Virus record (IMG/VR): IMGVR_UViG_3300002835_000007 | Span: 62,001-126,000 of that record | DNA length: 64,000 nt | Strand: one strand, 5' to 3' | In this document: positions 1-64,000 of the stretch, piece by piece | Layout of the letters: the number at the start of each line of letters is the position of its first letter | Position numbering within the stretch: the stretch's first letter is position 1 | Position numbers and translations under genes: made by a program | The notes under the pieces: generated by a model | Seen by the model: the letters and a program-made list of their open reading frames with translations, nothing else | What the model was told of the DNA's origin: nothing | Database searches by the model: none

Positions 1-159
1 TATATGCTATCCCAACAACTTATGAAGGTGATAAGACATATGCAGCAGTGTTGCATACTGGAGATAAAATGGAGTATGTTAAGACTGGTGTTAAATCATA
101 TGAAAAAGCAATTGAGTTAGGTTTGAAGGACGCATTACTAATCTTAAAACAAAAGAAAA

Positions 160-381
160 ATGGATAATAGTAGAAGAATAGTATTTGTTGTGATTTTTAT
201 AGTGGCAGTACTCACGTTACTTGGTATTGTTAGTAAATCACATAGACAGAATAATATTGTAATCAGAACAGCAACACAAGAATTTATTGTTAATGATTAT
301 TATCAAGATGAAAATTGTATTGAGTTTAATTATGATGGTGAATTGAGAACCATTTGTGGTGACTACGAAATAATAGAATGA
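160..381 (+). CDS. hypothetical membrane protein
   Basis: ORF with N-terminal hydrophobic helix; overlaps next gene. Confidence 0.7.
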   Translation: MDNSRRIVFVVIFIVAVLTLLGIVSKSHRQNNIVIRTATQEFIVNDYYQDENCIEFNYDGELRTICGDYEIIE

Positions 382-602
382 GTAGGTGTGATGAATGGAA
401 TGGGACATATGGTCACATTGCTAATTACCTTATAGACAAAAAAGGTATGCCAGATAGAAAAGCATTTGCTGCCGCTAAAACATTGGTGTATAAATACACT
501 GATTCAGTTAAGTTCAAAGGTTCTTTCAGCGACAGAGTTATGTATGTCAGAAAGAATTATAGTAGTTTTATGAATTATTTAAATAATAATTTGGTTGTTT
601 AA
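378..602 (+). CDS. hypothetical protein
   Basis: ATGA-coupled ORF, no motif recognised. Confidence 0.7.
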   Translation: MSRCDEWNGTYGHIANYLIDKKGMPDRKAFAAAKTLVYKYTDSVKFKGSFSDRVMYVRKNYSSFMNYLNNNLVV

Positions 603-625
603 ATTATTATTAGTACATTTGTTTT

Positions 626-958
626 ATGAAAAGATTTATAATTTTATTGTTTTTAATTTCAACGAATTTTTCTTTTACTCAAGTATCAAAAGGAAAAATA
701 ATTGACAGCGTATATTCTTATGTTAAAATAACAAAGATTGATGAAGGTAAGTATACTAAAATCGAAGGTATAGGAAAATACAAAGACAAAGATATCACAG
801 TTTACAATAATTGGTATGAACCACTTTGGCCAATATACAGTTTAAGTGTAGGAATATATATTTATCGTAAGATTTATATTGTAAAAGAAACAAAAAATGG
901 TAAAACGATAAAATTTGGAAGAACTAATTATATTGATTTTATAGTTCCAGCAGAATAA
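626..958 (+). CDS. hypothetical secreted protein
   Basis: signal-peptide-like N-terminus; TACATTTG promoter element just upstream. Confidence 0.7.
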   Translation: MKRFIILLFLISTNFSFTQVSKGKIIDSVYSYVKITKIDEGKYTKIEGIGKYKDKDITVYNNWYEPLWPIYSLSVGIYIYRKIYIVKETKNGKTIKFGRTNYIDFIVPAE

Positions 959-973
959 TTAAAAATAAATTTT

Positions 974-1495
974 ATGAAGTTAACATTATTAATGATATTA
1001 CTATCATTCACATTATTTGGTCAAGATTCTATTGAAGTTGTAGAAAGAACTTATTTAGATAAAAACACATTAACTTTTAGTGATTTTAAAGGTTGTGACT
1101 CTAATCAAACAATTAGAGTTGTTTATGATTATGATATATCAACTGCTGTTTCTTCTATTTTATCTGAAAGATATAAAAAATTTGAAGTCTTTCATGAAGA
1201 TATCGTTGAAGGTAACTATTATTTTATTAAACGAGCAGCAATTGATTCTAATAAAAATGTTTTAGCTATAAACATATTCTCAAATGGTCTTGAAGATTTT
1301 ATTCAATACGTTATATGTAATGTTGAAAGCGATAATGAAATCATGACTGATTTGCTAAGACGCAGAACAAAAAAGATTTATGTTAATTACTTTCAAGTGA
1401 TATCGAAAAACAATGAGCAAAGTGAGTTTGTTGCTGTTACTATTGAAAGAAGAATGTCAATAGAAAAGTATTTACTGTTTAATAAAAAAGAATGA
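974..1495 (+). CDS. hypothetical secreted protein
   Basis: signal peptide ending ...TLFG-Q, Bacteroidota Q-rule-like. Confidence 0.7.
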   Translation: MKLTLLMILLSFTLFGQDSIEVVERTYLDKNTLTFSDFKGCDSNQTIRVVYDYDISTAVSSILSERYKKFEVFHEDIVEGNYYFIKRAAIDSNKNVLAINIFSNGLEDFIQYVICNVESDNEIMTDLLRRRTKKIYVNYFQVISKNNEQSEFVAVTIERRMSIEKYLLFNKKE

Positions 1496-1695
1496 ATATG
1501 ATATTAGTTTGGACACTTAGAATTATAACTTTTATATTAGGTATAGTACCTCTTATATTAGCAATACCAGCTGGATTGTTATATGTAATCTCAGAAGGTT
1601 TAGAGGATTATCTTTACTTTAAGGAGATTAAAGATAAAGATAGATTTCAAAAAGAAATGTTAGATAACATAAAAGAAAAATCAAAAAACCTATGA
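1492..1695 (+). CDS. hypothetical membrane protein
   Basis: hydrophobic N-half; coupled to neighbours. Confidence 0.65.
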   Translation: MNMILVWTLRIITFILGIVPLILAIPAGLLYVISEGLEDYLYFKEIKDKDRFQKEMLDNIKEKSKNL

Positions 1696-2369
1696 AGTGG
1701 TTAATTGTGTTTTTATTATTGGTTAGTTTTAAAAGTGTTGGTCAGACTTATAATTTGAGCAACACTTTAGGTTTTAACTATACCGATAATCAAGTTAAAG
1801 CTTATTCTGGTTCTTTCATTTCATCTAATGGTTATGAAAAAAAATGGTTTTCTATTAATAATTCATTGAATGAAAACATTACATACGTAGGTAAAATAAC
1901 ACAACATGAATTCGCTAATAAACTAACGTTGGCTTTATCACAAGGAAAACATAGTGCGTTCATTAACTATCAGACAAACTATTCGTTGACCAGAAATTTA
2001 AACATGGATAACTTATTAGGGATTGGTTATGGCAGACGTGATTCTATTGGTTCATTTAAAATAAGATATTCATATGGTGTGTTGTATCAAAAGATAAACA
2101 ATACTGGTGCAACATATCTTAGACATTCAGTTAGGTTGAAGTTAAATCACACTATAAATAAGTTTACACTATCTTCTGAATACTACTACCAACCATATAT
2201 TATGAATATTAGAAACACAACACTATATGGTACTACTACTATTAGTTACAAACTTAAATACATTTCAATTAGTATTGTTGACGTATTGAATGTTTTTACC
2301 ATATCTAATATTAAAACAATTCACTCCTTATCCATAGGTTTAAGTTATCAAACAAATTTTACAAAATAG
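1692..2369 (+). CDS. putative outer-membrane beta-barrel protein (DUF481-like)
   Basis: signal peptide (SVG-Q), alternating amphipathic Tyr/Gly-rich strands, GIGYG, RHSVRLKL, YYQP, C-terminal LSIGLSY. Confidence 0.55.
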   Translation: MKWLIVFLLLVSFKSVGQTYNLSNTLGFNYTDNQVKAYSGSFISSNGYEKKWFSINNSLNENITYVGKITQHEFANKLTLALSQGKHSAFINYQTNYSLTRNLNMDNLLGIGYGRRDSIGSFKIRYSYGVLYQKINNTGATYLRHSVRLKLNHTINKFTLSSEYYYQPYIMNIRNTTLYGTTTISYKLKYISISIVDVLNVFTISNIKTIHSLSIGLSYQTNFTK

Positions 2370-2373
2370 CGTT

Positions 2374-3018
2374 ATGATTAAACAAGAATGTACTTTTTAT
2401 CCAGAAACTTATAACATAAAAAGTTATAAAGAGTTTAATGATGATAATCTTATTGTTCATACGGAATACGATGAAGATAACAATAAGGTTTACATGGAAT
2501 TTAACTACCCAGATAAACCAACTGAATGGATGAGAAGAAAATTTAAAGAAGGTACTAAAAACGAAAATGGTGAAATAGTATTTTATGAGGATAATAAAGG
2601 TATATTCAAACATGTCTATTATGAAAAAGATGTTAGAATATCTGTTAAAAATGGTTTTGATACTATCAATAGACTTAATTACACTAAGAGAATTGAAACC
2701 GTAGATGTAAGTATCAATGGCGAAGATTTAAATATTAAATTTCAAGCAATACTTGAAATAGATAAAGATTATTTATTTTATACTAATAGATATGAGCACC
2801 ACTCTACTTATATGTCAATAGAGTACAATAGTGGTTATTTTGAAGAAATATATTATAAAGACTTACATAATAATAAAACAATAATACATTCTGATTTATT
2901 ATATGACTTATTTAATTATAAATGGATATTGGATAAGTATAGAATTGTTCTGCATTCTAACAATTATAGAAAAGATAATTATTTTTCTAGAGAAAATAAC
3001 CGATTGTACTTGTATTAA
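2374..3018 (+). CDS. hypothetical protein
   Basis: 214 aa ORF, no motif recognised. Confidence 0.7.
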   Translation: MIKQECTFYPETYNIKSYKEFNDDNLIVHTEYDEDNNKVYMEFNYPDKPTEWMRRKFKEGTKNENGEIVFYEDNKGIFKHVYYEKDVRISVKNGFDTINRLNYTKRIETVDVSINGEDLNIKFQAILEIDKDYLFYTNRYEHHSTYMSIEYNSGYFEEIYYKDLHNNKTIIHSDLLYDLFNYKWILDKYRIVLHSNNYRKDNYFSRENNRLYLY

Positions 3019-3057
3019 TTACTATTATTTTGTACATTTGTAGAAACAATTAAAAAT

Positions 3058-3285
3058 ATGGAATCATTTAACCAATACATGAAAGACTTTTTACTTATGC
3101 AGCAAAAAGCAATGGGGTTTATGTATGAAAATACACCAACTCCAGTATCGATTACAAAAGATTTTGATAAATTCGTTAAAAACAGCATAGAGTTTCATCT
3201 TGCTGCACAAGATTATCACAAATCAATAGTTAAAATGTTAGAATCTATGAAAAATATATCTGACATTTACAAAATAAAACCTTAA
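3058..3285 (+). CDS. hypothetical protein
   Basis: ORF with upstream TACATTTG element. Confidence 0.7.
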   Translation: MESFNQYMKDFLLMQQKAMGFMYENTPTPVSITKDFDKFVKNSIEFHLAAQDYHKSIVKMLESMKNISDIYKIKP

Positions 3286-3296
3286 TACTTAGTATC

Positions 3297-3692
3297 ATGT
3301 TAGAAATATTACTTATGGATGATGAACTCACTAGCAGAATAGCTAGGCTCATCATACACGCAGAAGCAAATCCGTTTGATTTTGACACAATGAAACATGC
3401 GTCTGAAAACAGATTACCTATTATACCAGAAGGTTGTGATGATTTTGAAATATTATTACCATTAGATATTAGAGTTGTCTATACAGTGGAAGAACATCCA
3501 AAAGGTGTTTGTAAACACATATCTATATCACAAGATATGGACAGCCCAAGTAATGGTAATTTGTTAGTTATTTTAAATCATTTTGGGTTTAATACTAATT
3601 TAAAAGATAGCAAAGCTTATGCTTACATTGAAAACTGTATTGTTAATGGTGTGAAGTGTAAAGCAGTTAATGTAATTGAAAACTTATATTAA
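3297..3692 (+). CDS. hypothetical protein
   Basis: 131 aa ORF. Confidence 0.7.
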   Translation: MLEILLMDDELTSRIARLIIHAEANPFDFDTMKHASENRLPIIPEGCDDFEILLPLDIRVVYTVEEHPKGVCKHISISQDMDSPSNGNLLVILNHFGFNTNLKDSKAYAYIENCIVNGVKCKAVNVIENLY

Positions 3693-3693
3693 T

Positions 3694-4251
3694 ATGGATG
3701 ATATATTAAAAGAAATTTATAATTTTTCTAGTCAAAAATGTATTAATAATACGTTATTCGATTATGGTATTGTTGGGAGTGAAGGGTATGGCGAAACTGG
3801 GTATAAATCTTTTAATATAATCATTGATAACTATAAAGAATATTTTAATGAAGATACCGTTTTTTATGATTTAGGTTCTGGTTTGGGGAAATTAGTTTTC
3901 CATGTAGGAATCATGTGCAATGCTAAAAAATCATGCGGCATTGAATATAGTGAAAGACGATATCAACATTCAATTAATACTTTAAACCAATATAAGTTTG
4001 ATAATATAAGTTTTATTAATGACAATTTTATAAACGTTGATATATCTGATGCGACAGTAATTTATTTAGATAACACTTTGTTTCCAACACATATTGATGA
4101 ACAAATTTATAATAAAATACCTAAAGATTGTATTGTATTTTCAAGAAAAATGTTTAAGCAATCAAAATTAAATGGTGAATTAATCAGAAAAAGAATAGCA
4201 GCAATTACTGAATATTGTACTATTGATGTTTACACAATGATAAAAAAATAA
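3694..4251 (+). CDS. DOT1-like class I SAM-dependent methyltransferase
   Basis: YGET, FYDLGSGLGK (motif I), GIEYS, DATVIYLDN; start moved to ATG 3694. Confidence 0.7.
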   Translation: MDDILKEIYNFSSQKCINNTLFDYGIVGSEGYGETGYKSFNIIIDNYKEYFNEDTVFYDLGSGLGKLVFHVGIMCNAKKSCGIEYSERRYQHSINTLNQYKFDNISFINDNFINVDISDATVIYLDNTLFPTHIDEQIYNKIPKDCIVFSRKMFKQSKLNGELIRKRIAAITEYCTIDVYTMIKK

Positions 4252-4252
4252 T

Positions 4253-4417
4253 ATGAAACAACCTTGTAAATTTGACCATAATGGTGAATGTTTAATTTGT
4301 GATAATTGGATTAGTGATTGTGCCTATATTCGTATGCTGAATAAAGATTACAAATACGAAACAAAAGAAGAATTAGAAGAAATGTTTAAAGATGAATTAG
4401 ATGAAGAGAGTTTATGA
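4253..4417 (+). CDS. small Cys-rich hypothetical protein (54 aa, not in ORF track)
   Basis: MKQPCKFDHNGECLICDNWISDC...; fills the gap between two genes. Confidence 0.55.
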   Translation: MKQPCKFDHNGECLICDNWISDCAYIRMLNKDYKYETKEELEEMFKDELDEESL

Positions 4418-4910
4418 ATATTTCAGTACTTATAAAACTGAAGACACTTTAAAAAGACATGGCAGAGTAACACAACTTGATATTGATTTTATAGATAGTT
4501 TAGAATTAATTGACTTACACTACGATGGAGAAAAATATACTTGGAAAGATGAAGCAACAAACATATATAGTACGACTATAATTGTTTGCACCGAAGATGA
4601 GTTAAATAGAATAAAACAAATTGATTTTAACTTACATCATGATGCAGAAGGATATTCAAAAGTATCTGAAGTTACTGAAGAAGTATTGATGGGAATATAT
4701 AATTACGATAAGTTTGGTTTTGCCAGAGAAAACGTAATGATTATGCTGCATGGTTGGAGAAAGATTTATCTAGAAGAAGATGATGTGTTGGATAAAATAA
4801 GCAGATATGGTGCTGACTCATTAACACAACAAGAAAAAGATTTTTTGGAAACTGGTGTATTAAATAATCCTTTTTTATACGAAATTATTGAAGATGATTT
4901 GGAAGATTAA
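4401..4910 (+). CDS. hypothetical protein
   Basis: 169 aa ORF; C-terminal DDVLDKISRYGADSLT motif. Confidence 0.7.
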   Translation: MKRVYEYFSTYKTEDTLKRHGRVTQLDIDFIDSLELIDLHYDGEKYTWKDEATNIYSTTIIVCTEDELNRIKQIDFNLHHDAEGYSKVSEVTEEVLMGIYNYDKFGFARENVMIMLHGWRKIYLEEDDVLDKISRYGADSLTQQEKDFLETGVLNNPFLYEIIEDDLED

Positions 4911-4948
4911 AATATTCTTCTTACATTTGTAATATAAATTTAAAAACT

Positions 4949-5164
4949 ATGGGAATAATAATTTTTGCAGCATTGATAATAACAATAGTTAATATCTTTA
5001 ATACTAAAGAACTAACAGATGTTTTAAGTGAAACTATGTTTGATAATAAAACATTTTATAGAATATGTCTTATACCTCCAATCGGTCTTATCACATATTG
5101 TATATTTATTATACTAATACTTATAGTGTCTTTAGTAGAAACCATTATAAATATTTGGAAGTAA
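4949..5164 (+). CDS. hypothetical membrane protein
   Basis: two hydrophobic segments; promoter upstream. Confidence 0.65.
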   Translation: MGIIIFAALIITIVNIFNTKELTDVLSETMFDNKTFYRICLIPPIGLITYCIFIILILIVSLVETIINIWK

Positions 5165-5279
5165 TATGAAACATAAAATATATGGTATAATAGGTGACAT
5201 CCTAATTATAACTGGCGGCATCATGATTGGTATCGGACTTATTTCTGTGATAATGCTTTGGAAGATTAAATAAAACTGT

Positions 5280-5909
5280 ATGAAACTACTAAAAGACAAT
5301 AACGAATATAGTCTTATCAATATTGATAGATTTTTAGTTGCAACCACAGATAAAACTATATTAAAAACATCACCAGAGAAGTACAAACTTTCCAAAACTC
5401 AATGCGATGAAATCTTTGAGTTTGTTGATATTGAAAAACTAGGTGAAGAACTGGCATGGAAAATATCAAACAAAACCAATCATGGGTTATCAAGGTTTAA
5501 TATAATTAGGTCGTCATTTATCAATGGCTACCATAATTGTCAAGAAGTGCAAGGGTTTAAATTTAAAGCCTCTGACATGATTGAATTTGCTGCTTGGATG
5601 AACAAGTTAACTCCAGCTCAAAAAGTCTCTGTATGGTCAAAAAATGGTGAGCATAAAGGGTTGTTCACAATGGATGAAGAACAACTATTTGAAAAATGGT
5701 TGCATGAAAAAAGCGAGATAAGAGTTAAGTATGAATTAGACTTGGATGCACCTTGTCCTACATGTGGTGAATCAGAAAATCTACATGGTAACTATGATTA
5801 TGCTCAGAAAGATAGACCATTAATAGAAACATTGTGTAACGAATGTGGAAACATATATGCTACACCATTGTTAGATAAAAACGGATGTATAACATTGATA
5901 AAACTATGA
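5280..5909 (+). CDS. hypothetical protein with C-terminal zinc ribbon
   Basis: CPTC...CNEC. Confidence 0.65.
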   Translation: MKLLKDNNEYSLINIDRFLVATTDKTILKTSPEKYKLSKTQCDEIFEFVDIEKLGEELAWKISNKTNHGLSRFNIIRSSFINGYHNCQEVQGFKFKASDMIEFAAWMNKLTPAQKVSVWSKNGEHKGLFTMDEEQLFEKWLHEKSEIRVKYELDLDAPCPTCGESENLHGNYDYAQKDRPLIETLCNECGNIYATPLLDKNGCITLIKL

Positions 5910-6181
5910 GTACTAATAAACGTGTAAAAGAAACTTTTGATAAGTTGGGTAAAGATTTGATTATATCTAAACAAGGGTGTGATACAAAGAAGATGTTGGA
6001 AGATATAAAAAACAAAGTAGAAATCAAAAAAGCTGTCGGTGAAATAATTGATATGTTAACAGAAGATTCTATAATGGTTGATGCATGGTGGACTGATTTA
6101 ACCGATGAACAAGAACAAGAAATTTATGGTAAATTGGAAGAAATAATCACCAGAAGATTTGGTAAAATAAAAAATTATTAG
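5906..6181 (+). CDS. hypothetical protein
   Basis: ATGA coupling at 5906. Confidence 0.65.
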   Translation: MSTNKRVKETFDKLGKDLIISKQGCDTKKMLEDIKNKVEIKKAVGEIIDMLTEDSIMVDAWWTDLTDEQEQEIYGKLEEIITRRFGKIKNY

Positions 6182-6204
6182 TACATTTATAAAAAATAAA
6201 TATT

Positions 6205-6384
6205 ATGACAATAGAAATGGAAGAAGGGTTTGAATTAACCCAAGAGATTAAAGATATGGCTAGAGGCTATGACGCATACTATAGGTATATTGATAACTAT
6301 GGTCAGATGAAAGACGCTGAATACGAAAATGAGAGAATAATGAAAACATTAAGACCTCTAGGTGTCAAACGTATAACTCAATAA
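6205..6384 (+). CDS. hypothetical protein (59 aa, not in ORF track)
   Basis: MTIEMEEGF...RITQ, A-rich leader. Confidence 0.55.
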   Translation: MTIEMEEGFELTQEIKDMARGYDAYYRYIDNYGQMKDAEYENERIMKTLRPLGVKRITQ

Positions 6385-6387
6385 GTC

Positions 6388-6624
6388 ATGACACCAGAAG
6401 AAGCAGATAAGCTCAATTTAGAAGCAGCATTAGAAAATGGAGATGCTTTAGCTTTTCCATTTATTTCTAAATATGAAAGCCAAGAAGGTTTAACTAAAAG
6501 AGAATATATGGCAACTCAATTAATGTCTGGTTTGCTATCACATGGACATGATACTAGAACTGCTCTTGAGTATTCGGTAAAATCCGTTGATTTATTATTA
6601 GTTGAATTAAATAAAAATAAATAA
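6388..6624 (+). CDS. conserved phage hypothetical protein
   Basis: AFP...GLTKREYMATQLMSGL...LLVEL pattern common in small phage proteins. Confidence 0.7.
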   Translation: MTPEEADKLNLEAALENGDALAFPFISKYESQEGLTKREYMATQLMSGLLSHGHDTRTALEYSVKSVDLLLVELNKNK

Positions 6625-6629
6625 GATAG

Positions 6630-6788
6630 ATGATAACTTATACTGAAGAAGATTTAATGAAAGCTATTAATCTTGCACAAGAACCAATCACTATGAAAGA
6701 TAAAATTTGGGGGTTGCATAATGTGTATAGAACTATAGGTGAAATTATTGAACAGATTAATTTAGAAAAAGAAAATGAAGAAAATTGA
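6630..6788 (+). CDS. hypothetical protein (52 aa, not in ORF track)
   Basis: MITYTEEDLMKAI... Confidence 0.5.
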   Translation: MITYTEEDLMKAINLAQEPITMKDKIWGLHNVYRTIGEIIEQINLEKENEEN

Positions 6789-7239
6789 ATTAAATAATAG
6801 AACAATAGAAAATAAACAACTATATAATTTCTTTATGGTTGACCTTTTAATTGATGGCGAAACTATTGATACTGGCAACGCACCTAACGGTTCTTATTAC
6901 TTCTGGAAAGACCTAGAAGAAGCAAGTCAAAAAGCTATGAAACGTCTTGAAGATAACAATGATGAAAAAATGAAAAGAACATTTCATGTTGGTGGGCTGC
7001 AATCAATTATGTTAACCAAAGAACAACGAGACACACAATTCAAAAACTTTATGGTTAAACGCTATGATAACTTAGATATTGATAAATTAACTGGTATTAT
7101 TAATCATGCAATCGATTCAATTGAACTGAAGGGACCAACTAATGGTGAACATCCAAATCCATTCCTTAAATTTAAATTGACAGATGATTTTATAAAAACA
7201 ATCATTGCTAACGTTGTTTCAGAATATATTAAAGAATAA
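6775..7239 (+). CDS. hypothetical protein
   Basis: 154 aa ORF. Confidence 0.7.
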   Translation: MKKIELNNRTIENKQLYNFFMVDLLIDGETIDTGNAPNGSYYFWKDLEEASQKAMKRLEDNNDEKMKRTFHVGGLQSIMLTKEQRDTQFKNFMVKRYDNLDIDKLTGIINHAIDSIELKGPTNGEHPNPFLKFKLTDDFIKTIIANVVSEYIKE

Positions 7240-7241
7240 CT

Positions 7242-7424
7242 ATGATTACATTAACTATCTTGTGTATCCTATACACATTCTTCGCTTTTAGAAGATTTAA
7301 AACTATTTATGGTACTTATGATATTTTTCATAAACCACCAAAAGTTTGGACGATTGCTTTGGTTTTGACAACTGCTTGGTCAATAAGTTCTGGTATTGTT
7401 TTTTGTTTAATTTATTTACCATAA
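7242..7424 (+). CDS. hypothetical membrane protein
   Basis: two hydrophobic segments. Confidence 0.6.
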   Translation: MITLTILCILYTFFAFRRFKTIYGTYDIFHKPPKVWTIALVLTTAWSISSGIVFCLIYLP

Positions 7425-7457
7425 AAAAAAGTGGAGACTTAATCTCCACTTTTTTTT
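7423..7457. terminator. bidirectional intrinsic terminator
   Basis: A8-GTGGAGA-cttaa-TCTCCAC-T8 between convergent genes. Confidence 0.85.
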
Positions 7458-7458
7458 A

Positions 7459-8898
7459 TTAGTTTAATTCAAATGGTTGGTTGCCAAAGGTCAATTCGAC
7501 ACCACCAATTCCATGTTTTAAATTCAGACCTAAAGATGATGAGTTTATGTTTCTTATAATTTCGGTTGCATCTTCTTGGCTAACGCCAGTGATTGCAATT
7601 GTATCATTTGTTGGGTTATTAATCGTTACTTTATCTCTAATTTGACTAGACATTAATGCTTTATATAAATTAGGCAATTTGAAATATAAGTTTGAGTTTG
7701 TATTTATTTTAATTTTTAATACTTGATTACGTCTAGCTTCTTCAGCTCTTTGTCTAGCTTCTTCCTCTTCTCTTTCTATACGTCTTGCTTCTTCTCGTTC
7801 AGCTCTTTTTCTAGCCTCTTCTTCATCAGCAATTCTTTTTTCCTCTTTAGATTCTTCAGCTCTAAGTTTGTCATAAATACCAGATTCACTATAATATTTG
7901 AATTTAACAAAGTTCTTTAATAAAGGGTTTGTTGCAATTTGTTCATCATAAGTTCTATTATATAGATTTTCCCTCATGGTACCTTCTCTTGCATCTATAT
8001 CACGTGGATTTCTTTCTGCATTTCTAACTAAGTTTTCAGCATAAGTTGGTTCTCTGAAAACTTTATCACGTAATTTTGTTAAAATTCCTTTTGCGATATC
8101 ATCTTCTAATGGATTTTCTACACCTAATGCTGCTATTTCTCGTTTTACTTTTTCAGTTAAATTTCTTAATTTAAAATTATCATCAAACATACTTAAAAAA
8201 ACAAATTCTGCTTTTGGACGCATACTTTGAAGTAAATCTCTTTTATCACTATATTGACTTTGTTCATCATTAGTCATTTCATATTCACCGTATATGATAT
8301 AATCTCTAAGTTTCTCGTAATAACTAGTTAATGTTTTTAAAATTCTTACATAGTCTTTAACTTCTCTTTCAGCTAATTTACGGTCTGTAATTAAACGGTT
8401 TAATCTGTTGAAAGCTTCTTTTCTATCTCTATCGTTATCATCAGTTATAGGTGATGAATATAACATAATAAGACGTTTACCATCATTATGTTTTTCATTA
8501 ATAAATTCATTTATTGCATCACGATTAGTTGCCATTATTCTTGCAGCTTGACCACCATTTAAAGTAGGGTACATAGTAATATTAGGTCCATTAATACTAA
8601 AACTAATTTCTAAAGCATAATCGTTTTCACCCATATATTCGATACCAACATCAGTTAATTTACCATCATGTTGAAAAGAATATCTTTCTTTAAGATATAT
8701 TTTTAAAAATACATTTAATAAACCATATTGTTCTGTTTTTATTTCATATTTAACAGTTCTATAATCATCGCCTTCATGTGCAATAGTATAAGGTGCTGCT
8801 TGACCGATTTCTGTCATTAACATTCTTTCAAAAATGAAATATTGCTCCAACCTCAAATTAGCTTCACGTATATTTTTCTTTTTATCAAATCTTCTCAT
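7459..8898 (-). CDS. paralog A1 of four-gene family (putative virion-internal protein)
   Basis: 479 aa; shared leader MRRFDKKKNIREANLRLEQ; charged coiled-coil insert. Confidence 0.75.
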   Translation of the reverse strand: MRRFDKKKNIREANLRLEQYFIFERMLMTEIGQAAPYTIAHEGDDYRTVKYEIKTEQYGLLNVFLKIYLKERYSFQHDGKLTDVGIEYMGENDYALEISFSINGPNITMYPTLNGGQAARIMATNRDAINEFINEKHNDGKRLIMLYSSPITDDNDRDRKEAFNRLNRLITDRKLAEREVKDYVRILKTLTSYYEKLRDYIIYGEYEMTNDEQSQYSDKRDLLQSMRPKAEFVFLSMFDDNFKLRNLTEKVKREIAALGVENPLEDDIAKGILTKLRDKVFREPTYAENLVRNAERNPRDIDAREGTMRENLYNRTYDEQIATNPLLKNFVKFKYYSESGIYDKLRAEESKEEKRIADEEEARKRAEREEARRIEREEEEARQRAEEARRNQVLKIKINTNSNLYFKLPNLYKALMSSQIRDKVTINNPTNDTIAITGVSQEDATEIIRNINSSSLGLNLKHGIGGVELTFGNQPFELN

Positions 8899-8917
8899 TG
8901 TTTTATATTAGTTTAAA

Positions 8918-9913
8918 TTAATTTATTTCTTCAATATTTTTTATTGTTTTATTATCATAATAAACAATAGCTTTATATGCCTTAAATAAATCATAACCAG
9001 TTTTCTCATTAAAATATTGAAAAAAGTTTTTAGCCTCAGTTGCTGTTACAGATTTTAATAGGTATTCCATATATTCAATACTACCTTGTTGTTTAGGCTC
9101 TAATTTACCTTTTTGTACAAAGAAACTATCTTTATCTTCATCGAACATTTTTATAAATGCATTGTAGAAATCTTCATCATCCAAATCCATTGAACCACGT
9201 TTTATCACGTGAATCATTAAATTTGCTTTTTTCTCATAATTTTTCATTTCATCAGATAACAAATCAACATTAAAGATACCAGAAAGACTACGTATTCTAA
9301 ATTTTTTAAAGTTATTCATTATTTTTGACCTTTTAATTTCAATATCATAATATAAATTATAAAGTTTTTCTCTTAAATCAGTTTCTTTTTTACCACCAGT
9401 TACTGGATATGAATAAACCACTACTAATCTTTTACCTTCTTGAATAGTTTTTTCTACCACTTCTAAAATTGCTGCTCTTACAGTTGCCATAATAGAAAAA
9501 ACTTTGTTAGTATTTAATTCTGGGAAAGAAACGTTACCACTTTCATCTTTAAAAACTCCAAATGAAATATAAACACCAAAGATATCATCTGGTAAATTTT
9601 CACCTTCAAAACCTAATTCTCTAATTAATGATTCAAAATCTGGGTCAAAACCAGAATACAAACTCTTTGCTTTAATACTAATAGATACAAACATGTTCCA
9701 CTCTGTTGATGGGTCTTCATCAGTTATCTCATTTTCATCTTTTGGTACTTTAAAACCAACTCTATGACCCATACTGCCCCAATCACTTACCACTTCATAT
9801 GGATACCCTTTTGAATCTGCGATTTCATTCAAGGTTATCATTTCAAATAAACGGTCTTGTTCCAATCTTAAATTGGCTTCATGTATAATTTTCTTTTTAT
9901 CAAATCTTCTCAT
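8918..9913 (-). CDS. paralog B1 of four-gene family
   Basis: 331 aa; shared leader; EIADSKGYPYE and FKVPKDENEIT shared with B2. Confidence 0.75.
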   Translation of the reverse strand: MRRFDKKKIIHEANLRLEQDRLFEMITLNEIADSKGYPYEVVSDWGSMGHRVGFKVPKDENEITDEDPSTEWNMFVSISIKAKSLYSGFDPDFESLIRELGFEGENLPDDIFGVYISFGVFKDESGNVSFPELNTNKVFSIMATVRAAILEVVEKTIQEGKRLVVVYSYPVTGGKKETDLREKLYNLYYDIEIKRSKIMNNFKKFRIRSLSGIFNVDLLSDEMKNYEKKANLMIHVIKRGSMDLDDEDFYNAFIKMFDEDKDSFFVQKGKLEPKQQGSIEYMEYLLKSVTATEAKNFFQYFNEKTGYDLFKAYKAIVYYDNKTIKNIEEIN

Positions 9914-9919
9914 ATTGTT

Positions 9920-10915
9920 TTAATTATTTAAATAAGGGTCATTTACATCAGAAATAATTTTATTACCATGTTTTATTTCAACTCCATTATTAACATCACT
10001 TTTAAGTTCTGCATTAAATTTTTCTCTAAATTTATTTAAAAATGTTTTAACACTTTCTTTTGATAACATTCTTATACTAGAATAGATGTATGTTCTACCA
10101 TTAACTTCAGAAAAGTTTACATTCAAATTTGGATAAGTATTGTTATCATTTAACACATCTAAATATTTCCAAAATTTATTATATAATTCTTCATCACCAT
10201 CTTTAAAAATTGTAACTTCAAAAGGTTTTGAATCCAATGTTTTAACATTAGCATGAACACTATCATTAGGTTTTAATAAATCAGCATTATAAATCCCACT
10301 ATACCCCCCATAATTGAATTTTTTGAATCGACTTAATATTTTTGACCTTTTAATTTCCATATCGAAATATGTATTATAAAGTTTTTCTCTTAAATAACCA
10401 TCTTTACCACCAGATAATGGATATGACCATATTATTAATAATTGTTTATTATCAGCAAGTTGTCTCAAAATAAATTCATTAATTGCTGCTTTTACAGTTC
10501 CCATAATAGACAAAACTCTTCTACCTTTTAATTCTGGGTAATGCGTAGTATCATATTCATCAATCACACCAAATGATACTTCAATACCAAATATGTTATT
10601 TGGTAAATTGTTAAACGTTTCAGTATCGTTATCGATTATTCTAAGTATAAAGTTTTCAAGACCTAATTTATTTCTACCATCAACACTTATATACATATTC
10701 CATTCTGTTGACGGGTCTATAGCAGTTATCTCATTTTCATCTTTTGGTACTTTAAAACTTACTTTATATCCATTAGAACCCCAATCTTTTAATATTTCAT
10801 ATGGATATCCTTTTGAATCTGCGATTTCATTTAAGTCTATCATTTCAAATAAACGGTTAGCTTCTAATCTCAAGTTAGCTTCAAATATATTTTTCTTTTT
10901 ATCAAATTTTCTCAT
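9920..10915 (-). CDS. paralog B2 of four-gene family
   Basis: 331 aa; same motifs as B1. Confidence 0.75.
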   Translation of the reverse strand: MRKFDKKKNIFEANLRLEANRLFEMIDLNEIADSKGYPYEILKDWGSNGYKVSFKVPKDENEITAIDPSTEWNMYISVDGRNKLGLENFILRIIDNDTETFNNLPNNIFGIEVSFGVIDEYDTTHYPELKGRRVLSIMGTVKAAINEFILRQLADNKQLLIIWSYPLSGGKDGYLREKLYNTYFDMEIKRSKILSRFKKFNYGGYSGIYNADLLKPNDSVHANVKTLDSKPFEVTIFKDGDEELYNKFWKYLDVLNDNNTYPNLNVNFSEVNGRTYIYSSIRMLSKESVKTFLNKFREKFNAELKSDVNNGVEIKHGNKIISDVNDPYLNN

Positions 10916-10924
10916 TGTTTTATT

Positions 10925-12364
10925 TTAATTATTTGGAACGTCAAATGGTTGACCCCCATAAGTTATTTCTACATGGTCTTGACCATTATTAAAGTCAGAG
11001 TTTAAAGCTGCTCTTATTTCTCTAACTATGCTTTCAGCAACATTTCTATCAATATCTTTTATCTCTATAGAATTACCAATAGTACTTAAAAGATGGTTTA
11101 AAGATGGACGATTCCTCTTTAAACTATTTAAAACACTAATTAATCTACTGTTATCTGAATTTAAATCATATAAACTAGATTGTTCACCTATTTTAATTAT
11201 TAACTTTTGAGCGTTTAATGCATTTGTTATATCGGCATCAATTTCTGCATTAGTCTTTACTGGTTTGTCTTCACCAACAGCTTTAAGATAATCATAGATA
11301 CCTATCTCACCACCTTTCTTGAATTTCACAAAGTTTTTTAATAATGAGTTTGACGCAATTTGTTCATCAAAATATTTATTGTATAAACGTTCTCTCATAG
11401 AACTTTCATCTGCTGGTAAAGCTGTTGATGATACTGGAGCGTTAGCAACTAAATTTTGAATATAATCTACATCGGTTGAATCTATTTTATCACGTAAAAA
11501 ACGTAATACTGAAAAATAAGTTTTAATGTTAATAATATCTTCATTGTCACCCTCTTGAGTTTGTGTTGCAGCTTCTCTTTTTGCTTGTTTTAGTAAATTA
11601 TCTAAATTATATTGTTTATCATATAAACATAACAAGATTCCTTTTTTTGAACCAGCAATATTAAGATTATTAATAAAAGTCTGAGTATTATTCTCATATT
11701 TTTCACTTTCATCACCAGTCATTTTAGGACGATATTCACCGTCAATTAATATTGCTCTAAAAATAATTTCATAATAATAATCCAATAATTTTTGAATTTT
11801 AACATAATTTCTAACCTCTCTTTCAGAAACTGGTCTATTATTCGAAACATAACCTTTTAAAGTGTCTATAGCCCTTTCTCTAGCCTTATCATTATTATCT
11901 TCAACTGGAGATGAAAATACCATAATTAGACGATAACCTTTAGCTGCCATCTCATCAATATATTCACTAGTAGCTTTAGTGTTTGTCGCCATGATTTGTG
12001 CTGCTTGAGAGTTTATTGTACCGTAAGTACTAATATTACTCTTTTCAGTTGTTTTAACACCAAAACTAATACCAATACAATAATCTTTTTCATCCATTTC
12101 TTCAATACCAACACGGTCAAATCTATATTCTAGTCTGTTAAAATCACTTTTAAAATATTTAGAAATAGTTAATTCCATAGTTACTAAACCATATTGTTCT
12201 GTTTTTATTTCATATCTAACGTTTCTATAACCGTCATCTTCATATGAAATAGTATAAGGTGCTGCTTCACCAATTTCTGTCATTAACATTCTTTCAAAAA
12301 CAAATTCTTGCTCTAATCTCAAATTGGCTTCACGTATAATCTTCTTTTTGTCAAATCTTCTCAT
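10925..12364 (-). CDS. paralog A2 of four-gene family
   Basis: 479 aa; FERMLMTEIG.AAPYTI and YEIKTEQYGL shared with A1. Confidence 0.75.
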   Translation of the reverse strand: MRRFDKKKIIREANLRLEQEFVFERMLMTEIGEAAPYTISYEDDGYRNVRYEIKTEQYGLVTMELTISKYFKSDFNRLEYRFDRVGIEEMDEKDYCIGISFGVKTTEKSNISTYGTINSQAAQIMATNTKATSEYIDEMAAKGYRLIMVFSSPVEDNNDKARERAIDTLKGYVSNNRPVSEREVRNYVKIQKLLDYYYEIIFRAILIDGEYRPKMTGDESEKYENNTQTFINNLNIAGSKKGILLCLYDKQYNLDNLLKQAKREAATQTQEGDNEDIINIKTYFSVLRFLRDKIDSTDVDYIQNLVANAPVSSTALPADESSMRERLYNKYFDEQIASNSLLKNFVKFKKGGEIGIYDYLKAVGEDKPVKTNAEIDADITNALNAQKLIIKIGEQSSLYDLNSDNSRLISVLNSLKRNRPSLNHLLSTIGNSIEIKDIDRNVAESIVREIRAALNSDFNNGQDHVEITYGGQPFDVPNN

Positions 12365-12380
12365 TAATAAATTATTTATT

Positions 12381-12389
12381 TATAAATAT
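12381..12389 (-). promoter_or_regulatory. putative late promoter ATATTTATA
   Basis: same motif precedes the genes at 43600, 47551(-), 52626, 56017 and 59279(-). Confidence 0.5.
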
Positions 12390-12477
12390 AACAAATTATT
12401 GTATAAATGGAATATTATTTGTAAATTTGTATCATTAAATTAATATTTATGACGCAAGAAGAATATAAAGAATTAGT

Positions 12478-12735
12478 ATGGGAAAGATATTAACAGCAGA
12501 AGAGTTTTTAATCATTAATGATGATAAAGATTTTAGATTATCAATGTCGGGTAGATATGTTTCTGAAATGATGATTGCATTTGCTAAAGTTCATGTAGAA
12601 GCTGCATTGAAAGAAGCAAGTGAGAATGCTGAAACAGAGGAAGGAATAGGTAATCCTTATGACCCAAACGACATATATTATGTAGTAGATAAAGATTCAA
12701 TCTTAAATAGTTACCCATTAACTAATATAAAATAG
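12478..12735 (+). CDS. conserved phage hypothetical protein
   Basis: MIAFAKVHVEAALKEASE...DKDSILNSYPL pattern. Confidence 0.7.
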   Translation: MGKILTAEEFLIINDDKDFRLSMSGRYVSEMMIAFAKVHVEAALKEASENAETEEGIGNPYDPNDIYYVVDKDSILNSYPLTNIK

Positions 12736-12855
12736 TATGGAATATACAGAGAAATATACCCCATGGGAATTGAAAGAATTATTGAAAAATGGTAAACTTT
12801 AATTTGTTTTATTAAAATATTATTCATACATTTGTATTATAAAATAACCAATGAT

Positions 12856-13266
12856 ATGGAAAAATTCGTAACATACGAACAAGCACTAGCACTAAAAGAA
12901 ATTGGGTATGATAAATACTCATGGTTTGGTATGGAATACTCACTATACAAAGCAGATGGTAAACATACTTTCTATGCTAATGGTATTGGTGATGAAACTT
13001 ATATCTCTGCACCACTTAAATCAGAAGTTATGAATTGGTTTGAAACCGAACATCAGTTATTTGGCGACATACATACTGATTGTACAACTGAACCTAAGTT
13101 TTGTTATGTTGTTAATAAATTCTTTGGCTATCCAAATGATTTAACAGAAAAAGAATGGCGATGGGAACTTGGAAACTATTCTGTTTTATATAGAACAAGA
13201 GAACAAGCACAAAATGAACTTATAGATTATCTAATCGATATTGTTAAATATAATTTGGATAAGTAA
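12856..13266 (+). CDS. conserved phage hypothetical protein
   Basis: FVTYEQALALKEIGYD...SAP; start moved downstream of promoter. Confidence 0.7.
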   Translation: MEKFVTYEQALALKEIGYDKYSWFGMEYSLYKADGKHTFYANGIGDETYISAPLKSEVMNWFETEHQLFGDIHTDCTTEPKFCYVVNKFFGYPNDLTEKEWRWELGNYSVLYRTREQAQNELIDYLIDIVKYNLDK

Positions 13267-13304
13267 AATATTATTCATACATTTGTATTATAAAATTAAA
13301 AGAT

Positions 13305-13607
13305 ATGATGTTAACTTTAAATAAAATAACAGAAAGAATCACTTTAATAGTAGAACAATTAAGAGCAACAGATTGGAGAGATGCTATTCCACATTATGAA
13401 TATGATTTAGCAAAAAGTTTGGAAGCTCAATTGATAATGTTTACTGCTGGATTTAAAGCATGTCAAGATGCTGTTATATTTGAAGCAAATCATGTGCTTG
13501 ACCCAGAAACAGAAATCGAAGTTCCCAAACAATGGGAACAATATTTTGAAAAGGAACAAAAAGAATACCAAGAGTATTTAAGACTTAAAGCAAAATACGA
13601 AAAGTAA
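13305..13607 (+). CDS. hypothetical protein
   Basis: own promoter; C-terminal EYLRLKAKYE. Confidence 0.7.
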   Translation: MMLTLNKITERITLIVEQLRATDWRDAIPHYEYDLAKSLEAQLIMFTAGFKACQDAVIFEANHVLDPETEIEVPKQWEQYFEKEQKEYQEYLRLKAKYEK

Positions 13608-13647
13608 AATGTAAAATATTTAAACACTCATTAAAATACTATAACTA

Positions 13648-13815
13648 ATGTATAAACTACCTATATCAGAATTAAAGCAGATTAAAAACTCTTTAATTCA
13701 AACAAATAATTCTTTAATTGAATGTGAAGAAATATTAAAAAATTATAAGGTCGTTGATTTGATAAAAGAAAATCAACGATTAATAGAGTTACTAACAACT
13801 AAATATTACATATGA
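13648..13815 (+). CDS. hypothetical protein (55 aa, not in ORF track)
   Basis: MYKLPISELK...; ATGA-coupled to next gene. Confidence 0.5.
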   Translation: MYKLPISELKQIKNSLIQTNNSLIECEEILKNYKVVDLIKENQRLIELLTTKYYI

Positions 13816-14036
13816 AAACATTTAAAAGAAAATACCGAATAGTTAAAGATGACTATTTAGGATATGAAGTTCAATCACGTATATGGTGGTTTCCTTTCTG
13901 GTTGCAATGTAGAAGTAGTATAGGTGCTGCAAATACACACCCTACAATTGAAAAGGCTAAAGAATTTATTTATAGACGAGTTAATGGACTCCACACACGT
14001 GTGGTAATGGAATACAATCCTCATTTAGAAAAGTAA
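13812..14036 (+). CDS. hypothetical protein
   Basis: YRIV...YEVQ.RIWWFPFW pattern. Confidence 0.7.
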   Translation: MKTFKRKYRIVKDDYLGYEVQSRIWWFPFWLQCRSSIGAANTHPTIEKAKEFIYRRVNGLHTRVVMEYNPHLEK

Positions 14037-14040
14037 TAGT

Positions 14041-14286
14041 ATGGAAAATAATAACATTATAGGTGCAATCTTTGGGATGATTATTGTTGGTTGTTTATTT
14101 ACACTTATTGGTGTTGATATACATAAAGACTTAACAGTAATCGATACTCGTGTGCAAACAATTGATGGCAAAACATATGATTGTACCGAAGCACATGCAC
14201 ATAATAATGGTATGACGTATATAAGAAAACCTTATTATATGCAAATACCAACAAAAACTGTTAAACTAATTAAAAGATTAGATTGA
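14041..14286 (+). CDS. hypothetical membrane protein
   Basis: N-terminal TM helix. Confidence 0.65.
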   Translation: MENNNIIGAIFGMIIVGCLFTLIGVDIHKDLTVIDTRVQTIDGKTYDCTEAHAHNNGMTYIRKPYYMQIPTKTVKLIKRLD

Positions 14287-14287
14287 T

Positions 14288-14524
14288 ATGAAAAAAGAAA
14301 CATTAGAAGAAGCTGCTGAAAGACATGACGCAGATAGAGATTCATTTATTGCTGGTGCTAAATACATGACTGAAAGAATGTATTCAGAAGAAGAAGTAAG
14401 AGCTATGATTGAGAAAGCATTGACTCATAATGATTATAATTTTTGTGGGTCATTGGTTACAGCACAAGGTGAAATAAGAACTGCCAATTTTGGAATCTGG
14501 TTTGAAGAAAATAAAAAGAAATAA
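14288..14524 (+). CDS. conserved phage hypothetical protein
   Basis: ETLEEAAE...FIAGAK...ERMYSEEEV...WFE pattern. Confidence 0.7.
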   Translation: MKKETLEEAAERHDADRDSFIAGAKYMTERMYSEEEVRAMIEKALTHNDYNFCGSLVTAQGEIRTANFGIWFEENKKK

Positions 14525-14525
14525 G

Positions 14526-14696
14526 ATGAGACATGTTAAATTTACTTTTCACGATGATGAAATAAAAGAAGGCGTAATCGTTGAAGATGTACACTTCGCT
14601 GGTGGGTATAAAGTAATACACGAAAACTGCATCCTAGCACTACACCTAGTTACAATAATAGAAGAACAAACATCTCAACCCAAAGAAGAAGAATAA
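14526..14696 (+). CDS. hypothetical protein
   Basis: ATG at 14526. Confidence 0.55.
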   Translation: MRHVKFTFHDDEIKEGVIVEDVHFAGGYKVIHENCILALHLVTIIEEQTSQPKEEE

Positions 14697-14699
14697 TCA

Positions 14700-15077
14700 A
14701 TGTATAGACAAGAAACAATACTATATAAAGATACATACAATATACACATAACAAAAGACTATGTAGATAATATCCTTATAGAAGAAATTCACTATAATAG
14801 AAACAATAGAATAATATATAAGAACAATATTGAATGTGAAGTAAAATATTTCTATGATGTAAATGTAAAATATGAACTACAGTTATCTAAAAATATTAAA
14901 CAAGAAAATATCTTACGTAAAATAACACAAGATACAAAAAACTTTGGTAGTGAAAAACATTATATAATAAATGATAACACTTGTACATATTTCTGTACAA
15001 TGAATAATCATGACGCAATAAAATACATAAAAGAATATATAAAAACATATATACTAAAATCTAACAATCTTATATGA
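14700..15077 (+). CDS. hypothetical protein
   Basis: ORF in G-poor DNA. Confidence 0.5.
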   Translation: MYRQETILYKDTYNIHITKDYVDNILIEEIHYNRNNRIIYKNNIECEVKYFYDVNVKYELQLSKNIKQENILRKITQDTKNFGSEKHYIINDNTCTYFCTMNNHDAIKYIKEYIKTYILKSNNLI

Positions 15078-15304
15078 ATAATAACGCAAATAAGTATATA
15101 AGAAAAAAGTTTAAAGTATTCTTTGGCAATATGAAATCACCCACAATGTACGCAGAACTTAATAACGGAAAATATACAAAAACATTCCAGAATGAACATG
15201 GTAATATAGTGTCAGATTTTATTACCATAGAAGAATATGCAGCAGCACTAGGGCATATCCTCCTAAGAGAAAATGGCTACAAATACTTTGAGAATAAAAC
15301 ATAA
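15074..15304 (+). CDS. hypothetical protein
   Basis: ATGA-coupled ORF. Confidence 0.6.
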   Translation: MNNNANKYIRKKFKVFFGNMKSPTMYAELNNGKYTKTFQNEHGNIVSDFITIEEYAAALGHILLRENGYKYFENKT

Positions 15305-15454
15305 CTATACTATGTCACATGTATACATACATAACAATTTTTATATGACAATACTAATATCATCATATAACTTATACGATAATTTAATAGTAATATAACA
15401 CCAGTGTACCACATACCCATATACTGTGGGGAACGTAGTTCCCATCAAGTACAA

Positions 15455-15480
15455 CTTGTACAGATTTCTGTACAAGGTAT
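15455..15480. repeat. TGTACA-N6-TGTACA palindromic motif (copies also at 14981, 31216 reversed, 39273, 41114)
   Basis: CTTGTACAGATTTCTGTACAAG; 15458-15480 is the exact reverse complement of 31216-31238. Confidence 0.75.
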
Positions 15481-15732
15481 GGATATGACGTACTTATTTG
15501 TACCTACATTAGCACGCAAATATTATGTGGCGATTTTGAGCCAAAAAACGGGTTTTTGTGGTAAAAAGTGGTAAATAGTGTAAGTAAATGGTACAAAGAA
15601 TTAGTAAATGGCGTTTTTTACCTAAAAATAGGGTATGGACATAGATTTTCCATAGGGGAAAATAAGTTAAAGAAACCTTTATGCCCTTTAAAAACACGCA
15701 ACCACTTTTTCAGCCGAAATTTACGGACACAA

Positions 15733-15748
15733 TGTTTCACGTGGAACA
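15733..15748. promoter_or_regulatory. parS: parS-like centromere site
   Basis: TGTTTCACGTGGAACA; reverse complement TGTTCCACGTGAAACA fits the bacterial consensus TGTTNCACGTGAAACA; intergenic. Confidence 0.75.
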
Positions 15749-16019
15749 TTACCACAAAAACGTGCATAGTAAGTCAGCCCAGCCCAGTAAAAATATTGGC
15801 ACAAGTTATTGCCCCTACTTAAAAAAGTAAGGGTATAAATTTATGCACCAAATCTCGTGGAAAGGGTGTGCAAATATAATATGTCAAATTTCACTTTGTC
15901 ATAAGCGTTAAAATTAATATTTAAATTTCAGTATACAAATGTAAGCATAATATTTTAATCTACCAAACTTTTTTGCAATTTATAATCATTCTAAATAAGG
16001 GTTGTTAAAAAAAGTTTAG

Positions 16020-16082
16020 GGTAGGTTGGAGTCTACTCTTCTGAAACTTGTTAAGTCAGCACGTATCTCTTTCAAACCTACA
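16020..16082 (-). ncRNA. dispersed sRNA-like element copy 1
   Basis: AGAGUAGACUCC core, CUGA...UCAG hairpin, promoter TTAG-N20-TACATTTG on minus strand. Confidence 0.6.
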
Positions 16083-16294
16083 ATACAAATGTAGGTATAA
16101 TAAATTTAATATCCTAATAAAAAAAATTTTTTTATTAATTATTTTTTTATTATATTACACACGCACATATGTACACGTGTACATTTATAGAATAGTGGTA
16201 TTAAAATTTTTTTTAATTATTTTTTATAAAGTAGTAGGATATTAAAAAAGTTTATATATCTTTGTAGGGTATTAATCAATTAAAACAATTACAT

Positions 16295-17011
16295 ATGAGT
16301 TTGGTATTTAAACACAAAGACACTATTCAAGTTGTTACGTTAGCAACAACAAAGAATGACAAAATTGAATCTAATAAGAAACGTAAGATAGTACAAACGT
16401 ACACGTTTTCTTATAAGCAATTTGAGTTAGTTAAGAAACGTTTTGAAACGAATGAAGCAATTGGCATGAAAAACTTTTTTAGTAACGCAGATAGCAATTG
16501 TTTGGATTGTCCTTTCAATTCTTATGGCAAATGTTATACACATAAATTTAATCAATACGTTGGTTTTATTTCATCTTTAAAAAGTGTATTTAGAAAGTTT
16601 GGTAGTATAGACAATATACCTAACTTTGATATTTCAATGTTAGACAAAGTTACCAAAATGAGCAAAGGTACTTATGTACGTTTCGGAACGTATGGTGAAC
16701 CAAGTTTGCACCCAATTGAATTAATTCGTTCTATGGTAAAAGTATGCGACAATTGGACGGGTTATACGCACCAATGGAATAAAACTAATTTAGGTGATTA
16801 TTTTATGGCAAGTACGCATACAACAAGTGAGCAACAAAGTGCTGAAATTTTAGGTTATAGGTCGTTTGTAGCAACTGAAAATAAGTTAGGGTATGTTGGT
16901 TGCCCAGCGAGTAAAGAAATGGGTTATAAGTCGAGTTGTAGTGCTTGTAATTTATGTAGTGGAAAGTTAGGAACTAAAACAAATAAAAGTATAGAAATTA
17001 TCCTACATTAA
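16295..17011 (+). CDS. Cys-rich conserved phage protein (possible Fe-S/metal-binding, Gp88-like)
   Basis: CLDCP...CY, RFGTYGEP, TGYTHQW, CPAS...CSACNLC. Confidence 0.6.
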   Translation: MSLVFKHKDTIQVVTLATTKNDKIESNKKRKIVQTYTFSYKQFELVKKRFETNEAIGMKNFFSNADSNCLDCPFNSYGKCYTHKFNQYVGFISSLKSVFRKFGSIDNIPNFDISMLDKVTKMSKGTYVRFGTYGEPSLHPIELIRSMVKVCDNWTGYTHQWNKTNLGDYFMASTHTTSEQQSAEILGYRSFVATENKLGYVGCPASKEMGYKSSCSACNLCSGKLGTKTNKSIEIILH

Positions 17012-17111
17012 TGTAGGGTAATTTTTTTTAAAACTTTTTATATAAAGTAGTAGGAAATTAAAAAAGAATGTTTATATTTGTAATGTATTAATCAATTAAA
17101 TAAAATAAATT

Positions 17112-17471
17112 ATGGGACGTTATTATTCGGGTGACATTGAAGGAAAGTTTTGGTTTGCACTACAATCTTCGGATTGTGCAGATAGGTTTGGTGTAAGTGG
17201 ACAACAACCAAACATATTAGAGTACTATTACGAAGAAAGTGATTTAGAAGGTGTGGAAGAAGAAATTGCTAATATTGAGCAAAGTTTGGGTGAACAAATA
17301 AAAGTCATAGAAGACTTTTTTAGAACAAACAATGGTTACAATGATAGTATGTTGGCAGAGGCAAATATTACCACAAGTGAATTAAGTGATTACGCAGATT
17401 TATGTTTGGGTATACAAATAAGGGATTGTATAAAAGAAAATGGTGCTTGTCGTTTTGACGCAGAATGTTAA
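17112..17471 (+). CDS. conserved phage hypothetical protein
   Basis: MGRYYSGDIEGKFWFALQSSD; own promoter. Confidence 0.75.
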   Translation: MGRYYSGDIEGKFWFALQSSDCADRFGVSGQQPNILEYYYEESDLEGVEEEIANIEQSLGEQIKVIEDFFRTNNGYNDSMLAEANITTSELSDYADLCLGIQIRDCIKENGACRFDAEC

Positions 17472-17527
17472 AAAATTATCCCCTACTAAAATAGTAGGGG
17501 TTTTTGTTTTTAATTTTTATTTTTTTT

Positions 17528-17592
17528 ATATGGACGTGACGGAGTCTAGTCTTCCATTCCCACGGCACGTATCGATTATCAATCATCTACAA
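17528..17592 (-). ncRNA. dispersed sRNA-like element copy 2
   Basis: CCGU-GGGA-AUGG hairpin + AGACUAGACUCC; promoter CTTG-N20-TACATTTG. Confidence 0.65.
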
Positions 17593-17742
17593 TACAAATG
17601 TAGAAATAATAAATTAGATATGCAAGAAAAAAGTGATTAAAAATAAAAATAATTTTTTTTTCATTATTTTATATAAAAAGTTTGGAAATTAAAAAAAAAG
17701 CGTTACATTTGTAATGTATTAATAATCTAAAAAACAAATAAG

Positions 17743-18627
17743 ATGAACACACAAGAAAAAGTACAAGAAATTTTAAAGTCTAATGGATTAGATTTTACAA
17801 TTGAAAAAGCACCTATGATGGCTTTAAATTCTAATGGTATCTATGTACCAAGTGAGTATTTCGGTTTGATTAATTCAAGCACGAATGAAGTGATTAACAC
17901 CGTAAAAGAGGGTTATACGGTATCTCAAAACGAAGAGGTTGTTGAGTTGGTTATGCGTGGAATTGAACCTTTCGGAAACGATATTCAAGTTACCAAAGGT
18001 GGTGCGTTGAATGGTGGACGCAAAGTGTTTTTACAACTTGCTATCAATGGTGACGGCAAAGTTAATGGTGACACTATTAAGAAGTATATTACTATCGTGG
18101 ATAGTAATGACGGCAGTACGGGTCTATCGGTAGGTATTGGTGATTTAACTATGAGTTGCAGTAACCAATTTTTTAAGTTCTACAAAAGTGGACAATCTAA
18201 ATTTCGTCATACGGCAAGTTTGGAACGTAGAATCAAAGAAATTCCTTTCCTTATTGAAACGGCTTTATCTGAATCATTAAGACAAATTGAAATCTACAAT
18301 CAATTTGCAAGTACGCAAGTTTCACGTGATTTGGCACACAAAATGGTTAAACACTTATTAGGGTTTGACAAAGTGTATACAAGTGTAAAAGACTTGTCAG
18401 ATAAGTCTACACGTAGTATAAACAAAATGGATGCTTTATACAACGCTATTGAACGTGAAATGAATAGCAAAGGTGACACGTTGTGGGGTTTACATAGTGG
18501 AATTACATATTACACTACACACGAATTGTCAGCACCAAAACGTGACAATGGTAAAGTTGAAACTTTGTTACAAGGAACGGGTTACAATATGAACCAAGCA
18601 AGTTTGGAATTTGCTTTAAATTACTAA
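17743..18627 (+). CDS. DUF932 (DUF945/LGT_TIGR03299-like) domain protein
   Basis: LDFTIEK.P, Y.V.QNEE, L.GGRKVF, S.DGS, C.NQ, RHT. Confidence 0.75.
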   Translation: MNTQEKVQEILKSNGLDFTIEKAPMMALNSNGIYVPSEYFGLINSSTNEVINTVKEGYTVSQNEEVVELVMRGIEPFGNDIQVTKGGALNGGRKVFLQLAINGDGKVNGDTIKKYITIVDSNDGSTGLSVGIGDLTMSCSNQFFKFYKSGQSKFRHTASLERRIKEIPFLIETALSESLRQIEIYNQFASTQVSRDLAHKMVKHLLGFDKVYTSVKDLSDKSTRSINKMDALYNAIEREMNSKGDTLWGLHSGITYYTTHELSAPKRDNGKVETLLQGTGYNMNQASLEFALNY

Positions 18628-18738
18628 CAAAGTTACAAGGGGGTTATCAACACCCCCTTGTAAATAACTTTATTTGCAAAGGTCGAATTTATTTTGTACC
18701 TTTGCAAATTTTTTTCTTATATGGTAAAAAAAATATAA

Positions 18739-18800
18739 GGTAGGTTGGAGTCTACTCTTTCAAGATTTCCCTCGACCCGTTTCGGTTATCACCACCAACA
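18739..18800 (-). ncRNA. dispersed sRNA-like element copy 3
   Basis: UCGAGG-GAAA-UCUUGA hairpin + core; promoter TTTG-N20-TACCTTTG. Confidence 0.65.
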
Positions 18801-18932
18801 AAACAAAGGTAGGGATAATATATTTAAAAAACAAACTTTTGTTGCATAAAAAAAAATAATTATTTTCTCACAAAATAGTTGCAGAATTAAAAATAATGTT
18901 TATCTTTGTAGGGAACAATAAAACAAAACACA

Positions 18933-19472
18933 ATGAAAAATTTAAATGACGTAAGATTAATGGCAGAAACATTAATGACAAAACAATTCACGTTTAACAC
19001 GTACCATGGGGTTTATACATTGAGTGGTGAACAATTAGGTTATACGTTTAAGTTTGATAGTGCAAAACGTAGATTTGGTTGCTGTAGTTATGGTAAAAAA
19101 ACTATTGGTTTATCTATGCCACTATGTAATGAAAATTTAGATAAAATAGACACAAAGATTACTGACACTATGTTGCACGAATTGGCACACGCATTTTGTG
19201 TTCACGTGTATGGTGTAAGGGACGGAAGAGGTCATGGGTACAATTGGCAACATATTGCAAAACAAATTGGTTGTGACGCTAAAAGATGTTTTAGTAGTGA
19301 TAGTGTTAATTTACCTAAATCAAAATATACTTTGTTATGTGAGAGTTGTGGTAAAGAAACACCAAAACACAAAGTGATTAGAAAGACTTATGCTTGTGCT
19401 AAATGTTGTGATGAACATAACAACGGAAAATTCAGTTATGATTATCAATTAAAATTAGTTACGAATTATTAA
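18933..19472 (+). CDS. SprT-like zinc metalloprotease
   Basis: RFGCC, HELAH, GHG..W, C-terminal CxxC...CxxC. Confidence 0.85.
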   Translation: MKNLNDVRLMAETLMTKQFTFNTYHGVYTLSGEQLGYTFKFDSAKRRFGCCSYGKKTIGLSMPLCNENLDKIDTKITDTMLHELAHAFCVHVYGVRDGRGHGYNWQHIAKQIGCDAKRCFSSDSVNLPKSKYTLLCESCGKETPKHKVIRKTYACAKCCDEHNNGKFSYDYQLKLVTNY

Positions 19473-19477
19473 AAAAG

Positions 19478-19510
19478 ATTTGCATAAGTGAAAACTTATG
19501 CTTATCTTTG
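19478..19510 (+). promoter_or_regulatory. promoter with hairpin-forming spacer (representative of a family in 19-39 kb)
   Basis: TTT-GCATAAG-tgaaaa-CTTATGC-TTATCTTTG; same sequence near 22609, 23870, 34067. Confidence 0.75.
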
Positions 19511-19532
19511 ATTAAACAAAACAATAAAAGTT

Positions 19533-19763
19533 ATGAAAGATTTATTTGAAACACCAGAGTTGATACCAAACGAAGTACAAGCAATATTGGAATCATTTGA
19601 TGAGGATAGTGGAAACACCTATTTTGAGTTAGATAGGATATTGAGTGAGATAGAACCATTGGGTTATACCTTTGATTACTATTTGGACGCAGAACCATAT
19701 GGGTTAAGACCTATGGGTATGGAATTGGAAGAGTTAGAGGGTTGGGAACATATTAATGATTAA
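19533..19763 (+). CDS. hypothetical acidic protein
   Basis: DLFETPELIP...GYTFDYYLDAEPY. Confidence 0.75.
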   Translation: MKDLFETPELIPNEVQAILESFDEDSGNTYFELDRILSEIEPLGYTFDYYLDAEPYGLRPMGMELEELEGWEHIND

Positions 19764-20025
19764 TGTTATGAAAATAGTTAAAAGTTGTTTACGTAGTACT
19801 GACGATATAAAATACGAGAGGGTATTAGAAACAAGTACACACATTTATTTTTATCCAATGGGCGACCACAAAGATAAAAAATTATTTGCTAAAAAACATA
19901 ATAGGGTTATGAATCTAATTGCCGAGGGTGATTATGTTGATAATGAGATAATGGAAATTTTTGCAAGTGGGAATTATAGTTGGGTAAGTAAGAAATTTGA
20001 AAATAAATTTGGAAAATTGAAATAG
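19756..20025 (+). CDS. hypothetical protein
   Basis: overlapping ORF. Confidence 0.65.
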   Translation: MINVMKIVKSCLRSTDDIKYERVLETSTHIYFYPMGDHKDKKLFAKKHNRVMNLIAEGDYVDNEIMEIFASGNYSWVSKKFENKFGKLK

Positions 20026-20063
20026 TTTATTTATCTTTGTTGAAACAATTAAAAACAAATATT

Positions 20064-20903
20064 ATGAGAAATGAATTTAACAATTTAGTAGAAACTTTAA
20101 AACGTTGGGACTTGTATCAAATAGGTGATGAAGTTGATATGGCGTTGACAGATTTGTCTGATAAGATAGCAGAAGTTGAAAAACGTATTGAATGTGTTAA
20201 ACGTACTAATGTTGATAGTCACGAGATACTATTTACTAATCAAGTTAAATTGGAAGAAAGTATTGGGTATGATAATGTAGAGATACTACAAAGAAGTGTT
20301 ACTGATATTAACATTGCATTAGATTTAACCATTAATGAACCAATAGAGTGTAATTGGTATGGTTTATTCGAAGAACCAAAAGAAGAAATAGAGGATAAAT
20401 TTAAACCTAGAAGTGTAGCAGAATATGTTGCAACATTACCCAAGGAAGAACCAAAGGTATTAATACCAAAAGATAGTATTGTTGAGTGGAAAGAAACAAG
20501 ACAATATTATAGTGTTAATGGTGGTGCTAAAGCGAGAGTAACCGAAGACTATACAACGGAACACGAAAGTAACGATAATTGTGTTAAAGTTGAATGGTTG
20601 GATGAAAAAGCAAATAACCAACAAAATGGTGGCTATTTTAGAGATATGTTTAAAGAAGACTTTGAGTTACCAAGTGTACCAACTTTTTTATGTTATTCAG
20701 ATGATAACCATAATATTGTAAAAGACATTATTGCGAAGTTAAAAGTAATTGATGTTGACGGAGAAACTATGCAGTATATCTTAAAGGAAGTTGGTATGGA
20801 AGACCAAATGTTAAGGCAACTAATAATGAGTAGTACTGAAAGTAATACAAAAGATTTGTTGGAAGAGAAACGAATTTTGAGTAACCAAGGTAAATTAGTT
20901 TAA
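20064..20903 (+). CDS. hypothetical protein
   Basis: start moved to ATG downstream of promoter. Confidence 0.75.
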   Translation: MRNEFNNLVETLKRWDLYQIGDEVDMALTDLSDKIAEVEKRIECVKRTNVDSHEILFTNQVKLEESIGYDNVEILQRSVTDINIALDLTINEPIECNWYGLFEEPKEEIEDKFKPRSVAEYVATLPKEEPKVLIPKDSIVEWKETRQYYSVNGGAKARVTEDYTTEHESNDNCVKVEWLDEKANNQQNGGYFRDMFKEDFELPSVPTFLCYSDDNHNIVKDIIAKLKVIDVDGETMQYILKEVGMEDQMLRQLIMSSTESNTKDLLEEKRILSNQGKLV

Positions 20904-20993
20904 AATAAAATTAAAAAGATTGGATGAATGTTATTGTTTATCCAATCTTTATTCTTATATTTGTTAAACAAACCAATTAAAACTTTAGAACCT

Positions 20994-21188
20994 ATGGATT
21001 ATAGTATGTATTTATTTAGCAACCTTATCAAATTTTATGACAAGGAATTTGCTGACGCTTGTTATGACGAGCAATGGGATGATTTGCCAAGTTTATATGA
21101 TGAGTATGACAAAAGCAAATTCAATGTTGACACCAAAGGTGAATACGAATGTATGGAAAATTTCTTAAAAGATAAGTACAACAAATAA
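20994..21188 (+). CDS. hypothetical protein
   Basis: start moved to ATG 20994. Confidence 0.65.
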   Translation: MDYSMYLFSNLIKFYDKEFADACYDEQWDDLPSLYDEYDKSKFNVDTKGEYECMENFLKDKYNK

Positions 21189-21264
21189 TTTAATAATAAT
21201 CCAATTTATATTTGGTAGATTGGATTATTATTCTTATATTTGTTAAACATTAAAAATAAAGATT

Positions 21265-21702
21265 ATGGGAAGTTTTAGTTGGAACAAAGCAGATGAATTA
21301 ACGAACACTGAAAATGTTGCTTATGGTACACCTTTTAAATTCTTAATACCAAAAGAATTTGGTGGTGGGTTTATCAAAGATTACTATCAAGATTATGGTG
21401 AACTAGGAACAAAAGAAATTAGTGGTGAACCTAAATACGATATGTATGAACTATTAGCATTTTGGAACAATGCAGAGGATTTGAAATTTGAGGGTGAATA
21501 TCCATTGATGAAACAAATTGATGAACATACTGATTACAATAGAAGTAAAGGTATTGACATTGGTTGTTACGATGAACAAATATTAAAACTTAAATACCCT
21601 TTAAAATTAGTTTCAGCTTCATTCAAAGGTACGTATGAAGATTTGGAGACTTGTAGTTTAGGTGACCCCGACCAAGGGTTTTTTCCAAGAAGAAGAAATT
21701 AA
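21265..21702 (+). CDS. conserved phage hypothetical protein
   Basis: MGSFSW...Y.DYG...D.YELLA.WN...DPDQG. Confidence 0.75.
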   Translation: MGSFSWNKADELTNTENVAYGTPFKFLIPKEFGGGFIKDYYQDYGELGTKEISGEPKYDMYELLAFWNNAEDLKFEGEYPLMKQIDEHTDYNRSKGIDIGCYDEQILKLKYPLKLVSASFKGTYEDLETCSLGDPDQGFFPRRRN

Positions 21703-21785
21703 AAATAATTTAAAAATAACCTATCAAATATTTGGTAGGTTATTTTATTTTTACTATATTTGTATTGTAATCAAAAACAAACATT

Positions 21786-22202
21786 ATGAAAACTAAAAGA
21801 GAATTAGCAGAAAAACAAATTGAGTTACAAAACAGAGTTAATGCAGTAGCAAGTATTAATATTGTAACGTGTGGAAATTGTGGTAGTGTATTATTACACG
21901 ATAGAATGGATTCTGAAATTGAATGTGCGTGTTGCAAGTCAGTAATGGATTTATCTGATTGTCCCGATTTATGGTATGAGGGTTGCCAAAATAATAGTGA
22001 GTTTGACGAAGAAGAAATCTTAACAAAACAAATTAGTGTTGAAGACGTTGTAAGGGTTGCTATGGATTTAAAAATGAATCCGAGTATTGCAGAGATTAAC
22101 GAAGTATTAAAATACTACGATAGTGAAGCAGAGGAAGACAAAACGGCAACGTGGGAATTGATTGTGGAGAACTTATTGTATAATTGTGTTGCACCAAAAT
22201 AA
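21786..22202 (+). CDS. zinc-ribbon protein
   Basis: VTCGNCG...ECACC. Confidence 0.7.
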   Translation: MKTKRELAEKQIELQNRVNAVASINIVTCGNCGSVLLHDRMDSEIECACCKSVMDLSDCPDLWYEGCQNNSEFDEEEILTKQISVEDVVRVAMDLKMNPSIAEINEVLKYYDSEAEEDKTATWELIVENLLYNCVAPK

Positions 22203-22283
22203 TTTAAAATAAAATAACAAAAGATTTGGATAATCGAAATATTATCCTTATCTTTGTTTCACAAACAAATTAAAACTAATATT

Positions 22284-22592
22284 ATGAATGACATCGCAAA
22301 ATTAAAAAGTTTAATATCTGAAGTTAAAGATATTGATAGACCAAAGTTTGACAGAGTATACAATGAAGTACTTTTTCCAAGAATGGTTAACGTGGCAGAA
22401 AAATGGAAAAAAAATGAATTGTCCATTGGTAGTTATCAAAATGATGATACACACAACAAAGTAGTTGGTGAATTATTTGATGATAGCAATCTACAAAGAT
22501 TGGTTGAAACCAAAATGAAACCTTACCTTGAAGAAAAAGGATTCAAAGTTGTTATTTGCAGTCCGAGTTATTATGTTTATATTCGTTGGTAA
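22284..22592 (+). CDS. hypothetical protein
   Basis: own promoter; start moved to 22284. Confidence 0.7.
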   Translation: MNDIAKLKSLISEVKDIDRPKFDRVYNEVLFPRMVNVAEKWKKNELSIGSYQNDDTHNKVVGELFDDSNLQRLVETKMKPYLEEKGFKVVICSPSYYVYIRW

Positions 22593-22667
22593 AATAAATT
22601 AAAAAAAGATTTGCATAAGTGAAAACTTATGCTTATCTTTGTTTCACAAACAAAAACAATAAGAGTT

Positions 22668-22931
22668 ATGGCAACAATGACAAAGACAGAATTTTTCGCA
22701 AAGTATGGTGGTGGATTGGTAGTGGCAGAAGAGGATAGTGTAGAATATGGTGACTATCTTTTTTTACACCCCGAAGAAATTGATAGGGTGAAAGAATTTG
22801 ATACGGAAGAGTATCAAGTTGTATCGGTACACGAAACCGAGGACGGAGAAGACATCGTTGATATGGGCGACATTGACTATGGTACACAACCATACAAATA
22901 TGGTTATTTTGTAATTGAAAAAGGAATTTAG
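22668..22931 (+). CDS. hypothetical acidic protein
   Basis: own promoter; start moved to 22668. Confidence 0.7.
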   Translation: MATMTKTEFFAKYGGGLVVAEEDSVEYGDYLFLHPEEIDRVKEFDTEEYQVVSVHETEDGEDIVDMGDIDYGTQPYKYGYFVIEKGI

Positions 22932-22934
22932 ATT

Positions 22935-23261
22935 ATGACACCAAGTGAAGTAAGAAACAAGTTAGAACTATTAGGGTTAATAGTGAATAACAAAGCAGTA
23001 TCTTTTACAAAGTTTAAGAGTATTGCAGACGCACACCAATATGGTAGCAGAGGGAATAAAATCTACATAGTATTTTATGGACACCCAAAAGAAAATATGT
23101 TTGCGTTTTATCCCCCACAAACGACTAAAAAAGAGTCTATGGATATAGCATACCAATATTATCTTACAATGGTTGAGAACGCAGATATAAACGAATTTAC
23201 CTATGGTAACGTTTGTTGGACTGATAGGGGTTATCCATTAAACTATCGCAAAGTGGGGTGA
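22935..23261 (+). CDS. hypothetical protein
   Basis: followed by terminator at about 23250-23273. Confidence 0.7.
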   Translation: MTPSEVRNKLELLGLIVNNKAVSFTKFKSIADAHQYGSRGNKIYIVFYGHPKENMFAFYPPQTTKKESMDIAYQYYLTMVENADINEFTYGNVCWTDRGYPLNYRKVG

Positions 23262-23292
23262 CCCACTTTTTTTGTGCGTGTAAAAAAATAAA

Positions 23293-23343
23293 AGGCACGT
23301 TGGAGTCTACTCTTCCATTCCCACGGCACGTCTAACTTGACAA
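23293..23343 (-). ncRNA. dispersed sRNA-like element copy 4
   Basis: CCGU-GGGA-AUGG + core; promoter CTTG-N20-AATCTTTG. Confidence 0.6.
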
Positions 23344-23475
23344 TACAAAGATTGCAATAATAATTGACATATGCAAGTAAAATAGCAAAAAAAATAATTT
23401 TATTTTTTTTTAATAAAAGTGTTGTGGGAATGGAAATAATTACTATCTTTGTAGAGAACAATTAAACAAACGATT

Positions 23476-23853
23476 ATGAAACGAATTAAAGTTAGATTCA
23501 ATTTAGGTAGAGGTAAGAACTTTATGAAATGGAAAGTTCAATACCCTAATGGTGAAGTTGAATATTATGACCCTACAAGCACTCAATTGGTGATGGTGAA
23601 TTGTCAGTTAGGCAACCATAAGAAAGTCGCTGAAAAGATTTATAATGGGGGTGAAAAAGTTGTGTGTGCGTGGGTATTGTGTGAATCAATTGTGATTAAC
23701 ACAAATAAGTTTTTACAACTTGATACCTATTGTCATAGAATTAAATACAATCCAAGGGTGCAACCAAATTGGTTGTTAAATGGTGAAGTAGTGGATAATC
23801 AAAAGTATGAACAAATTGGTAGTGTTGATTTTGGTTTATATAAAATAATATAA
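23476..23853 (+). CDS. conserved phage hypothetical protein
   Basis: KVRFNLGRGKNFMKW...K.VCAWV...YNPR. Confidence 0.75.
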   Translation: MKRIKVRFNLGRGKNFMKWKVQYPNGEVEYYDPTSTQLVMVNCQLGNHKKVAEKIYNGGEKVVCAWVLCESIVINTNKFLQLDTYCHRIKYNPRVQPNWLLNGEVVDNQKYEQIGSVDFGLYKII

Positions 23854-23924
23854 AACATTTTTAAAAAAGATTTGCATAAGTGAAAACTTATGCTTATCTT
23901 TGATAAACATTAAAACAAAACATT

Positions 23925-24137
23925 ATGAGTGAAGAAAAAGTTTATTTAGGACAAATTGAAAAAGGGTTAACAAAAGTAAAAGTATATTACAATCCGAATG
24001 GTTACGTAATTGACATTTACTTTAATGGTAGAATCCAAGCAGAGTGTGAGTTATTAGATGACGACCACGTATGGAGAGAATTGAAAGAAAGAGGTTTTAA
24101 AAAATCTTTTATAAAAGTTATAATTTCTATGTTATAA
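23925..24137 (+). CDS. hypothetical protein
   Basis: own promoter. Confidence 0.65.
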   Translation: MSEEKVYLGQIEKGLTKVKVYYNPNGYVIDIYFNGRIQAECELLDDDHVWRELKERGFKKSFIKVIISML

Positions 24138-24200
24138 ATTTGGAATTAACAAAAATAGTAATTATATTTGTAGTGTATTAATCAATAAAAATAAATAGTT

Positions 24201-25040
24201 ATGCCAAACTGGATTACAAACAACGTAAGAATCATTGCTGATGAAACTTTATTAGCAAAGATTAGAGAAGAAGTAAAAGGAACACCATATAGTAATGGTG
24301 AAGACAAAGAATTTGATTTTAATCAAATTGCACCAATACCAACTGAATTGGTAGGTACAACAAGTCCTTGTCGCATTATTACACAAGAGGAATACGATAT
24401 ACAAGAGGAACGTATTACCAAAGGTGAATTAACGGAAAGTGAAGTACGTTTTGGAGTATCGAGAGGTATTACAAAAGAAATGCACGATGATTTTATTGAA
24501 CGATTTGGTTATGCTGATTGGTATGGGTGGCAAATTAGTAATTGGGGTACAAAGTGGAACGCAAGTGATGTGTATTGGAGTGATGATAATGAGAGTGTAA
24601 GTTTTAATACTGCGTGGAGTACACCTTTCAACTTATTTTTAAAACTATCTGAAAAATATCCCGAAGCACGTATTGAAGTTGAATATGCTGATGAAGACTT
24701 TGGTTACAATGTAGGAACTTATACTTTGGTAGGTGGAGTTGAAATTGAAGAAAATGTACCCGAAGGTGGCACACGTGAAGCATACGAAATGGCTCTTAAT
24801 ATTCAAGGTGGTGAAGACTATTATTTAGGTGATGATTTTTGTGATGTAGATGAAGACGAGGAATTATCAAAGTTTACAAATTCAATGATTGAAATTGCAT
24901 ACGATAGAGATTATATGCCAACCGAGGATTGTGGCTATGCAAGGAATGTGTTGGAACGATTTAAAGAGATTGCGTTGGCAAATGAAAACTTTGAGTTGGT
25001 TGCAACAATACAAAAGGAATTAGAAAAAGTAGAAAAATAA
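24201..25040 (+). CDS. DUF1281/YubB ferredoxin-like domain protein
   Basis: MPNW, FDFN.I.P.P, WY.W...NWGTKWN, F.TAWS.P. Confidence 0.75.
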   Translation: MPNWITNNVRIIADETLLAKIREEVKGTPYSNGEDKEFDFNQIAPIPTELVGTTSPCRIITQEEYDIQEERITKGELTESEVRFGVSRGITKEMHDDFIERFGYADWYGWQISNWGTKWNASDVYWSDDNESVSFNTAWSTPFNLFLKLSEKYPEARIEVEYADEDFGYNVGTYTLVGGVEIEENVPEGGTREAYEMALNIQGGEDYYLGDDFCDVDEDEELSKFTNSMIEIAYDRDYMPTEDCGYARNVLERFKEIALANENFELVATIQKELEKVEK

Positions 25041-25118
25041 TTTAAAATAATGGCACTATCATTTGGTAGTGTCATTTCTTTTTACTATCTTTGTTATAAC
25101 AAATAAAACATAGAACTT

Positions 25119-25358
25119 ATGACAAACGGAGATTTAAACTTTGACATTGATAAAATCAAATGGAATCAAGAATCAATTGAGAATGATATAACTAAAATGG
25201 CTATATCAAAAGAAGAGGATTTTAATTTAGATTTTCCTTATCTTATTGATGTGGAAGATACAAGTTACTCTTATGCTACGGAAGAAGAACGAGATAATGA
25301 CTATGAAGAATTGTGTAAAATTTTAACAAAAAATACTCAAAAATATTTTTATAATTGA
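25119..25358 (+). CDS. hypothetical protein
   Basis: own promoter. Confidence 0.65.
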   Translation: MTNGDLNFDIDKIKWNQESIENDITKMAISKEEDFNLDFPYLIDVEDTSYSYATEEERDNDYEELCKILTKNTQKYFYN

Positions 25359-25399
25359 AATATTATACTTATCTTTGTTAAAACAAAACAATAGAACTT

Positions 25400-25648
25400 A
25401 TGAGCAAGCCAAGATTTTTTCAAGCAGTATTAAAAGAAGTAAAAGGAAATGTGTTAGACCACGTTTACCCTTATTTGAAAGGTGCAGACCAATTAACATT
25501 AGAAGAACGTATGGGTAGTTTTAACGCTAATTGTCCAGAGTGTGATTGTAATAGTTGGATTTTATTACCAAAAGAAAGTGTAGCAGTTACACAAGGTGGG
25601 AAACCATATTGTGAGTGTATGAATTGTGGGTTAATGACGCACCTATAA
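25400..25648 (+). CDS. zinc-ribbon protein
   Basis: CPEC...CMNC. Confidence 0.7.
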   Translation: MSKPRFFQAVLKEVKGNVLDHVYPYLKGADQLTLEERMGSFNANCPECDCNSWILLPKESVAVTQGGKPYCECMNCGLMTHL

Positions 25649-25728
25649 AATTATTAAAATAATCCAATTTATATTTGGTAGATTGGATTATTATTCTTAT
25701 CTTTGTTAAAACAATAAAATAAAACAAT

Positions 25729-26241
25729 ATGAAAATCGAATTGAAAAACTTAAAAGTTAATGTAGCGTTTAGTGAAGAAACAACTTGTTTTATTGCTGAC
25801 GTATTTGTAAACGGAAAGAAAGTTGCACACGCTAAAAATGACGGACGTGGTGGTTGCACCGACTATTATCCTTATGAGGGGCAAAGAGAGTTGTTAAAAC
25901 AAGCAGAATTATTTTGCAAAGGGTTACCAAAACGAGAATTTACCTTTGGAGATAAAACACACGAGTTTGACCAAACATTAGAAAGCGTTATTGATGATTT
26001 AGTATTTGCCAAAGAAAAAGAAAAAGAGCAAAAAAAGATTGATAAATTATGTGAAAACCATATTGTTTGGGGTAAACCTAACGGATATAGTTATAAACAA
26101 ATTTCATTCAAGGGCAATCCTAAATTTGCAGAGATTAAAAAATCTATTACGGGACAAAAATCGTTGGAAAGATTAATTGACCGAGTAAAAGGGGAATTGA
26201 AAGTTGGGGAAATTATTTTCAATAAAAATTTGGAATTGTAA
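25729..26241 (+). CDS. conserved phage hypothetical protein
   Basis: SEETTCF.A...NG...NDGRGG. Confidence 0.75.
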   Translation: MKIELKNLKVNVAFSEETTCFIADVFVNGKKVAHAKNDGRGGCTDYYPYEGQRELLKQAELFCKGLPKREFTFGDKTHEFDQTLESVIDDLVFAKEKEKEQKKIDKLCENHIVWGKPNGYSYKQISFKGNPKFAEIKKSITGQKSLERLIDRVKGELKVGEIIFNKNLEL

Positions 26242-26288
26242 TTTCTAATTATTATCTTTGATATTATAAATCAATTAAAACAAATATT

Positions 26289-26582
26289 ATGAACGTAGAA
26301 GAAGCAAAAGCAGTATTGAAAGCAAATGGTTACTTTGTAGATAACCTTTGGCACGTGGAAGACGTTAAGTCTAAATTCAATTGTGATGATGATGAAGCAC
26401 AATACATTTTGGAGCAGTCTTTGACCAATGAAGCAACAATGGAGCAGATTTGGTTTAGTATTGATGAATTTGGAGAAATGGAAAATTTAAAACAAGTAAA
26501 TGACGATGAAGAAGACCGAAAATTTGTTGATGAAAATTTGGAAGAGTTTAAAAAAATTGCAGAGCAATTAAAAAAGAAATAA
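26289..26582 (+). CDS. hypothetical protein
   Basis: own promoter. Confidence 0.7.
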   Translation: MNVEEAKAVLKANGYFVDNLWHVEDVKSKFNCDDDEAQYILEQSLTNEATMEQIWFSIDEFGEMENLKQVNDDEEDRKFVDENLEEFKKIAEQLKKK

Positions 26583-26656
26583 AAATATATCCCATATTAT
26601 TTGGTAGTATGGGATATTATTCTTATCTTTGTATTATAAATAAAACAACAAACATT

Positions 26657-26920
26657 ATGAAAACTTTAAAAATTAAAACGGCAGATTTTATCAATTGGAT
26701 GTATAATAGTGGTGCAGACCAAGACCAAGAGGATATGGCGTTAAACTTAGGTTATAGAATCATTGAGGGATTATTAGACGGAGGTATAACAATTATGCCA
26801 CAAGAAATTTTAGATGAGTGTAATCAAGATATTATACCTTTGAGTATTGTTATAGGGTACGAAAATTCTGATGAGGAAATTGGTGAAGTATTTGATGACT
26901 ATGAAGTTGAACTAATCTAA
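26657..26920 (+). CDS. hypothetical protein
   Basis: start moved to 26657. Confidence 0.7.
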   Translation: MKTLKIKTADFINWMYNSGADQDQEDMALNLGYRIIEGLLDGGITIMPQEILDECNQDIIPLSIVIGYENSDEEIGEVFDDYEVELI

Positions 26921-26929
26921 TCAAACGTT

Positions 26930-27217
26930 ATGAAAGCAGAAATCAAAATTAGCAGCAGTTATGGGTTTGACCATAATTGGACACTAGAAGTATCAACACC
27001 TAAAAAGACTAAAAGTTTTTATTTAGGACAAGATGTTAAGTTTTGTAATAGAGTGTTGGGAATGGAACCAAGTTATATTATAGAGCAAATTGGTACACGT
27101 GAAATTGACCAAGGGACTATAGGGAATAAAAAGTTAGCAGAATTCATTTGCAAGCGTTTAAATGTAAACGGACGAACAATGACTAGTATTGAACCATGGG
27201 GTTTGTGTGCACAATAA
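26930..27217 (+). CDS. hypothetical protein
   Basis: FYLGQDVKFC.RVLG. Confidence 0.7.
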   Translation: MKAEIKISSSYGFDHNWTLEVSTPKKTKSFYLGQDVKFCNRVLGMEPSYIIEQIGTREIDQGTIGNKKLAEFICKRLNVNGRTMTSIEPWGLCAQ

Positions 27218-27243
27218 AATATTAACTATAAAACTAAATCAAA

Positions 27244-27447
27244 ATGGGAATCGAAGAATTATGTATACGAAAAATAGAAAGTGGTATTAGAGCATTAAAA
27301 TTCAAAAGTAAAAAACCAAGTGAGTTGAATCTTTCTCAATACTTTGAAAAACTTAAAAAAACAAATGAGGGTATGCACGATGACTTATTTGAAAAGTATC
27401 GTGGAGCATTAAAAATTTATAAAGAAAGTTTCGAAAACGTTTGGTAG
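27244..27447 (+). CDS. hypothetical protein
   Basis: ORF with A-rich leader. Confidence 0.65.
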   Translation: MGIEELCIRKIESGIRALKFKSKKPSELNLSQYFEKLKKTNEGMHDDLFEKYRGALKIYKESFENVW

Positions 27448-27496
27448 ATTAAAAAAAGAATAGTACATTTGTAGAAACAACTAAACAATACAAGTT

Positions 27497-27703
27497 ATGA
27501 AAGTAAAAGATTTAATTAAACAATTAGAAAAAATTGAAAACCAAGACGCTGAAATAAATTTATTAGGCAACATTGGACACCCCGAAGACGAAGACACCGA
27601 TATGTATTTTAACTTTTTGGAACTTTGGGATGATGGTGAAGAAAGCATTACATTATTTGTTGGGTTAACACCCGAAAATAATAAAGAAACTATTTGCGAG
27701 TAG
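27497..27703 (+). CDS. hypothetical protein
   Basis: MKVKDLIKQLE pattern. Confidence 0.7.
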   Translation: MKVKDLIKQLEKIENQDAEINLLGNIGHPEDEDTDMYFNFLELWDDGEESITLFVGLTPENNKETICE

Positions 27704-27725
27704 TGTTTGTTTTGATTGATGGGAG

Positions 27726-27757
27726 AATGGGTGGTAGCAATACCACTCATTTTTTTT
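27726..27757 (+). terminator. intrinsic terminator
   Basis: AATGGGTGGTA-GCAA-TACCACTCATT followed by T tract. Confidence 0.8.
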
Positions 27758-27762
27758 GGTAT

Positions 27763-27830
27763 GGTTGCCAATGTATGGACGTGTTGGAGTCTAGTCTTCC
27801 ATTCCCACGGCACGTCTAACTGATTGACCT
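27763..27830 (-). ncRNA. dispersed sRNA-like element copy 5
   Basis: CCGU-GGGA-AUGG + AGACUAGACUCC; promoter TTAG...TACATTTG. Confidence 0.65.
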
Positions 27831-27929
27831 TACAAATGTAAGATAAAAAAAATTAATATCCTAACAAAAAAAGTTTTTTTATTTAAAAAAGATTTATTAT
27901 CTTTGTTGAAACAAATTAAATTAAAAGTT

Positions 27930-28262
27930 ATGGCAGACATTTATTCAGCACCGAAAGAAATTAAAGTACCTAACATTAATGGTACTATGCAGAAGTATGC
28001 AGAGGAAAGCAAACAATACATTGCAGACCTAAAACAACATATCAAAGATATGGGGTACAAAGGTAAAAACGTTGGGGAAATCGTTAGATTTGCAGTAGCA
28101 GACGGATACGCAGAGTATATGGTATTAAGTATGCGACCAATGAAACTTATCCACATACCATTAGATGACGCATATGAATTCCCTTATGCACATTTGATGA
28201 CAGCAAGTGAAATAACAAAGAAACTTGAAGGACAAAAAATGTTGGAACAATTATTTAAATAA
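27930..28262 (+). CDS. conserved phage hypothetical protein
   Basis: GEIVRFAVADGYAEYMV. Confidence 0.75.
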   Translation: MADIYSAPKEIKVPNINGTMQKYAEESKQYIADLKQHIKDMGYKGKNVGEIVRFAVADGYAEYMVLSMRPMKLIHIPLDDAYEFPYAHLMTASEITKKLEGQKMLEQLFK

Positions 28263-28350
28263 AATAATTTAAAAATAACACTATCAAAATTTGGTAGTGT
28301 TATTCTTTTATATTATCTTTACTATTATTAATCAATAAAACAACAAAACA

Positions 28351-28650
28351 ATGGCAACAAGAACATTTAAAATTGGAGAGTATTGCAAAGGGGGTATAAT
28401 TACCGTGAACGCAACAAAAACTAAAATTACCATTATTGGTAAAGAGTGGGACTACTCAAAAGGTAGCAACAAAGGTAGTGACCAATCCAACGCAAAAGAA
28501 TGGACACGCAGAGAGTTTAGTACAAAGTTTAGCAATCCTTATAGAGATATGTATAACTTTTTAAGCGACTTGACTACACACTATTATGCAGAGCAAATAC
28601 TGGAGTGGTGCGAAACTAAAAGTGATATGAATAAACAATTATTTTGGTAA
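28351..28650 (+). CDS. hypothetical protein
   Basis: TFKIGEYCKGGII. Confidence 0.75.
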   Translation: MATRTFKIGEYCKGGIITVNATKTKITIIGKEWDYSKGSNKGSDQSNAKEWTRREFSTKFSNPYRDMYNFLSDLTTHYYAEQILEWCETKSDMNKQLFW

Positions 28651-28721
28651 AATAATTAAAAAAGATTTGGATAAGTGAAAACTTATCCTTATCTTTACTG
28701 AAACAAATAAAACAAAAACAA

Positions 28722-28997
28722 ATGGAAGCAATTTATATATCCCCAATTGGAATGAAAGTTTATGATAATGGTGATGACATTACCATTACGGGCAACCCTA
28801 AAAAAAGCATGACTATAAAAGAGTTTGAGAGTGCTTATGACTTTGAAGAGTTTATACAAGAAAAGATAAATTGTAAAGGCATTGAATTTGATAGCGAGTT
28901 TTGTCAGTTTTTCGCTTATGCTAAAACAAAGCAAAGTGCTATTAAGTTTGTTAATCAAATAGAAAAACATTTTGAAAAAGTTAGAAAAATGTTGTAA
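28722..28997 (+). CDS. hypothetical protein
   Basis: own promoter. Confidence 0.7.
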   Translation: MEAIYISPIGMKVYDNGDDITITGNPKKSMTIKEFESAYDFEEFIQEKINCKGIEFDSEFCQFFAYAKTKQSAIKFVNQIEKHFEKVRKML

Positions 28998-29353
28998 ATA
29001 AATTTGGTAGTTTGAAATAAATTACTTATCTTTACATAAACAAATAAAAACAATATATTATGAGAAGTTTAGCAGATTTAAAACAAGCATTGTCAGAGAA
29101 TAAGCAATTGGTTTGGAATGACCCCGACCCAATCAAAGGAAACGATTACACAATCAATTTCATTGAAGACATTGATGAAGAATTTGATAATGACGATTTT
29201 AGTATGTATCCTATTCTAATTCAATACAATGATTTTGGAAGTGAGGCACAAGTTTATCTACACGAAATTATTTTGAAAAAAGATTAAAATAAATTTGGTA
29301 GATTGAAATAATTTACTTATCTTTACATAAACAAATAAAAACAATATATTATG
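28997..29353 (+). repeat. about 65 bp near-identical promoter/leader direct repeats flanking gene 29060-29287
   Basis: AAATAAATTTGGTAG.TTGAAATAA.TTACTTATCTTTACATAAACAAATAAAAACAATATATTATG ending at 29062 and 29353. Confidence 0.85.
29060..29287 (+). CDS. hypothetical protein
   Basis: VWNDPD...ILIQY..GSEAQV. Confidence 0.7.
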   Translation: MRSLADLKQALSENKQLVWNDPDPIKGNDYTINFIEDIDEEFDNDDFSMYPILIQYNDFGSEAQVYLHEIILKKD

Positions 29354-30013
29354 GGACAGTATTACAAAGCAGTATTTTTGGCAGAGAACCAAAAACCAAT
29401 AGCAAGTGTATCATCTTACGACTTTGGAAGTGGTGCAAAATTAATGGAACATTCTTGGGAGAAAAATCCAATGGTAAGATTTGTTGAACGACAACTTATG
29501 GTTGCACCACAAAAACTTGTTTGGGCTGGCGACTATGCAGACGAGGAAGACCCAACAACACTTTCAAATGCTGAAATAAAATTATTAGCAGACGAAGAAA
29601 GTGAGTATTGGAATAGCAAAGTATTGAAAGAAAAAGGTGTGAACTTATATAGTTTATCTGATACTATCGGTAGAATTACACATACTGAAAGTGTTAAAAG
29701 CAAATATGAACACGATTACAAAGGGGTTGCACCTTTGACGGCAAAGTATTTGGTGAACCACGACAAAAAAGAATTTGTTAATAAAACCAAAACACCAAAA
29801 GATAGTGACGGATGGAAAATACACCCTTTACCATTATTGACTTGTGAGGGCAACGGCAGAGGTGGTGGTGACTTTTTTGTTAGCACCGAAAAGAAACAAG
29901 GCAACGTTGAGTTAATTGGAGTTTGGGCGAGAGATAAAATAAGTGTTGTTTCAAAAAAAGCAGAAATACCAAAAGGCTTTACTGAATTAGTATTTGACCT
30001 AATGGAAAGATAA
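29351..30013 (+). CDS. conserved phage hypothetical protein
   Basis: MGQYY, KLMEHSW, WAGDYAD, IHPLPLLT.EGNGRGGGD. Confidence 0.8.
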   Translation: MGQYYKAVFLAENQKPIASVSSYDFGSGAKLMEHSWEKNPMVRFVERQLMVAPQKLVWAGDYADEEDPTTLSNAEIKLLADEESEYWNSKVLKEKGVNLYSLSDTIGRITHTESVKSKYEHDYKGVAPLTAKYLVNHDKKEFVNKTKTPKDSDGWKIHPLPLLTCEGNGRGGGDFFVSTEKKQGNVELIGVWARDKISVVSKKAEIPKGFTELVFDLMER

Positions 30014-30107
30014 AATAAAATAAGGGTAAAATTAATTTTACCCTTTTTTGTTTGGAATATTGAAATAAATTACTTATCTTTGAAGAAACAAATAAACACT
30101 AGAAATT

Positions 30108-30350
30108 ATGGAATTTAAAGAATGGACACTTGAAGAATTTAACAGAATGTTAGATACCAATATTTTATCAACTGATACTTTTGCAGAAAGTGTTGATAAA
30201 ATAGATGAAGCAGAAGCAAGTTATTTTTATTTATCAATGAATAAAAAAGATTTGATAGATGCAATAAACGCTGAACGTATTGTCTTTGATTTATTAAAAT
30301 GTAATTTAATATTTGTAAAAGAAATTTGTTTATTTATAGCAACTTATTAA
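30108..30350 (+). CDS. hypothetical protein
   Basis: own promoter. Confidence 0.65.
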   Translation: MEFKEWTLEEFNRMLDTNILSTDTFAESVDKIDEAEASYFYLSMNKKDLIDAINAERIVFDLLKCNLIFVKEICLFIATY

Positions 30351-30351
30351 T

Positions 30352-30585
30352 ATGAAAAATATAGATAAAATAACACAAACGTTGGGTGGTTATCCAATAA
30401 AAGATTTAAGGTACAAAGAAAGAGATAATCTATATGTTGGATTGGTACAAGACCCTATTTGTGGTAAACCAAATTTACACAATGGTTATATTGTGGTTGT
30501 ATGGAGAAGAAATGGTAAAGTTGAACCACGTTATGGAAGTGGCAGAACTGATTTAGAAATTGATGTTAAATTAGCAAGGGAATGA
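30352..30585 (+). CDS. hypothetical protein
   Basis: packed ORF. Confidence 0.65.
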   Translation: MKNIDKITQTLGGYPIKDLRYKERDNLYVGLVQDPICGKPNLHNGYIVVVWRRNGKVEPRYGSGRTDLEIDVKLARE

Positions 30586-30920
30586 AATTAGTACAATTTA
30601 TTTATAACGATAATGTTATAGCACAACAAAGTGCAGATATGGAATTAGATAGAGTTGAAGAAGTTAAATGGTTATTGGCAGACGCATATAAATGTTTGCC
30701 CGATGAAATTGAAACAAGGTATGTGGGGTTTAGTTCAATTCCTATTTTATCTAATTACGATGTGAGTAGCAAAGGTATTGAACCATTTAATAGTGGTTAC
30801 CCAAAACAAGCAGATGGTATACTTATGACATTGGATACTAGTGATGATGAATTTTTGGACGCAGTACAAGGAAAAAATATTGAAAGTTTTATTAATAAAC
30901 ATTTGCATTTCTCATTTTAA
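30582..30920 (+). CDS. hypothetical protein
   Basis: ATGA-coupled ORF. Confidence 0.7.
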   Translation: MKLVQFIYNDNVIAQQSADMELDRVEEVKWLLADAYKCLPDEIETRYVGFSSIPILSNYDVSSKGIEPFNSGYPKQADGILMTLDTSDDEFLDAVQGKNIESFINKHLHFSF

Positions 30921-30937
30921 TTGCATACATTTGTTAT

Positions 30938-31216
30938 ATGGAATTTTTAAACATAAAACACAATTCAACTGAATGGGATTACATATGGAACTTTGTTGCT
31001 AATCATCCAATCAATGAGAATATTGATGAACCAATGGTTGCATTGAATGGAGGTGAAGAGTGGCAATATATGGGTAGTTATAAACATAAGGATAAAATTA
31101 TCCACGAAGTTAGACATAGGTTGCACCCAAAAACAAATGGTGTGTATAAACTATCATTAAATGCTAGTGATACGTTTGATGACACTCAAATAGATGTGTT
31201 AGCACCTATCAAGTAA
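30938..31216 (+). CDS. hypothetical protein
   Basis: E.WQYMGS...H..RHR.HP. Confidence 0.7.
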   Translation: MEFLNIKHNSTEWDYIWNFVANHPINENIDEPMVALNGGEEWQYMGSYKHKDKIIHEVRHRLHPKTNGVYKLSLNASDTFDDTQIDVLAPIK

Positions 31217-31344
31217 TACCTTGTACAGAAATCTGTACTCGTGTGGTGTATGGGGGTGTGTGGTGTGTGTTGGGGTGATGAAAAAAAAGTTTAAAAAAAG
31301 TTTAAGAATTATTTGGAAGTTTAAAAAATAATTCATACATTTGT

Positions 31345-31635
31345 AATAAGAAAGAAAGTTTTTGGTAGGTATATGGTGTAGTGGATTAAGTTTCCGAGCA
31401 TAACCAAAAAAACATATATATAGTGAATAGTCTAACTATTAACTTATCGCAGATTGGGGAGTAATTACCTTGGTTGCCAATGAGTATGCGAGTGTGCTAT
31501 CTTGGGTGGGATAGCACCACTATATTATAAAGTATTATCGGTTGTGTGTTGTACCTTAAACACTCTCTTGTTTGTTTGTTGTTTATAGTTATGGCGTGAC
31601 TATTCATATGAGTAGTCACACCCATAATTATTCAA
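31345..31635 (+). ncRNA. candidate structured ncRNA
   Basis: promoter at about 31312-31343, no credible ORF, several nested stems. Confidence 0.45.
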
Positions 31636-31711
31636 GGGACAAAAGTAATCATTATTTTTCACATAACAAAATAATTTTGTTATTTATATTCATTCTAAAT
31701 AATTTCATAAC

Positions 31712-31770
31712 GTTCGCATATGGGCGTGACGGAGTCTACTCTTCTACTCTTGTAGCACGTCCACCGACAA
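31712..31770 (-). ncRNA. dispersed sRNA-like element copy 6
   Basis: CUAC-AAGA-GUAG + core; promoter CTTG-N20-AATCTTTG. Confidence 0.6.
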
Positions 31771-31869
31771 TACAAAGATTGTAATAATATTTTTAAAAAA
31801 CAAGTAAAATAAATTTTTTTATTTAAAAAGTTTTTCTTATATTTGCAAAACAATCTAAATTAACAAGCA

Positions 31870-32337
31870 ATGAAGTATAAATTCAAAGAAGTATTAGTAT
31901 CAAGTTTAATTGTCTTTGGTTGCGTTTATTTATTGAAGACAACTACTATTACTACACACTATACGAAAGTGGCTACAATCAAGCCAAAAGCACCTAAAAA
32001 GAAAAAAGTTAAACATACCAAAGTAATGGTAACTATGTATAACGCAGTTGAAGGACAATGTGATAGTGACCCATACACGACAGCAAGTATGTTAAAAATT
32101 AATCCATTTAAAGCAAGTGAACAAAAGTTTATAGCAATGAGCAGAGATTTATTAAAACGTTGGGGTGGTAAGTTTGACTATAAGCAAAAAGTTAAATTGG
32201 TTGGTTGTGGTGATAAAGACGGAATTTATATTGTTGCCGATTGTATGAACGAAAGATTTACAAATAAAATAGACATACTTGAAACGATTGGCACACCTTT
32301 GTATAAATTTAAAAGTGCAAAAATATTTCCATTATAA
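31870..32337 (+). CDS. 3D-domain (Asp-Asp-Asp) cell-wall protein with N-terminal anchor
   Basis: VTMYNAVEGQCDSDPYTTAS, IAMSRDL, VADCM...KIDIL. Confidence 0.75.
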   Translation: MKYKFKEVLVSSLIVFGCVYLLKTTTITTHYTKVATIKPKAPKKKKVKHTKVMVTMYNAVEGQCDSDPYTTASMLKINPFKASEQKFIAMSRDLLKRWGGKFDYKQKVKLVGCGDKDGIYIVADCMNERFTNKIDILETIGTPLYKFKSAKIFPL

Positions 32338-32393
32338 TTTGGAATTGTCAAATGTAAGTATTATCTTTGTTAAAACAAATTAAATAAAACACA

Positions 32394-32669
32394 ATGGCAA
32401 ATTTTAAACCACAAGTAACGTATATGACAAGTGAAAGTCTACACGATTACAGAGTAGAAAGATATGGTGTAAGAACTGAATACACAACAAAGAAATTCAA
32501 TACTTATACTGAATTAAAGAAAGCATTAAAAGATTATATTTTGGATAATCATATTGGTGAAGACCCAGTTTTTGTTTCACGTAGCAGACGTGGTGAATGG
32601 GGAGAATGGTTTGAGAAGTGGGAAAAAATTAATGGTAAACCTAAAATAACTAAACAAGGGTGGCAGTAG
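32394..32669 (+). CDS. hypothetical protein
   Basis: VSRSRRGEWGEWFE.W. Confidence 0.7.
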   Translation: MANFKPQVTYMTSESLHDYRVERYGVRTEYTTKKFNTYTELKKALKDYILDNHIGEDPVFVSRSRRGEWGEWFEKWEKINGKPKITKQGWQ

Positions 32670-32690
32670 TGTCACCTTTTTTTTATGGTT

Positions 32691-32761
32691 GGTTGCCGTT
32701 CACGTATAGACGTGTCGGAGTCTACTCTTCTACTCTCGCAGCACGTACCTTAATTGTACAA
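32691..32761 (-). ncRNA. dispersed sRNA-like element copy 7
   Basis: CUGC-GAGA-GUAG + core + CACGU-CUAU-ACGUG. Confidence 0.65.
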
Positions 32762-32898
32762 TACAAAGATTGCAATAATATTTGACATATGCAAGCAAAA
32801 AGTGAAAATAATTTTATTTTTATTTTATTACAAAATAGTTGCAGAATTAAAAATAATGTTTATCTTTGTAGGGTATTAATCAATTAAAATAAAACACA

Positions 32899-33558
32899 AT
32901 GGAAAAGTTTGAACAATTAACAAGTTTACAACAAGGTTTAGTAAATAGTTTAATTAGTGAGTTTACAAGGATAAACCCTAAACCAACTAATGGGACATCA
33001 CGTTTTAGTTTTGATACTATTAATGAGTGTCTAAAAGAAGAAGACAGATTCAAAGAAACTATTGCGAAACACAATCTTACAATGATGAAAGTTTTTGTGA
33101 CGCAATTTAAGAGTGACATTAAAGAGTTTGAAAAAGAATTTGGTAAAGTGGTAAATGTTGAGTTGGGGTATAGATACCCTAATAGTGAGCAAGACCAACA
33201 CACGTTGGATAAAATGTTGGAACGAACAAAAGAACAACCATTGGGTGAACATAAAGGTTGGGAAACCCAATTATTTTTTGTCAGCAAAACAAAAAAATAT
33301 AGTAGTGGTGATAGTCGCTTTGATTATTTTAACAACAAACAATACCACAAAATCTATGTTGATTTTAAACGTGAAATTGTTAAAGTAACACTTGAAAGTG
33401 GTAAAGTAGTGCAAGCATACAAAATTGTTGGTTTGACTTATAATACCAACGAATGGTTACATAGAGATAAAGAAAATTGTAAAACATTTATGACATTGGA
33501 CGAATTGATACAAAGTCATAAACCTACACAACAAAAACTTGTTGAGTTGGCACAATAA
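32899..33558 (+). CDS. hypothetical protein
   Basis: 219 aa; promoter shares about 43 identical bp with that of gene 18933. Confidence 0.75.
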   Translation: MEKFEQLTSLQQGLVNSLISEFTRINPKPTNGTSRFSFDTINECLKEEDRFKETIAKHNLTMMKVFVTQFKSDIKEFEKEFGKVVNVELGYRYPNSEQDQHTLDKMLERTKEQPLGEHKGWETQLFFVSKTKKYSSGDSRFDYFNNKQYHKIYVDFKREIVKVTLESGKVVQAYKIVGLTYNTNEWLHRDKENCKTFMTLDELIQSHKPTQQKLVELAQ

Positions 33559-33634
33559 AAATAATTACAAAAGATTTGGAATATTGAAAAGTATTCCTTA
33601 TCTTTGTTATATACTAATTAAAACAATATAAGTT

Positions 33635-33844
33635 ATGAAAATAGAAGTTTATACAATAGATTATCATGGACACGAAGAAAAGTGTATTATTGCTGATAAC
33701 TTTACGGGAAATGGTGGTGGAGATTGGCACTTGGTAACACTTGGTGGGAATAATGAAACCATATTTAATTGTAATACTTGGAATGAAATGCAAAAATTTA
33801 TTGTTAAGTTTAAAGGTGTTAAAAAAGAAGTAAAAATAAATTAA
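33635..33844 (+). CDS. hypothetical protein
   Basis: own promoter. Confidence 0.65.
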   Translation: MKIEVYTIDYHGHEEKCIIADNFTGNGGGDWHLVTLGGNNETIFNCNTWNEMQKFIVKFKGVKKEVKIN

Positions 33845-33917
33845 AAATAATCATTAAAAGATTAGGAATATTGAAATGTATTCCTTATCTTTGTTTCACA
33901 CTAAACAACTAGAAACT

Positions 33918-34079
33918 ATGGAAAAGGAAATTAAAAAAGTATGGGAAGAATTGATTAGTCTTTATGACATCGCAGACCAATTAGAAGACAATGGACAAGA
34001 CGCAGAAGAAGTTAGAATAAAACTAAATAATATTACTGATTTTTTTGTAAAAAACTTTGAAAAAGATTTGCATAAGTGA
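33918..34079 (+). CDS. hypothetical protein
   Basis: start moved to 33918. Confidence 0.6.
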   Translation: MEKEIKKVWEELISLYDIADQLEDNGQDAEEVRIKLNNITDFFVKNFEKDLHK

Positions 34080-34126
34080 AAACTTATGCTTATCTTTGTT
34101 TTATAAATCAATTAAAATAAAATAGT

Positions 34127-34342
34127 ATGGTAAAAGTTTATGTACAAATAACAGCATTTGATAAGAATAGTGCTGATAACATTGGTAGAAGTATTGTTGC
34201 TGATAACAAAGAAAGTTTTAACGAACAAGTTGAGGAATTTGAAAATGAAATACCTTTTACAAAGTTTTATGTTGAAATGGTTGCTGATGATGTTTTAACT
34301 GATGAACAATTAGAAATTGTTGAAGACCACGATGTAAATTAA
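34127..34342 (+). CDS. hypothetical protein
   Basis: own promoter. Confidence 0.65.
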   Translation: MVKVYVQITAFDKNSADNIGRSIVADNKESFNEQVEEFENEIPFTKFYVEMVADDVLTDEQLEIVEDHDVN

Positions 34343-34372
34343 TTTAAAAATATATCCTAAAAACAAAACATT

Positions 34373-34501
34373 ATGAGAACTTTATTTGTATCAACTGAAA
34401 CTTTTACTGATATGTTAGATGGGTTTATCAAATCGGGAGTAACCTTTGAGTCAGAAGAAAAGAATGGAGGTATATTAATTACTTTTACGGGAGGTTATTA
34501 A
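34373..34501 (+). CDS. hypothetical protein (42 aa, not in ORF track)
   Basis: MRTLF...GVTF...ITFTGGY; typical leader; followed by terminator. Confidence 0.55.
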   Translation: MRTLFVSTETFTDMLDGFIKSGVTFESEEKNGGILITFTGGY

Positions 34502-34532
34502 AAATTAAAGGGTATTACACCCTTTTTTTATT

Positions 34533-34606
34533 GGTTGCCGTTGTTCACGTATGGACGTGTTGGAGTCTACTCTTCTACTCTCGTAGCACGTCTGAATCAT
34601 TGACAT
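34533..34606 (-). ncRNA. dispersed sRNA-like element copy 8
   Basis: GACGUG-[CUAC-GAGA-GUAG]-AAGAGUAGACUCCAA-CACGUC. Confidence 0.65.
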
Positions 34607-34738
34607 AACAAATATCGGAATTATAAATCAATTATGCAAGAAAAAAGTAAAAATAATTTTATTTTTATTTTATATAAAATGTTGCACAATTAAAAAAGAA
34701 TGTTTATATTTGTACTATAATCATTAAAACAAAACATT

Positions 34739-35083
34739 ATGAGCAAGACATCAATTAGCAAAAAGTATTTAGAAGTGTTACCAAACGACAAAAACATTAC
34801 ACACTTAAAAGTTGAATTATACTATGATTTAGGTGGTATGAACTATTTTAGTGGTAGTGTTGAGGGTAGAGGTATAAAACTTTCAGTTAGCCCAGTACAA
34901 CGTAACAAAAATGAAGGTGGGGTTGTATGGGAAAGTTACACAGCATTTAGTGGGTTTAAAAAACTTGTAAAAGAAATGACAAGGTTTAATCAAAAAACTT
35001 GTAATACCTTTATTTTATCTGAAACGGAAGAAGAAGAAATCGTTAAAGTAGTATTGAATCATAATTGGTTAAAATTAAAATAA
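34739..35083 (+). CDS. conserved phage hypothetical protein
   Basis: LKVELYYDLGGMNYFSG..E.RG..LSVSPV. Confidence 0.75.
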   Translation: MSKTSISKKYLEVLPNDKNITHLKVELYYDLGGMNYFSGSVEGRGIKLSVSPVQRNKNEGGVVWESYTAFSGFKKLVKEMTRFNQKTCNTFILSETEEEEIVKVVLNHNWLKLK

Positions 35084-35158
35084 AAAAAGTTAAAAAAGGT
35101 TTGCATAATCAAAAGATTATGCTTATCTTTGTTTCATAATCATTAAAACATACACAAG

Positions 35159-35353
35159 ATGAAAATTTCGCAGTACAATTGGAGTTGGTGGTTCGTTTCC
35201 ACTTTGATAGTTATCCTTATCGGATTAATGGTAGGAATGGGTGGCAGAACACAAACCGAAGAGTTGGTTGCCAATACTATGATGATAGTTGGTATGGTAT
35301 CGTTTATCCCTTGCTTATATGTAGGGTGTAAACCAACACAAGAAAAAAATTAA
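35159..35353 (+). CDS. small two-TM membrane protein
   Basis: two hydrophobic helices; own promoter. Confidence 0.65.
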   Translation: MKISQYNWSWWFVSTLIVILIGLMVGMGGRTQTEELVANTMMIVGMVSFIPCLYVGCKPTQEKN

Positions 35354-35431
35354 AAAAAGTTAAAAAAGGTTTGGAATTGTAAAAACAATTCCTTACCTTT
35401 GATAAAAGAAATCAATTAAAAAACAAACATT

Positions 35432-35659
35432 ATGAAAAAAGAATTATTTATTTTGGCAGTATTAGGTATAGTAGGTCAAATTGTTTCACTAGTAGGTATA
35501 TTTTTCTATTCAGAAACCAATGACGCATTAATGATAAACTTATGGAGTTTTCTAACCTTTGGGTGTTTATCGGCTGTTGTGTTGTTTGTAGACAAGAAAC
35601 AAACTGAAAACAAGATGAAAGAAGAATTTAAAGATATAGAAGAATTAGAAGAAAATTAA
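35432..35659 (+). CDS. small two-TM membrane protein
   Basis: two hydrophobic helices; own promoter. Confidence 0.65.
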   Translation: MKKELFILAVLGIVGQIVSLVGIFFYSETNDALMINLWSFLTFGCLSAVVLFVDKKQTENKMKEEFKDIEELEEN

Positions 35660-35870
35660 AATATAGTAGGAAAGGGTTTATATGAGAGGAAAATACTCTG
35701 CTGAACCTCGTAGACTTGGTAACGATACATCATTGCATAATTAGTTCCCCTTTCCGTATTGTTTATCACTAATTATGCTTTGACAAACCTTTCATATTGT
35801 AAATGACTTAGAGGAATGTTTCGTTAGAGGTGTTGTTGGGAATAGGGTTTACCTATTCCCAATTCCTATT
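35660..35870 (+). ncRNA. candidate pseudoknotted ncRNA
   Basis: three 8-10 bp long-range helices plus terminal hairpin; no ORF. Confidence 0.4.
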
Positions 35871-35899
35871 TATACAACTTTGTTTTTTCATTTTTATTT

Positions 35900-35964
35900 T
35901 GTTCACGTATGGACGTGTTGGAGTCTACTCTTCTACTCTCGCAGCACGTACCTTAATCGTACAT
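35900..35964 (-). ncRNA. dispersed sRNA-like element copy 9
   Basis: CUGC-GAGA-GUAG + core; promoter GTTG...TATCTTTG. Confidence 0.65.
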
Positions 35965-36100
35965 AACAAAGATAGTAATAATATTGACTTGTGCAACAAA
36001 AAAAGTAAAAAAAAATAATTTATTTATTTTTCACAATATAGTAGGAAATTAAAAAAGAATGTTTATCTTTGTAAGGTATTAATCAATAAAACAAATTACA

Positions 36101-36721
36101 ATGGGTTACACAACTGATTTTAGTGGTAGATTTGAACTTAACAAGGAGTTAAGTCCAAAGATGGAACAATACTTAAAATTGTTCAACGAAACACGCAGAA
36201 TGGAAAGAAACACTGATGAAGTGTTTGGAGTACAAGGTGAGTTTTACGTATTTGGTGGTGGAAGTTTTGGACAAGACCACGAAGACAATGTAGTAGATTT
36301 TAATGAGCCACCAAGCACTCAACCAAGTCTTTGGAATCAATGGACACCTAGCGATGACCGAATGGGTATTGAGTGGGATTGTGGTGAGAAGTTTTATAAC
36401 TATACTGAATGGTTAGTTTATCTTATTCACAAAATTCTAGCACCGAATGGTTATGTCCTTAATGGAGTGGTAGAATATAGTGGTGAGGAAGTTGGTGATG
36501 TTGGTGAAATAGTTGTTGTTGATAATAGAGTATTTGTCAGAGAGAAATACCAAGATGGCGACAATGGGGAAAGTACACCACAAAACGCACAAAAGTTTGG
36601 CAGAGTTAATGGCAACTATGTTTATATCAAAGACTTTATGAGAACTGATGTAGTGTTGATTTTAGATGGTACTGATAACGAATTACCTAATGGGGTTGTA
36701 AAGTTATTAGAAAATAACTAA
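36101..36721 (+). CDS. conserved phage hypothetical protein
   Basis: MGYTTDFSGRF, QPSLWNQW, EKFY.Y.EWL.YLI, GY.LNG. Confidence 0.8.
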   Translation: MGYTTDFSGRFELNKELSPKMEQYLKLFNETRRMERNTDEVFGVQGEFYVFGGGSFGQDHEDNVVDFNEPPSTQPSLWNQWTPSDDRMGIEWDCGEKFYNYTEWLVYLIHKILAPNGYVLNGVVEYSGEEVGDVGEIVVVDNRVFVREKYQDGDNGESTPQNAQKFGRVNGNYVYIKDFMRTDVVLILDGTDNELPNGVVKLLENN

Positions 36722-37177
36722 AACATTTTAAAAAAAGATTTGGATAATCGAAAGATTATCCTTATCTTTGTTTCACAAACAAATTAAAACAAAAAGTTAT
36801 GTTAGGCAAAATCGTTTATTTAGGAATCTTATTAGGAGGATTAGCAGTAATCAAATTAGTGTGTAATTATTTAGATAAAAGAAATGAAATTTAAAGAAAT
36901 AACCTTAACCCAGCACGAAATGCAACAAGCATTAAAGAGTAGTGTTCACAAGTCTAAAAAAGCGTTTCAACGCAAAGATAAACATAAAAAGAATTATATT
37001 AACAAGTTAATGCAAGAGGATTATGTATGATAAAGAAATAATGTTGATTGAAATCTATTATGGGGTTTCAATCAACGCAAAAAACTAAATTGTGTTTGTT
37101 TAGTGTTTTGATTATAACGAGGAAGTGGTTGCCGAATGGTTGCCACTTTTTTTATGCAGTAACGCACACACGAAACA

Positions 37178-37230
37178 TATACACGCAACGGAGTCTACTC
37201 TTCTACTCTCGTAGCACGTCTTACTGACAT
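37178..37230 (-). ncRNA. dispersed sRNA-like element copy 10
   Basis: CUAC-GAGA-GUAG + core; promoter GTTG...TATCTTTG. Confidence 0.6.
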
Positions 37231-37367
37231 AACAAAGATAGAAATAATTTTGATATATCCAACACAAAAATGAAAATAATTTAAAAAAAATTAAATGCTA
37301 ATTATAGTATGTTGTGGCAACAAGATTCAATGCTTATATTTGTAGTATAACTTTAAAACAATATATT

Positions 37368-37607
37368 ATGGAATGCACATTAGAAAATTTAGAGAGAGTA
37401 TTTAAAATCATTATTGAGCAACACGCAGACAATAATGAACACGCAGAATTTGACGATGAAAGTGATTTAGTTGATGTAGTCAAAAGAGTAGTTGAATGGT
37501 TGGATGAAGAACCTACATTTTGTTGTCAAAATTGTGGTGGTGGGTTTACACGTGATGAAATGGTATTTGGTGATGATGTAGATTTATGTAAAGATTGTGC
37601 AAAATAA
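37368..37607 (+). CDS. zinc-ribbon protein
   Basis: CQNC...CKDC; start moved to 37368. Confidence 0.65.
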   Translation: MECTLENLERVFKIIIEQHADNNEHAEFDDESDLVDVVKRVVEWLDEEPTFCCQNCGGGFTRDEMVFGDDVDLCKDCAK

Positions 37608-37667
37608 ATTTGCATAATCAAAACATTATGCTTATCTTTGTTAAACAAACAATTTAAAACTTATATT

Positions 37668-37991
37668 ATGTCAAGCAAAAACTTAAACAAAGATTTAGAA
37701 CAATTAGAAAAACAAGTTTACCACTACTTTAATGAGTTGTTGGAGAAACAAGAAGAAATAGTAATCTTTGATGAATGTGATTTAGAACACGACACACCCG
37801 ATGATTACCTTGAAATGCGTAATGATATTACGGGAAACGTGTTTGATGTCCACCCACTAAAAGTAACCCAAAATGGAATACTTGTAGTTGAAGCAGACGG
37901 AAGTTTTGTAAGACACTTGATTAAGTTGCAAGATTTATCAAGCACACAAGACAAAATTACCCTAATAGAATTAATGGAAAATAGTTTGTAA
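37668..37991 (+). CDS. hypothetical protein, tandem paralog 1
   Basis: VIFDE.DLE.DTPD.YLE.R...TGNVFDVHPLKV shared with next gene. Confidence 0.75.
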   Translation: MSSKNLNKDLEQLEKQVYHYFNELLEKQEEIVIFDECDLEHDTPDDYLEMRNDITGNVFDVHPLKVTQNGILVVEADGSFVRHLIKLQDLSSTQDKITLIELMENSL

Positions 37992-38069
37992 AAAACTATA
38001 AAAAGATTTGGATAAGTGAAAACTTATCCATATCTTTGTTGTATAAATAAACAATTAAAATAAACTAAA

Positions 38070-38423
38070 ATGAGAATAAGTGCTTTAAAAAGAGATATAG
38101 ATGTTTTAAAAACACATATCCAAATGACATTCGAGGAAATGTTATATCAACAAAAAGAATTTGTTATCTTTGATGAAAAAGATTTAGAAAATGACACACC
38201 CGATAATTACCTAGAAATTAGAGATAAAGAAACGGGCAACGTATTTGATGTACACCCACTAAAAGTTCTTAAAGTTGGTAATTACTACGATATTGAAGTA
38301 GTAACGGCAGACGGAAAATTTACAAAACATTCAATTAAAATGTGGGATTTATCAATAGAGGATAGAATTAATTTAATTGAATTAATGGACAAATGTTTGG
38401 TAGATAATGATAACGAAATATAA
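38070..38423 (+). CDS. hypothetical protein, tandem paralog 2
   Basis: same motif as 37668-37991. Confidence 0.75.
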   Translation: MRISALKRDIDVLKTHIQMTFEEMLYQQKEFVIFDEKDLENDTPDNYLEIRDKETGNVFDVHPLKVLKVGNYYDIEVVTADGKFTKHSIKMWDLSIEDRINLIELMDKCLVDNDNEI

Positions 38424-38485
38424 ACAAATAAACTTGCATAAGTCAAAACTATTCACTATCTTTACGGAAACAAATAATTAATACT

Positions 38486-38869
38486 ATGTATACTTTAATC
38501 GACACAAAGAAAAACAAAGAACTTGCAACATTAAATTCTAAACAAGAATTGATTGACAAAGTTAATTTAATCGCTAATGACGATAAATTTAGAATCGCAC
38601 CAATCAACACTATTGAAGATTGTTTTGAGTATATCAATCAATATACATTGGACTATGATTTAGTCAAAGATAGTGAAGTTAATTCGTTTATCGAAACTTA
38701 TGGTATTGAAGTTGATGAAAATGAATCAGACCACTATGTTGAACTAATGATGGACGACCACAAATGTATAAAATGGAAAGGTAAAGAATATTATATAGGT
38801 GAAAATCTAAATTTAGATGAAGTCGAAGATAGTGTTTATATGATAATAGCATATTCACTACACGTATAA
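38486..38869 (+). CDS. hypothetical protein
   Basis: own promoter. Confidence 0.7.
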   Translation: MYTLIDTKKNKELATLNSKQELIDKVNLIANDDKFRIAPINTIEDCFEYINQYTLDYDLVKDSEVNSFIETYGIEVDENESDHYVELMMDDHKCIKWKGKEYYIGENLNLDEVEDSVYMIIAYSLHV

Positions 38870-38952
38870 AATAAATTAAAATAAATGGTACTATCGTTTG
38901 GTAGTACCATTTATATTTACTATCTTTACATAAACAAATAAACATAAACACA

Positions 38953-39249
38953 ATGAGAACAATTACTGAAAAAGCAATCGAAAAGTTTTTAAATGCTGAA
39001 ACTTTTAAAAATGGTAACACAAGTGTAGAAGTTTTGCCTAACGTAACAATACTAAAACTATTTGGCAACGCAATCGCTTATCAATACAACGACCCCGAAA
39101 GAACCTTATCAATTACTAATTGTGGGTATGAAACGGCAACAACAAAAGAAAGGTTAAATGGTTTACCTAACGTAAAAATAAATCAAACCAAAGGTAAATG
39201 GTTTCTGAATGATGTTGAATGGGACGGAAATTTAATTGATGTAAATTAA
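38953..39249 (+). CDS. conserved phage hypothetical protein
   Basis: NT.V...L.GN.IA...G..T.TTKERLNGL. Confidence 0.75.
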   Translation: MRTITEKAIEKFLNAETFKNGNTSVEVLPNVTILKLFGNAIAYQYNDPERTLSITNCGYETATTKERLNGLPNVKINQTKGKWFLNDVEWDGNLIDVN

Positions 39250-39404
39250 TAACTAAATGGTAGGTGCGACCTATGTACATATTTCTGTACATTGGTTGCC
39301 ACCACACCCCCTAATTTAATCAATTAGTTGTTATCAAATAAAAAATATAATGTTTGAATAATAATACTTACAATAAGTAAATTATAAGACAAAAAAAAAT
39401 GAGA

Positions 39405-39665
39405 CTACTTTGGTAGTCTCATTCTTGGGTTGGTATACCCAGTGAGTTCGTTAAAGCCCCACTTGATGTGAGTCTTTTCGCCATAAACGGCAGACGAACT
39501 TTTGTATGGTTGGTGAACGTAATCGTTCAACATTTCCCATTTGGTCATTCCCATACCATAGCCGTTATAACGATATGTTCTGAAGAATGCAACGCCATCT
39601 TGACGTATACCAACTTGAACTGAACGTCCATACGTATCAGTTCCGTGAAAACAATTTGCTTCCAT
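39405..39665 (-). CDS. hypothetical protein
   Basis: start moved to MEANC; minus-strand promoter at about 39723-39755. Confidence 0.7.
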   Translation of the reverse strand: MEANCFHGTDTYGRSVQVGIRQDGVAFFRTYRYNGYGMGMTKWEMLNDYVHQPYKSSSAVYGEKTHIKWGFNELTGYTNPRMRLPK

Positions 39666-39999
39666 AACAAAAAGAAAAAAAATAAGTAAGAAAAAGAACT
39701 TTTGTCCCTCATTTGGACGATACAAAGATAAACATAATTTTTAAATAACCAAACATTTTTTAATCTTTTTTTATTTTTTTTTATTCCTATCTAATCTTAT
39801 TTATAACATTAATCTTTATACTATTCTTATTCTTTTTTTGCTTGTATTGTTGCTTGTAATAAACTTTAAATACTAAACCAATACATAATACCAAAACAAC
39901 TTTAAAACGTCTTAAAACGAATTAAAATAAGAGCAAAAAATAATTTAAAAATAATTCACTTTTTTCTTGCATATCTAAAATCTAATTACGATATTTGTA

Positions 40000-40068
40000 T
40001 TGTCAATGATTGATAATCGAGACAAGTTGCTAACCAAAGCAAAAGACTAGACTCCGACACGTCTATAC
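40000..40068 (+). ncRNA. dispersed sRNA-like element copy 11 (inverted)
   Basis: UUGCU-AACCAA-AGCAA + AA + GACUAGACUCC; promoter CTTG...GATATTTG. Confidence 0.6.
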
Positions 40069-40125
40069 TTTTTTAACGTATGCCAATAAAAAAAAGAGTT
40101 CATTTAATGAACCCTTTTCAGTCGG

Positions 40126-40545
40126 TTAAAGACTTGCACAAGTCGGACCTAACCCACGTTCGATGGATTGTGCGTCCGTTAACGTGCGTCCACAACGTAT
40201 GCAATTGCCCGTATGCATAACTTGAACCTTCTCATCCAACAAGTCGAACTTGCTTTGTTCAACCCTTTCAAGCACCCAACAAATTGCTGTTGCCGATGGC
40301 GAGTTAACCACTTGCCCTTTTTGGTAAATCTTACCCTTGAAATAAGACCCCAAACGAACGAATTTTTGGTACTCTTGTTCAACGCTAATATGCGTGTACC
40401 AATTGCCCTTAAATTTAGAACGAGAGATAGCATACGTGTAGTCTTTGCCCGTAGCAATAGACTTAATAGTGAAATCAGAACCACTATTGTTTTTTTCAGC
40501 CTTGATAACTGAAAAAAGAGCCGAAGATGAAATAATGTGTGACAT
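40126..40545 (-). CDS. DUF6011-like zinc-finger protein
   Basis: CIRCGRTLT...SIERGLGPTC. Confidence 0.75.
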   Translation of the reverse strand: MSHIISSSALFSVIKAEKNNSGSDFTIKSIATGKDYTYAISRSKFKGNWYTHISVEQEYQKFVRLGSYFKGKIYQKGQVVNSPSATAICWVLERVEQSKFDLLDEKVQVMHTGNCIRCGRTLTDAQSIERGLGPTCASL

Positions 40546-40681
40546 AAGGAAAAAATTTAAATGAATAACTTATTACAAAGATAATACTTTTTTTCATTCC
40601 CACAATACCTTAACGAAAAAAAAAATAAAATTATTTTTAATAATTGTTTGCATATATCATTTCTATTATCTATCTTTGTTT

Positions 40682-40756
40682 TGTCAATGATTGATAGTCG
40701 AGACAAGTCGCTAAGCAAAGTGAGAGAGTAGACTCCGACACGTCCATACGTGAACG
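40682..40756 (+). ncRNA. dispersed sRNA-like element copy 12 (inverted)
   Basis: UCGCU-AAGCAA-AGUGA + GA + GAGUAGACUCC; promoter TTTG-N20-TATCTTTG. Confidence 0.65.
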
Positions 40757-40783
40757 AACTATACTAAATAAAAAAGGGGATTT

Positions 40784-41002
40784 TTAAACCCCCAATTTTT
40801 CAAAGATAGGACGACTAATTTCGTTTCTAATAAGCATAGGTATTAGATACTCAAATAAGTCGTCAGATTCAATCTTTAGACGTTCATACTTAACTTTTGG
40901 TATGTCAGCCCTAACGTCATTTCCAACTTGTTCGGCAAAGAATTTTTCACCTTCCCTAACTAATAGACAATTTCCAACTTGTCTTACAACTACACGTAAC
41001 AT
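40784..41002 (-). CDS. hypothetical protein
   Basis: own minus-strand promoter. Confidence 0.65.
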   Translation of the reverse strand: MLRVVVRQVGNCLLVREGEKFFAEQVGNDVRADIPKVKYERLKIESDDLFEYLIPMLIRNEISRPIFEKLGV

Positions 41003-41132
41003 AAAGAACGATTTTGAATTACCCTACAAAGATAACATTAATTTTGATTCCCACAATACCCTAACCAAAAAAAAATTAATATAAACGAAAAAAGTCCATA
41101 AGGTATAACCCTATGGACAGATTTCTGTACAT

Positions 41133-41456
41133 TTAGTACTCAACTTCAACGTCACGTGCTTGTGCGTGCACGTATTCCAAGAACTTGTCGTCATTCAAGA
41201 CGATAGGTTCGTGCCACACGATTTCGTGTTCGGTATACGTATACCGATACCCCTCGTTAGACTCGTCTTGTAGCAGACGTTTGAAAGCGTTTATTGAGCG
41301 TTCCTCGTCATACATAAGGTAATCAACATTAAGGTTGACTTGAAAGATTTTACCACCTTTCTTTTTCCAATGTTGTGGACATTCCCCTTGACCATCCCAC
41401 GTGTGAGCAGCATAGTTTTCCTCAACTTGTGCGTAAATGTTTACCAATGTTTTCAT
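41133..41456 (-). CDS. conserved phage hypothetical protein
   Basis: Q..ENY.AH.WDG.GECPQ.WK.KGG. Confidence 0.75.
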   Translation of the reverse strand: MKTLVNIYAQVEENYAAHTWDGQGECPQHWKKKGGKIFQVNLNVDYLMYDEERSINAFKRLLQDESNEGYRYTYTEHEIVWHEPIVLNDDKFLEYVHAQARDVEVEY

Positions 41457-41658
41457 AACAAAAAAGTATTAAAAAATAAATAAAAAAAGAACTAACGCCC
41501 AACCGAAGTACATATCATATCCTCAATTGAACAATACAAAGATAGGGATAAATTTTAAATAACCAAAACTTTTTTCACTTTTTTTTTTCAAAGTTATTAA
41601 CACTAAATTGTTAATAACTTTTTTTAAAAAAAAACTTGCATATTAAAAAAATAAAACC

Positions 41659-41709
41659 CAGGTTGGAGTCTACTCTTCCATTCCCACGGCACGTACCTTA
41701 ATTGTACAC
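41659..41709 (-). ncRNA. dispersed sRNA-like element copy 13
   Basis: CCGU-GGGA-AUGG + core; promoter CTTG-N20-TATATTTG. Confidence 0.6.
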
Positions 41710-41873
41710 TACAAATATAGGAAGGATAAATTTAATATGCAAGCAAAAGTTATTAACAATTCAATTTTTTTTATTGTTAATAACTTTGAGTGAATTATTT
41801 TTAATTTTTTGTTGCAATAGTCAATTTAATGTGTAACTTTGTCAAAGTTATTAATCATTAAAACTTTTAAATT

Positions 41874-42458
41874 ATGAAAACGCAAACACAAAACAACAAC
41901 GTAGTAGCAGTAGGTAAAACAATCAAAGGTACAACCTTTGTAGGTACTACATATAGAAACGCACAAGGCGAATTAAGTAAACAACTTATCGTTAGTGGTA
42001 TTAGTTACGAAAATTGTTTAATGAATGATTTTAATTCATTACAAGCAAATCAAACTACTATCTTTGAAAAGTTGGAAAAAACTTATTCTATCGACTTAAT
42101 TACTTTGGCTTACAATAACCTTTTTTCAAGCCTTGAAAAAAGATTATCTAACCCAGAAACGAAAGCAAAATTATTGGCTGAAAAAGATAGTACAATAGTA
42201 CGTTCACAAGCCCAAATTGAGGCTTATACGCACCTTGCAAAAGGTATTAAAGTACATAACGAAACAAACGAAATTCATGTGTTTGGTTTAGTAGTTAAAA
42301 AACGTGTTTTGGAAGCAGTCGAATACAAAGAAACGAAAAGCAAAGAATTGACAATCGTACAAAACAAAATCAAAAAACTTTGCGACTTTAAGCAAAGCAA
42401 ATATAAAACTTTCATCTTTCAGCAAGGCGAATTTAAAATGCAAGGATTGACACTATAA
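41874..42458 (+). CDS. conserved phage hypothetical protein
   Basis: 194 aa; followed by GAAA-loop terminator at about 42462-42491. Confidence 0.75.
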   Translation: MKTQTQNNNVVAVGKTIKGTTFVGTTYRNAQGELSKQLIVSGISYENCLMNDFNSLQANQTTIFEKLEKTYSIDLITLAYNNLFSSLEKRLSNPETKAKLLAEKDSTIVRSQAQIEAYTHLAKGIKVHNETNEIHVFGLVVKKRVLEAVEYKETKSKELTIVQNKIKKLCDFKQSKYKTFIFQQGEFKMQGLTL

Positions 42459-42742
42459 CAAAAGAAAGTACCGAAAGGTACTTTTTTTTTTGCCTATACA
42501 TTTTTAATTACAAAACACGTTTTAATTAGTTTTAAGACGTGTTTTTGTTGTTAGGTATACAAAGATATTACTTTTAATAGAAAGTTGCTTAAAACGGCTA
42601 ATTACCCCCTATACGGCAGTCCTCCCTATGTACCCCCTCCTTGTAACCCCCCTCCGTTAGCCCTCCCGTATGTTGGGTGTATGTGGGGCTTGATGCTGTT
42701 CACGAAATTTTTTTTGGGAAAATTTTTTGACTTTATTTTTAG

Positions 42743-42851
42743 GACCCCTTATTTAAAAAAATTTTTTTCTGGAAAAAGTTGCAACAAAAAAAGGAGACCC
42801 CCTATTTTAAAAAAATTTTTTTCGGAAAAAGTTGCAGCAAAAAAAAAGGAG
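42743..42851. repeat. two tandem ~53 bp A/T-tract repeats
   Basis: GACCCC..ATTT.AAAAAAATTTTTTTC(T)GGAAAAAGTTGCA.CAAAAAAAGGA repeated twice. Confidence 0.8.
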
Positions 42852-43529
42852 TTAGTCGTTTTTAAAATTATAGTCATATAGGGTTTTTATAAACGCTAGG
42901 AAATCTGCTTCTGTAAGTTCATTTTTCATAGTGTTAACAATTGACGCAACAAGGACCACGTTATCTTTTGTGTATCCTTTTTTAGAATCTATTCTATCAA
43001 TAGAGAGTCCGTATATATTCATTTTAGTATCTTGTGAACCTACGGATGATATGTCAAGAATCTGGCCGCTATATTTGCATTTATAATTTTGTTCTATTAG
43101 TAGGTTGTTTATAAAGTCTTCATCTATATCGAAGTTAAGGTCTTTTTTTTTGGCTCTATGTTTTGCTGACAGTATTCTACATTTAATGATATTATTTTTA
43201 ACCCATTTATGTTGTCTTATAAGATATTTTTTTTTATCTATGTCGGATAGTTTTTGGTATCTTACAGAAGAGTCTTTATTGATGCAGTCTTTGCATTTTT
43301 TCTTATTATCTTTTTTAAATTTATTAATATCATTTTGACCACAGATTAAGCAGTTGCAATATAGTTTTGTTGAGTTTTTTAATATTTTATTTAGGATGGA
43401 TGATGTTATATTATATTTTTCCGTTAAGTCTTTTTTAAGGGCTTCGGTATTAACATATTCATCTATGATAACATTTTTAAGTTTATCGTTAATAAATCTA
43501 TTATTTTTTCCATCGAATAAAATTTCCAT
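42852..43529 (-). CDS. HNH-type (homing-like) endonuclease
   Basis: RAKKK.L.FDI...Q..KC.YSG...SIDRIDS.KGY..DNV.LV....N.MK. Confidence 0.75.
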   Translation of the reverse strand: MEILFDGKNNRFINDKLKNVIIDEYVNTEALKKDLTEKYNITSSILNKILKNSTKLYCNCLICGQNDINKFKKDNKKKCKDCINKDSSVRYQKLSDIDKKKYLIRQHKWVKNNIIKCRILSAKHRAKKKDLNFDIDEDFINNLLIEQNYKCKYSGQILDISSVGSQDTKMNIYGLSIDRIDSKKGYTKDNVVLVASIVNTMKNELTEADFLAFIKTLYDYNFKND

Positions 43530-43599
43530 AATAAAACGTTTTATTTAATATTATGGTCTGTATTAAAATAAGTCAATATTTATAAATAAAATTAATTAA

Positions 43600-44418
43600 A
43601 TGAAAAATATTATAAAGACATTATTAAGGGAAAGTTTATTGGACGAAGGTACTATTGAGATACCTAACGATGTGATTCAGAAATTTGGGGTATTATTTGA
43701 TTTAATAAAAACTAATTTGGATGATTATAAGCAGAAGACATTAAATAGGTCTTATAATAATCCTTTGATAGCATTTAAAGATTATTTTAAATTAAAAGAT
43801 AATGCTGGTAAACCGTTAAATATTGATGTTGGGTTATATAATGATGGTAAAGATGTTGGTGCTGGTAGGATGGATACAATTACAGATACAGTATTGTTAA
43901 ATTTGGCGTTTTTTGATTATGATGCCAATACTTTTTCAGCTTTGCTTAATCATGAGTTGGTTCACGCTATGGACCCATTGGTTAGGGATAAGCATGTGTT
44001 CAATAAGTATTATGATAAGAAGGGTGCTGAGCCTAGTGGTAGTAAATTTGCGTTAAGTAAAGGAGACCCTAAGAGTGAGTATGATAAAAGTTATGATAAG
44101 TATTTAAAATCTCAGCATGAATATACAGCAAACATATCTACTTTAATTACGATTATTAGAAAAGTTTTTGGTAAAGATGCGAACAAGCAGAAATGGTTGT
44201 GGTGGTTTATTGAGAATTTAACAGCATATAATAAAGCTGATGCTATGTATTTTGGTGTTGTAGAACATATGGAAGATATAAAAGCTGCTAAATTATTTAA
44301 GAGTGAAAATGATTTATATAGTTTTATTGTTGAGTTATTTTCTCTTAAACCTTTAACAGCTGATGAGAAAAGTTATAAAAAATTAAAAAACGACATTTAT
44401 AAGGGATTACAAAAATAA
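43600..44418 (+). CDS. HExxH zinc-peptidase-like protein, putative virion protein
   Basis: HELVHAMD...Y..SQHE; leader IKTLLRESLLDE; late-type promoter. Confidence 0.6.
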   Translation: MKNIIKTLLRESLLDEGTIEIPNDVIQKFGVLFDLIKTNLDDYKQKTLNRSYNNPLIAFKDYFKLKDNAGKPLNIDVGLYNDGKDVGAGRMDTITDTVLLNLAFFDYDANTFSALLNHELVHAMDPLVRDKHVFNKYYDKKGAEPSGSKFALSKGDPKSEYDKSYDKYLKSQHEYTANISTLITIIRKVFGKDANKQKWLWWFIENLTAYNKADAMYFGVVEHMEDIKAAKLFKSENDLYSFIVELFSLKPLTADEKSYKKLKNDIYKGLQK

Positions 44419-44475
44419 TTTAAAAAAACTTGTAATATAATAAATTAGTGTGTAGTTTTGATAAAAACATTTATT

Positions 44476-45135
44476 ATGGAGTTCAAAATTAAAGAGTATG
44501 ATTTAAGATTTATCGTTGATAAGAATATTGTTTTAAAGCATGACACTATTGTTTCTTTAAGCTCTACCCCACCTACAACAAAAGAAGATTTTTATTGGGT
44601 TGATTCTATCTCTGATGATTCATTGGGATTTATGTATGGTTTATATGGTATTGATGAAAAATATCATGGTGGTAGTTTATATCCTTTGCTGCCAGTTATT
44701 GTTTCAAATGAGTTATTAAACATAAGCGATTTATTTTACGTTAACGGTGTTATACATGAAGTAAACGGATTGTTTATGGATGAAGAGGAGAGATGGAAAG
44801 TTATTGATGAGAACGGTGGACTTTTTTATGAAGCTGAAGTTTTAAAATTAATTGCCACGCCAGACCAAATTGGTTGGGTATATAATGAGGGGCCACCACA
44901 CGACCATAATTATAACTGGGTTGATTCAAGATACTTAGAGCAGATACACAATAGATTATTTATTAACTGTGTTAAGGATGGATTTAAGATTACAATTGCG
45001 GTTGATGAGGAATGTGTTGTTGGTGGTGAAGAATGTAGGGGTGAATTAAGGTTGGTTCCTATGCTGCATGAAGACAAAGCGATTATTGATGGGTATGGAT
45101 TATTAAAAAAATCTTCATCAGTATTTGTTTATTAG
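44476..45135 (+). CDS. hypothetical protein
   Basis: start moved to ATG 44476. Confidence 0.7.
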   Translation: MEFKIKEYDLRFIVDKNIVLKHDTIVSLSSTPPTTKEDFYWVDSISDDSLGFMYGLYGIDEKYHGGSLYPLLPVIVSNELLNISDLFYVNGVIHEVNGLFMDEEERWKVIDENGGLFYEAEVLKLIATPDQIGWVYNEGPPHDHNYNWVDSRYLEQIHNRLFINCVKDGFKITIAVDEECVVGGEECRGELRLVPMLHEDKAIIDGYGLLKKSSSVFVY

Positions 45136-45175
45136 AAAAAAGTTTTTTACATTTGTGTTTTAAAATAAATTTATC

Positions 45176-46399
45176 ATGAAAAACAAAAAAGAACAAAGTG
45201 AGTTTACTAGTACGTTATTGCATAAAGATGTTAATAATGTAAAAAGGGATAGATTGGTTGATATCTACAAGCAAGACAAACAAAAAGCCAGAATCATATT
45301 TGAGAATGCTAATAGAGACGGATACAGTGAGAATACTATTTGGTTGTTTGAATATCCCAACAAAGATTTTAGAATTGTTTCATTTACCAACAATATTAGT
45401 TTTTCAAAAAACAATATTATGTATAGACGTAATAAGACGAACCATATCTTCATATATAAACATGAGACCAAATCTTTTTACTTTAAACTTAATGGTCTTA
45501 TGAAACCGTTGACTGTTGCAAACTTTAATGCGTTTACCAATTGGAAAGTTAGAGAACATTTTATTAATAAATTTGGTTGGTTGCGAAATGCTTTAGATGT
45601 TACTAGTTGTTATTCATTAACGTTGACAACCATTAACAAGAAGAAGTTATTTAACAAGGAAAAATTAATAAAGCATGTATATGGTGTTAACCATAATGTT
45701 GCAAAAGTTTTGGATATTGCTATTAAGGAAAATGATAATATAAAGTTTCTTTGGAAGCAGTATAAGCATTTGTTTATAAACTTAGATAAACTAACGCCAG
45801 AATTTTTTAAAAACCATTTAATTTATGACACATGTAGATTTGCTCAATCTTTTGGTGAGAAAATAAATTGTGCATGGAAAGCGAAAAGGATTAAACAGTT
45901 TCATGACATGTTGTATAAAAAACACATTGATGTGATATTAGAGTTTGAACCGTTATCGATGTTATCAAACAAAACGGTTTATTTAGATTTTGCTGCTTTT
46001 TCTAATTATCAGATTCTTAAAACAAATCATGATTTAATTTCTGAGGGTAAGAAACAAAGTCATTGTGTTGGTACATATGGACCACAAGTAAACAATGGTA
46101 CATGTTCTATATTATCTATTGGTCAGTACACGTTAGATTTAAGGTATGGAATTCAATGGAATAGACCTAAATTAAATATGATGGATTCAGAAAAAACATT
46201 ATTTATAAATCAGTTTAGAGGTTATGGCAACTGTGACGCACCAAAAGAATTGTATGACGAGGTTAACGCATATTTAGATGAGTTTAACAAAGATATTAAA
46301 AAGTATGAAGAAGGTTTTAAGAAAGAGTGTATGAATGTTTTCCATGATAGTTTACCAAATCCATTGGGTGAGTTTATTGAAGATGATTTACCGTTTTAA
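45176..46399 (+). CDS. PcfJ-like domain protein
   Basis: HD, L..EG..Q.HCV.TY, TL, Q.RG..N in C-terminal domain. Confidence 0.7.
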   Translation: MKNKKEQSEFTSTLLHKDVNNVKRDRLVDIYKQDKQKARIIFENANRDGYSENTIWLFEYPNKDFRIVSFTNNISFSKNNIMYRRNKTNHIFIYKHETKSFYFKLNGLMKPLTVANFNAFTNWKVREHFINKFGWLRNALDVTSCYSLTLTTINKKKLFNKEKLIKHVYGVNHNVAKVLDIAIKENDNIKFLWKQYKHLFINLDKLTPEFFKNHLIYDTCRFAQSFGEKINCAWKAKRIKQFHDMLYKKHIDVILEFEPLSMLSNKTVYLDFAAFSNYQILKTNHDLISEGKKQSHCVGTYGPQVNNGTCSILSIGQYTLDLRYGIQWNRPKLNMMDSEKTLFINQFRGYGNCDAPKELYDEVNAYLDEFNKDIKKYEEGFKKECMNVFHDSLPNPLGEFIEDDLPF

Positions 46400-46402
46400 A
46401 AT

Positions 46403-46431
46403 AAAAAAGGGGTTTTGCAACCCCTTTTTTT
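46403..46431. terminator. bidirectional terminator
   Basis: AAAAAAGGGGTT-ttgc-AACCCCTTTTTT between convergent genes. Confidence 0.85.
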
Positions 46432-47551
46432 ATTTTTTAAATTTAGCACTTAAAGTTCTAAACTCTCGTTTTTCATCATTTGTTAGTTCTTGACCACGTT
46501 CTTGTTTTCTAACTAAGTCTTGGTAAGTTCTATATCTTCTTTTATCTTTATCTGATAATGAGCTAATATCGAAATCTGGTTCATTTCTAAGACTAATTAA
46601 ATCTCTTTCACCTTTTTTGATATCATTGTTTTGTAAATATTGTTCTGCGTTTTCTGAATCTGATTGTAAGAAAGTTTTTATTTCTTCTTCGGATGGTTCT
46701 TTACCTACTTTTTGTTTATATGCGGTTCTGAAATCCATTCTTAATTTTTGTTTTTTTCTTTCTGGGTCAGCAGACATTTGTTGGTAAGAATCAGTATTTT
46801 TGGCATCACCATATGATGTATATGCATCAAAACCAGGGGTATTAATAATAACGTAATCCAATATCATTTCACCATAAATCAAATAAGCTTTTATTATTGC
46901 ATCTGAAGCTGGAGAACCAGGCACATCATAATCTACGTCAACAACACCATCTAACCCTTTATCATTTATTAAATTAATAATATTTTGTTTTAATTTTGAA
47001 TCTTTAATTCCATATATAAAACTAACTAATTTTTGGTTATCTTGTAGGTATTCAGTTTCTTTTGAAAATTTTCTACCGCTACTTGTTTTAATAACAGAAT
47101 TATCGTCAGCTGATTGTAAACCTTTTCTAGTAATAGCAAAATTATCTCTAGGTTCATTGGCTGACCCAAGTGGTCCGTTAGTGTTAAGACTGTGTTCGAT
47201 ACCTCTATTAGCCATAATATTAAACCACATGTAACTAGCGTTTTTTCTAATAAAACCTATTTTATCATTTTTTTTATTATTAGCAGCAGATACAGTATTA
47301 GTTCCCAATCTTGCGTCACCACGTGGTGAAATTAATATTGGTAATACTGCTTGACCTTCATATTCACTATCAAAATATTGTTTAACATTATCATCTACAT
47401 CAGAGTTAGGACCATACATTTCTTGTGCTTTAGCAATCTTAAACATTGTTTTAAAAACGTCAGACATACTAGAGTCAAAATCAGATTTGGCTTCTAACAT
47501 ATTAAAGTTTTTTCTAAGTGATTCTTTTATTAGTTTTTTAATATTAACCAT
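46430..47551 (-). CDS. hypothetical protein, putative virion protein
   Basis: leader IKKLIKESL...MLE; late-type promoter at 47565-47573. Confidence 0.65.
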   Translation of the reverse strand: MVNIKKLIKESLRKNFNMLEAKSDFDSSMSDVFKTMFKIAKAQEMYGPNSDVDDNVKQYFDSEYEGQAVLPILISPRGDARLGTNTVSAANNKKNDKIGFIRKNASYMWFNIMANRGIEHSLNTNGPLGSANEPRDNFAITRKGLQSADDNSVIKTSSGRKFSKETEYLQDNQKLVSFIYGIKDSKLKQNIINLINDKGLDGVVDVDYDVPGSPASDAIIKAYLIYGEMILDYVIINTPGFDAYTSYGDAKNTDSYQQMSADPERKKQKLRMDFRTAYKQKVGKEPSEEEIKTFLQSDSENAEQYLQNNDIKKGERDLISLRNEPDFDISSLSDKDKRRYRTYQDLVRKQERGQELTNDEKREFRTLSAKFKK

Positions 47552-47638
47552 AAGTTTTTTATTTTATAAATATATAAATATTAATATAAGTGTTTGTTTT
47601 GTTAAAATAATAGAGTATATTAGGGAAAAATAAAGTAT

Positions 47639-48142
47639 ATGGATTTAAAATGTATTAATGATTGGGATGCTTATCATAGAAATCGAAAAACAAAACCTAT
47701 TGATTTTAAGATTGATTTGAAGATTAAAACATGGGAAGATTATAAAATTGAGATGGAGTTTAAAATGAAGCAAACTCTTATATTGGCATTTTGTGACCCA
47801 GAAACTCATGAAGCTTTTTATTTGCATGAACACGAAAAATGGCATCTTATAAACGGTAAACGTTACGATGACAAAGAAATAAATTTTAAAGATAACTGGG
47901 ATTTGTTAATGTATGCTGTTGAATGTATTGAGGGAATGGGTTATTTCAGCACTATTGAAAAGTTCAAAGATGTAAACACACATAGAATGTGGTTCAATGA
48001 ATGTGCAACGTTTGCTGAGTATGGCAGCGGTGCGAGGGAGGTGACAAAAAAAGAAACAATATATGAAGCAGTGTTAGATTTTTGTGAAACATATGTTAAA
48101 AAGAATTTAGATAAAATAATAGATAATGGTGGAAAAATATAA
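47639..48142 (+). CDS. hypothetical protein
   Basis: F...WD.LM.AVE.IE...Y.AV..F phage pattern. Confidence 0.7.
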   Translation: MDLKCINDWDAYHRNRKTKPIDFKIDLKIKTWEDYKIEMEFKMKQTLILAFCDPETHEAFYLHEHEKWHLINGKRYDDKEINFKDNWDLLMYAVECIEGMGYFSTIEKFKDVNTHRMWFNECATFAEYGSGAREVTKKETIYEAVLDFCETYVKKNLDKIIDNGGKI

Positions 48143-48512
48143 AATAACAGAAGAAAACGCAAGTGGTAATTGTCCAGAGTGTGGACATTCATGGGACAAA
48201 GGTGATGCAATGGATGCATTAAAAAGTAATTACCCTACGTTAAATGAAGAGGATTTATTGAATCAAGCTAAAAGGTTATATAATTGGACACCAGAGAACC
48301 CTAGAAGGTTCAGTCATTTAATTTATATTGAACCATCAGACGGTGATTATGATTTTACTGGACAGAACGGTTATTATCAATGTCCTAATTGCAATATTGC
48401 ATGGGATGATATTGATGGGTCTAGGACTGAAAAGTATAAGGTTATATTGGATGACCATGGAGCCATGAAAAAGTTATTGAACGAACTTATGGAGAAGAAC
48501 AAAAATAAATAA
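48126..48512 (+). CDS. zinc-ribbon protein
   Basis: CPEC...CPNC. Confidence 0.7.
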   Translation: MVEKYKITEENASGNCPECGHSWDKGDAMDALKSNYPTLNEEDLLNQAKRLYNWTPENPRRFSHLIYIEPSDGDYDFTGQNGYYQCPNCNIAWDDIDGSRTEKYKVILDDHGAMKKLLNELMEKNKNK

Positions 48513-48574
48513 TCTTTAAATAAATTTGACAATTTGTTAACATCATATTACCTATGAATTATCTATTTATAGGT

Positions 48575-49279
48575 ATGGAAATAATGTTATCAATTGTTAT
48601 ACCTTGTAAAAACGAAGAAAGATACATAGGTAAGTTATTAGATTGTTTAGTTGAACAGAATTTACCACAAAATGTGGAGGTAATCATAGCTGACGCTGAA
48701 TCGACTGACAATACAATCAAAATTATAAATTCTTATTTTGATTTATTACCCAATTTAAAAATAATAAAAGGTGGTTTGCCATCTGTTGGAAGGAATCTTG
48801 GTGCTTTAGAGGCTGAAGGTGAAATTTTATTGTTTTTAGATTCGGACACTTATTTTAAAAACACAACATTAATTTTAGATTCTTTAAAAGTTTTCAAAAA
48901 AAAGAGAGCTGATTTATTGGGTTGTTTATTAAATATTGAAAACAATTTAAAGATAAAGATTGTTTATAGTTTTTGTAATATAATTTTCTATTTATCAAAA
49001 TTAGATAAACCATTTGTTGTTGGGTCTTACATGATGATAAATAAAGATATGTTTTTCAAGATTGGTGGTTTTGATGAATCACTTATGCATTGTGAAGATT
49101 ATTTTCTAAGCAAAGAAATAAACCCAGAAAGATATGTTATTTTAAATGAATACACATATACTGATGATAGACGTTTTAAAAAATTGGGAGTGATAAATAT
49201 GATAAAATATTTCATAAACAATACAATAAAGAAGAATAACAAAGAGTATTTTAAAAAAGACGTTGGTTATTGGTTATGA
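48575..49279 (+). CDS. glycosyltransferase family 2
   Basis: SIVIPCKNEE, DAESTDNT, GRNLGA, LFLDSD, GGFDE, ED. Confidence 0.9.
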   Translation: MEIMLSIVIPCKNEERYIGKLLDCLVEQNLPQNVEVIIADAESTDNTIKIINSYFDLLPNLKIIKGGLPSVGRNLGALEAEGEILLFLDSDTYFKNTTLILDSLKVFKKKRADLLGCLLNIENNLKIKIVYSFCNIIFYLSKLDKPFVVGSYMMINKDMFFKIGGFDESLMHCEDYFLSKEINPERYVILNEYTYTDDRRFKKLGVINMIKYFINNTIKKNNKEYFKKDVGYWL

Positions 49280-49995
49280 ATTATAGAACGGTTATAATTT
49301 CGGATTTACATTTAGGTTCAACTTATTCTAGGACAGAGGACATATCTAGATTTTTGGAGGAGATTAAATGTGAGACATTGATATTGAATGGTGACATTAT
49401 TGATGGATGGGCTTTAAAAAGAGGTAACTCTTGGTCGCAAGAACACATGAGATGTGTTAGAAAGATAATGAAAAAGGCTTATAAGACTAAAGTTTTATGG
49501 ATTAGAGGGAATCATGATGATTTTTTACATGATTTTATACCAATGAGTTTAGGTAATATAAAGATTATTGAGAATTATGAACTATATGCTTTGAATGGAA
49601 AGAAGTATTTAGTGCTGCATGGTGATATCTTTGATGTTTTTGTTAACGAAATGAAATGGTTGGCCAAGATTGGTTCTATTGGTTATGATTTAACACTTTG
49701 GTTAAACAAGTGGTATAACAAATACCGAGCATTTAGGGGTAAGGAATATTTTTCATTGTCAAAAAGAATAAAAAGTTCTGTAAAGAGTGCAACTAATTTC
49801 ATTGGTGATTTTGAAAACCATATGGTATCGCATTCAAAGTCGTTGAATTTTGATGGTGTTATTTGTGGACACATACATAAAGCTGAAATCAGAGTTATTG
49901 ATGGTATTGAATATATGAATTCTGGTGATTGGGTTGAATCTAATACAGCGTTGGTTGAAGACCATTCTGGTAATTGGTCGCTAATTCATTATTAA
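49276..49995 (+). CDS. UDP-2,3-diacylglucosamine diphosphatase-like metallophosphoesterase (LpxH family)
   Basis: ISDLHLG, GDIIDGW, GNHD, HGD.FD, GHIH, Y.NSGDWVE. Confidence 0.85.
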   Translation: MNYRTVIISDLHLGSTYSRTEDISRFLEEIKCETLILNGDIIDGWALKRGNSWSQEHMRCVRKIMKKAYKTKVLWIRGNHDDFLHDFIPMSLGNIKIIENYELYALNGKKYLVLHGDIFDVFVNEMKWLAKIGSIGYDLTLWLNKWYNKYRAFRGKEYFSLSKRIKSSVKSATNFIGDFENHMVSHSKSLNFDGVICGHIHKAEIRVIDGIEYMNSGDWVESNTALVEDHSGNWSLIHY

Positions 49996-50621
49996 CTTTT
50001 AGGTGGTCTTTTACTGGTACTTGATTTTGGTTTAAGTGCCGCAGCGATTTTAGCTTTTGGGTGTATTTTCTTTTTATCTGTTGGTAATTTCTTTTTCTTA
50101 GGACGTTTTTTATATTTTTTAACTTCAAATATACGTTCTTTGAATGGTTTTAATTTTATGTTGTAAGGTTCTCTTTCTAGCAGACTGATATCTAATGTCC
50201 ATTCATGTTTAGAACGCTCTTTATGGGTCTCAAATGACTCTAAAATATGCTTCTGTATTTGTTCCATTGACCATTTGTTTACGTTAGCTAATTGACTATA
50301 GCATACTTTTTCAGACCCCATGGCCATAGCTCTACCTATATGTTTGGTCAAATGGCAGTTTGGACACAGTGATATAAGACCTACTAGTTTTTGAATATGG
50401 TTTTCATCATCGTATTCCCATATTTCGTGACATTCAACGTTATGTCTTTTACCTTGATTTTTACCAGTGTCGCCACAGATTTCACATTTGTTACCAGCGG
50501 CAGTGTAGGATATTTTTCTAATTTTATCCCATTCTTCTGTTTTAACAGTTGTTCTTACATTTGAGTAATGACATGTTGTTGGGATAAGTTCTACCAATAA
50601 TTGTTTTTTAGTTTTTGCCAT
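49992..50621 (-). CDS. HNH endonuclease-like protein
   Basis: WDKIR, CEICG, ECHE.W.YD, LCPNCH..KH; basic tail. Confidence 0.75.
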   Translation of the reverse strand: MAKTKKQLLVELIPTTCHYSNVRTTVKTEEWDKIRKISYTAAGNKCEICGDTGKNQGKRHNVECHEIWEYDDENHIQKLVGLISLCPNCHLTKHIGRAMAMGSEKVCYSQLANVNKWSMEQIQKHILESFETHKERSKHEWTLDISLLEREPYNIKLKPFKERIFEVKKYKKRPKKKKLPTDKKKIHPKAKIAAALKPKSSTSKRPPKS

Positions 50622-50701
50622 GATAAAAAATAATATTTTTTATTAAAATGTAAATAATTTGTTTTATTTAAAAAATATTTATAAATTTGTAAAAAAAAGT
50701 T

Positions 50702-51286
50702 ATGAAAAAAATATTTTATTTATTTTTAGTTTTATTTTTATTTTCTTGTGAGAAAGAAAGTAAATTTGCAAGTGATACTTATAATTATAATTTTACATCA
50801 AAAGAAGACACCAAAAAAATTTCTAGATGGGGAAAATTTTTAGTTATTGGTGGCACGATGTTTATTAATAATCATGAAACTGGTGAGATGGTTAAGTATA
50901 GTCATTTTGACAGTTTAAAAACTGTTTCAAGTCTAAGGTGGGGTGGGGCATACTTTGATATTGAAAATATTGAAAAGGATGTGACAACTTATTCATTTTA
51001 TAAACCGTTTAATTACCCAGGTAATGGTCGTTTAATTATTAATGATGATTCCACAAAACATTATATGGTTAATTATATTGGAATGAATACAACAATAATT
51101 GAAGACCCAATAGAAGGTATGCAGCAACAATTGATGGGTGGTAGTTCAAGACCTTTTACTTTGTATGTTATAGATTATGAAAATAAGATTTTAGGTATGA
51201 GAATTAACCAAATAGAATGTAGTATTAATGGTTATAATTGCAATACTTGGAATGAAATAAGATTACAAAAAATTGAAGAATGGTAA
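50702..51286 (+). CDS. putative lipoprotein
   Basis: lipobox LFSC followed by EKE. Confidence 0.7.
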   Translation: MKKIFYLFLVLFLFSCEKESKFASDTYNYNFTSKEDTKKISRWGKFLVIGGTMFINNHETGEMVKYSHFDSLKTVSSLRWGGAYFDIENIEKDVTTYSFYKPFNYPGNGRLIINDDSTKHYMVNYIGMNTTIIEDPIEGMQQQLMGGSSRPFTLYVIDYENKILGMRINQIECSINGYNCNTWNEIRLQKIEEW

Positions 51287-51529
51287 CTACAAGTTTAGAT
51301 ATTGTTTTATTGATAGTTTAGCGATATCTTCACGGCAATAAAATACTAATTTAAGGACTGACAATAAGTCACCCCTTAATTTAATATGTGATTGTTCATC
51401 GCTTAAAAAATAGACACCACCGTTATCTAAAACAATTGCTCTTTTGAAACGAGTTTTATCTTTTATCCTCATGATAGGATAATTTCGTTTCAAAAAATTA
51501 ATAATTAGTTTATATTCGGTTTCGTCCAT
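51287..51529 (-). CDS. hypothetical protein
   Basis: 80 aa ORF. Confidence 0.6.
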   Translation of the reverse strand: MDETEYKLIINFLKRNYPIMRIKDKTRFKRAIVLDNGGVYFLSDEQSHIKLRGDLLSVLKLVFYCREDIAKLSIKQYLNL

Positions 51530-51636
51530 TTAAAAAATATTATGGTCACCAATATGGTTATCCCATTCATCAATAATAACAATTTCTAATGCTTCATTTT
51601 CCATACAAATAAATATGCAGCTTAATTAAAAACTAT

Positions 51637-51945
51637 ATGCAAAAATTTAATAATTATGTTTATTTAAGTATATGTGAAATAACTTATAAATTATATAAGT
51701 CATCTCATTTTATGACTTATGTTAATTATTGTAAAACCTTAAAGGTTTCAATAGAAACCAATTCTATCGATAATAAAGAAACAGCACAGATTATAAAGGT
51801 TTTCAATTATCTGAATAAAATATATGGTTTTTCAGATGTTGAGTCTTTAGATTATTTAAAAAAGTTTTTAAAATTAGACACTTTAATTGAGTTTCAGAAG
51901 TGTGTGGAGGCTGAAAAAAACGCTAGTGGTAATTTGTTTGATTAG
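51637..51945 (+). CDS. hypothetical protein
   Basis: start uncertain. Confidence 0.5.
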   Translation: MQKFNNYVYLSICEITYKLYKSSHFMTYVNYCKTLKVSIETNSIDNKETAQIIKVFNYLNKIYGFSDVESLDYLKKFLKLDTLIEFQKCVEAEKNASGNLFD

Positions 51946-52190
51946 TATGGTTTAATTTTGATTAAACCATTTTTATATTGTACTTTTTTGATTTGTAGGT
52001 ATTCTTTGATGATTGATAATACATAGTCAGTATTTAATGGAGGGCAAAATATTAATCTAGTTAAATCCATTAGTTTATTTATTGCTGTTTGTTCTGACCT
52101 TTTATGGCCGCAAACATAAATATAAATTGCTGGATGTGAATCTGGAAACTCTTTATTTAAAAATCTTAATATAATTGTTTTATCAGTCAT
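51942..52190 (-). CDS. hypothetical protein
   Basis: 82 aa ORF. Confidence 0.6.
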   Translation of the reverse strand: MTDKTIILRFLNKEFPDSHPAIYIYVCGHKRSEQTAINKLMDLTRLIFCPPLNTDYVLSIIKEYLQIKKVQYKNGLIKIKPY

Positions 52191-52250
52191 TGATTTTTTG
52201 ATTTATATTTAGTATATTTATAACTATAACAAAAATATAAATTTAAGTAA

Positions 52251-52574
52251 ATGGCAATAGACGTTACAAAAAACAATTTTGAAGATGTTTTAAAAGAAAA
52301 AAACATCACAGTATTAGACTTTTGGGCCCCATGGTGTGGTCCTTGCAAAATGCTGCTTCCAGTGATTGATTCATTATCTGAATCTAACAAAGACAATAGC
52401 GTTACTATCGGTAAGGTTAATGTTGATGAGAACATTGATATAGCACAAAAATATTCAATTAGAGGTGTTCCAACAGTTATCTTTATGGATAGCAAAGGTG
52501 AGGAACTAAATCGGGTTGTGGGGTATAAAGACGAAAAAAGTTTTCAAGAAATTATCAACCAATTATTAAACTAA
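52251..52574 (+). CDS. trxA: thioredoxin
   Basis: LDFWAPWCGPCK, KVNVDEN, IRGVPT. Confidence 0.95.
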   Translation: MAIDVTKNNFEDVLKEKNITVLDFWAPWCGPCKMLLPVIDSLSESNKDNSVTIGKVNVDENIDIAQKYSIRGVPTVIFMDSKGEELNRVVGYKDEKSFQEIINQLLN

Positions 52575-52625
52575 AAAAAAGGCCCCACAAGGGGCCTTTT
52601 TATTTTAATTAAGATATTTATAGAT

Positions 52626-52964
52626 ATGAAAAAGAAAATTATAATAACAGAATCTCAATTAAAAACTCTTAAACAAAATCTATTTGAAGCTAATGCTCAT
52701 AGCAACATGGTTAAGACGTTAAAAGAGTTTTTAGACAATTATTATGAACGAGTTGATGCATACGTTAGAGAGGGTGGAGAATACTTTAATGAAATCAAAA
52801 TAAAGAATAAGATTGATGAAGAGTTAATGTCAGTAAAGTCATTATATGAATACATGAATTATAAATTTGATGTTAATGAAGAATTTATAAAACAAGTTAT
52901 TAGAGACTGGGTTTCTGGAACAATTAATGATGATTATCAGTTGAGTAAAAACGTATCATTATAA
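52626..52964 (+). CDS. hypothetical protein, putative virion protein
   Basis: leader MKKKIIITESQL...LFE; late-type promoter. Confidence 0.65.
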   Translation: MKKKIIITESQLKTLKQNLFEANAHSNMVKTLKEFLDNYYERVDAYVREGGEYFNEIKIKNKIDEELMSVKSLYEYMNYKFDVNEEFIKQVIRDWVSGTINDDYQLSKNVSL

Positions 52965-52968
52965 TGAG

Positions 52969-53283
52969 ATGAAACTTAAATCTAAAATAAAAAAGATACT
53001 TAGAGATAACTATGGTAATTTCATTACTAGATTAGAAACTGAGTATGAATATAAGTTGACTGAACAACTAATCAATGACAATAAAAAGATTGAATGGTTG
53101 ACTTATAATCAAGTTATTTTAGAGATTAAAAATTCATTAAATGATATGGTTAAGGTAAAAGAATTACAATATAAACTAACTGATAATTTAGACCCTAACG
53201 CTGCTTGTATTGAAGTCATAGAGTCTTTAAATTTCTTAAATCCAGAGTTAGAAAGGTTATACTATAAAATTAAAAATTTTTAA
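52969..53283 (+). CDS. hypothetical protein
   Basis: weak similarity to 53363-53707 (EIK...KE..Y...D..D.N....E.I). Confidence 0.65.
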   Translation: MKLKSKIKKILRDNYGNFITRLETEYEYKLTEQLINDNKKIEWLTYNQVILEIKNSLNDMVKVKELQYKLTDNLDPNAACIEVIESLNFLNPELERLYYKIKNF

Positions 53284-53362
53284 TTTAATAATATAAATTT
53301 TAAGGTTAATCCGAATGATTTTGATATTTATTAGTAAATAACTTTTATTAATAAATTTAACG

Positions 53363-53707
53363 ATGACAACAAAAAAAAGTCTATTAAACCAGTCAAATAA
53401 AAACAATCGTACATTTTTAGATAAAGCTTATAACACTTACATTAGTAACATTTTAGATACAATTGATGAGGAGAAGGCTGGGAGATGGGAGATATATGAA
53501 TTAATTATCGATGAGATTAAAAAAGACACAAAAAGAGATTACATAAAAGAAGTAAAATATCGTTTTAGTGATGGTGAAGACCATAACAAAGTTATATTAG
53601 AAATCATAGATAGGGAGAACGAAATAGTCAACGATTTAGTTTGGTTTTTAAAGAAAAGAATTGAGGAATTTATCGATGAAGATTATTTTAATCAATTTTT
53701 AAAATAA
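53363..53707 (+). CDS. hypothetical protein
   Basis: 114 aa ORF. Confidence 0.65.
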   Translation: MTTKKSLLNQSNKNNRTFLDKAYNTYISNILDTIDEEKAGRWEIYELIIDEIKKDTKRDYIKEVKYRFSDGEDHNKVILEIIDRENEIVNDLVWFLKKRIEEFIDEDYFNQFLK

Positions 53708-53756
53708 GATTGATTAAATCATTTTATTTTAGTATATTTGAATAAAATAATTTTAT

Positions 53757-55175
53757 ATGGAACAAATAAACGTTAAAGATAGATTAACTTTTTTAGCTGA
53801 ATTGTTTGATGTTTTCGAATGTGACTCTAAAGATAATCAAACAAATATAACCAATAAATTAGAACAATTGGTTGGACAAGGTTACACACCACAACTTATT
53901 AAATCAAGTTTTGGTGAAGTGATAGGTATTTTATCTGAAAAGATTAATGAAAAAGAACGTAAATTAAAAATAGTTAGCGTTTGTTCTTCAGTATTTTCTG
54001 ATATGATTGGTGCCGACCCAACAGATAATAAAATTTATTTGCAATGGATGTTAAATTTATTTACTAGATTAATCAAGGATGACAACAAAAACTCTATTGA
54101 TATTGCTGTCAGATTGGTTATGGAAGATTTACCACAAGCAAATAAGTATTTAACTATTTTTGAGGACAATAAGAGGAAACGAAAATTTAAAGAATTATGC
54201 AACGGTAGTTACATTTTAAAAGATGTTAAAGACCCAACGGACATTAATCAGTATAAATCGTTATCCCAATTGTTTGACGCTGTTGACCCATTTATTGAAA
54301 AGACTCCAAGTGCGTTAGAAAGAACACTTTTAAAATTTGTAGAGATAGGTCAAGCGGAGATACCAGTTAGAGATAGAAAGTTTACTCTCTTTATACCTAA
54401 ATCAACAGAAGCCAATGTAGCTTTTGATAATTTTGCTAACTGGTGTACTGCTAGGAAAGGTAATGGTATGTTTAAAAATTATACAGAGAATTATAAAAAA
54501 CCTAACGGTGATAAGTCTAATATTTATATTATAGTACCAAACGAATTCTTTGAAGGTAAGACTAGTGAGGTGTTTCAGATTCACTTTGAAACTAATCAGT
54601 TAAAGGATAGACATAATGGTCAGAATGTAAGTATTTTTGAGAAAGTATTAATGGAGAGTGAAGGTATTACTAATTTTTTCTATGAAGAATTAATAGGGAT
54701 GGCCAAGGCACATAAAAAAGGTATTGAAAACAATGTTTATTTAGATTATTTAATTAAGTTTGGTTTTGCAGAAAGTCTTTTTGAATTGATTGAAGACACT
54801 ACACCGACAATAAGATTTATGACAAGAGAAATACCTAGGTTGCCAGATATTAGTAAGTTTAAAATTTTAGACCAATTAATTATCTGCAATGCTAAAATGG
54901 TTGAGCTGCACCCATCTATTGGTAAATTGGATAAGTTAGAAATGCTTGTATTGACTGAAAACAATATTAAGTCATTACCAAAAGAGATTGGTAATTTGAA
55001 AAAGTTACAATTTTTAAACATAATTGGGAATCCTATTACGGAGATTCCAGAAGAAATAAAATATTTAGACAAATCTAACGGTGGGTCTTTATATAGAATA
55101 GGTGTAAAAGAAGAAGACATAGGTTCTGAAAACTTTAAAAAATTAAAGGAGTTGTTACCAACAGCTTTAATTTAA
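53757..55175 (+). CDS. leucine-rich-repeat protein
   Basis: C-terminal LPDISKFKILDQL / LHPSIGKLDKLEML.L..N.I.SLP.EIGNL..L..L...GN.I; central WCT motif. Confidence 0.8.
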   Translation: MEQINVKDRLTFLAELFDVFECDSKDNQTNITNKLEQLVGQGYTPQLIKSSFGEVIGILSEKINEKERKLKIVSVCSSVFSDMIGADPTDNKIYLQWMLNLFTRLIKDDNKNSIDIAVRLVMEDLPQANKYLTIFEDNKRKRKFKELCNGSYILKDVKDPTDINQYKSLSQLFDAVDPFIEKTPSALERTLLKFVEIGQAEIPVRDRKFTLFIPKSTEANVAFDNFANWCTARKGNGMFKNYTENYKKPNGDKSNIYIIVPNEFFEGKTSEVFQIHFETNQLKDRHNGQNVSIFEKVLMESEGITNFFYEELIGMAKAHKKGIENNVYLDYLIKFGFAESLFELIEDTTPTIRFMTREIPRLPDISKFKILDQLIICNAKMVELHPSIGKLDKLEMLVLTENNIKSLPKEIGNLKKLQFLNIIGNPITEIPEEIKYLDKSNGGSLYRIGVKEEDIGSENFKKLKELLPTALI

Positions 55176-55223
55176 AGATAAGGGGACCTAATAGGCCCCT
55201 TTTTTATTTTAATATAATACGTT

Positions 55224-55730
55224 ATGGAATGGAAAAGAAACGACAAATTAATCGATGAACCAATAATTGAATATTTGGAAAAAGTTATCGAAGAAGAATT
55301 AACTAAAGGTTATTCAATGAGAGTATCAATTGGTACTGACTCACAAAAAGCTGAAAAAGGAACTTATAAGTTCGCTACTGTTATCCTTATTAAAACAAGT
55401 GAGGATTTAGGTGGTGTTGTTGTTGGACGTGGTGGTTTAATCATTTCGTCAACATATTATCATGCCTTTAAACAGACTAATAAAGAGTTGGTTAATGAGA
55501 GAATGGTATATGAAGTTGGTAAGTCGGTTGAAGTCGCTTATGGATTAGCACCGTTGTTAGATTTATATGATATTCCATTAGAAATACACGCTGACATTAA
55601 TCCAGACCCAACACATGAGTCTAACAAAGCTTTACAACAAGCTGTTGGTTATATTTTAGGTATGGGTTATGAGTTCAAGGTTAAACCAGATGCATGGGCT
55701 GCTTCTTCTGCTGCCGATAAAAAATGTTAA
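55224..55730 (+). CDS. RNase H-like YkuK (DUF458) family protein
   Basis: IGTDSQ, FAT, EV.KS, EIHADIN, KPDA.AAS.AAD. Confidence 0.85.
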   Translation: MEWKRNDKLIDEPIIEYLEKVIEEELTKGYSMRVSIGTDSQKAEKGTYKFATVILIKTSEDLGGVVVGRGGLIISSTYYHAFKQTNKELVNERMVYEVGKSVEVAYGLAPLLDLYDIPLEIHADINPDPTHESNKALQQAVGYILGMGYEFKVKPDAWAASSAADKKC

Positions 55731-55784
55731 TTAAATCTTTATATTTTGAAACATTATTTATATATTTATACTAAAATGGTTATT

Positions 55785-55940
55785 ATGAAAAAATATGGGT
55801 TAACGAATAAATCTGGAGATGTTATAAATACAATTTCAGCTAATAATTTTGAAGAAGCTATAGAATTCTTTTGTTTTAGAAAAAAATTTGATAGGAACAC
55901 ATTATTGCATTTATTTGATGTGGTTGAAATTGAAAATTAA
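55785..55940 (+). CDS. hypothetical protein
   Basis: start moved to MKKYG. Confidence 0.55.
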   Translation: MKKYGLTNKSGDVINTISANNFEEAIEFFCFRKKFDRNTLLHLFDVVEIEN

Positions 55941-56016
55941 TTTTTAATAAATTGTGTTTTTTAAAAAATAACACATATTTATAAATAAAAATAAGATTTA
56001 ATTAAAACTTAGAAAA

Positions 56017-56223
56017 ATGTCAAACGGTAAAAAAGTTGTTGCTATTAAAGAATCTAAATTAATAGATTTGATAGATAATATTGTTAATGAAGCTGTTGCT
56101 ATCCAAAAACAAGAATGGATTCAAGAAAACGCTAAAGCTAACGAGAATAAAAATGCTATCTTAGAAGGTAAAATTGCTAAGTTAGAAGCTAAATTCAAAG
56201 CTTTAACTGAAAGTAAAAAATAA
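56017..56223 (+). CDS. small coiled-coil protein, putative virion protein
   Basis: KKVVAIKESKLIDLIDNIVNE leader; late-type promoter. Confidence 0.65.
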   Translation: MSNGKKVVAIKESKLIDLIDNIVNEAVAIQKQEWIQENAKANENKNAILEGKIAKLEAKFKALTESKK

Positions 56224-56314
56224 TATCTATCGTTTAGTAAAGAAATTAAAATTAGGTTGGGAAATAATTCTCAACCTTTTTTTGTTTTGAGTTCATATTT
56301 ATTTTAAAAGTTTT

Positions 56315-57004
56315 ATGAATTCAATTATTGAAAAGTTACAAAGAGAAGAAAAACCATTAACATCAGTCGTAGAAAAAGATGAGTTTATTGTTGCAAGCGA
56401 AACAGCATTTGATTGTTTGTTTGATGGAACTTCAACATTTTACCCATGGAAATTACCTTCTACCCTACCCAAACAATTTAAGATAGGTGTTATTGTAGGT
56501 TCTAGTGGTTCTGGTAAATCAACTTTGTTAAAACATTTTGGTTTGGAAGAACAACCAACATGGGATGACAATAAATCAATCATATCACATTTTGAAAATC
56601 CAGAGGACGGAATCAATAGATTAAGTTCAGTTGGATTCAATTCTATACCATCATGGTATAAACCATATAGTGTATTATCCAACGGAGAGAAATTTAGGGC
56701 TGATTTAGCTCGTAAGATAACATCAAATGCTGTCATAGATGAATACACCTCGGTAGTTGATAGAAATGTTGCTAGAGCGGCTTCTGTGGCTTTATCTAGA
56801 TACGTTAAAAATAATGACGTAACAAATATTGTAATATCCACATGTCATATGGATGTGGTCGAATGGCTGGAGCCAGATTGGGTTATTAATACGGACACGG
56901 GTGAACTGATGGACGGTTTTTTTTTGTCCGCCCAGAAATCAATGTCAAAGTATATCGCACAACAAATGATGGTTGGGGAATGTTTAAAGACCATCACTAT
57001 TTAG
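56315..57004 (+). CDS. ABC-type ATPase (N-terminal part of ATPase-GNAT fusion)
   Basis: Walker A GSSGSGKST, signature LSNGE, Walker B VIDEYTS, switch H. Confidence 0.85.
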   Translation: MNSIIEKLQREEKPLTSVVEKDEFIVASETAFDCLFDGTSTFYPWKLPSTLPKQFKIGVIVGSSGSGKSTLLKHFGLEEQPTWDDNKSIISHFENPEDGINRLSSVGFNSIPSWYKPYSVLSNGEKFRADLARKITSNAVIDEYTSVVDRNVARAASVALSRYVKNNDVTNIVISTCHMDVVEWLEPDWVINTDTGELMDGFFLSAQKSMSKYIAQQMMVGECLKTITI

Positions 57005-57408
57005 ATTCAAGTATAAATAAAGCGTCTAGATGTTATGTTGCAGTATGGGAAGATACGGTTATTGGTTTTTTATCATCAATAACTATGCCTAGTGGTACAT
57101 TAAAAAACGCATGGAGGGGTCATAGAGTCGTTGTGCTGCCAGATTTTCAAGGAATGGGTATAGGTGTTAGATTTATTGAAGCAGTCGCTCAAATACACTT
57201 AGATGAAAGTCATAGATTTTTTTCTAGAAGTTCACACCCTAAGATGTATGATTATATGATTAAATCGAATAAATGGAAACCAACATCTAAGAATAAGAAA
57301 TTAAGGACTGACGTAACGCATGATAAGTTATTCAACAATCATTACGTTGATAATAAAAGAATATGTGGCAGTTTTGAATATATTGGTGAAATAAAAAAGG
57401 AGGTTTAA
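56917..57408 (+). CDS. GNAT-like acetyltransferase, reached by a -1 shift at the T9 run (first ATG 56980)
   Basis: -1 frame reads FFVRPEINVKVYR...W.MFKDHHYL; R.VVLPDFQGMGIG acetyl-CoA motif. Confidence 0.75.
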   Translation, partial: FFFVRPEINVKVYRTTNDGWGMFKDHHYLDSSINKASRCYVAVWEDTVIGFLSSITMPSGTLKNAWRGHRVVVLPDFQGMGIGVRFIEAVAQIHLDESHRFFSRSSHPKMYDYMIKSNKWKPTSKNKKLRTDVTHDKLFNNHYVDNKRICGSFEYIGEIKKEV

Positions 57409-57419
57409 AACCTCCTTTT
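57394..57419. terminator. bidirectional terminator
   Basis: AAAAGGAGGTT-taa-AACCTCCTTTT between convergent genes. Confidence 0.8.
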
Positions 57420-57424
57420 CTTAT

Positions 57425-58870
57425 TTAGTTACCATAATATTTTATTGCGTCTTGAGCTGTTATACCTATTCCTTTTTCTTGCATTTCTTTATTGAAATCT
57501 TGTTGTTGTATTGGTCCTTGTTTGATGTAATTTATTGCATTTTTAAAATACTCTGAATCTCTAATAGTTTTTAAAGGACTTACACCATAAGGTTGTTTAC
57601 TAGATTTAGCAACTGTATAATCAGCAATTTTATCACCTTTATTAAAAGAAGCGTTGCTTCTCATTTCTTCTTTTTTTGTTTGACCAAAACCATGTATTGC
57701 TAATTCTATTTCAGATGGTTTTTCCTTGAACGCCCAACCACCACTAGCATTACCTTGTTGGTCTTTAAATAATTTAGCCTTAACAGTTTTAGTTTGACCA
57801 TTATTTGCAGTAACTGTTATTAATTTAATACCTTGTTGTTCTTCTTCTGGAGTTAAAACAGTGTTTTCATCAGCAGCGTCTACAACAGTATATTCAATAC
57901 CATGTACGTTTGTGTTATAACCATGTACATCACCTTCTTTAGCACATGATTGAACTAAACCACTTGCAGCGATTAAACACGCAAAAACAAATTCTCTAGC
58001 ACCTTCTTCTAAATTAGGGTTTAATAATTTTTCTTCTCCATTAGGGTATATTAATTTTACTGGTACATCGTCAACCATATCTGCTGGTACACCAGCTTTC
58101 ATTAATTCATTATCTAAATTTTTTGGTTCGTTTGGTTGTAGATTTTCTCTAAGCAATTTTTTAATAAAACTTTTTGTTTCATTTGTTTTTTTACCCCAAT
58201 ACTTTTTAGCTTCTTTTTCCATTTTTTCAATTCTATCATAATAATCTGGAAATTCAGATACATGGTCTTCAGCAATTTCAGTTTGTTTTTCTTCATCACT
58301 AGTGTGCTCAGATTCAATCTTTTTTCCTTTTTTTATTTGGTCTTTAACCATTTTTGTTGTAACATCAAATTTATCAGCAATTTCTTTTGGTGTTAGCTTA
58401 TCAGCTTTACCACCTTTTAATTTGTTTGATTCGTTAAGTTTTTTCTTATCCATAATTTTTTTTATTAAATTGAAGGTGATTATAAACACTGAACCACCAG
58501 GCAGCATAAACACAGCACCATACCCTAAACTTTTTAAAAGTTTTTTAAGGTCATCACCTATTTTTGTTTTTTGTTCTTTTGTTAATTCTTGACCAGTTTT
58601 GATTGATTTAACAATTGTCTTTACTGCATCTGAAGTGTTAACTACATTATCTTTGATTGAATCTTTAATGTTAACTATCGCAGCATACATTTTATCTCTA
58701 CCTACAGCGATTAAACTTTCATTTAGTTCTTCTAATTCTTCTGTTTTAACATTAGCGTGAAGAGCACCTAAATAATCATTAACATCACCAGTAGTACAAC
58801 CAACTTTTTTTTCGCTACCTTTTTTATAAACGCAATCTTTATCACCAACTTCTCTATGTGTATATGGCAT
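57425..58870 (-). CDS. multi-module putative virion protein with DUF5661-like domain
   Basis: KGGKAD...G..IE.EHT.D...EIA.DH..E.PDYY; modules separated by LNE/LLRE linkers. Confidence 0.6.
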   Translation of the reverse strand: MPYTHREVGDKDCVYKKGSEKKVGCTTGDVNDYLGALHANVKTEELEELNESLIAVGRDKMYAAIVNIKDSIKDNVVNTSDAVKTIVKSIKTGQELTKEQKTKIGDDLKKLLKSLGYGAVFMLPGGSVFIITFNLIKKIMDKKKLNESNKLKGGKADKLTPKEIADKFDVTTKMVKDQIKKGKKIESEHTSDEEKQTEIAEDHVSEFPDYYDRIEKMEKEAKKYWGKKTNETKSFIKKLLRENLQPNEPKNLDNELMKAGVPADMVDDVPVKLIYPNGEEKLLNPNLEEGAREFVFACLIAASGLVQSCAKEGDVHGYNTNVHGIEYTVVDAADENTVLTPEEEQQGIKLITVTANNGQTKTVKAKLFKDQQGNASGGWAFKEKPSEIELAIHGFGQTKKEEMRSNASFNKGDKIADYTVAKSSKQPYGVSPLKTIRDSEYFKNAINYIKQGPIQQQDFNKEMQEKGIGITAQDAIKYYGN

Positions 58871-58874
58871 AATC

Positions 58875-59279
58875 TTATTCGTATATTTCTGGGTGTATTC
58901 TACCCCATTTTCTTATTATCACACCAGCAACTGCATTAGCTTCATTTTCAAATTCACTACCATCCGCACCTGGGTCTTCCGCATCTTCAAAAGCACCACT
59001 TATATTTTGTTTATGATGAACTAATTCATGAGCAATTGACCTACATACATCGATAATTGCTCTATCTTTAACATAAATCTTAACTCTTTTATCACCATTA
59101 TTGTAGTAAGCTGTTGTTCTTAAATCTGGTGTTTTTTTAAACGCTAATTCAACTTTAACATCATCTTCTATTTTAAGATAATCTTTTGCAAAATTTACGA
59201 AATCAGCAACGTCTCTAACATCAGTTTCATCTTTTGTTAAAAGTCTTTCTCTTAATAATTGTTTAATTGTTGGTTTCAT
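58875..59279 (-). CDS. HExxH zinc metallopeptidase
   Basis: RSIAHELVHHKQ...ENEANA.AG. Confidence 0.75.
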   Translation of the reverse strand: MKPTIKQLLRERLLTKDETDVRDVADFVNFAKDYLKIEDDVKVELAFKKTPDLRTTAYYNNGDKRVKIYVKDRAIIDVCRSIAHELVHHKQNISGAFEDAEDPGADGSEFENEANAVAGVIIRKWGRIHPEIYE

Positions 59280-59325
59280 ACATATAAATATAAAAAAAGG
59301 CTGAAAAAAATTCAGCCTTTAATTA

Positions 59326-61839
59326 TTATTTTGTTTTTTTAGTCTTTGCTTGCTTTATGACCAATTCTTCTTTCTTCTCATCGAATGAAACTTCTATGGT
59401 TTCACCCTCTTTGAAATTTTCATTTAGAATCTCATCGGCTACTGTGTCCTCAACATAATGTTGGATTGCTCTAGCTAATGGTCTAGCACCATATGCTTCG
59501 TCATAACCTTGTCTTCCTAAGAATTCAATAGCTTCTTTGGTCACATTTAATTTATAACCCATTTCGATTACACGTTCTTCAAGTTTTTTGATTTCCAAGT
59601 AAATAATTTTATGGATATCTTCTTGTGATAAACTTTTGAATACGATAGCTTCATCAATACGATTTAAAAACTCTGGTTTGAATTTTTTCTTTAATGCTTT
59701 TTCAATAATTGAACGAGCTCTATTTTCTTCACCAACAATTGATGCTGCTGTTTCAAACCCCATTGTTTGACCAAATGTTGCAACTTCTTTAACACCAATG
59801 TTTGATGTCATAATAATAAGAGAGTTTTTAAAGTTAATTTTTCTACCTAAACCATCTGTTAGATGTCCTTCATCTAATAATTGAAGTAAAATATTGAAAA
59901 CATCTTCATGTGCTTTTTCAATCTCGTCAAATAAAATAACACAATGTGGTTTACGTCTAACTTTTTCAGTTAACTGACCACCTTGGTCATAACCAACGTA
60001 ACCTGGAGGTGGACCTACTAATCTAGATACCGAATGTTTCTCCATGTATTCTGACATGTCAATTCTAATTAAAGATTCTGCGTCACCATAAACTTGCTCT
60101 GCTAAAAATTTAGCTAACAACGTTTTACCGACACCAGTAGGACCTAAGAAGATAAATGAACCAACTGGTTTGTTTTTATCTTTAATTCCAATTCTATTTC
60201 TTTTGATTGCTTTAATAACTTTAGTTACTGCTTCATCTTGACCAATAACTTTACCCATTAACTCTTTATCTAAGTTCATTAATCTTTTACTTTCTTGTGT
60301 AGATATTTTTGTTAACGGAATACCAGTCATCATTGAAACCACCTCAGAAATAATTTCAACACCAACTTCAGTAACTTTTTTATCTAAAGTTGATTGCCAT
60401 TCAGCCATTACTTTTTCTAACTCTTCAGTGATTTTTTTCTCATCATCACGAAGTTTAGCTGCTTCTTCATATTTTTGTTTTTTTACAACATCTTTTTTCT
60501 TTTCGTTGATTTCTTTAATTTTTGATTCTAATTCTTTAATGTTTTCTGGTTTTTCAACACCAACATTAGTTGTTGCACCAGCTTCATCCAATACATCAAT
60601 AGCTTTATCTGGCATAGACCTATCCATGATATATCTAGCAGATAATTTAACACATTCTTCAATTGCTTCGTCAGTGTATTTTACTTTATGATGATTTTCA
60701 TATTTTTCTTTGATATTGTTTAAGATAACTTTTGTTTCTTCCAATGTTGGTTCTTCAACAAGTACTTGTTGGAAACGTCTAGTCAACGCACCATCTTTCT
60801 CAATGTTTTCTCTGTATTCATCTAATGTTGTTGCACCAATTACTTGCAGCTCACCACGTGCTAAAGCTGGTTTAAAGATGTTTGAAGCATCTAGTGAACC
60901 AGAAGCATTACCAGCACCTACAATTGTATGTAACTCATCTATAAACAAGACAACATCTGGATTTGCTTTACATTCTTCTAGAACAGCTTTCATTCTTTCT
61001 TCAAACTGTCCACGATATTTTGTACCAGCAACAATTGACGCTAAGTCTAAACTATAAATTTTCTTGTTGATTAATGTTCTAGGTGCGTTACCGTCTTTAA
61101 TAAGTTGAGCAAGTCCTTCAACAATAGATGTTTTACCAACACCAGGCTCACCTATCAAAACTGGATTATTCTTTTTTCTTCTAGATAAAATTTGAGATAC
61201 TCTTTTGATTTCTTTTTCACGACCAACAACTGGGTCAATTTCACCTTTTTCAACAGCTTTAGATACATCTCTACAGAAATTATCTAACACTGGAGTTTTA
61301 CTTTTGTTTTCAACAATTTTACTTTTCTTTCTAAAACTTTCAGTTTCGTCATTATCATCATCAATTGAACTGTTAGTAAACTTATCACCAGATGGTGAAT
61401 CTAACTTAACAATTCGTCTAAAATCGTAATAGTTTAACCCAATTTTGCTTAAAAATTCAGAAATATTATTTTTATTGTTCAACATAACTAATAGTATATG
61501 TTGCGTGTCAATCATGTTATGATTTAACTCTTCACATTGTTTTTCTAATTCTTTGATTAACGTTTTTGTTTCATCTGAAAATGGTAACGTTTTTCTAGTG
61601 CTAGTATAACCTCTAGGTGTTAAATCATTTTTTCTAATAAAATCAGAAAACTTATCATATAAATCTATAACATCAAGTTTAAAATGGTCTTTTAACATTT
61701 TTGTACACGTGTTATCATTGTCTGCTAATATAGATAAAAGGATATGTTCTGGTCTTACTTTAACATCTTCAAAAGCTTTAGCTTCTCCAGCTGATTTGCT
61801 CATAATCTGTTTTACTTTTGGGTAAACTTCTCTATTCAT
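59326..61839 (-). CDS. clpC: ATP-dependent Clp protease ATP-binding subunit (ClpC-like)
   Basis: Clp-N repeats, GEPGVGKT, UVR-like YEEAAKLRD, GPTGVGKT, GYVGY, MGF loop, GARPL. Confidence 0.92.
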   Translation of the reverse strand: MNREVYPKVKQIMSKSAGEAKAFEDVKVRPEHILLSILADNDNTCTKMLKDHFKLDVIDLYDKFSDFIRKNDLTPRGYTSTRKTLPFSDETKTLIKELEKQCEELNHNMIDTQHILLVMLNNKNNISEFLSKIGLNYYDFRRIVKLDSPSGDKFTNSSIDDDNDETESFRKKSKIVENKSKTPVLDNFCRDVSKAVEKGEIDPVVGREKEIKRVSQILSRRKKNNPVLIGEPGVGKTSIVEGLAQLIKDGNAPRTLINKKIYSLDLASIVAGTKYRGQFEERMKAVLEECKANPDVVLFIDELHTIVGAGNASGSLDASNIFKPALARGELQVIGATTLDEYRENIEKDGALTRRFQQVLVEEPTLEETKVILNNIKEKYENHHKVKYTDEAIEECVKLSARYIMDRSMPDKAIDVLDEAGATTNVGVEKPENIKELESKIKEINEKKKDVVKKQKYEEAAKLRDDEKKITEELEKVMAEWQSTLDKKVTEVGVEIISEVVSMMTGIPLTKISTQESKRLMNLDKELMGKVIGQDEAVTKVIKAIKRNRIGIKDKNKPVGSFIFLGPTGVGKTLLAKFLAEQVYGDAESLIRIDMSEYMEKHSVSRLVGPPPGYVGYDQGGQLTEKVRRKPHCVILFDEIEKAHEDVFNILLQLLDEGHLTDGLGRKINFKNSLIIMTSNIGVKEVATFGQTMGFETAASIVGEENRARSIIEKALKKKFKPEFLNRIDEAIVFKSLSQEDIHKIIYLEIKKLEERVIEMGYKLNVTKEAIEFLGRQGYDEAYGARPLARAIQHYVEDTVADEILNENFKEGETIEVSFDEKKEELVIKQAKTKKTK

Positions 61840-61948
61840 AATTTATATTTAATTTAGTTTAATTATGTGCAAAAATACATATAATTTTTTAATTAGTCAA
61901 TCTTGACTTCTAACATAAATATTAGTATATTTGTATAAAAAGTAAATA

Positions 61949-62191
61949 ATGAATTCAAATATTATACCTACCTTTAGAAAGGTTGAATTGTTAGTCAAAA
62001 CAGTTGTAAATGACGTAGTTATGCCTTCGTTAAGTAAGGTTGAATTTGAAGATGCTGGAATGTTCATAACTGGTAACTACGTGGTAATCACCACGAAAGA
62101 ATATAATGAAGAGATTAAAGAAGTTATCCAAACATCAAAAATATTTCATTTAAATGAGATAAATTCTTATAGAACACATAATAAAAAATAA
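61949..62191 (+). CDS. hypothetical protein
   Basis: own promoter. Confidence 0.65.
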   Translation: MNSNIIPTFRKVELLVKTVVNDVVMPSLSKVEFEDAGMFITGNYVVITTKEYNEEIKEVIQTSKIFHLNEINSYRTHNKK

Positions 62192-62207
62192 ATAAAAATA
62201 AAAAAGT

Positions 62208-62675
62208 ATGATTTTAAAAAGAAAAGAAAAAGACGGAATCGTAAAAGCAATTTATTCGTCATCAAACATTTGTGCATCGGTTTACAACACTGTTACAAAT
62301 GAATTAACAATTATTTTCAGTAATGGAGGCCAATACAAATACGTTGATGTTGCAGCAACTGATTACATGCGTTTTGAAACAGCAGATAGTCAAGGTTCAG
62401 TGTTAAACACAAACATCAAAAAATACACTAGCAGCAAATTGGATAATGTTGACACAACTGAAATATTAAAAGAAGTAGAACAAATTAAAGATTTAGAAGT
62501 ATCACAGATTACACCAGATGCTGCTGTAAAAGAAATGTTACAAAACATGAGTGATATTATCAGCAACTATTTGAAAAATGGTAATGTAACAACAGCTTCA
62601 TTAACTGGATTAAAAGATAAAATTTCAACTTTTGAAAAAGTTAAAAATTTAAAACCAGAAATTGTCCATGAATAA
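62208..62675 (+). CDS. KTSC domain protein
   Basis: SSNI...Y......L.I.F..G..Y.Y.DV...Y..F..A.SQG. Confidence 0.75.
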   Translation: MILKRKEKDGIVKAIYSSSNICASVYNTVTNELTIIFSNGGQYKYVDVAATDYMRFETADSQGSVLNTNIKKYTSSKLDNVDTTEILKEVEQIKDLEVSQITPDAAVKEMLQNMSDIISNYLKNGNVTTASLTGLKDKISTFEKVKNLKPEIVHE

Positions 62676-63939
62676 TCTAGATAAAACTTATACAGATTTA
62701 TTAAAAGACATTTTAGAAAATGGTACTCAGAAAGGTGATAGAACTGGAACGGGTACCATTTCTGTCTTTGGGAGACAAATTCGTCACAAAATGAGTGATG
62801 GTTTTCCACTTCTTACAACAAAGAAGATGTATATGAAAGGTATTATAACTGAACTTATATGGTTCTTACGTGGTGATACCAACATCAAATACCTTTTGGA
62901 TAATGATTGTCATATTTGGAATGGTGATGCTTATAAGAACTATTGGAATAGTATAGAAACCTCAGAATATGATGGATTTGGGCCTACATCAATTAAGTTA
63001 CCAACATTAACACAAGAAGAATTCATCAACAAAATCAAAACAGATGATAAGTTTGCTAATAAGTGGGGTGATTTAGGTCCAGTATATGGTAAGCAATGGA
63101 GAAGTTGGGGTGGTATAGATACAGACTCATTTTTAAATACAGATAATATTGAAGACCCATTATTAGGTGGTAGAGGTTTATTTTTTAAAGAATATGAGAT
63201 AGACCAAATCGCAAACCTAATCAATGACCTTAAAAACAATCCAGATTCAAGACGTTTGATGGTAAACGCTTGGAATGTTGGAGAATTAGATTCAATGGTA
63301 CTTCCACCTTGTCATTATGGATTTCAAGTTTATACAAGAGAATTGAGTTTGGAAGAAAGAAAAGTTATTGCTAAAAAAGTATTACCAATATTAAATACAT
63401 TTTTAGGAAACCAAAGTGAAGAAGGTTGGATAGAACAATGTGAAAAATTAAATATCCCAACCAGAGCAATTTCATTAATGTGGAATCAACGTTCAGTGGA
63501 TACATTCTTAGGTTTACCATTCAACATTGCTTCTTATGGATTGTTATTGGAAATCATTGCAAAAGAAGTTAATATGGTTCCAGATGAATTAATAGGGAAC
63601 TTGGGTGATGTTCACTTGTATTCAAATCATGTTGAACAAGCCATGGAACAGATTGGTAGATACTTGAGAGTTGATGAAAGAGTTTGTATGTGTTATGAGA
63701 ATCCTAAATTGGATTTAAGTAGATTACAAGAAGGAATGAGTGATGAAAAATTCACAAAAGTGTGTGATGAGTTTGAAATACCCAAAAGAACTAGAGAACC
63801 ATATCCATTACCTACACTAAATATTAAACTTCATTTTAATAATGAACCATCATTTGTTCCAGAACAATGGTTGATTGATGATTTTGAAATAATAGGTTAT
63901 AAAGCCCACCCAACTATAAAAGCACCATTATCAAATTAA
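62668..63939 (+). CDS. thyA: thymidylate synthase
   Basis: DRTGTGT, FPLLTTKK, ELIWFL.G, LGPVYGKQWR, SRR, LPPCH, QRSVD..LG.PFN, HLY.NH. Confidence 0.95.
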   Translation: MNNLDKTYTDLLKDILENGTQKGDRTGTGTISVFGRQIRHKMSDGFPLLTTKKMYMKGIITELIWFLRGDTNIKYLLDNDCHIWNGDAYKNYWNSIETSEYDGFGPTSIKLPTLTQEEFINKIKTDDKFANKWGDLGPVYGKQWRSWGGIDTDSFLNTDNIEDPLLGGRGLFFKEYEIDQIANLINDLKNNPDSRRLMVNAWNVGELDSMVLPPCHYGFQVYTRELSLEERKVIAKKVLPILNTFLGNQSEEGWIEQCEKLNIPTRAISLMWNQRSVDTFLGLPFNIASYGLLLEIIAKEVNMVPDELIGNLGDVHLYSNHVEQAMEQIGRYLRVDERVCMCYENPKLDLSRLQEGMSDEKFTKVCDEFEIPKRTREPYPLPTLNIKLHFNNEPSFVPEQWLIDDFEIIGYKAHPTIKAPLSN

Positions 63940-64000
63940 AAATTAAAAATATATGCCAGAAAGAAGCGACAATTATAGTGACTTAATTCCTCACCATAGA

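What the first reader, a model, noticed from the sequence alone, without database searches (positions are those of the whole stretch)
15731..15750. Chromosomal-type parS site at the left edge of the early region
Seen: AATGTTTCACGTGGAACATT, a 20 bp near-palindrome in a ~1 kb gene-free gap. Its 16 bp core fits the bacterial parS consensus. No parA or parB gene is in this window. Inference: the phage may load host ParB (and SMC) on incoming DNA to position or protect it, or may titrate ParB from the host origin.
Basis: partly seen in the sequence, partly recalled or inferred. Interest (0 to 1): 0.65.

Follow-up and report, generated by a model that had tools for sequence, protein, structure and literature searches.

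The report
Host ParB and MraZ sites in phage
A large freshwater phage of Bacteroidota carries, in a conserved 1-kb non-coding stretch ahead of its early genes, perfect copies of two host chromosomal protein-binding sites (the ParB centromere parS and the MraZ cell-division operator) while encoding neither protein in the 206 kb available, so it seems to plug into its host's cell-cycle machinery.

Summary
AATGTTTCACGTGGAACATT lies at 15731-15750 in a 990-bp gene-free gap. Its 16-bp core is an exact chromosomal parS, the only one in the 206-kb phage record (3.6e-4 expected).

The site is under selection. It is the longest invariant run in an otherwise about 60%-identical non-coding alignment of relatives. 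One lineage has three copies.

The likely host is Bacteroidota, perhaps Pedobacter-like. Those genomes use this same parS variant and encode canonical ParB. The phage record holds no ParB, ParA or MraZ gene, but it is only about 58% complete.

The main new result lies 152 bp to the left. There the same conserved module holds a canonical MraZ operator: three GTG(G/T) boxes with 6-nt spacers. It matches the operator upstream of mraZ in Pedobacter at all 23 specified positions of a 24-nt pattern. The same operator type sits in large intergenic gaps of about 40 distinct IMG/VR phage loci. It is paired with parS in at least three lineages.

Best reading: this is a docking module for two host cell-cycle DNA-binding proteins at the head of the early region. 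Whether it senses host state, positions phage DNA or titrates the proteins is untested. I rate it a new variant of a known kind, host-factor site co-option, and of high interest.

The parts
15305..16294 (.). 990-bp non-coding gap between a 76-aa ORF and the first early gene. It holds the whole module.
   Evidence: ORF list. Gap ORFs have no Pfam match and no Rfam match. The gap is syntenic and partly conserved in L010, L243, L244, L247 and L249.
15733..15748 (.). parS. TGTTCCACGTGAAACA on the minus strand, an exact match to the consensus. The extended 20-bp near-palindrome spans 15731-15750.
   Evidence: The 17-nt run ATGTTTCACGTGGAACA (15732-15748) is the longest invariant run among 4 lineages in a 588-column alignment in which 47% of columns are invariant. 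The same variant occurs in Flavobacterium and Pedobacter chromosomal parS clusters.
15558..15581 (+). MraZ-type operator: GTGG-TAAAAA-GTGG-TAAATA-GTGT. Three GTG(G/T) boxes with 6-nt spacers.
   Evidence: It is the only such array in 206 kb, against 0.03 expected. It is 96% identical over 28 nt to sites about 50 bp upstream of mraZ in Bacteroidota genomes. It matches exactly the 24-nt pattern (one free position) found in two Pedobacter genomes. The box rule is stated in PMC12957436. In L010 the boxes are kept while a spacer changes.
15497..15557 (+). Conserved block just left of the operator (TTTGTACC.A.ATTAGCA ... TATTAT ... GC.AAAAAACGGG). It may be a rightward sigma-70-like promoter, TTGTAC-N17-TATTAT.
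   Evidence: Conserved in L010, L244 and the distant L407. The promoter reading is my inference from the sequence only.
15714..15726 (.). Small palindrome CCGAAATTTACGG, 7 bp left of parS.
   Evidence: Pairing is kept by changes on both sides in relatives (columns 221-237).
15812..15833 (.). Conserved hairpin CCCCTACTT-AAAAA-AGTAAGGG between parS and the leftward promoter.
   Evidence: The stem is kept with one compensatory change (columns 116-137).
15936..15967 (-). Leftward Bacteroidota-type promoter TTTGGTAG-N16-TACATTTG. It points at parS (about 190 nt downstream) and at the MraZ operator (about 350 nt downstream).
   Evidence: The motif occurs 8 times in the window against 0.12 expected. 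The -33 and -7 elements are kept while the spacer diverges in L244, L249, L010 and L247, and the promoter is duplicated in L010/L247.
15978..15995 (.). 17-18-bp near-palindrome ATTTATAATCATTCTAAA abutting the -33 element of the leftward promoter. The 14-nt TCATTCTAAATAAG is invariant among relatives.
   Evidence: A 22/23 match lies upstream of a multihaem cytochrome c operon in five related Bacteroidota genomes. Its function is unknown.
15455..15476 (-). Hairpin CTTGTACAGAAATCTGTACAAG at the left end of the module. It is a possible terminator of the leftward transcript.
   Evidence: Terminator-like scan. A G/C swap on both arms is seen in L010. A second copy lies at 14980-15000.
16021..16039 (+). 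Repeated intergenic 19-mer GTAGGTTGGAGTCTACTCT at the right end of the module.
   Evidence: 4 copies in the window against 0.01 expected. Also found in L010, L245, L248, L251 and L407.
16295..17011 (+). First gene to the right: a 238-aa DUF7227/GP88-like phage protein. It served as the anchor for finding relatives. In L010/L247 two more parS sites follow its stop codon.
   Evidence: phrog_2554. Atlas DUF7227. Relatives. Extra parS sites.

Best explanation
The site is a genuine, selectively maintained chromosomal-type parS. It is most likely bound by the host's own ParB. The host is a freshwater Bacteroidota bacterium, probably Pedobacter-like (Sphingobacteriaceae).

parS does not stand alone. 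It belongs to a conserved module of about 500 bp at the head of the early gene cluster. The module also carries a canonical operator for the host division regulator MraZ. Both sites lie inside the transcribed region of a conserved leftward host-type promoter.

Proposed working:
1. After injection, host ParB-CTP dimers load at parS and slide over the neighbouring kilobases.
2. A host MraZ oligomer sits on the three GTG(G/T) boxes.
3. Together they tie the activity and organisation of the early region to the host's division and segregation state. This is a sensing or 'lytic deferment'-type control.
4. As phage DNA multiplies, the sites also soak up both proteins.

Shown here: both sites are exact host-type sites, unique in the genome, conserved and recurrent in phages. 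The host phylum has the cognate proteins. The sequenced 206 kb of phage does not encode them.

Inferred: binding in vivo, the identity of the host, and every downstream consequence.
For: parS:
- Exact and unique in the record, with 3.6e-4 expected per genome.
- Invariant in five diverged relatives whose flanks are about 60% identical.
- Expanded to three copies in L010/L247.
- Retained at a shifted position in the distant 368-kb relative L407.
- Tree: the module lies on both sub-branches of a well-supported clade.

Host:
- The nearest bacterial relatives of the phage's ClpC/ClpB-like gene are nearly all Bacteroidota.
- Promoters are of the Bacteroidota type.
- 131 of 201 sampled Bacteroidota genomes have an exact parS, with a reversed-pattern control near zero.
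- 5 of 5 tested genomes have clustered sites and one canonical ParB.

MraZ operator:
- Unique in the record.
- Matches exactly the 24-nt pattern (one free position) found in Pedobacter, where it lies upstream of mraZ.
- Fits the published box rule (PMC12957436).

The phage record has no ParB, ParA or MraZ gene.

Recurrence in other phages:
- 50 IMG/VR loci, 40 of them distinct, carry the operator. None is next to an mraZ gene. 45 of 50 sit in intergenic gaps, mostly large ones.
- parS lies within 100-420 bp of the operator in L389, L405 and L407 as well.

Precedent for the logic: clusters of host CtrA sites in a large intergenic region of lytic phages (PMC9437464).
Against: - There are no binding or expression data. 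RNA-library contigs did not cover the module, although contigs cannot show absence.
- The record is only about 58% complete. A phage-encoded ParB or MraZ-like protein could lie in the missing roughly 150 kb. The one-pattern scan for host-like ParB on viral contigs is insensitive.
- ParB is not a classical transcription factor. Neither site overlaps a recognisable promoter core.
- The operator's orientation relative to flanking ORFs is not consistent across phages.
- Close relatives that lost the module (L245, L248/L251) show it is dispensable in some genomic contexts.
Confidence: 0.6

Rival explanations
1. This is the first reader's reading: a pure centromere. parS recruits host ParB, and with it ParA and possibly SMC. 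These position, compact or segregate phage DNA, for example to keep a jumbo-phage episome in dividing cells during a carrier or pseudolysogenic state. The MraZ operator would be an unrelated neighbour.
For: - Exact, conserved parS, and more copies in one lineage. Site multiplication is what raises ParB loading on chromosomes.
- Host genomes have ParB.
- Pedobacter-like genomes have SMC.
- Host parS sites occur in tight clusters, like the L010 pair.
Against: - The repeated pairing with an MraZ operator in three or more lineages is not explained by a centromere role.
- I did not search for lysogeny or plasmid-maintenance genes, so none can be cited.
- No ParA exists in the 206 kb.
- Most phages with the operator have no parS in the fetched locus.
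Confidence: 0.25
2. Decoy or sponge. The sites have no role in cis. As the phage genome amplifies, hundreds of copies titrate ParB from the host origin and MraZ from the dcw promoter. This deranges chromosome segregation and division to the phage's benefit.
For: - Both sites are copies of single-locus host sites. The operator occurs once per host genome and parS a few times. Modest phage copy numbers would therefore outcompete them.
- Both proteins act in the cell cycle.
- No cognate phage genes were found.
Against: - The fixed place at the head of the early region, inside a conserved promoter-bearing module, is not needed for a sponge.
- Only one to three sites occur per genome.
- From published work recalled here, loss of MraZ or ParB is mild in several bacteria.
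Confidence: 0.15
3. The module is a phage replication origin of the T4 type: a promoter plus a downstream region that forms a priming R-loop. parS would sit next to it as on bacterial chromosomes, and the GTG-box array would act as iterons.
For: - A conserved leftward promoter is followed by about 470 nt of conserved non-coding sequence ending in a hairpin.
- The capsid is T4-like.
- Box spacing is 10 bp.
Against: - No DnaA boxes lie in the gap.
- GC skew only tracks gene orientation.
- The boxes match the host MraZ operator rather than being phage-specific.
- No replication data exist.
Confidence: 0.1
4. The sites are bound by phage-encoded proteins: a ParB and an MraZ/AbrB-like protein encoded in the unsequenced about 40% of the genome. 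The phage would then have its own partition or regulatory system that happens to share host specificity.
For: - The record is 58% complete by CheckV.
- The L010 contig extends about 120 kb beyond the record's left end and could not be searched.
- ParB-fold proteins are common in phages (PMC12704722).
Against: - Mobile elements with their own ParB normally use a distinct parS (general knowledge).
- Both sites here are letter-perfect host sites.
- There was no hit in 206 kb for five ParB/ParA models or for MraZ.
- No host-like ParB was found on the L010 contig in the pattern scan, though that test is weak.
Confidence: 0.1
5. Chance palindrome, or a passively carried scrap of host DNA with no function.
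For: Exact parS 16-mers are expected by chance roughly a hundred times across all of IMG/VR. This is my estimate; for the scan.
Against: - Invariance amid diverged flanks, multiplication and recurrence with the MraZ operator.
- Similarity to host DNA stops at the 24-28-nt sites themselves.
- The two host sites lie on different host contigs.
Confidence: 0.02

Closest known systems
Chromosomal ParABS centromere (parS TGTTNCACGTGAAACA, Spo0J/ParB; Livny et al. 2007 as cited in PMC10197239)
   Same: The 16-bp sequence is identical, and it is the same variant as in Flavobacterium and Pedobacter chromosomes. It can occur in close pairs or triplets, as in L010.
   Different: It lies on a lytic-type jumbo phage, not near oriC. 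There is no parA or parB nearby or anywhere in the 206 kb. It is a single site in this phage.
Partition cassettes of plasmid-prophages (P1/P7 parABS, N15 sopABC)
   Same: A phage genome carrying a centromere-like site.
   Different: Those elements encode their own ParA and ParB and use their own distinct sites. Here the site is the host's and no Par genes are found.
MraZ operator of the dcw (division and cell wall) promoter (PMC12957436; bioRxiv 10.1101/2022.02.09.479790)
   Same: Three GTG(G/T) boxes with 6-nt spacers. The sequence matches exactly the 24-nt pattern (one free position) found at the native operator about 50 bp upstream of mraZ in Pedobacter.
   Different: No mraZ or dcw genes follow it. 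It lies in a phage intergenic region 152 bp from a parS, and about 700 bp from the next gene on its strand.
Clusters of host CtrA-binding sites in lytic Alphaproteobacteria phages, 'lytic deferment' (PMC9437464)
   Same: A large intergenic region of a lytic phage is loaded with binding sites for a host cell-cycle regulator. The pattern is recurrent in unrelated phages. The proposed purpose is to read the host cell-cycle state.
   Different: Different phylum and proteins: MraZ and ParB rather than CtrA. There are one operator and one to three parS sites rather than many sites. ParB is a sliding clamp, not a classical transcription factor. No binding or reporter data exist here.
ParB-family silencing of nearby promoters (P. 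aeruginosa ParB at parS3/parS4, PMC5521831; KorB and P1 ParB from general knowledge)
   Same: ParB loaded at a site can repress neighbouring promoters. This would let parS act as a regulatory element beside early promoters.
   Different: This has not been shown for Bacteroidota ParB or for any phage target. It is inference only.

Membership tests
Chromosomal-type parS (ParB loading site) | 16-bp palindromic match to TGTTNCACGTGAAACA | tested here: met
   Exact match on the minus strand at 15733-15748.
Chromosomal-type parS (ParB loading site) | Maintained by selection, meaning conserved in relatives beyond the background level | tested here: met
   It is the longest invariant run (17 nt) in the non-coding alignment. 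It is present in L010, L242-L244, L247 and L249, and at a shifted position in L407.
Chromosomal-type parS (ParB loading site) | A cognate canonical ParB is available in the cell | tested here: inconclusive
   5 of 5 tested Bacteroidota genomes have one TIGR00180 ParB, and 131 of 201 have an exact parS. However, the actual host is only inferred.
Chromosomal-type parS (ParB loading site) | Bound by ParB, which then spreads in a CTP-dependent way | not testable with these tools
   This needs EMSA or ChIP-seq.
Self-contained parABS partition cassette (plasmid or prophage type) | parA and parB genes on the same element, usually adjacent to parS | tested here: not met
   No ParB_N, HTH_ParB, TIGR00180, AAA_31 or CbiA match in 206 kb. 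About 40% of the genome is unseen.
MraZ operator | [quoted passage not shown] | tested here: met
   GTGG-TAAAAA-GTGG-TAAATA-GTGT at 15558-15581. It occurs once in 206 kb against 0.03 expected. The rule is quoted from PMC12957436.
MraZ operator | Sequence match to native operators of the host lineage | tested here: met
   96% identity over 28 nt in several Bacteroidota genomes. An exact match to the 24-nt pattern (one free position) in two Pedobacter genomes. These sites lie about 50 bp upstream of mraZ-rsmH.
MraZ operator | Sits at the promoter of mraZ and the dcw cluster | tested here: not met
   No MraZ gene in the phage record. The flanking genes are small phage ORFs.
MraZ operator | Bound by an MraZ oligomer | not testable with these tools
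   This needs EMSA or ChIP.
Host-regulator site clusters in lytic phages (CtrA type) | Host-factor sites concentrated in a large intergenic region, recurrent across phage lineages | tested here: met
   A 990-bp gap holds both sites. 45 of 50 IMG/VR operator loci lie in intergenic gaps, mostly 400-1500 bp. The operator is paired with parS in L389, L405 and L407.
Host-regulator site clusters in lytic phages (CtrA type) | Sites overlap promoters and change phage transcription | tested here: inconclusive
   Both sites lie downstream of a conserved leftward promoter. They do not lie on a recognisable promoter core, and their orientation relative to ORFs is not consistent. No expression data exist.

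The most novel reading that the evidence does not exclude
Many phages of Bacteroidota, jumbo phages included, carry host MraZ operators in the large non-coding control regions ahead of their early genes. Several lineages pair the operator with the host centromere parS. This would make it a general and so far undescribed way for lytic phages to read, or to disarm, the host's division and chromosome-segregation machinery, using host ParB as a phage-recruited factor.
Probability: 0.4. Interest if true: 0.85.

Novelty: new variant of a known kind. Interest (0 to 1): 0.75.

Why it matters
Phages are known to borrow host regulators such as LexA, CtrA and PhoB by carrying their binding sites. I found no report, in the paper library searched, of a lytic-type phage carrying the host's chromosomal centromere, or of any phage carrying MraZ boxes.

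If host ParB and MraZ do bind here, three things follow:
- It links phage early development to bacterial division and segregation in a major environmental phylum.
- It offers a natural system for asking what ParB clamps do on foreign DNA.
- It gives a sequence signature, the exact operator and parS variants, for assigning uncultured phages to hosts.

The phage recurs in at least 18 freshwater or lake metagenome runs from 2016 to 2024. It is therefore ecologically real and not an assembly oddity.

Tried and rejected
1. Phage-encoded partner proteins. Searches with five ParB/ParA models and with MraZ over the 206 kb were all blank.
2. ParB on the relative's larger contig. A scan of IMG/VR with a profile of five Bacteroidota ParBs returned 28 contigs, none from this phage clade. 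It rests on two peptide patterns and is insensitive.
3. An ncRNA or a decayed gene in the gap. Rfam gave nothing, gap ORFs had no Pfam match, and no ORF is conserved in L010 or L244. RNAalifold supports only two small hairpins.
4. oriC mimic. No DnaA boxes lie in the gap, and GC skew is uninformative.
5. A captured host fragment. BLAST of the module against 401 Bacteroidota genomes matches only the 24-28-nt sites themselves.
6. Phage databases. INPHARED has no DNA match to the gap.
7. Is an orphan parS common in viral contigs? 119 sampled IMG/VR loci with exact parS show no ParB within about 6 kb by my own HMM. Only one has a 3-box MraZ array. By my estimate about 100 chance hits are expected collection-wide, and many of these contigs may be host fragments, so I draw no conclusion from this set.
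8. A consistent orientation or distance of the operator to flanking ORFs or promoters in other phages. None was found.
9. Transcription evidence. Contigs from two RNA libraries do not cover the module, which proves nothing.
10. The 17-bp palindrome at 15978-15995 as a Fur box. The resemblance is from memory only. The host matches reduce to one orthologous cytochrome locus plus weak hits. I leave it as an observation.

Full report
**1. The observation**

Window 15731-15750 reads AATGTTTCACGTGGAACATT. The 16-bp core at 15733-15748 matches TGTTNCACGTGAAACA exactly on the minus strand. This consensus is the one cited for chromosomal parS in PMC10197239.

The window is bases 62001-126000 of an IMG/VR virus record of 205,931 bp, which CheckV rates 58% complete. 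The site is the only one in that record with at most 1 mismatch. Base composition predicts 3.6e-4 exact sites per genome.

The site lies in a 990-bp gap (15305-16294). ORFs within the gap have no Pfam match and are not conserved in relatives, and Rfam finds nothing.

**2. What the genome is**

It is a real tailed phage. It has a portal, a T4-like major head protein, a DNA polymerase and a tail fibre. The capsid's nearest relatives are Flavobacterium phages and huge metagenomic phages. GC content is 30%.

Host-type promoters of the Bacteroidota kind (TTTGG...N...TAnnTTTG) are strongly over-represented: 8 of the strict form against 0.12 expected. They are densest immediately to the right of the site, at genome positions 75-104 kb. 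'Left edge of the early region' is therefore fair.

The nearest bacterial relatives of the phage's ClpC/ClpB-like gene are nearly all Bacteroidota, at 52-54% identity.

The phage DNA is found in at least 18 freshwater or lake metagenome runs from 2016 to 2024.

**3. Is parS selected?**

I anchored on the 238-aa DUF7227-like gene to the right and fetched 26 viral and 80 metagenomic relatives.

- An exact parS lies in the syntenic upstream gap in L242 (100% protein identity), L243 (97%), L244 (87%), L010 and L247 (72%), and L249 (70%).
- L010 and L247 carry two further exact sites, 24 bp apart, right after the gene's stop codon.
- In a 588-column alignment of four lineages only 47% of columns are invariant, and pairwise identity is about 60%. 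The longest invariant run is the 17-nt ATGTTTCACGTGGAACA.
- Strain variants in two further metagenomes differ at many nearby positions. None of the differences listed falls inside parS, though 94 further differences were not shown.
- On a tree of the anchor protein, all module-bearing rows fall in one well-supported 12-row clade. They lie on both of its sub-branches, with two losses.

The relatives without the site have a different upstream context.

**4. Would a host protein bind it?**

- Five named Bacteroidota genomes (Flavobacterium, Pedobacter, Maribacter, a Crocinitomicaceae MAG and Ekhidna) all have tight clusters of such sites. The reversed-pattern control is near zero.
- 131 of 201 sampled genomes of the phylum have an exact site.
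- The variant TGTTTCACGTGGAACA is the one found in the Flavobacterium and Pedobacter clusters.
- All five genomes have exactly one canonical ParB.

The phage record has no ParB_N, HTH_ParB, TIGR00180, AAA_31 or CbiA match.

One caveat remains. About 40% of the genome is unseen. The relative's 247-kb contig should cover the missing part, but it is not held for whole-record search.

**5. The turn: a second host site**

I ran BLAST of the conserved part of the gap (15480-15935) against 401 Bacteroidota genomes. Only two classes of hit recurred. One was parS. The other was a 28-nt stretch at 15553-15580, at 96% identity.

In the bacterial genomes that stretch lies about 50 bp upstream of mraZ (Pfam MraZ, E = 1.6e-29), which is followed by rsmH. 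The phage sequence reads GTGG-TAAAAA-GTGG-TAAATA-GTGT. [quoted passage not shown]

- The array occurs once in the 206 kb, against 0.03 expected.
- It is kept in L010, L242, L243 and L244. In L010 a spacer changes while the boxes do not.
- The 24-nt pattern (one free position) is matched exactly in Pedobacter fastidiosus and in a Pedobacter MAG. Two Flavobacteriaceae MAGs match with 1-2 mismatches.
- The phage has no MraZ gene in the 206 kb.
- The operator lies 152 bp to the left of parS. The start-to-start spacing is 175-208 bp among relatives, so the two sites are not phased.

**6. Anatomy of the module, left to right**

- Hairpin at 15455-15476
- Conserved block at 15497-15557
- MraZ operator at 15558-15581
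- Small palindrome at 15714-15726
- parS at 15733-15748
- Hairpin at 15812-15833
- Leftward promoter at 15967 to 15936. Its -33 and -7 elements are conserved while the spacer diverges, and it is duplicated in L010/L247.
- Invariant near-palindrome at 15978-15995
- Repeated 19-mer at 16021-16039
- The first early gene

Both host-type sites therefore lie inside the region transcribed from the leftward promoter, roughly +190 and +350 from its start. No DnaA boxes are present.

**7. Generality**

An IMG/VR scan for GTGGTAAAAAGTGG-N6-GTGK found 50 loci, 40 of them distinct by their flanks. Many lie on contigs of 100-380 kb. My rough chance expectation is a handful. That figure is an estimate, because the size of the collection is not given.

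- None of the loci has an mraZ gene beside the operator.
- 45 of 50 lie in intergenic gaps, mostly 400-1500 bp long.
- Three loci outside the close clade also have parS near the operator.
  - L405 (149-kb contig) has an exact site 307 bp from a four-box operator. Its downstream genes are 34-50% identical to this phage's early genes.
  - L407 (368-kb contig) has a module homologous to this one at both ends, but parS has moved next to the leftward promoters.
  - L389 (81-kb contig) has no shared genes and the opposite site order.
- By my estimate a parS with at most 1 mismatch is expected in under 0.1% of 10-kb loci. The pairing is therefore not chance.
- The converse does not hold. Among 119 sampled viral loci with parS, only one has a 3-box array.

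**8. Interpretation**

What is shown: two exact host-type binding sites are unique in the phage genome, conserved, and recurrently associated in phage control regions. The cognate proteins exist in the host phylum and are not encoded in the sequenced phage DNA.

What is inferred: host ParB-CTP loads at parS and spreads, and host MraZ binds the boxes.

The consequence I consider most likely is coupling of the early region to the host's cell-cycle state. The closest precedent is the cluster of host CtrA sites in a large intergenic region of lytic Alphaproteobacteria phages, termed 'lytic deferment' (PMC9437464). ParB loaded at parS can repress neighbouring promoters in Pseudomonas (PMC5521831, listed; I read only the title and abstract).

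The rivals remain open:
- a pure centromere role, possibly with SMC. SMC hinge proteins exist in Pedobacter-like genomes, but known condensins were not found in the two Bacteroidetes strains studied in PMC10197239;
- a titration decoy;
- a T4-style R-loop origin;
- phage-encoded partner proteins in the unsequenced part.

Chance is effectively excluded.

**9. Novelty**

Searches of the paper library found parS/ParB only as an engineered tag for phage DNA, or as part of self-contained partition systems. They found nothing on MraZ boxes in phages. I classify the finding as a new variant of a known kind: phages co-opting host DNA-binding proteins through cis sites.

**10. Limits**

- The host is inferred, not known.
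- There are no binding, expression or replication data.
- The genome is incomplete.

Noticed in passing
window 16021-16039, 18740-18758, 23295-23313, 41658-41676: The 19-mer GTAGGTTGGAGTCTACTCT is repeated in intergenic spots of the early region: 4 copies against 0.01 expected. It is embedded in a repeat unit of about 80-140 bp. It also occurs three times in L010, upstream of the DUF7227 gene in L245/L248/L251, and in the distant L407. Its function is unknown; it could be a small RNA, a terminator or a regulatory cassette.
   Followed up: partly
window 15978-15995 and 31682-31699: A 17-18-bp near-palindrome, ATTTATA(A/T)TCATTCTAAA. The first copy abuts the -33 element of the leftward promoter, and it includes a 14-nt run that is invariant among relatives. 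A 22/23 match lies upstream of a multihaem cytochrome c operon in five related Bacteroidota genomes. It may be a third host-factor site. It looks Fur-box-like, but that is from memory only.
   Followed up: partly
window 14980-15000 and 15456-15476: Palindromes of the form TGTACA-N-TGTACA, for example TTGTACAGATTTCTGTACAA. L010 keeps the pairing through a G/C swap on both arms. They could be a terminator or a site for a dimeric protein.
   Followed up: partly
window 7459-12364 (minus strand): Four tandem paralogous genes of 479, 331, 331 and 479 aa. They are 40-45% identical in pairs and share the N-terminus MRRFDKKK.I.EANLRLE. They have no Pfam or PHROG match.
   Followed up: partly
window 17743-18627, 18933-19472, 24201-25040: Early-region genes typical of the leading regions of conjugative plasmids: DUF932, SprT-like metalloprotease, and an Api92-like DUF1281_C domain. 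A homologue of the DUF932 gene also follows the MraZ-parS module in L405.
   Followed up: no
window 59326-61839 (minus strand): A full-length ClpC/ClpB-type double AAA+ chaperone of 837 aa, with Clp_N and UVR motifs, encoded by the phage. Its best bacterial relatives are Bacteroidota, at 52-54% identity.
   Followed up: partly
whole record G000; window 15936-41600: 38 promoter-like sites of the form TTTGG-N18-22-TAnnTTTG, nearly all on the plus strand, clustered at genome positions 2-10, 58-67 and 75-104 kb. Two -7 flavours occur, TACATTTG and TATCTTTG, which may mark different promoter classes.
   Followed up: partly
window 15397-15420: A 24-nt stretch matches (22-23 of 24) the coding region of the same host cytochrome c gene whose upstream region matches 15976-15998. 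The two matches have the same order and orientation, about 820 bp apart in hosts against about 580 bp in the phage. This may be a trace of an old capture of host DNA, or a coincidence.
   Followed up: partly
IMG/VR loci L373, L384, L389, L405 and others: Several unrelated phage contigs have four to five GTG(G/T) boxes in register, for example GTGG-N6-GTGG-N6-GTGG-N6-TGGG. That is longer than the three-box arrays seen upstream of mraZ in the Bacteroidota genomes examined here.
   Followed up: no

What the first reader, a model, noticed from the sequence alone, without database searches (positions are those of the whole stretch)
15900..42600. ~27 kb early region purged of specific short motifs: candidate first-injected DNA or long terminal repeat
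Seen (manual counts): ACCAG/CTGGT occurs ~13 times in 1-7450, but I found it once (~19553) in 16.0-42.5 kb. CCAG/CTGG is ~26 versus ~12, and AGCT ~11 versus one (~21615). Unusual synonymous codons take their place despite the AT bias: Pro-Glu/Asp as CCC GAx (e.g. 24660, 27581, 37797, 39094) and Thr-Gly as ACG GGx (e.g. 16757, 26149, 33704). Established: first-transferred DNA of T5 and T7 avoids restriction sites, and SPO1 keeps its host-takeover genes in the terminal repeat. Inference: this block meets host nucleases before protection is in place, or must stay free of a motif the phage itself modifies. It probably holds anti-defence genes.
Basis: partly seen in the sequence, partly recalled or inferred. 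Interest (0 to 1): 0.7.

Follow-up and report, generated by a model that had tools for sequence, protein, structure and literature searches.

The report
Restriction-site-free early block, probable terminal repeat
A 26.8-kb block of about 60 small early genes in an uncultivated freshwater jumbo phage has been almost completely cleared of at least eight short restriction-type DNA motifs that are common elsewhere in the genome, and it is present at twice the depth of its flanks, so it is most likely a long terminal repeat that enters the host first.

Summary
Window 15.8-42.7 kb is the only part of the 206-kb contig that has nearly lost AGCT (1 found, about 66 expected), CATG, ACAG/CTGT, CCAG/CTGG, CTAG, GGCC and CCGC. 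Both strands are depleted and both borders are sharp. The depletion survives codon-preserving shuffles, and compensating synonymous words (CACG, CCCG, ACGG) are enriched.

The whole contig also lacks GATC, CCGG, GCGC, CGCG, CGWCG, CTGCAG and CTTAAG, so avoidance has two tiers.

The block holds 62 small genes, 28 strict Bacteroidota-type host promoters and 13 copies of a block-specific repeat. A relative that is about 70% identical at protein level and syntenic across the border shows the same edge. There AGCT and CATG are depleted but ACAG is not.

Unitig depths in four metagenomes fit a step to about 2x (1.9-2.35). The steps lie within about 0.4 kb of the compositional borders, and the assembly graph does not branch there. 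This is the signature of a collapsed long direct terminal repeat.

Best reading: a T5/SPO1-style leading early module. Two caveats remain. The large terminase is T4-like, a type that normally packages by headful, and no raw reads were available. Anti-defence content is plausible but not shown.

The parts
15785..42695 (+). Motif-purged block of about 26.9 kb with 62 called genes, 54 of them on the + strand, mean length 112 aa. It is nearly free of AGCT, CATG, ACAG/CTGT, CCAG/CTGG, GGCC, CCGC, GATATC and CTAAG. Its depth is about 2x that of the flanks.
15305..16294 (.). Left-border non-coding stretch of about 1 kb. It has iteron-like GTAAA(T/A)RG repeats at 15561-15613 and a 20-bp near-perfect palindrome, AATGTTTCACGTGGAACATT, at 15731-15750. 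Both are conserved in a relative that is about 70% identical at protein level. The first copy of the block-specific repeat unit follows at 15920-16290. This stretch is a candidate terminus or packaging signal (inference).
16295..17011 (+). First gene of the block, 238 aa, of the DUF7227/GP88 family. It has 761 close homologues and invariant Cys clusters. Its fold has no informative match. In cos mycobacteriophages the homologue is the third gene from the right physical end.
17743..18627 (+). DUF932 / TIGR03299 'phage/plasmid-like protein', 294 aa, 94% identical in relative L015.
18933..19472 (+). SprT-like zinc metalloprotease domain protein, 179 aa.
23476..23853 (+). Protein related to mycobacteriophage L5 gp82, 125 aa. 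The match is just under the Pfam cut-off.
24201..25040 (+). DUF1281_C (Api92-like) protein, 279 aa, net charge -36.
16028..41678 (+). Thirteen copies of the core GGAGTCTACTCTTC (up to 2 mismatches), at 16028, 17541, 18747, 23302, 27786, 31731, 32717, 34562, 35920, 37190 and 41665 on the + strand and at 40042 and 40723 on the - strand. None occurs elsewhere in the 206 kb. Each copy lies between a bidirectional terminator and a conserved opposing promoter, so each may be a small antisense RNA gene.
16598..40680 (+). Twenty-eight strict Bacteroidota-type promoters (TTTG-N17-21-TAnnTTTG) on the + strand. Many have a hairpin in the spacer, giving promoter/stem-loop cassettes like the T4-type PeSL.
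39405..41456 (-). The only cluster of minus-strand genes in the block (86, 139, 53, 72 and 107 aa; the 139-aa protein has a DUF6011 domain). It is driven by minus-strand promoters at about 39753 and 41567.
41874..42458 (+). Last gene of the block, 194 aa, with no family match. It is followed by a terminator at 42468-42492.
42459..42851 (.). Right-border non-coding stretch. It has a C-rich segment (GTAACCCCCCTCC at 42643) and direct repeats at 42704-42728 and at 42745/42798. It is conserved in the 90%-identity relative L013. It is a candidate inner or outer boundary signal of the repeat (inference).

Best explanation
The block is the early (immediate or 'pre-early') gene module of a large phage of a Bacteroidota host. 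It is most probably a 26.8-kb direct terminal repeat that assembly collapsed into one copy.

As the leading DNA, it is in the cell and must be transcribed by unmodified host RNA polymerase before any phage product can neutralise host restriction enzymes. Every recognition site in it is therefore lethal. Selection has removed such sites by synonymous substitution.

The rest of the genome keeps those sites because by the time it is exposed the corresponding enzymes have been disarmed. A second set of motifs is absent from the whole genome (GATC, CCGG, GCGC, CGCG, CGWCG, CAGG outside CCWGG, CTGCAG, CTTAAG). These would mark enzymes the phage cannot disarm.

Shown: the purge, its DNA-level nature, its borders, its conservation with a changing motif set, the promoter-dense early-gene architecture, and the roughly 2x depth.

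Inferred: physical termini at the borders, ordered entry, and that early products inhibit restriction.
For: (1) Strand-symmetric, codon-controlled depletion with compensating synonymous words.

(2) It is the only such block in 206 kb, with borders defined to within 0.7 kb.

(3) Relative L015 is 55-96% identical at protein level and syntenic across the left border. It has the same edge about 0.3-0.9 kb upstream of the same first gene. AGCT is absent for 11.7 kb and CATG for at least 11.6 kb, but ACAG is not depleted. In orthologous genes ACAG+CTGT number 15 in L015 against 4 here, and 8 of the 14 L015-only sites differ synonymously.

(4) Among 18 loci from other phage lineages that carry the same first gene, 8 have a 4-mer depleted on the early side (GATC, CGCG, GGCC, CCGC, CATG, CCAG, AGGC). 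None has one depleted on the other side.

(5) A two-level model fits unitig depth in four runs with inside/outside ratios of 1.90, 2.35, 1.89 and 2.02 (R2 0.94-0.97). Non-circular estimates place the steps at 15584 and 16475 on the left and at 42730 and 43084 on the right. Unitigs cross both borders unbranched.

(6) There are 28 strict host-type promoters in the block against 0.45 expected, which is 47% of all + strand matches in 13% of the contig.

(7) Homologues of the first gene lie 1-4 kb from the right physical end of cos mycobacteriophages and head a leftward array of small early genes.

(8) There is an experimental precedent that only sites in first-injected DNA matter (PMC12455610, which also cites T5 first-step-transfer DNA and EcoRI). 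The T5 record annotates its terminal repeat as first-step-transfer DNA.

(9) Very acidic small proteins, which could be DNA mimics, make up 13 of 62 genes in the block against 8 of 262 elsewhere.
Against: - The large terminase matches only T4-superfamily terminases (24-31% identity). It matches no T5-type or SPO1-type terminase. Its relatives package by headful into permuted genomes, and ordered entry would not apply to such genomes (argument in PMC12455610).
- Depth comes from mean k-mer depths of assembled unitigs, not from reads. Edges are resolved only to about 0.5-2 kb, and no read pile-ups at termini could be examined.
- Flank depth varies between unitigs because strains are mixed. In two of the four runs the only wholly outside unitig is 478 nt long.
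- The T5 A1-like gene is 41 kb outside the block.
- Host-type promoters also occur at lower density in the unpurged 0-77 kb of the contig.
- No known anti-restriction family was found.
- The contig is a fragment, about 58% complete by CheckV.
Confidence: 0.58

Rival explanations
1. The phage is a T4-like headful packager with a permuted genome and no fixed leading end. The block is an immediate-early hyperplastic region. It is purged because a cut there aborts production of the early products that would otherwise rescue or protect the rest of the DNA, or because heavily transcribed DNA is the most accessible. The 2x depth would come from co-occurring strains that share this block.
For: - The terminase large subunit, portal and major head protein are of T4-related types.
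- Promoter/stem-loop cassettes like the T4-type PeSL flank small orphan genes (PMC2839356, PMC4122927).
- Strain heterogeneity is visible in the unitig graph.
Against: - A second strain diverging at the borders would create branches there. Unitigs cross both borders unbroken in all four runs, and the depth steps coincide with the compositional borders.
- With about 500 AGCT sites elsewhere in the genome, removing about 30 gives no benefit unless the rest is protected in time or space.
- Other parts of the contig that carry early-type promoters (0-77 kb) are not purged.
Confidence: 0.2
2. The block must stay free of motifs that the phage itself targets. These could be sites of a phage-encoded modification that would hinder host RNA polymerase, or sites of phage nucleases used against host DNA.
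For: - The nearest cultured relatives include Flavobacterium phage immuto, whose guanines are fully replaced by fdPreQ1 (PMC10516641).
- A T5 A1-like nuclease-family protein and a 661-aa nuclease are encoded in the contig.
Against: - No DNA methyltransferase of three major families, DpdA or QueC is present in the 206 kb.
- Total genome-wide avoidance of GATC, CCGG, GCGC and CGCG argues that the DNA is not generally protected by modification.
- The purged set is dominated by classical type II palindromes, and the set differs between close relatives.
Confidence: 0.08
3. The block is a recent horizontal acquisition from a phage or plasmid with a different restriction history. Its composition reflects the donor.
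For: - The block is gene-dense in orphan genes.
- A few of its domains (DUF932/TIGR03299 'phage/plasmid-like protein', SprT-like, DUF1281) are shared with plasmids and genomic islands.
Against: - The border, the gene order and the purge are shared with a relative at about 70% protein identity, and flank synteny is conserved.
- GC content, the genome-wide tier of avoided motifs and the promoter type are the same as in the rest of the genome.
- The motif set has changed since divergence.
Confidence: 0.07
4. The pattern is an artefact of amino-acid or codon usage in small early proteins.
For: Part of the raw CCAG contrast is explained this way. Recoding the block's proteins with the codon usage of the rest of the genome predicts only about 14 CCAG.
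Against: AGCT, CATG, ACAG, CTGT, CTGG and CCGC remain 3- to 27-fold below synonymous-shuffle expectation. The reverse-complement words are equally depleted on the coding strand.
Confidence: 0.02

Closest known systems
Bacteriophage T5 left terminal repeat, which is its first-step-transfer DNA
   Same: - A long terminal repeat that carries pre-early genes and enters first.
- Restriction sites are tolerated elsewhere in the genome but not in this DNA.
- A non-coding, repeat-rich boundary (the injection stop signal) lies at the inner end.
- The repeat is about 8% of the genome in T5. Here it would be about 7.5% if the CheckV size estimate is right.
- A T5 A1 homologue is present in this genome (PMC12455610).
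   Different: - The repeat is 26.8 kb here against 10.2 kb in T5.
- The terminase is T4-type, not T5-type.
- The A1-like gene lies outside the block.
- The purge is far more extreme. The T5 repeat still has 25 AGCT, 23 CATG and 26 GATC.
- The host is a Bacteroidota species.
- Two-step transfer has not been demonstrated.
SPO1 host-takeover module in its terminal redundancy (from my own knowledge of Stewart and colleagues' work)
   Same: An array of many small genes inside a long terminal repeat. Each gene or pair has a strong host-sigma early promoter and a terminator.
   Different: No sequence homology was tested or seen. The host phylum and terminase family differ. SPO1 protects its DNA with hydroxymethyluracil rather than by site avoidance.
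Early-injected region of Autographiviridae (Murciavirus), which determines sensitivity to a type I restriction system (PMC12455610)
   Same: Restriction acts at sub-genomic scale. Only motifs in the leading region matter. The leading region is variable and rich in candidate anti-defence genes.
   Different: Those are about 40-kb T7-like podoviruses with short repeats and a single type I motif. Here there are at least 8 short motifs, mostly of type II kind, in a 27-kb block of a jumbo phage.
T4-type hyperplastic regions with PeSL promoter/stem-loop cassettes (PMC2839356, PMC4122927)
   Same: Small orphan early genes, each flanked by a composite of early promoter and stem-loop. The head and packaging genes are T4-related.
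   Different: No region-limited restriction-site purge or 2x depth is described for these regions. T4-type genomes are permuted.
Leading regions of conjugative plasmids (PMC11541004, PMC13478746)
   Same: This is the first DNA to enter, with anti-defence genes concentrated there. Some domain families are shared with the block (DUF932/TIGR03299, SprT-like).
   Different: Plasmid leading regions were found not to be consistently depleted of short palindromes (PMC13478746). Here the depletion is nearly complete.

Membership tests
T5-like first-step-transfer terminal repeat | Long exact direct terminal repeat present twice per virion DNA | tested here: inconclusive
   Unitig depth is about 2x inside the block in four runs. 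The steps lie at the borders and there is no branching. No raw reads or termini were available.
T5-like first-step-transfer terminal repeat | Pre-early genes A1, A2 and dmp located inside the repeat | tested here: not met
   The A1-like gene (phrog_1745, E 3e-152; 31% identity to T5-like A1) is at contig 35449-37029, which is 41 kb left of the block. A2 and dmp were not identified.
T5-like first-step-transfer terminal repeat | Restriction sites absent from the repeat but present and tolerated in the rest of the genome | tested here: met
T5-like first-step-transfer terminal repeat | T5-type large terminase | tested here: not met
   All 2791 tblastn hits are to T4-superfamily terminases. No Demerecviridae appear in the rows listed.
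T5-like first-step-transfer terminal repeat | Non-coding injection stop signal at the inner boundary, and two-step DNA transfer | not testable with these tools
   A repeat-rich, conserved non-coding stretch of about 0.4 kb exists at 42459-42851. Its function is unknown.
Restriction-site avoidance under selection | Under-representation relative to shuffles that preserve codons and amino acids | tested here: met
Restriction-site avoidance under selection | Both strands or orientations depleted, with palindromic 4-6-mers prominent | tested here: met
Restriction-site avoidance under selection | Cognate restriction-modification systems present in the host | not testable with these tools
   The host is unknown. 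It is inferred to be a Bacteroidota species from the promoter type and from the nearest phage relatives.
T4-type hyperplastic region with PeSL cassettes | Composite early-promoter/stem-loop motifs flanking small variable genes | tested here: met
   Repeat families D1-D5 and D8 have the form TTTG-hairpin-TAnnTTTG. There are 28 strict promoters.
T4-type hyperplastic region with PeSL cassettes | Circularly permuted, headful-packaged genome | tested here: inconclusive
   The terminase type favours this. The 2x depth step argues against it.
Known anti-restriction proteins (ArdA, ArdB/KlcA, Ocr) | Match to the family profile | tested here: not met
   PF07275, PF03230 and PF08684 give no match at E <= 0.1 in the 206 kb.

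The most novel reading that the evidence does not exclude
A jumbo phage of Bacteroidota with a T4-type terminase nevertheless makes an exact 26.8-kb terminal repeat, which would be among the longest known. It uses this repeat as a T5-like first-step-transfer module. The conserved border elements (the palindrome at 15731-15750 and the C-rich repeats at 42.6-42.85 kb) would serve as terminus and injection-pause signals. The 13 block-specific small-RNA-like units would be part of the takeover programme. The two tiers of motif avoidance would then show directly which host restriction systems the phage's early proteins can and cannot neutralise. Leading DNA and anti-restriction capacity would become predictable from sequence alone in uncultivated phages.
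Probability: 0.3. Interest if true: 0.78.

Novelty: new variant of a known kind. Interest (0 to 1): 0.6.

Why it matters
It is known from T5, and since 2025 from T7-like phages, that restriction acts hardest on the DNA that enters first. That knowledge rests on one or a few sites in cultured phages.

Here the principle has left a very large, sharply bounded footprint in an uncultivated jumbo phage. At least eight short motifs are erased from 27 kb, a different motif set is erased in a close relative, and a second tier of motifs is erased genome-wide.

If the terminal-repeat reading holds, three things follow:
- Change-point scans for motif depletion could locate leading regions, genome ends and pools of candidate anti-restriction genes in metagenomic phages without culture.
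- The contrast between the two tiers would give a sequence-only read-out of which restriction systems a phage can inhibit.
- T4-type terminases would be shown to be compatible with fixed long repeats.

Tried and rejected
- **Amino-acid or codon artefact.** Rejected by synonymous shuffles and recoding. It explains only part of the CCAG contrast.
- **First reading of the depth tables.** I first took them as uninformative strain noise. Refitting with the inside fraction of each unitig showed a consistent 2x step.
- **Loose ends and contig ends near 15.45-15.97 kb as physical termini.** Rejected. Most of the ones checked are cross-links through 31-mer repeats inside the block.
- **Phage-encoded protection.** No C5, N4/N6 or D12 methyltransferase, DpdA or QueC was found.
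- **Known anti-restriction families.** None found.
- **tRNA genes and Rfam families in the block.** None were found, apart from one MicX match below threshold.
- **PHROG, Pfam and NCBIfam scans of 30 block proteins.** Most have no family or no assigned function.
- **Structure of the first gene's product.** The model has pLDDT 79.5. Fold searches of PDB and AlphaFold DB matched only its own uncharacterised family.
- **Whole record of relative L015.** It is not held, so the right border of its block could not be seen.
- **Nucleotide-level relatives among cultured phages.** None found.

Full report
**Source.** The window is bases 62001-126000 of a single 205,931-bp IMG/VR virus contig. The record is classed as linear and has no end repeats. 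CheckV estimates it as about 58% complete, so the genome is probably near 350 kb. The same sequence occurs in many lake and freshwater metagenomes. No cultured phage is close at nucleotide level.

**Observation.** Values are found versus expected from the flanks:
- AGCT 1 vs 66
- CATG 7 vs 83
- CCAG/CTGG 12 vs 106
- ACAG/CTGT 20 vs 104
- GGCC 0
- also CTAG and GCWGC

CACG, CCCG and ACGG are enriched. These are the synonymous replacements expected when CAT-G, CCA-G and ACA-G are avoided.

In 5-kb bins over the whole contig this is the only such block. Both orientations of the non-palindromic words are depleted although almost all genes are on the + strand, so the constraint acts on double-stranded DNA and not on mRNA or codons. 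The density of the depleted words falls from about 10/kb to below 1/kb between 15784 and 16465. It recovers between 42276 and 42696.

**Controls.** I shuffled synonymous codons within each of the 54 + strand genes. This keeps the protein sequences and each gene's own codon usage. Found versus expected:
- AGCT 1 vs 27.6
- CATG 7 vs 29
- ACAG+CTGT 14 vs 68.5
- CCGC 0 vs 13.8
- CTAG 12 vs 28
- CCAG+CTGG 10 vs 22

Longer words are also depleted:
- CTAAG 1 vs 18
- GAGAC 1 vs 14
- GATGC 2 vs 14
- CACTG 2 vs 13
- GATATC 0 vs 8.4

In the other 261 genes the same words have found/expected ratios of 0.8-1.5. Only the CCAG contrast is partly due to amino-acid usage.

**A second, genome-wide tier.** GATC, CCGG, GCGC, CGCG, CGACG/CGTCG, CTGCAG, GTCGAC, GCTAGC, CGTACG and CTTAAG do not occur at all in 206 kb. 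Among CDS, GATC is 0 against 290 expected. CAGG survives only inside CCWGG, at 45 against 423 expected. The phage is thus under unusually broad pressure to avoid restriction sites, and the block carries an additional tier.

**What the block contains.**
- There are 62 called genes with a mean length of 112 aa, against 214 aa elsewhere. Most have no family match.
- The matches found are DUF932/TIGR03299 'phage/plasmid-like protein', an SprT-like metalloprotease, DUF1281_C, Kyano_Gp96, DUF6011 and a weak match to L5 gp82.
- The intergenic spacers carry the Bacteroidota promoter consensus TTTG-N17-21-TAnnTTTG. That this is the Bacteroidota consensus is my own knowledge. There are 28 strict matches on the + strand in the block against 0.45 expected, out of 60 + strand matches in the contig.
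- Many promoters have a hairpin in the spacer. This resembles the PeSL cassettes of T4-type hyperplastic regions (PMC2839356, PMC4122927).
- Very acidic small proteins make up 13 of 62 genes, against 8 of 262 elsewhere.
- No ArdA, ArdB/KlcA or Ocr profile matches. Anti-defence content is therefore plausible but not shown.

**Relatives.**
- The first gene (16295-17011, DUF7227/GP88 family) has 26 related IMG/VR loci and 761 close homologues.
- Relative L015 lies on a 246.8-kb contig and is syntenic on both sides of the left border at 55-96% protein identity. It has the same architecture: a copy of the block-specific repeat, then the first gene, then a promoter-dense array. Its purge starts at the same place. 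AGCT is absent from 8589 to 20311 and CATG is absent after 9101. ACAG is not depleted.
- In 6.4 kb of aligned orthologues, ACAG+CTGT number 15 in L015 and 4 here, and 8 of the 14 L015-only sites differ synonymously.
- Relative L013 is 90% identical in the block's last gene. It has the right border at the homologous place, and it tolerates a few GCGC.
- In 18 more distant loci of about 60-kb phages at 35-42% GC, 8 have a 4-mer strongly depleted on the early side (GATC, CGCG, GGCC, CCGC, CATG, CCAG, AGGC). None has one depleted on the other side.
- A block-limited purge whose motif set changes with lineage is what lineage-specific restriction pressure predicts. It argues against recent horizontal acquisition.

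**Terminal repeat.** Only assembled unitigs with mean k-mer depths were available. In all four runs, unitigs cross both borders without a break.

Unitigs wholly inside the block have about twice the depth of those wholly outside. Border-spanning unitigs have intermediate means in proportion to their inside fraction. A two-level fit gives inside/outside ratios of 1.90, 2.35, 1.89 and 2.02, with R2 of 0.94-0.97 against a flat model.

Two runs have at least 3 kb of purely outside unitigs, so the levels can be set independently of the border-spanning unitigs. They give ratios of 1.91 and 2.04. The inferred step positions are 15584 and 16475 on the left and 42730 and 43084 on the right. The compositional borders are 15784-16465 and 42276-42696.

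A second strain sharing only this block would force branches at the borders, and none is seen. Doubling of depth without branching is the expected picture for a direct terminal repeat of a linear genome collapsed by assembly. The apparent loose ends near the borders are mostly cross-links through short repeats inside the block.

**Positional evidence.** In cultured cos phages deposited from their physical ends, homologues of the first gene lie 1-4 kb from the right end. There they head a leftward array of about 20 small genes, for example in Piro94.

The left-border non-coding kilobase contains blocks conserved with L015. These include a 20-bp palindrome at 15731-15750 and iteron-like repeats at 15561-15613. 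The right border has a conserved C-rich and direct-repeat stretch. Either could be a terminus or boundary signal, but this is inference.

**Counter-evidence.**
- The large terminase (contig 131690-133456) matches only T4-superfamily terminases at 24-31% identity. These package by headful. PMC12455610 notes that avoidance in a leading region would be irrelevant for such phages.
- A clear homologue of T5 A1 exists, but it lies at contig 35449-37029, outside the block.
- Early-type promoters also occur at lower density in the unpurged left 77 kb.

**Comparison with T5.** The T5 record annotates the terminal repeat at 1-10219 as first-step-transfer DNA, with a 1-kb injection stop signal at its inner end. 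That repeat is compositionally distinct but still has 25 AGCT, 23 CATG and 26 GATC. The purge here is much more complete and covers a block 2.6 times longer.

**Conclusion.** The most likely explanation is a long terminal repeat or leading early module, kept free of restriction sites because it is exposed before phage counter-measures act. This works like T5 first-step-transfer DNA and resembles the SPO1 host-takeover module in architecture. It is not a member of either lineage. The conflict with the terminase type and the lack of read-level termini keep confidence near 0.6.

Noticed in passing
whole contig (window 1-64000 and loci L001-L009): GATC, CCGG, GCGC, CGCG, CGACG/CGTCG, CTGCAG, GTCGAC, GCTAGC, CGTACG and CTTAAG are completely absent from 206 kb at 30% GC. 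CAGG/CCTG occurs only inside CCWGG (48 of 48 occurrences).
   Followed up: partly
window 16028-41678 (13 sites; alignment A1): A block-specific unit of about 300 nt occurs 13 times. Each has a bidirectional terminator, then a conserved GGAGTCTACTCTTC core, then a conserved opposing Bacteroidota-type promoter (TTGCATAT..TAtcTTTG). This suggests 13 small antisense RNA genes of about 80-100 nt. A 4-bp stem with a GNRA loop (on the antisense strand) shows compensatory changes. There is no Rfam family. The same core marks the block in relative L015.
   Followed up: partly
L003:3449-5026 (contig 35449-37029): A 526-aa homologue of the T5 A1 'DNA transfer protein' with a metallophosphoesterase domain. 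It is 31% identical to A1 of T5-like phages and 44-45% identical to proteins of Flavobacterium elemo and Maribacter phages. It lies outside the purged block.
   Followed up: partly
window 7459-12364 (- strand): Four adjacent minus-strand genes of 479, 331, 331 and 479 aa form one paralogous family (26-45% identity). They have no PHROG match. They sit just left of the block.
   Followed up: partly
window 59326-61839 (- strand): An 837-aa AAA+ protein annotated 'ATP-dependent protease' (phrog_4871, E 7e-253), which is unusual cargo for a phage.
   Followed up: no
L002:9440-11056 (contig 25440-27059): A nicotinamide phosphoribosyltransferase (539 aa). It may serve NAD+ salvage, which could counter NAD-depleting host defences.
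   Followed up: no
window 62668-63936: A thymidylate-synthase family protein of 423 aa, about 100 aa longer than the profile. It is the only stretch with nucleotide similarity to a cultured phage (Flavobacterium phage immuto, 71.5%).
   Followed up: no
window 16295-17011 and alignment A5: The first gene of the block belongs to a very abundant and unusually conserved phage family (DUF7227/GP88). The best 120 of 761 homologues are at least 56% identical. It has invariant Cys clusters (C69xxC72..C80..H83 and C203..C215xxC218xxC221) that suggest metal or Fe-S binding. Its fold has no informative match.
   Followed up: partly
window 37668-38423: Two tandem paralogous acidic genes of 107 and 117 aa, 53% identical. 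This is the only clear protein duplication inside the block.
   Followed up: no
L030, L035, L031 (IMG/VR contigs of about 57-64 kb, or partial (L031, 28.6 kb); 40-42% GC): Other phage lineages that carry the same first gene avoid further motifs over the whole fetched locus: CCAG is 0 in about 20 kb of L030, and AGCT and CTAG are 0 in about 21 kb of L035. They also show extra local dips next to that gene.
   Followed up: partly

What the first reader, a model, noticed from the sequence alone, without database searches (positions are those of the whole stretch)
16020..41709. 13-copy dispersed family of promoter-driven structured small RNAs with an invariant core and covarying hairpin
Seen: 13 intergenic elements, with cores near 16028, 17541, 18747, 23302, 27786, 31731, 32717, 34562, 35920, 37190 and 41665 (minus strand) and 40043, 40724 (plus strand). 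In transcript sense they share one layout: variable 5-20 nt leader, ACNNG, hairpin, exactly 2 purines, then GA(G/C)UAGACUCC. The 12-mer AGA(G/C)UAGACUCC is present in all 13. The hairpin changes sequence but keeps pairing: CUAC-GAGA-GUAG, CUGC-GAGA-GUAG, CUAC-AAGA-GUAG, CCGU-GGGA-AUGG, UCGAGG-GAAA-UCUUGA, UUGCU-AACCAA-AGCAA, UCGCU-AAGCAA-AGUGA, CUGA..UCAG. G-U wobbles and GNRA loops occur only in this orientation. Every copy lies just downstream of a Bacteroidota-type promoter ([C/T/G]TTG or TTAG, N19-21, [T/A/G]AnnTTTG) and has no ORF. Inference: a highly amplified early sRNA of ~60-120 nt. It could be a protein decoy or anti-defence RNA (analogous to RNA anti-CRISPRs or ToxI mimics) or a constant scaffold with a variable guide leader. 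I do not recognise it as a known family.
Basis: partly seen in the sequence, partly recalled or inferred. Interest (0 to 1): 0.92.

Follow-up and report, generated by a model that had tools for sequence, protein, structure and literature searches.

The report
Multicopy structured small RNA of Bacteroidota phages
The 13 repeats look like real genes for a small folded non-coding RNA that many phages of Flavobacteria-type bacteria carry, that no RNA catalogue lists, and whose job is unknown.

Summary
The 12-mer AGA(G/C)UAGACUCC occurs exactly 13 times (0 expected). Each copy lies 30-46 nt downstream of a Bacteroidota-type promoter (TTG/TAG-N19-20-[T/A/G]AnnTTTG). Each follows a hairpin that ends one nucleotide before the core, and no reading frame stays open across the copies. 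Eleven copies point against the surrounding small genes.

The element is not private to this phage. I found over 150 instances in more than 100 IMG/VR contigs. It is also in two isolates, Tenacibaculum phage Larrie (4 copies) and Flavobacterium phage immuto (1 diverged copy). It is almost absent from 185,579 bacterial species genomes.

The hairpin covaries and is rich in G-U pairs in this orientation only. A closing helix between the 5' and 3' flanks has moderate support. GUAGACUCC is nearly invariant even when copies are retrieved without using it.

There is no Rfam match, no tRNA call and no literature hit. Tests for rRNA mimicry, a guide leader and a CRISPR-repeat origin found nothing; the CRISPR-repeat test was indirect and stays inconclusive.

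Best reading: a stand-alone, host-transcribed, dosage-amplified structured sRNA whose invariant junction binds a conserved partner. Transcription and the partner are both inferred. I rate it a new RNA family of high interest.

The parts
16008..16116 (-). sRNA copy 1. Promoter 16116-16086 (TAG-N20-TACATTTG), hairpin P2 16059-16041 (CUGA/UCAG, 11-nt loop), core 16039-16028, tail AACCUACCCUAAACUUUUUUU.
   Evidence: The 5' GUAGGUU can pair with the 3' AACCUAC.
17521..17625 (-). sRNA copy 2. Promoter 17625-17595, P2 17565-17554 (CCGU-GGGA-AUGG), core 17552-17541 (AGACUAGACUCC variant), tail GUCACGUCCAUA.
18727..18834 (-). sRNA copy 3. Promoter 18834-18804, P2 18775-18760 (UCGAGG-GAAA-UCUUGA), core 18758-18747, tail AACCUACCUUAUAUUUUUUUU. 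This is the short form that is common in other phages.
23282..23376 (-). sRNA copy 4. Promoter 23376-23346, P2 23326-23315 (CCGU-GGGA-AUGG), core 23313-23302, tail AACGUGCCUUUUAUUUUUUU.
27766..27863 (-). sRNA copy 5. Promoter 27863-27833 (TAG-N20-TACATTTG), P2 27810-27799, core 27797-27786 (AGACUAGACUCC variant).
31711..31803 (-). sRNA copy 6. Promoter 31803-31773, P2 31755-31744 (CUAC-AAGA-GUAG), core 31742-31731, P1 GGACGUG/CACGCCC.
32697..32794 (-). sRNA copy 7. Promoter 32794-32764, P2 32741-32730 (CUGC-GAGA-GUAG), core 32728-32717, P1 ACGUG/CACGU. The transcript runs into the upstream gene's terminator at 32656-32679.
34507..34639 (-). sRNA copy 8. Promoter 34639-34609, P2 34586-34575 (CUAC-GAGA-GUAG), core 34573-34562, P1 GACGUG/CACGUC. 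A terminator-like hairpin with a U-run lies on this strand at 34525-34507.
35900..35996 (-). sRNA copy 9. Promoter 35996-35967, P2 35944-35933 (CUGC-GAGA-GUAG), core 35931-35920.
37170..37262 (-). sRNA copy 10. Promoter 37262-37233, P2 37214-37203 (CUAC-GAGA-GUAG), core 37201-37190, P1 ACGUGC/GCGUGU (two G-U pairs).
39967..40075 (+). sRNA copy 11. Promoter 39967-39997, optional 5' hairpin in the leader, P2 40027-40042 (UUGCU-AACCAA-AGCAA), core 40044-40055 (AGACUAGACUCC variant).
40648..40756 (+). sRNA copy 12. Promoter 40648-40678, P2 40708-40723 (UCGCU-AAGCAA-AGUGA), core 40725-40736.
41645..41742 (-). sRNA copy 13. Promoter 41742-41712, P2 41689-41678 (CCGU-GGGA-AUGG), core 41676-41665, tail AACCUGGGUUUUAUUUUUUU.

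Best explanation
Each element is a stand-alone gene for a small structured non-coding RNA. In this window the RNA would be about 55-130 nt. The host sigma-A RNA polymerase would transcribe it from a Bacteroidota-type promoter inside the phage's block of small, individually promoted genes, probably the host-takeover genes.

The proposed fold has three parts:
- A closing helix P1 formed by the 5' and 3' flanks. Its sequence varies.
- A variable hairpin P2, mostly capped by GNRA-type loops.
- An almost invariant single-stranded or mini-hairpin junction, R-A-GAG-UAGA-CUC-C.

The invariant junction is proposed to bind, in trans, a conserved macromolecule. The most likely partner is a host protein or RNP that the phage sequesters or redirects early in infection. 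The 13 copies would then serve as gene dosage, and they spread together with the intergenic promoter/terminator cassettes.

Shown here: the repeat, its promoter linkage, strand-specific covariation of P2, the lack of coding capacity, and wide distribution restricted to phages.

Inferred: that the RNA is transcribed, where it ends, that P1 and P3 form, that it acts in trans, and what it binds.
For: Real and non-random:
- 13 exact cores against 0 expected.
- All 13 have a promoter at fixed spacing.

An RNA, on this strand:
- P2 is 100% paired, and 3 of its 4 pairs show changes on both sides. Slid controls pair at 27-42%.
- RNAalifold predicts P2 on its own.
- G-U pairs outnumber A-C pairs 132 to 33.

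Closing helix P1:
- 79% paired in the subset that shares the window's geometry.
- Each element's own 3' flank pairs with its 5' flank better than flanks swapped between elements: -6.36 against -5.75 kcal/mol, sd 0.16.
- Different sequences fill the same role: GACGUG/CACGUC, GUAGGUU/AACCUAC, GGUAG/CUACC, AUUCGGG/CCCGAAU, GGGUA(C)GGGC/GYCCUACCC.
- In L034:2891-2958, P1 (GGACGUG/CACGUCC) encloses two hairpin+UAGACUCC modules.

Non-coding: no frame is open across the copies. Short forms in other phages contain no AUG.

An independent gene:
- It carries its own promoter and often a U-run right after CCUACC.
- It occurs in either orientation relative to its neighbours, but mostly antisense.

Selection on the sequence:
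- GUAGACUCC is kept in 43 of 49 class I copies retrieved through the hairpin alone.
- It is kept in most copies retrieved through the 3' tail alone.

Widespread and multicopy elsewhere:
- More than 100 viral contigs.
- Three copies within 2-5 kb in L022, L034 and L095.
- Four copies in Tenacibaculum phage Larrie.

Not a host RNA: only 6 hits in 185,579 species genomes, all on short MAG contigs.
Against: - There are no expression data of any kind. The only Flavobacteriia-phage transcriptome paper I opened (phi14:2) concerns a phage that lacks the element in the 50 kb examined.
- No partner was identified. No protein family co-occurs across the different phage groups.
- P1 changes register between classes and is only 2-4 bp in many copies.
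- P3 (GAG/CUC) is mostly invariant, so it cannot show covariation. The G-to-C variant present in 3 window copies breaks it. An alternative pairing, GUAG with CUAC, has some support: 2 of 4 GUAU variants carry the compensating GUAC.
- In the class I phage clade the element is single-copy, lies in the same sense as the flanking genes, and has no recognisable promoter of either type. That would fit a cis-acting role.
- The copy number here could partly be a by-product of duplicated intergenic cassettes.
Confidence: 0.55

Rival explanations
1. It is a small catalytic or ligand-binding RNA: a new class of self-cleaving ribozyme or an aptamer. The invariant nucleotides would form the active site or binding pocket at a junction or pseudoknot, and the stems would be mere scaffolding.
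For: The conservation pattern is typical of ribozymes and aptamers. Junction nucleotides are invariant while the helices P1 and P2 covary. A large insertion is tolerated inside the P3 loop with GAG/CUC kept (L147 and L150). The element is compact, about 45-55 nt. It occurs in phage intergenic regions in either orientation, as many small ribozymes do. A pseudoknot is possible in which GUAG pairs with CUAC and stacks on P1.
Against: No Rfam ribozyme or riboswitch model matches, even at E-values up to 10. The hammerhead core (CUGAUGA...GAAA) is absent, because the CUGA in many copies lies in a covarying stem. It has its own promoter, often with a terminator directly after, and 13 copies. That fits a product RNA better than a processing site. 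There is no consistent downstream gene for a riboswitch to control.
Confidence: 0.12
2. It acts in cis as part of a mobile intergenic regulatory cassette. Antisense transcription from these promoters, or a protein bound to the DNA 12-mer, would insulate or time the neighbouring early genes. The repeats would also promote recombination and shuffling of gene cassettes, as PeSL elements do in T4-type phages. The RNA product itself would have no role.
For: The whole intergenic unit is repeated: upstream terminator, the element, an A/T-rich spacer, then the divergent promoter and start codon of the next gene. Eleven of 13 copies fire towards the upstream gene's terminator. The flanking genes are unrelated small ORFs, as in hyperplastic regions.
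Against: Cis-antisense or recombination roles do not require a 9-12-nt sequence to stay invariant across unrelated phages. They also do not require a hairpin that keeps pairing through G-U pairs on one strand only. In several phages the element lies in the same sense as its neighbours. The 12-mer is not palindromic, as most operators for dimeric DNA-binding proteins are.
Confidence: 0.13
3. It is an RNA mimic of a host RNA that disarms a defence system. Candidates are an RNA anti-CRISPR (a solitary CRISPR-repeat mimic), a pseudo-antitoxin for a type III toxin-antitoxin system, or a tRNA or rRNA fragment decoy. This is one specific form of the leading explanation.
For: A variable hairpin followed by an invariant tail is how CRISPR repeats of one subtype look. 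In two-module copies a hairpin is followed directly by the 8-nt UAGACUCC. The element has its own promoter and sits in many copies in a host-takeover region next to SprT/ArdC-like, DUF932 and PcfJ-like genes.
Against: The 18 specified bases around the core are virtually absent from 185,579 bacterial species genomes. Two metagenomic CRISPR arrays share only the 9-mer GUAGACUCC and nothing else (L226 and L180), which is about what chance would give. The copies are dispersed, not tandem. ARAGORN finds no tRNA. Similarity to E. coli 16S, 23S and 5S rRNA, as mimic or as target, is not above shuffled controls. The best result is a 7-mer shared with 5S loop E, p about 0.04 before correcting for 24 tests.
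Confidence: 0.1
4. It is a guide RNA: a constant scaffold carrying a variable leader that directs a phage or host effector to targets.
For: The 5' leaders differ between copies.
Against: Leader length runs from about 0 to 25 nt, and some relatives have essentially none (L039, L109). No complementarity beyond 11-14 nt of AT-rich chance matches exists elsewhere in the window. The Pfam and PHROGs scans of the 36 window ORFs I checked found no RNA-guided nuclease-like protein.
Confidence: 0.03

Closest known systems
Multicopy 'sibling' sRNA families such as Bacteroides FopS (Rfam RF04319)
   Same: Several paralogous small RNA genes sit in one Bacteroidota-associated genome. Each has its own TAnnTTTG-type promoter. 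The RNAs are short and structured.
   Different: There is no sequence or structure match. FopS scores 14 bits against a 56-bit threshold, and that weak hit lies on a neighbouring terminator. The family here is phage-encoded and virtually absent from bacterial genomes. It has a 9-12-nt invariant junction.
RNA anti-CRISPRs (Racrs; solitary CRISPR-repeat mimics on phages and plasmids). Named from my own knowledge.
   Same: Promoter-driven, non-coding hairpin-plus-tail units on a mobile element, sometimes in several copies. They would act as protein decoys.
   Different: No CRISPR repeat resembling the whole element was found. The element has a closing helix between its 5' and 3' flanks, which CRISPR repeats lack.
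Type III antitoxin RNAs (ToxI) and phage pseudo-ToxI. Named from my own knowledge.
   Same: Small RNAs, possibly pseudoknotted, that bind and neutralise a protein. Phages can carry mimics of them.
   Different: ToxI-type RNAs are tandem repeats of 34-45 nt processed by the toxin. The copies here are single units at least 680 bp apart, each with its own promoter. No host counterpart was found.
PeSL (promoter-early stem-loop) cassettes of T4-type phages. Named from my own knowledge.
   Same: Repeated intergenic promoter plus stem-loop units that flank small, shuffled early genes. The whole intergenic cassette is duplicated.
   Different: PeSLs point the same way as the genes and, as far as I know, are conserved mainly within related genomes. 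Here the element is mostly antisense, and its core is conserved across unrelated phage groups.
Processive antitermination RNAs (lambda nut boxA/boxB, HK022 put, rrn boxB-boxA). Named from my own knowledge.
   Same: A GNRA-type hairpin lies next to a conserved linear sequence, just downstream of a promoter. In class I phages the element sits in the same sense as a run of small genes.
   Different: In this window and in most Bacteroidota phages it is antisense. It is followed by a U-run or a terminator rather than by genes. The sequence does not resemble boxA.
Small self-cleaving ribozymes found in phage intergenic regions (hammerhead, twister, pistol, hatchet, HDV-like)
   Same: Size of about 50 nt, invariant junction nucleotides with covarying stems, phage context, and occurrence in either orientation.
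   Different: No Rfam model matches. The hammerhead core is absent. Cleavage has not been tested.

Membership tests
Any Rfam 15 family (4227 models) | Score at or above the family's gathering threshold, or at least a significant E-value on the RNA strand. | tested here: not met
   No match at gathering thresholds in the window or in 13 related loci. With E-values up to 10 on single elements, only chance hits appear, on neighbouring terminators or on the wrong strand.
FopS sRNA family (RF04319) | Match to the covariance model (gathering score 56 bits). | tested here: not met
   14.2 and 14.5 bits, lying on terminator hairpins outside the element.
tRNA / tmRNA / tRNA-like | A cloverleaf that ARAGORN can detect. 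| tested here: not met
   No tRNA or tmRNA in the window. None overlaps the element in 56 related loci, and there is no consistent linkage to tRNA genes.
RNA anti-CRISPR (Racr) | Sequence and structure resemble the CRISPR repeat of a CRISPR-Cas system in the host. | tested here: inconclusive
   The host genomes are not available. A scan of 185,579 species genomes for the core plus tail gave 6 single hits and no arrays. A metagenome scan for two cores at CRISPR-like spacing found two arrays that share only the 9-mer (L226, L180).
RNA anti-CRISPR (Racr) | A solitary repeat unit on a mobile element, with a promoter and no adjacent cas genes. | tested here: met
   The units are promoter-linked single copies in a phage. 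This feature alone is not specific to Racrs.
Type III antitoxin / pseudo-ToxI | Tandem direct repeats of about 34-45 nt. | tested here: not met
   The copies are at least 680 bp apart and each has its own promoter. Only rare relatives carry two modules inside one closing helix.
Type III antitoxin / pseudo-ToxI | A cognate endoribonuclease toxin that processes and binds the RNA. | not testable with these tools
   This needs the host genomes and biochemistry.
PeSL-type mobile regulatory cassette | A repeated promoter plus stem-loop unit that flanks small early ORFs. | tested here: met
   The whole intergenic cassette is repeated, including the divergent gene promoter.
PeSL-type mobile regulatory cassette | The promoter drives the adjacent genes in the sense orientation, and the element has no product of its own. 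| tested here: not met
   Eleven of 13 element promoters point away from the next gene and against the upstream gene. The core is conserved across unrelated phages.
nut/put-type antitermination RNA | Lies in cis at the start of an operon, in the sense orientation, upstream of terminators and genes. | tested here: not met
   In the window and in most Bacteroidota phages it is antisense and followed by a U-run or terminator. In class I it is in the sense orientation, so the question stays open for that clade only.
Hammerhead ribozyme | The conserved core CUGAUGA...GAAA...UH at a three-way junction. | tested here: not met
   The core is absent. CUGA, where present, pairs with UCRG and covaries to CUAC/GUAG, CCGU/AUGG and others. 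No Rfam hit.
Self-cleaving ribozyme (any class) | Site-specific self-cleavage. | not testable with these tools
   This needs in vitro transcription and a cleavage assay.
rRNA-fragment mimic or anti-rRNA sRNA | Local similarity or complementarity to conserved rRNA above chance. | tested here: not met
   Against E. coli 16S, 23S and 5S, no score exceeds shuffled controls. The exception is a 7-mer (AGAGUAG, 5S loop E 3' strand) at p about 0.04 before correcting for 24 tests. Flavobacteriia rRNA was not available.

The most novel reading that the evidence does not exclude
This would be a previously unrecognised class of phage RNA, and the novelty would lie in how it works. Either the invariant junction is a new catalytic or ligand-binding fold, or the RNA is a high-copy inhibitor or re-programmer of a conserved host machine. 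It would be used across many lineages of Flavobacteriia and other aquatic phages and delivered from up to 13 dedicated genes per genome.
Probability: 0.3. Interest if true: 0.9.

Novelty: categorically new. Interest (0 to 1): 0.78.

Why it matters
Very few phage-encoded small RNAs have a known function, and almost none are known for phages of Bacteroidota, a dominant group in oceans, lakes and guts. This RNA has a near-invariant 9-12-nt junction, a covarying hairpin and its own promoter. It reaches 13 copies per genome and occurs in more than 100 viral contigs, yet is virtually absent from bacterial genomes.

That pattern points to strong, shared selection on an RNA-level function during infection. 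Finding its partner could reveal a new way for phages to take over hosts or evade defences, or a new RNA fold.

Two cultured phages carry it, Tenacibaculum phage Larrie and Flavobacterium phage immuto, so the question can be tested directly. The family is also an immediate candidate for a new Rfam entry, which would stop the spurious small ORFs now annotated over it, such as immuto gp146.

Tried and rejected
1. Known RNA family. Four Rfam searches, ARAGORN, and a literature search by sequence and by topic found nothing. The one textual hit to GAGTAGACTCC is the synthetic GAGUA reference hairpin used in chemical-mapping constructs, which is a coincidence.
2. Close relatives among deposited phages. 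blastn of 7 kb of the window found none. Short-element queries found only immuto and Larrie.
3. Host RNA or prophage element. Only 6 hits on MAG contigs in 185,579 species genomes.
4. rRNA mimic or target. Not above shuffled controls.
5. Core as an antisense seed, or leaders as guides. No complementary sites in the window apart from the elements themselves.
6. Linkage to tRNA genes. None.
7. A co-occurring protein partner. ORF clustering over 89 loci gave only clade-specific families: small ORFs, a tail fibre, a GroEL-like protein, DUF932 and SprT-like. The genes next to the 13 copies are unrelated to one another.
8. The abundant early non-coding transcripts reported for Cellulophaga phage phi14:2 (bioRxiv 10.1101/2020.03.07.982082). 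The element is absent from the first 50 kb of that genome, which includes those intergenic regions.
9. CRISPR-repeat origin. Two arrays share only a 9-mer.
10. A small peptide. No frame is conserved.
11. A structural realignment from the covariance model R1. It was trained on an ungapped alignment and did not give one, so hairpin statistics came from my own scripts.
12. My own terminator script was too strict and is not used. One search is used instead.

Full report
**1. What is in the window**

The 12-mer GGAGTCTASTCT, which reads AGA(G/C)UAGACUCC in the proposed RNA sense, occurs exactly 13 times, against none in 100 dinucleotide-preserving shuffles. Allowing two mismatches adds no copy. A covariance model built later from 103 family members also finds only these 13.

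The window has about 29% G+C. Between about 13.8 and 39 kb it is packed with small ORFs on the plus strand. Several match PHROGs families of unknown function, DUF932 or an SprT/ArdC-like domain. Elsewhere there are ClpB-like, thymidylate synthase, PcfJ-like and HNH genes. The same sequence is present in IMG/VR contigs, the longest 128 kb.

Eleven of the 13 elements therefore point against the surrounding genes. Each sits between the terminator of the upstream gene and the divergent promoter of the next gene. The whole intergenic unit is repeated.

**2. Promoter, hairpin and coding capacity**

Every copy has T(T/A)G-N19-20-[T/A/G]AnnTTTG, and its TTTG ends 30-46 nt before the core. The strict Bacteroidota motif TTG-N18-22-TAnnTTTG occurs 71 times in the window against 9.6 expected, mostly on the plus strand. 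This is evidently the promoter type the phage uses for its own genes.

The hairpin P2 always ends one nucleotide before the 12-mer. In the window, 10 of 13 P2 loops are GNRA tetraloops (GAGA, GGGA, GAAA) and one more is AAGA.

No reading frame stays open through the core across the copies.

Terminator-like hairpins usable in the RNA sense follow some copies, for example at 34525-34507. Four copies (16028, 18747, 23302, 41665) instead have a U-run directly after the element.

**3. The family outside the window**

Most carry the complete element.
- Two further scans avoided the core. One used the 3' tail CCAACCTACCTTATAT and the other used the class I hairpin. Both recovered more copies.
- In Bacteroidota-type phages (class II) the consensus is: promoter, a leader of 0-25 nt, GGGC, P2, R, AGAGUAGACUCC, AAC, CUACC, UUAUAU(U)n. 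These loci are 6.5-fold enriched for the Bacteroidota promoter motif, 193 against 30. They often hold several copies within a few kb (L022, L034, L095). About 70% of copies are antisense to their neighbours.
- A second group (class I, about 50 contigs) has GGCCUGRYYYUGAAAUARRRUCGG-A-AGAGUAGACUCC-GYCCUAC. It occupies one orthologous locus of a related phage clade and lies in the same sense as the flanking small ORFs. That clade shows no enrichment of either promoter type.
- Two isolates carry the element. Flavobacterium phage vB_FspM_immuto has one diverged copy, antisense, with a 32-aa 'hypothetical protein' annotated over it. Tenacibaculum phage Larrie has four copies in otherwise ORF-free gaps. 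Three are antisense, and two form a convergent pair.
- A scan of 185,579 bacterial and archaeal species genomes gave six hits, all on short MAG contigs. The element is therefore essentially confined to phages.

**4. Structure**

P2 is solid:
- In 16 sequences that share the window's geometry it is 100% paired, and three of its four pairs change on both sides. Slid controls pair at 27-42%.
- RNAalifold predicts it on its own.
- Across 103 elements, a count that treats both strands alike gives 348 Watson-Crick, 132 G-U and 33 A-C pairs.

A closing helix P1 between the 5' and 3' flanks has moderate support:
- It is 79% paired in the subset.
- Each element's own 3' flank pairs with its 5' flank better than swapped flanks do: -6.36 against -5.75 kcal/mol, sd 0.16.
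- Quite different sequence pairs fill the same role in different lineages: GACGUG/CACGUC, GUAGGUU/AACCUAC, GGUAG/CUACC, AUUCGGG/CCCGAAU and GGGUA(C)GGGC/GYCCUACCC.
- In L034 a P1 of 7 bp encloses two hairpin+UAGACUCC modules.
- Its register differs between classes, however, and RNAalifold does not call it on the mixed set.

The core could fold in two ways:
- A mini-hairpin P3 (GAG-UAGA-CUC). The loop variants UAUA, UAAA and UGGU fit this, as do an A-to-G change that keeps a G-U pair and a large insertion inside the loop. The G-to-C variant found in three window copies breaks it.
- Pairing of GUAG with the downstream CUAC. Two of four GUAU variants carry the compensating GUAC.

I cannot decide between a three-way junction and a pseudoknot.

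When copies are retrieved without using the core, 43 of 49 class I copies still have AGUAGACUCC. GUAGACUCC is the most constant part.

**5. What it is not**

- It matches no Rfam family at gathering thresholds or at E-values up to 10. FopS scores 14 bits, on a terminator.
- It is not a tRNA.
- It shows no significant similarity or complementarity to E. coli rRNAs.
- Neither the core nor the leaders have complementary targets elsewhere in the window.
- It is not in tandem arrays.
- A metagenome search for cores at CRISPR-like spacing found two CRISPR arrays that share only the 9-mer.
- No protein family accompanies it across phage groups.
- Literature searches by sequence and by topic found no description.
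- Abundant early non-coding transcripts are reported for phi14:2, but the first 50 kb of that genome lack the element.

**6. Interpretation**

The best-supported reading is a family of independent small-RNA genes. The host polymerase would transcribe them from the host-takeover region of the phage, and they are amplified to 13 copies in this genome. The variable helices would hold an almost invariant junction in place.

Three facts argue that the junction is recognised in trans by a conserved macromolecule:
- The junction is conserved across unrelated phage groups.
- The element tolerates either orientation.
- It carries its own promoter and terminator.

A protein decoy or cofactor role is the most economical mechanism, but nothing here identifies the partner.

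Rivals that remain open:
- A new ribozyme or aptamer.
- A purely cis-acting regulatory or recombination cassette. This is more plausible for the single-copy, sense-oriented class I.
- A mimic of a host RNA, which its near-absence from bacterial genomes weakens.
- A guide RNA, which leader variability and the lack of targets make unlikely.

Transcription itself is inferred from the promoter motif and the strand-specific structure. It has not been observed.

**7. Verdict**

I rate it a new RNA family of high interest, and two cultured phages make it directly testable.

Noticed in passing
window 34070-34089, 35103-35122, 35373-35392, 36742-36761, 38009-38030 (plus strand): Short 8-9-bp hairpins with 4-nt A-rich loops (GAAA, AAAA) sit directly before TTATCTTTG or TTACCTTTG. 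The U-tract of a terminator-like hairpin therefore doubles as the -7 box (TAnnTTTG) of the next gene's promoter. This looks like a compact terminator-promoter fusion, or an operator within the promoter spacer.
   Followed up: no
window 7459-12364 (minus strand): Four adjacent paralogous ORFs of 479, 331, 331 and 479 aa. The two 479-aa proteins share 203 identical residues and the two 331-aa proteins share 147. The 479-aa and 331-aa types are also related. None has a Pfam or PHROGs match.
   Followed up: partly
window 17743-19472 and 45176-46399: DUF932, an SprT/ArdC-like metalloprotease and a PcfJ-like protein. This gene set is typical of plasmid leading regions and anti-restriction modules. 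DUF932 and SprT each lie directly beside an sRNA copy. DUF932 homologues also lie near the element in 7 other loci and in phage immuto.
   Followed up: partly
class I loci, e.g. L053, L061, L086, L011, L098, L119, L115 (upstream and downstream of the element): Two other repeated motifs. One is GTGTATAGCA(C) / (G)TGCTATACAC, 161 occurrences in 42 loci, often right after a GC-rich hairpin. The other is a long inverted repeat, AAAGTGTGACRWTAGCC...GGCTAAYGTCACACTTT. These may be the clade's own promoters, terminators or processing sites.
   Followed up: no
L128 (Tenacibaculum phage Larrie) 16790-16880, 17130-17150, 17440-17500, 18680-18730, 19300-19350, 19640-19670, 19820-19860: A repeated AT-rich motif (GTTAAAGTTTTGTTAAAAT / AACATTTCTTTAACA) occurs in the same ORF-free gaps that hold the sRNA copies. 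One 1.1-kb gap (19227-20364) has no annotated gene.
   Followed up: no
L127 19951-20049 (Flavobacterium phage immuto gp146, YP_010114537.1): A 32-aa 'hypothetical protein' is annotated on the opposite strand directly over the sRNA element. It is probably a spurious ORF call.
   Followed up: partly
L226 (metagenome contig ERZ773070 NODE-891) and L180 (AUXO015364049.1): Two CRISPR arrays whose repeats contain GUAGACUCC. L226 has a 36-nt repeat ending ...CCCCCUGGUAGACUCC with a 64-nt period. L180 has an AT-rich repeat of about 36 nt, AUUUAGAUAUGUAGACUCCGAGAGGRGAUGGAAAC. They share nothing else with the element, so the match is probably chance.
   Followed up: partly
L072 1781-1835 (348-kb IMG/VR contig): In one jumbo-phage contig the element lies inside a tRNA gene region, in the same orientation. 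tRNA-Lys is at 393-466 and five tRNAs are at 3224-3633.
   Followed up: no
window 42852-43529 (minus strand): An HNH/endonuclease VII-like ORF that also weakly matches PHROGs families annotated as Srd anti-sigma factor and 'decoy of host sigma70'. It lies just beyond the last sRNA copy.
   Followed up: no
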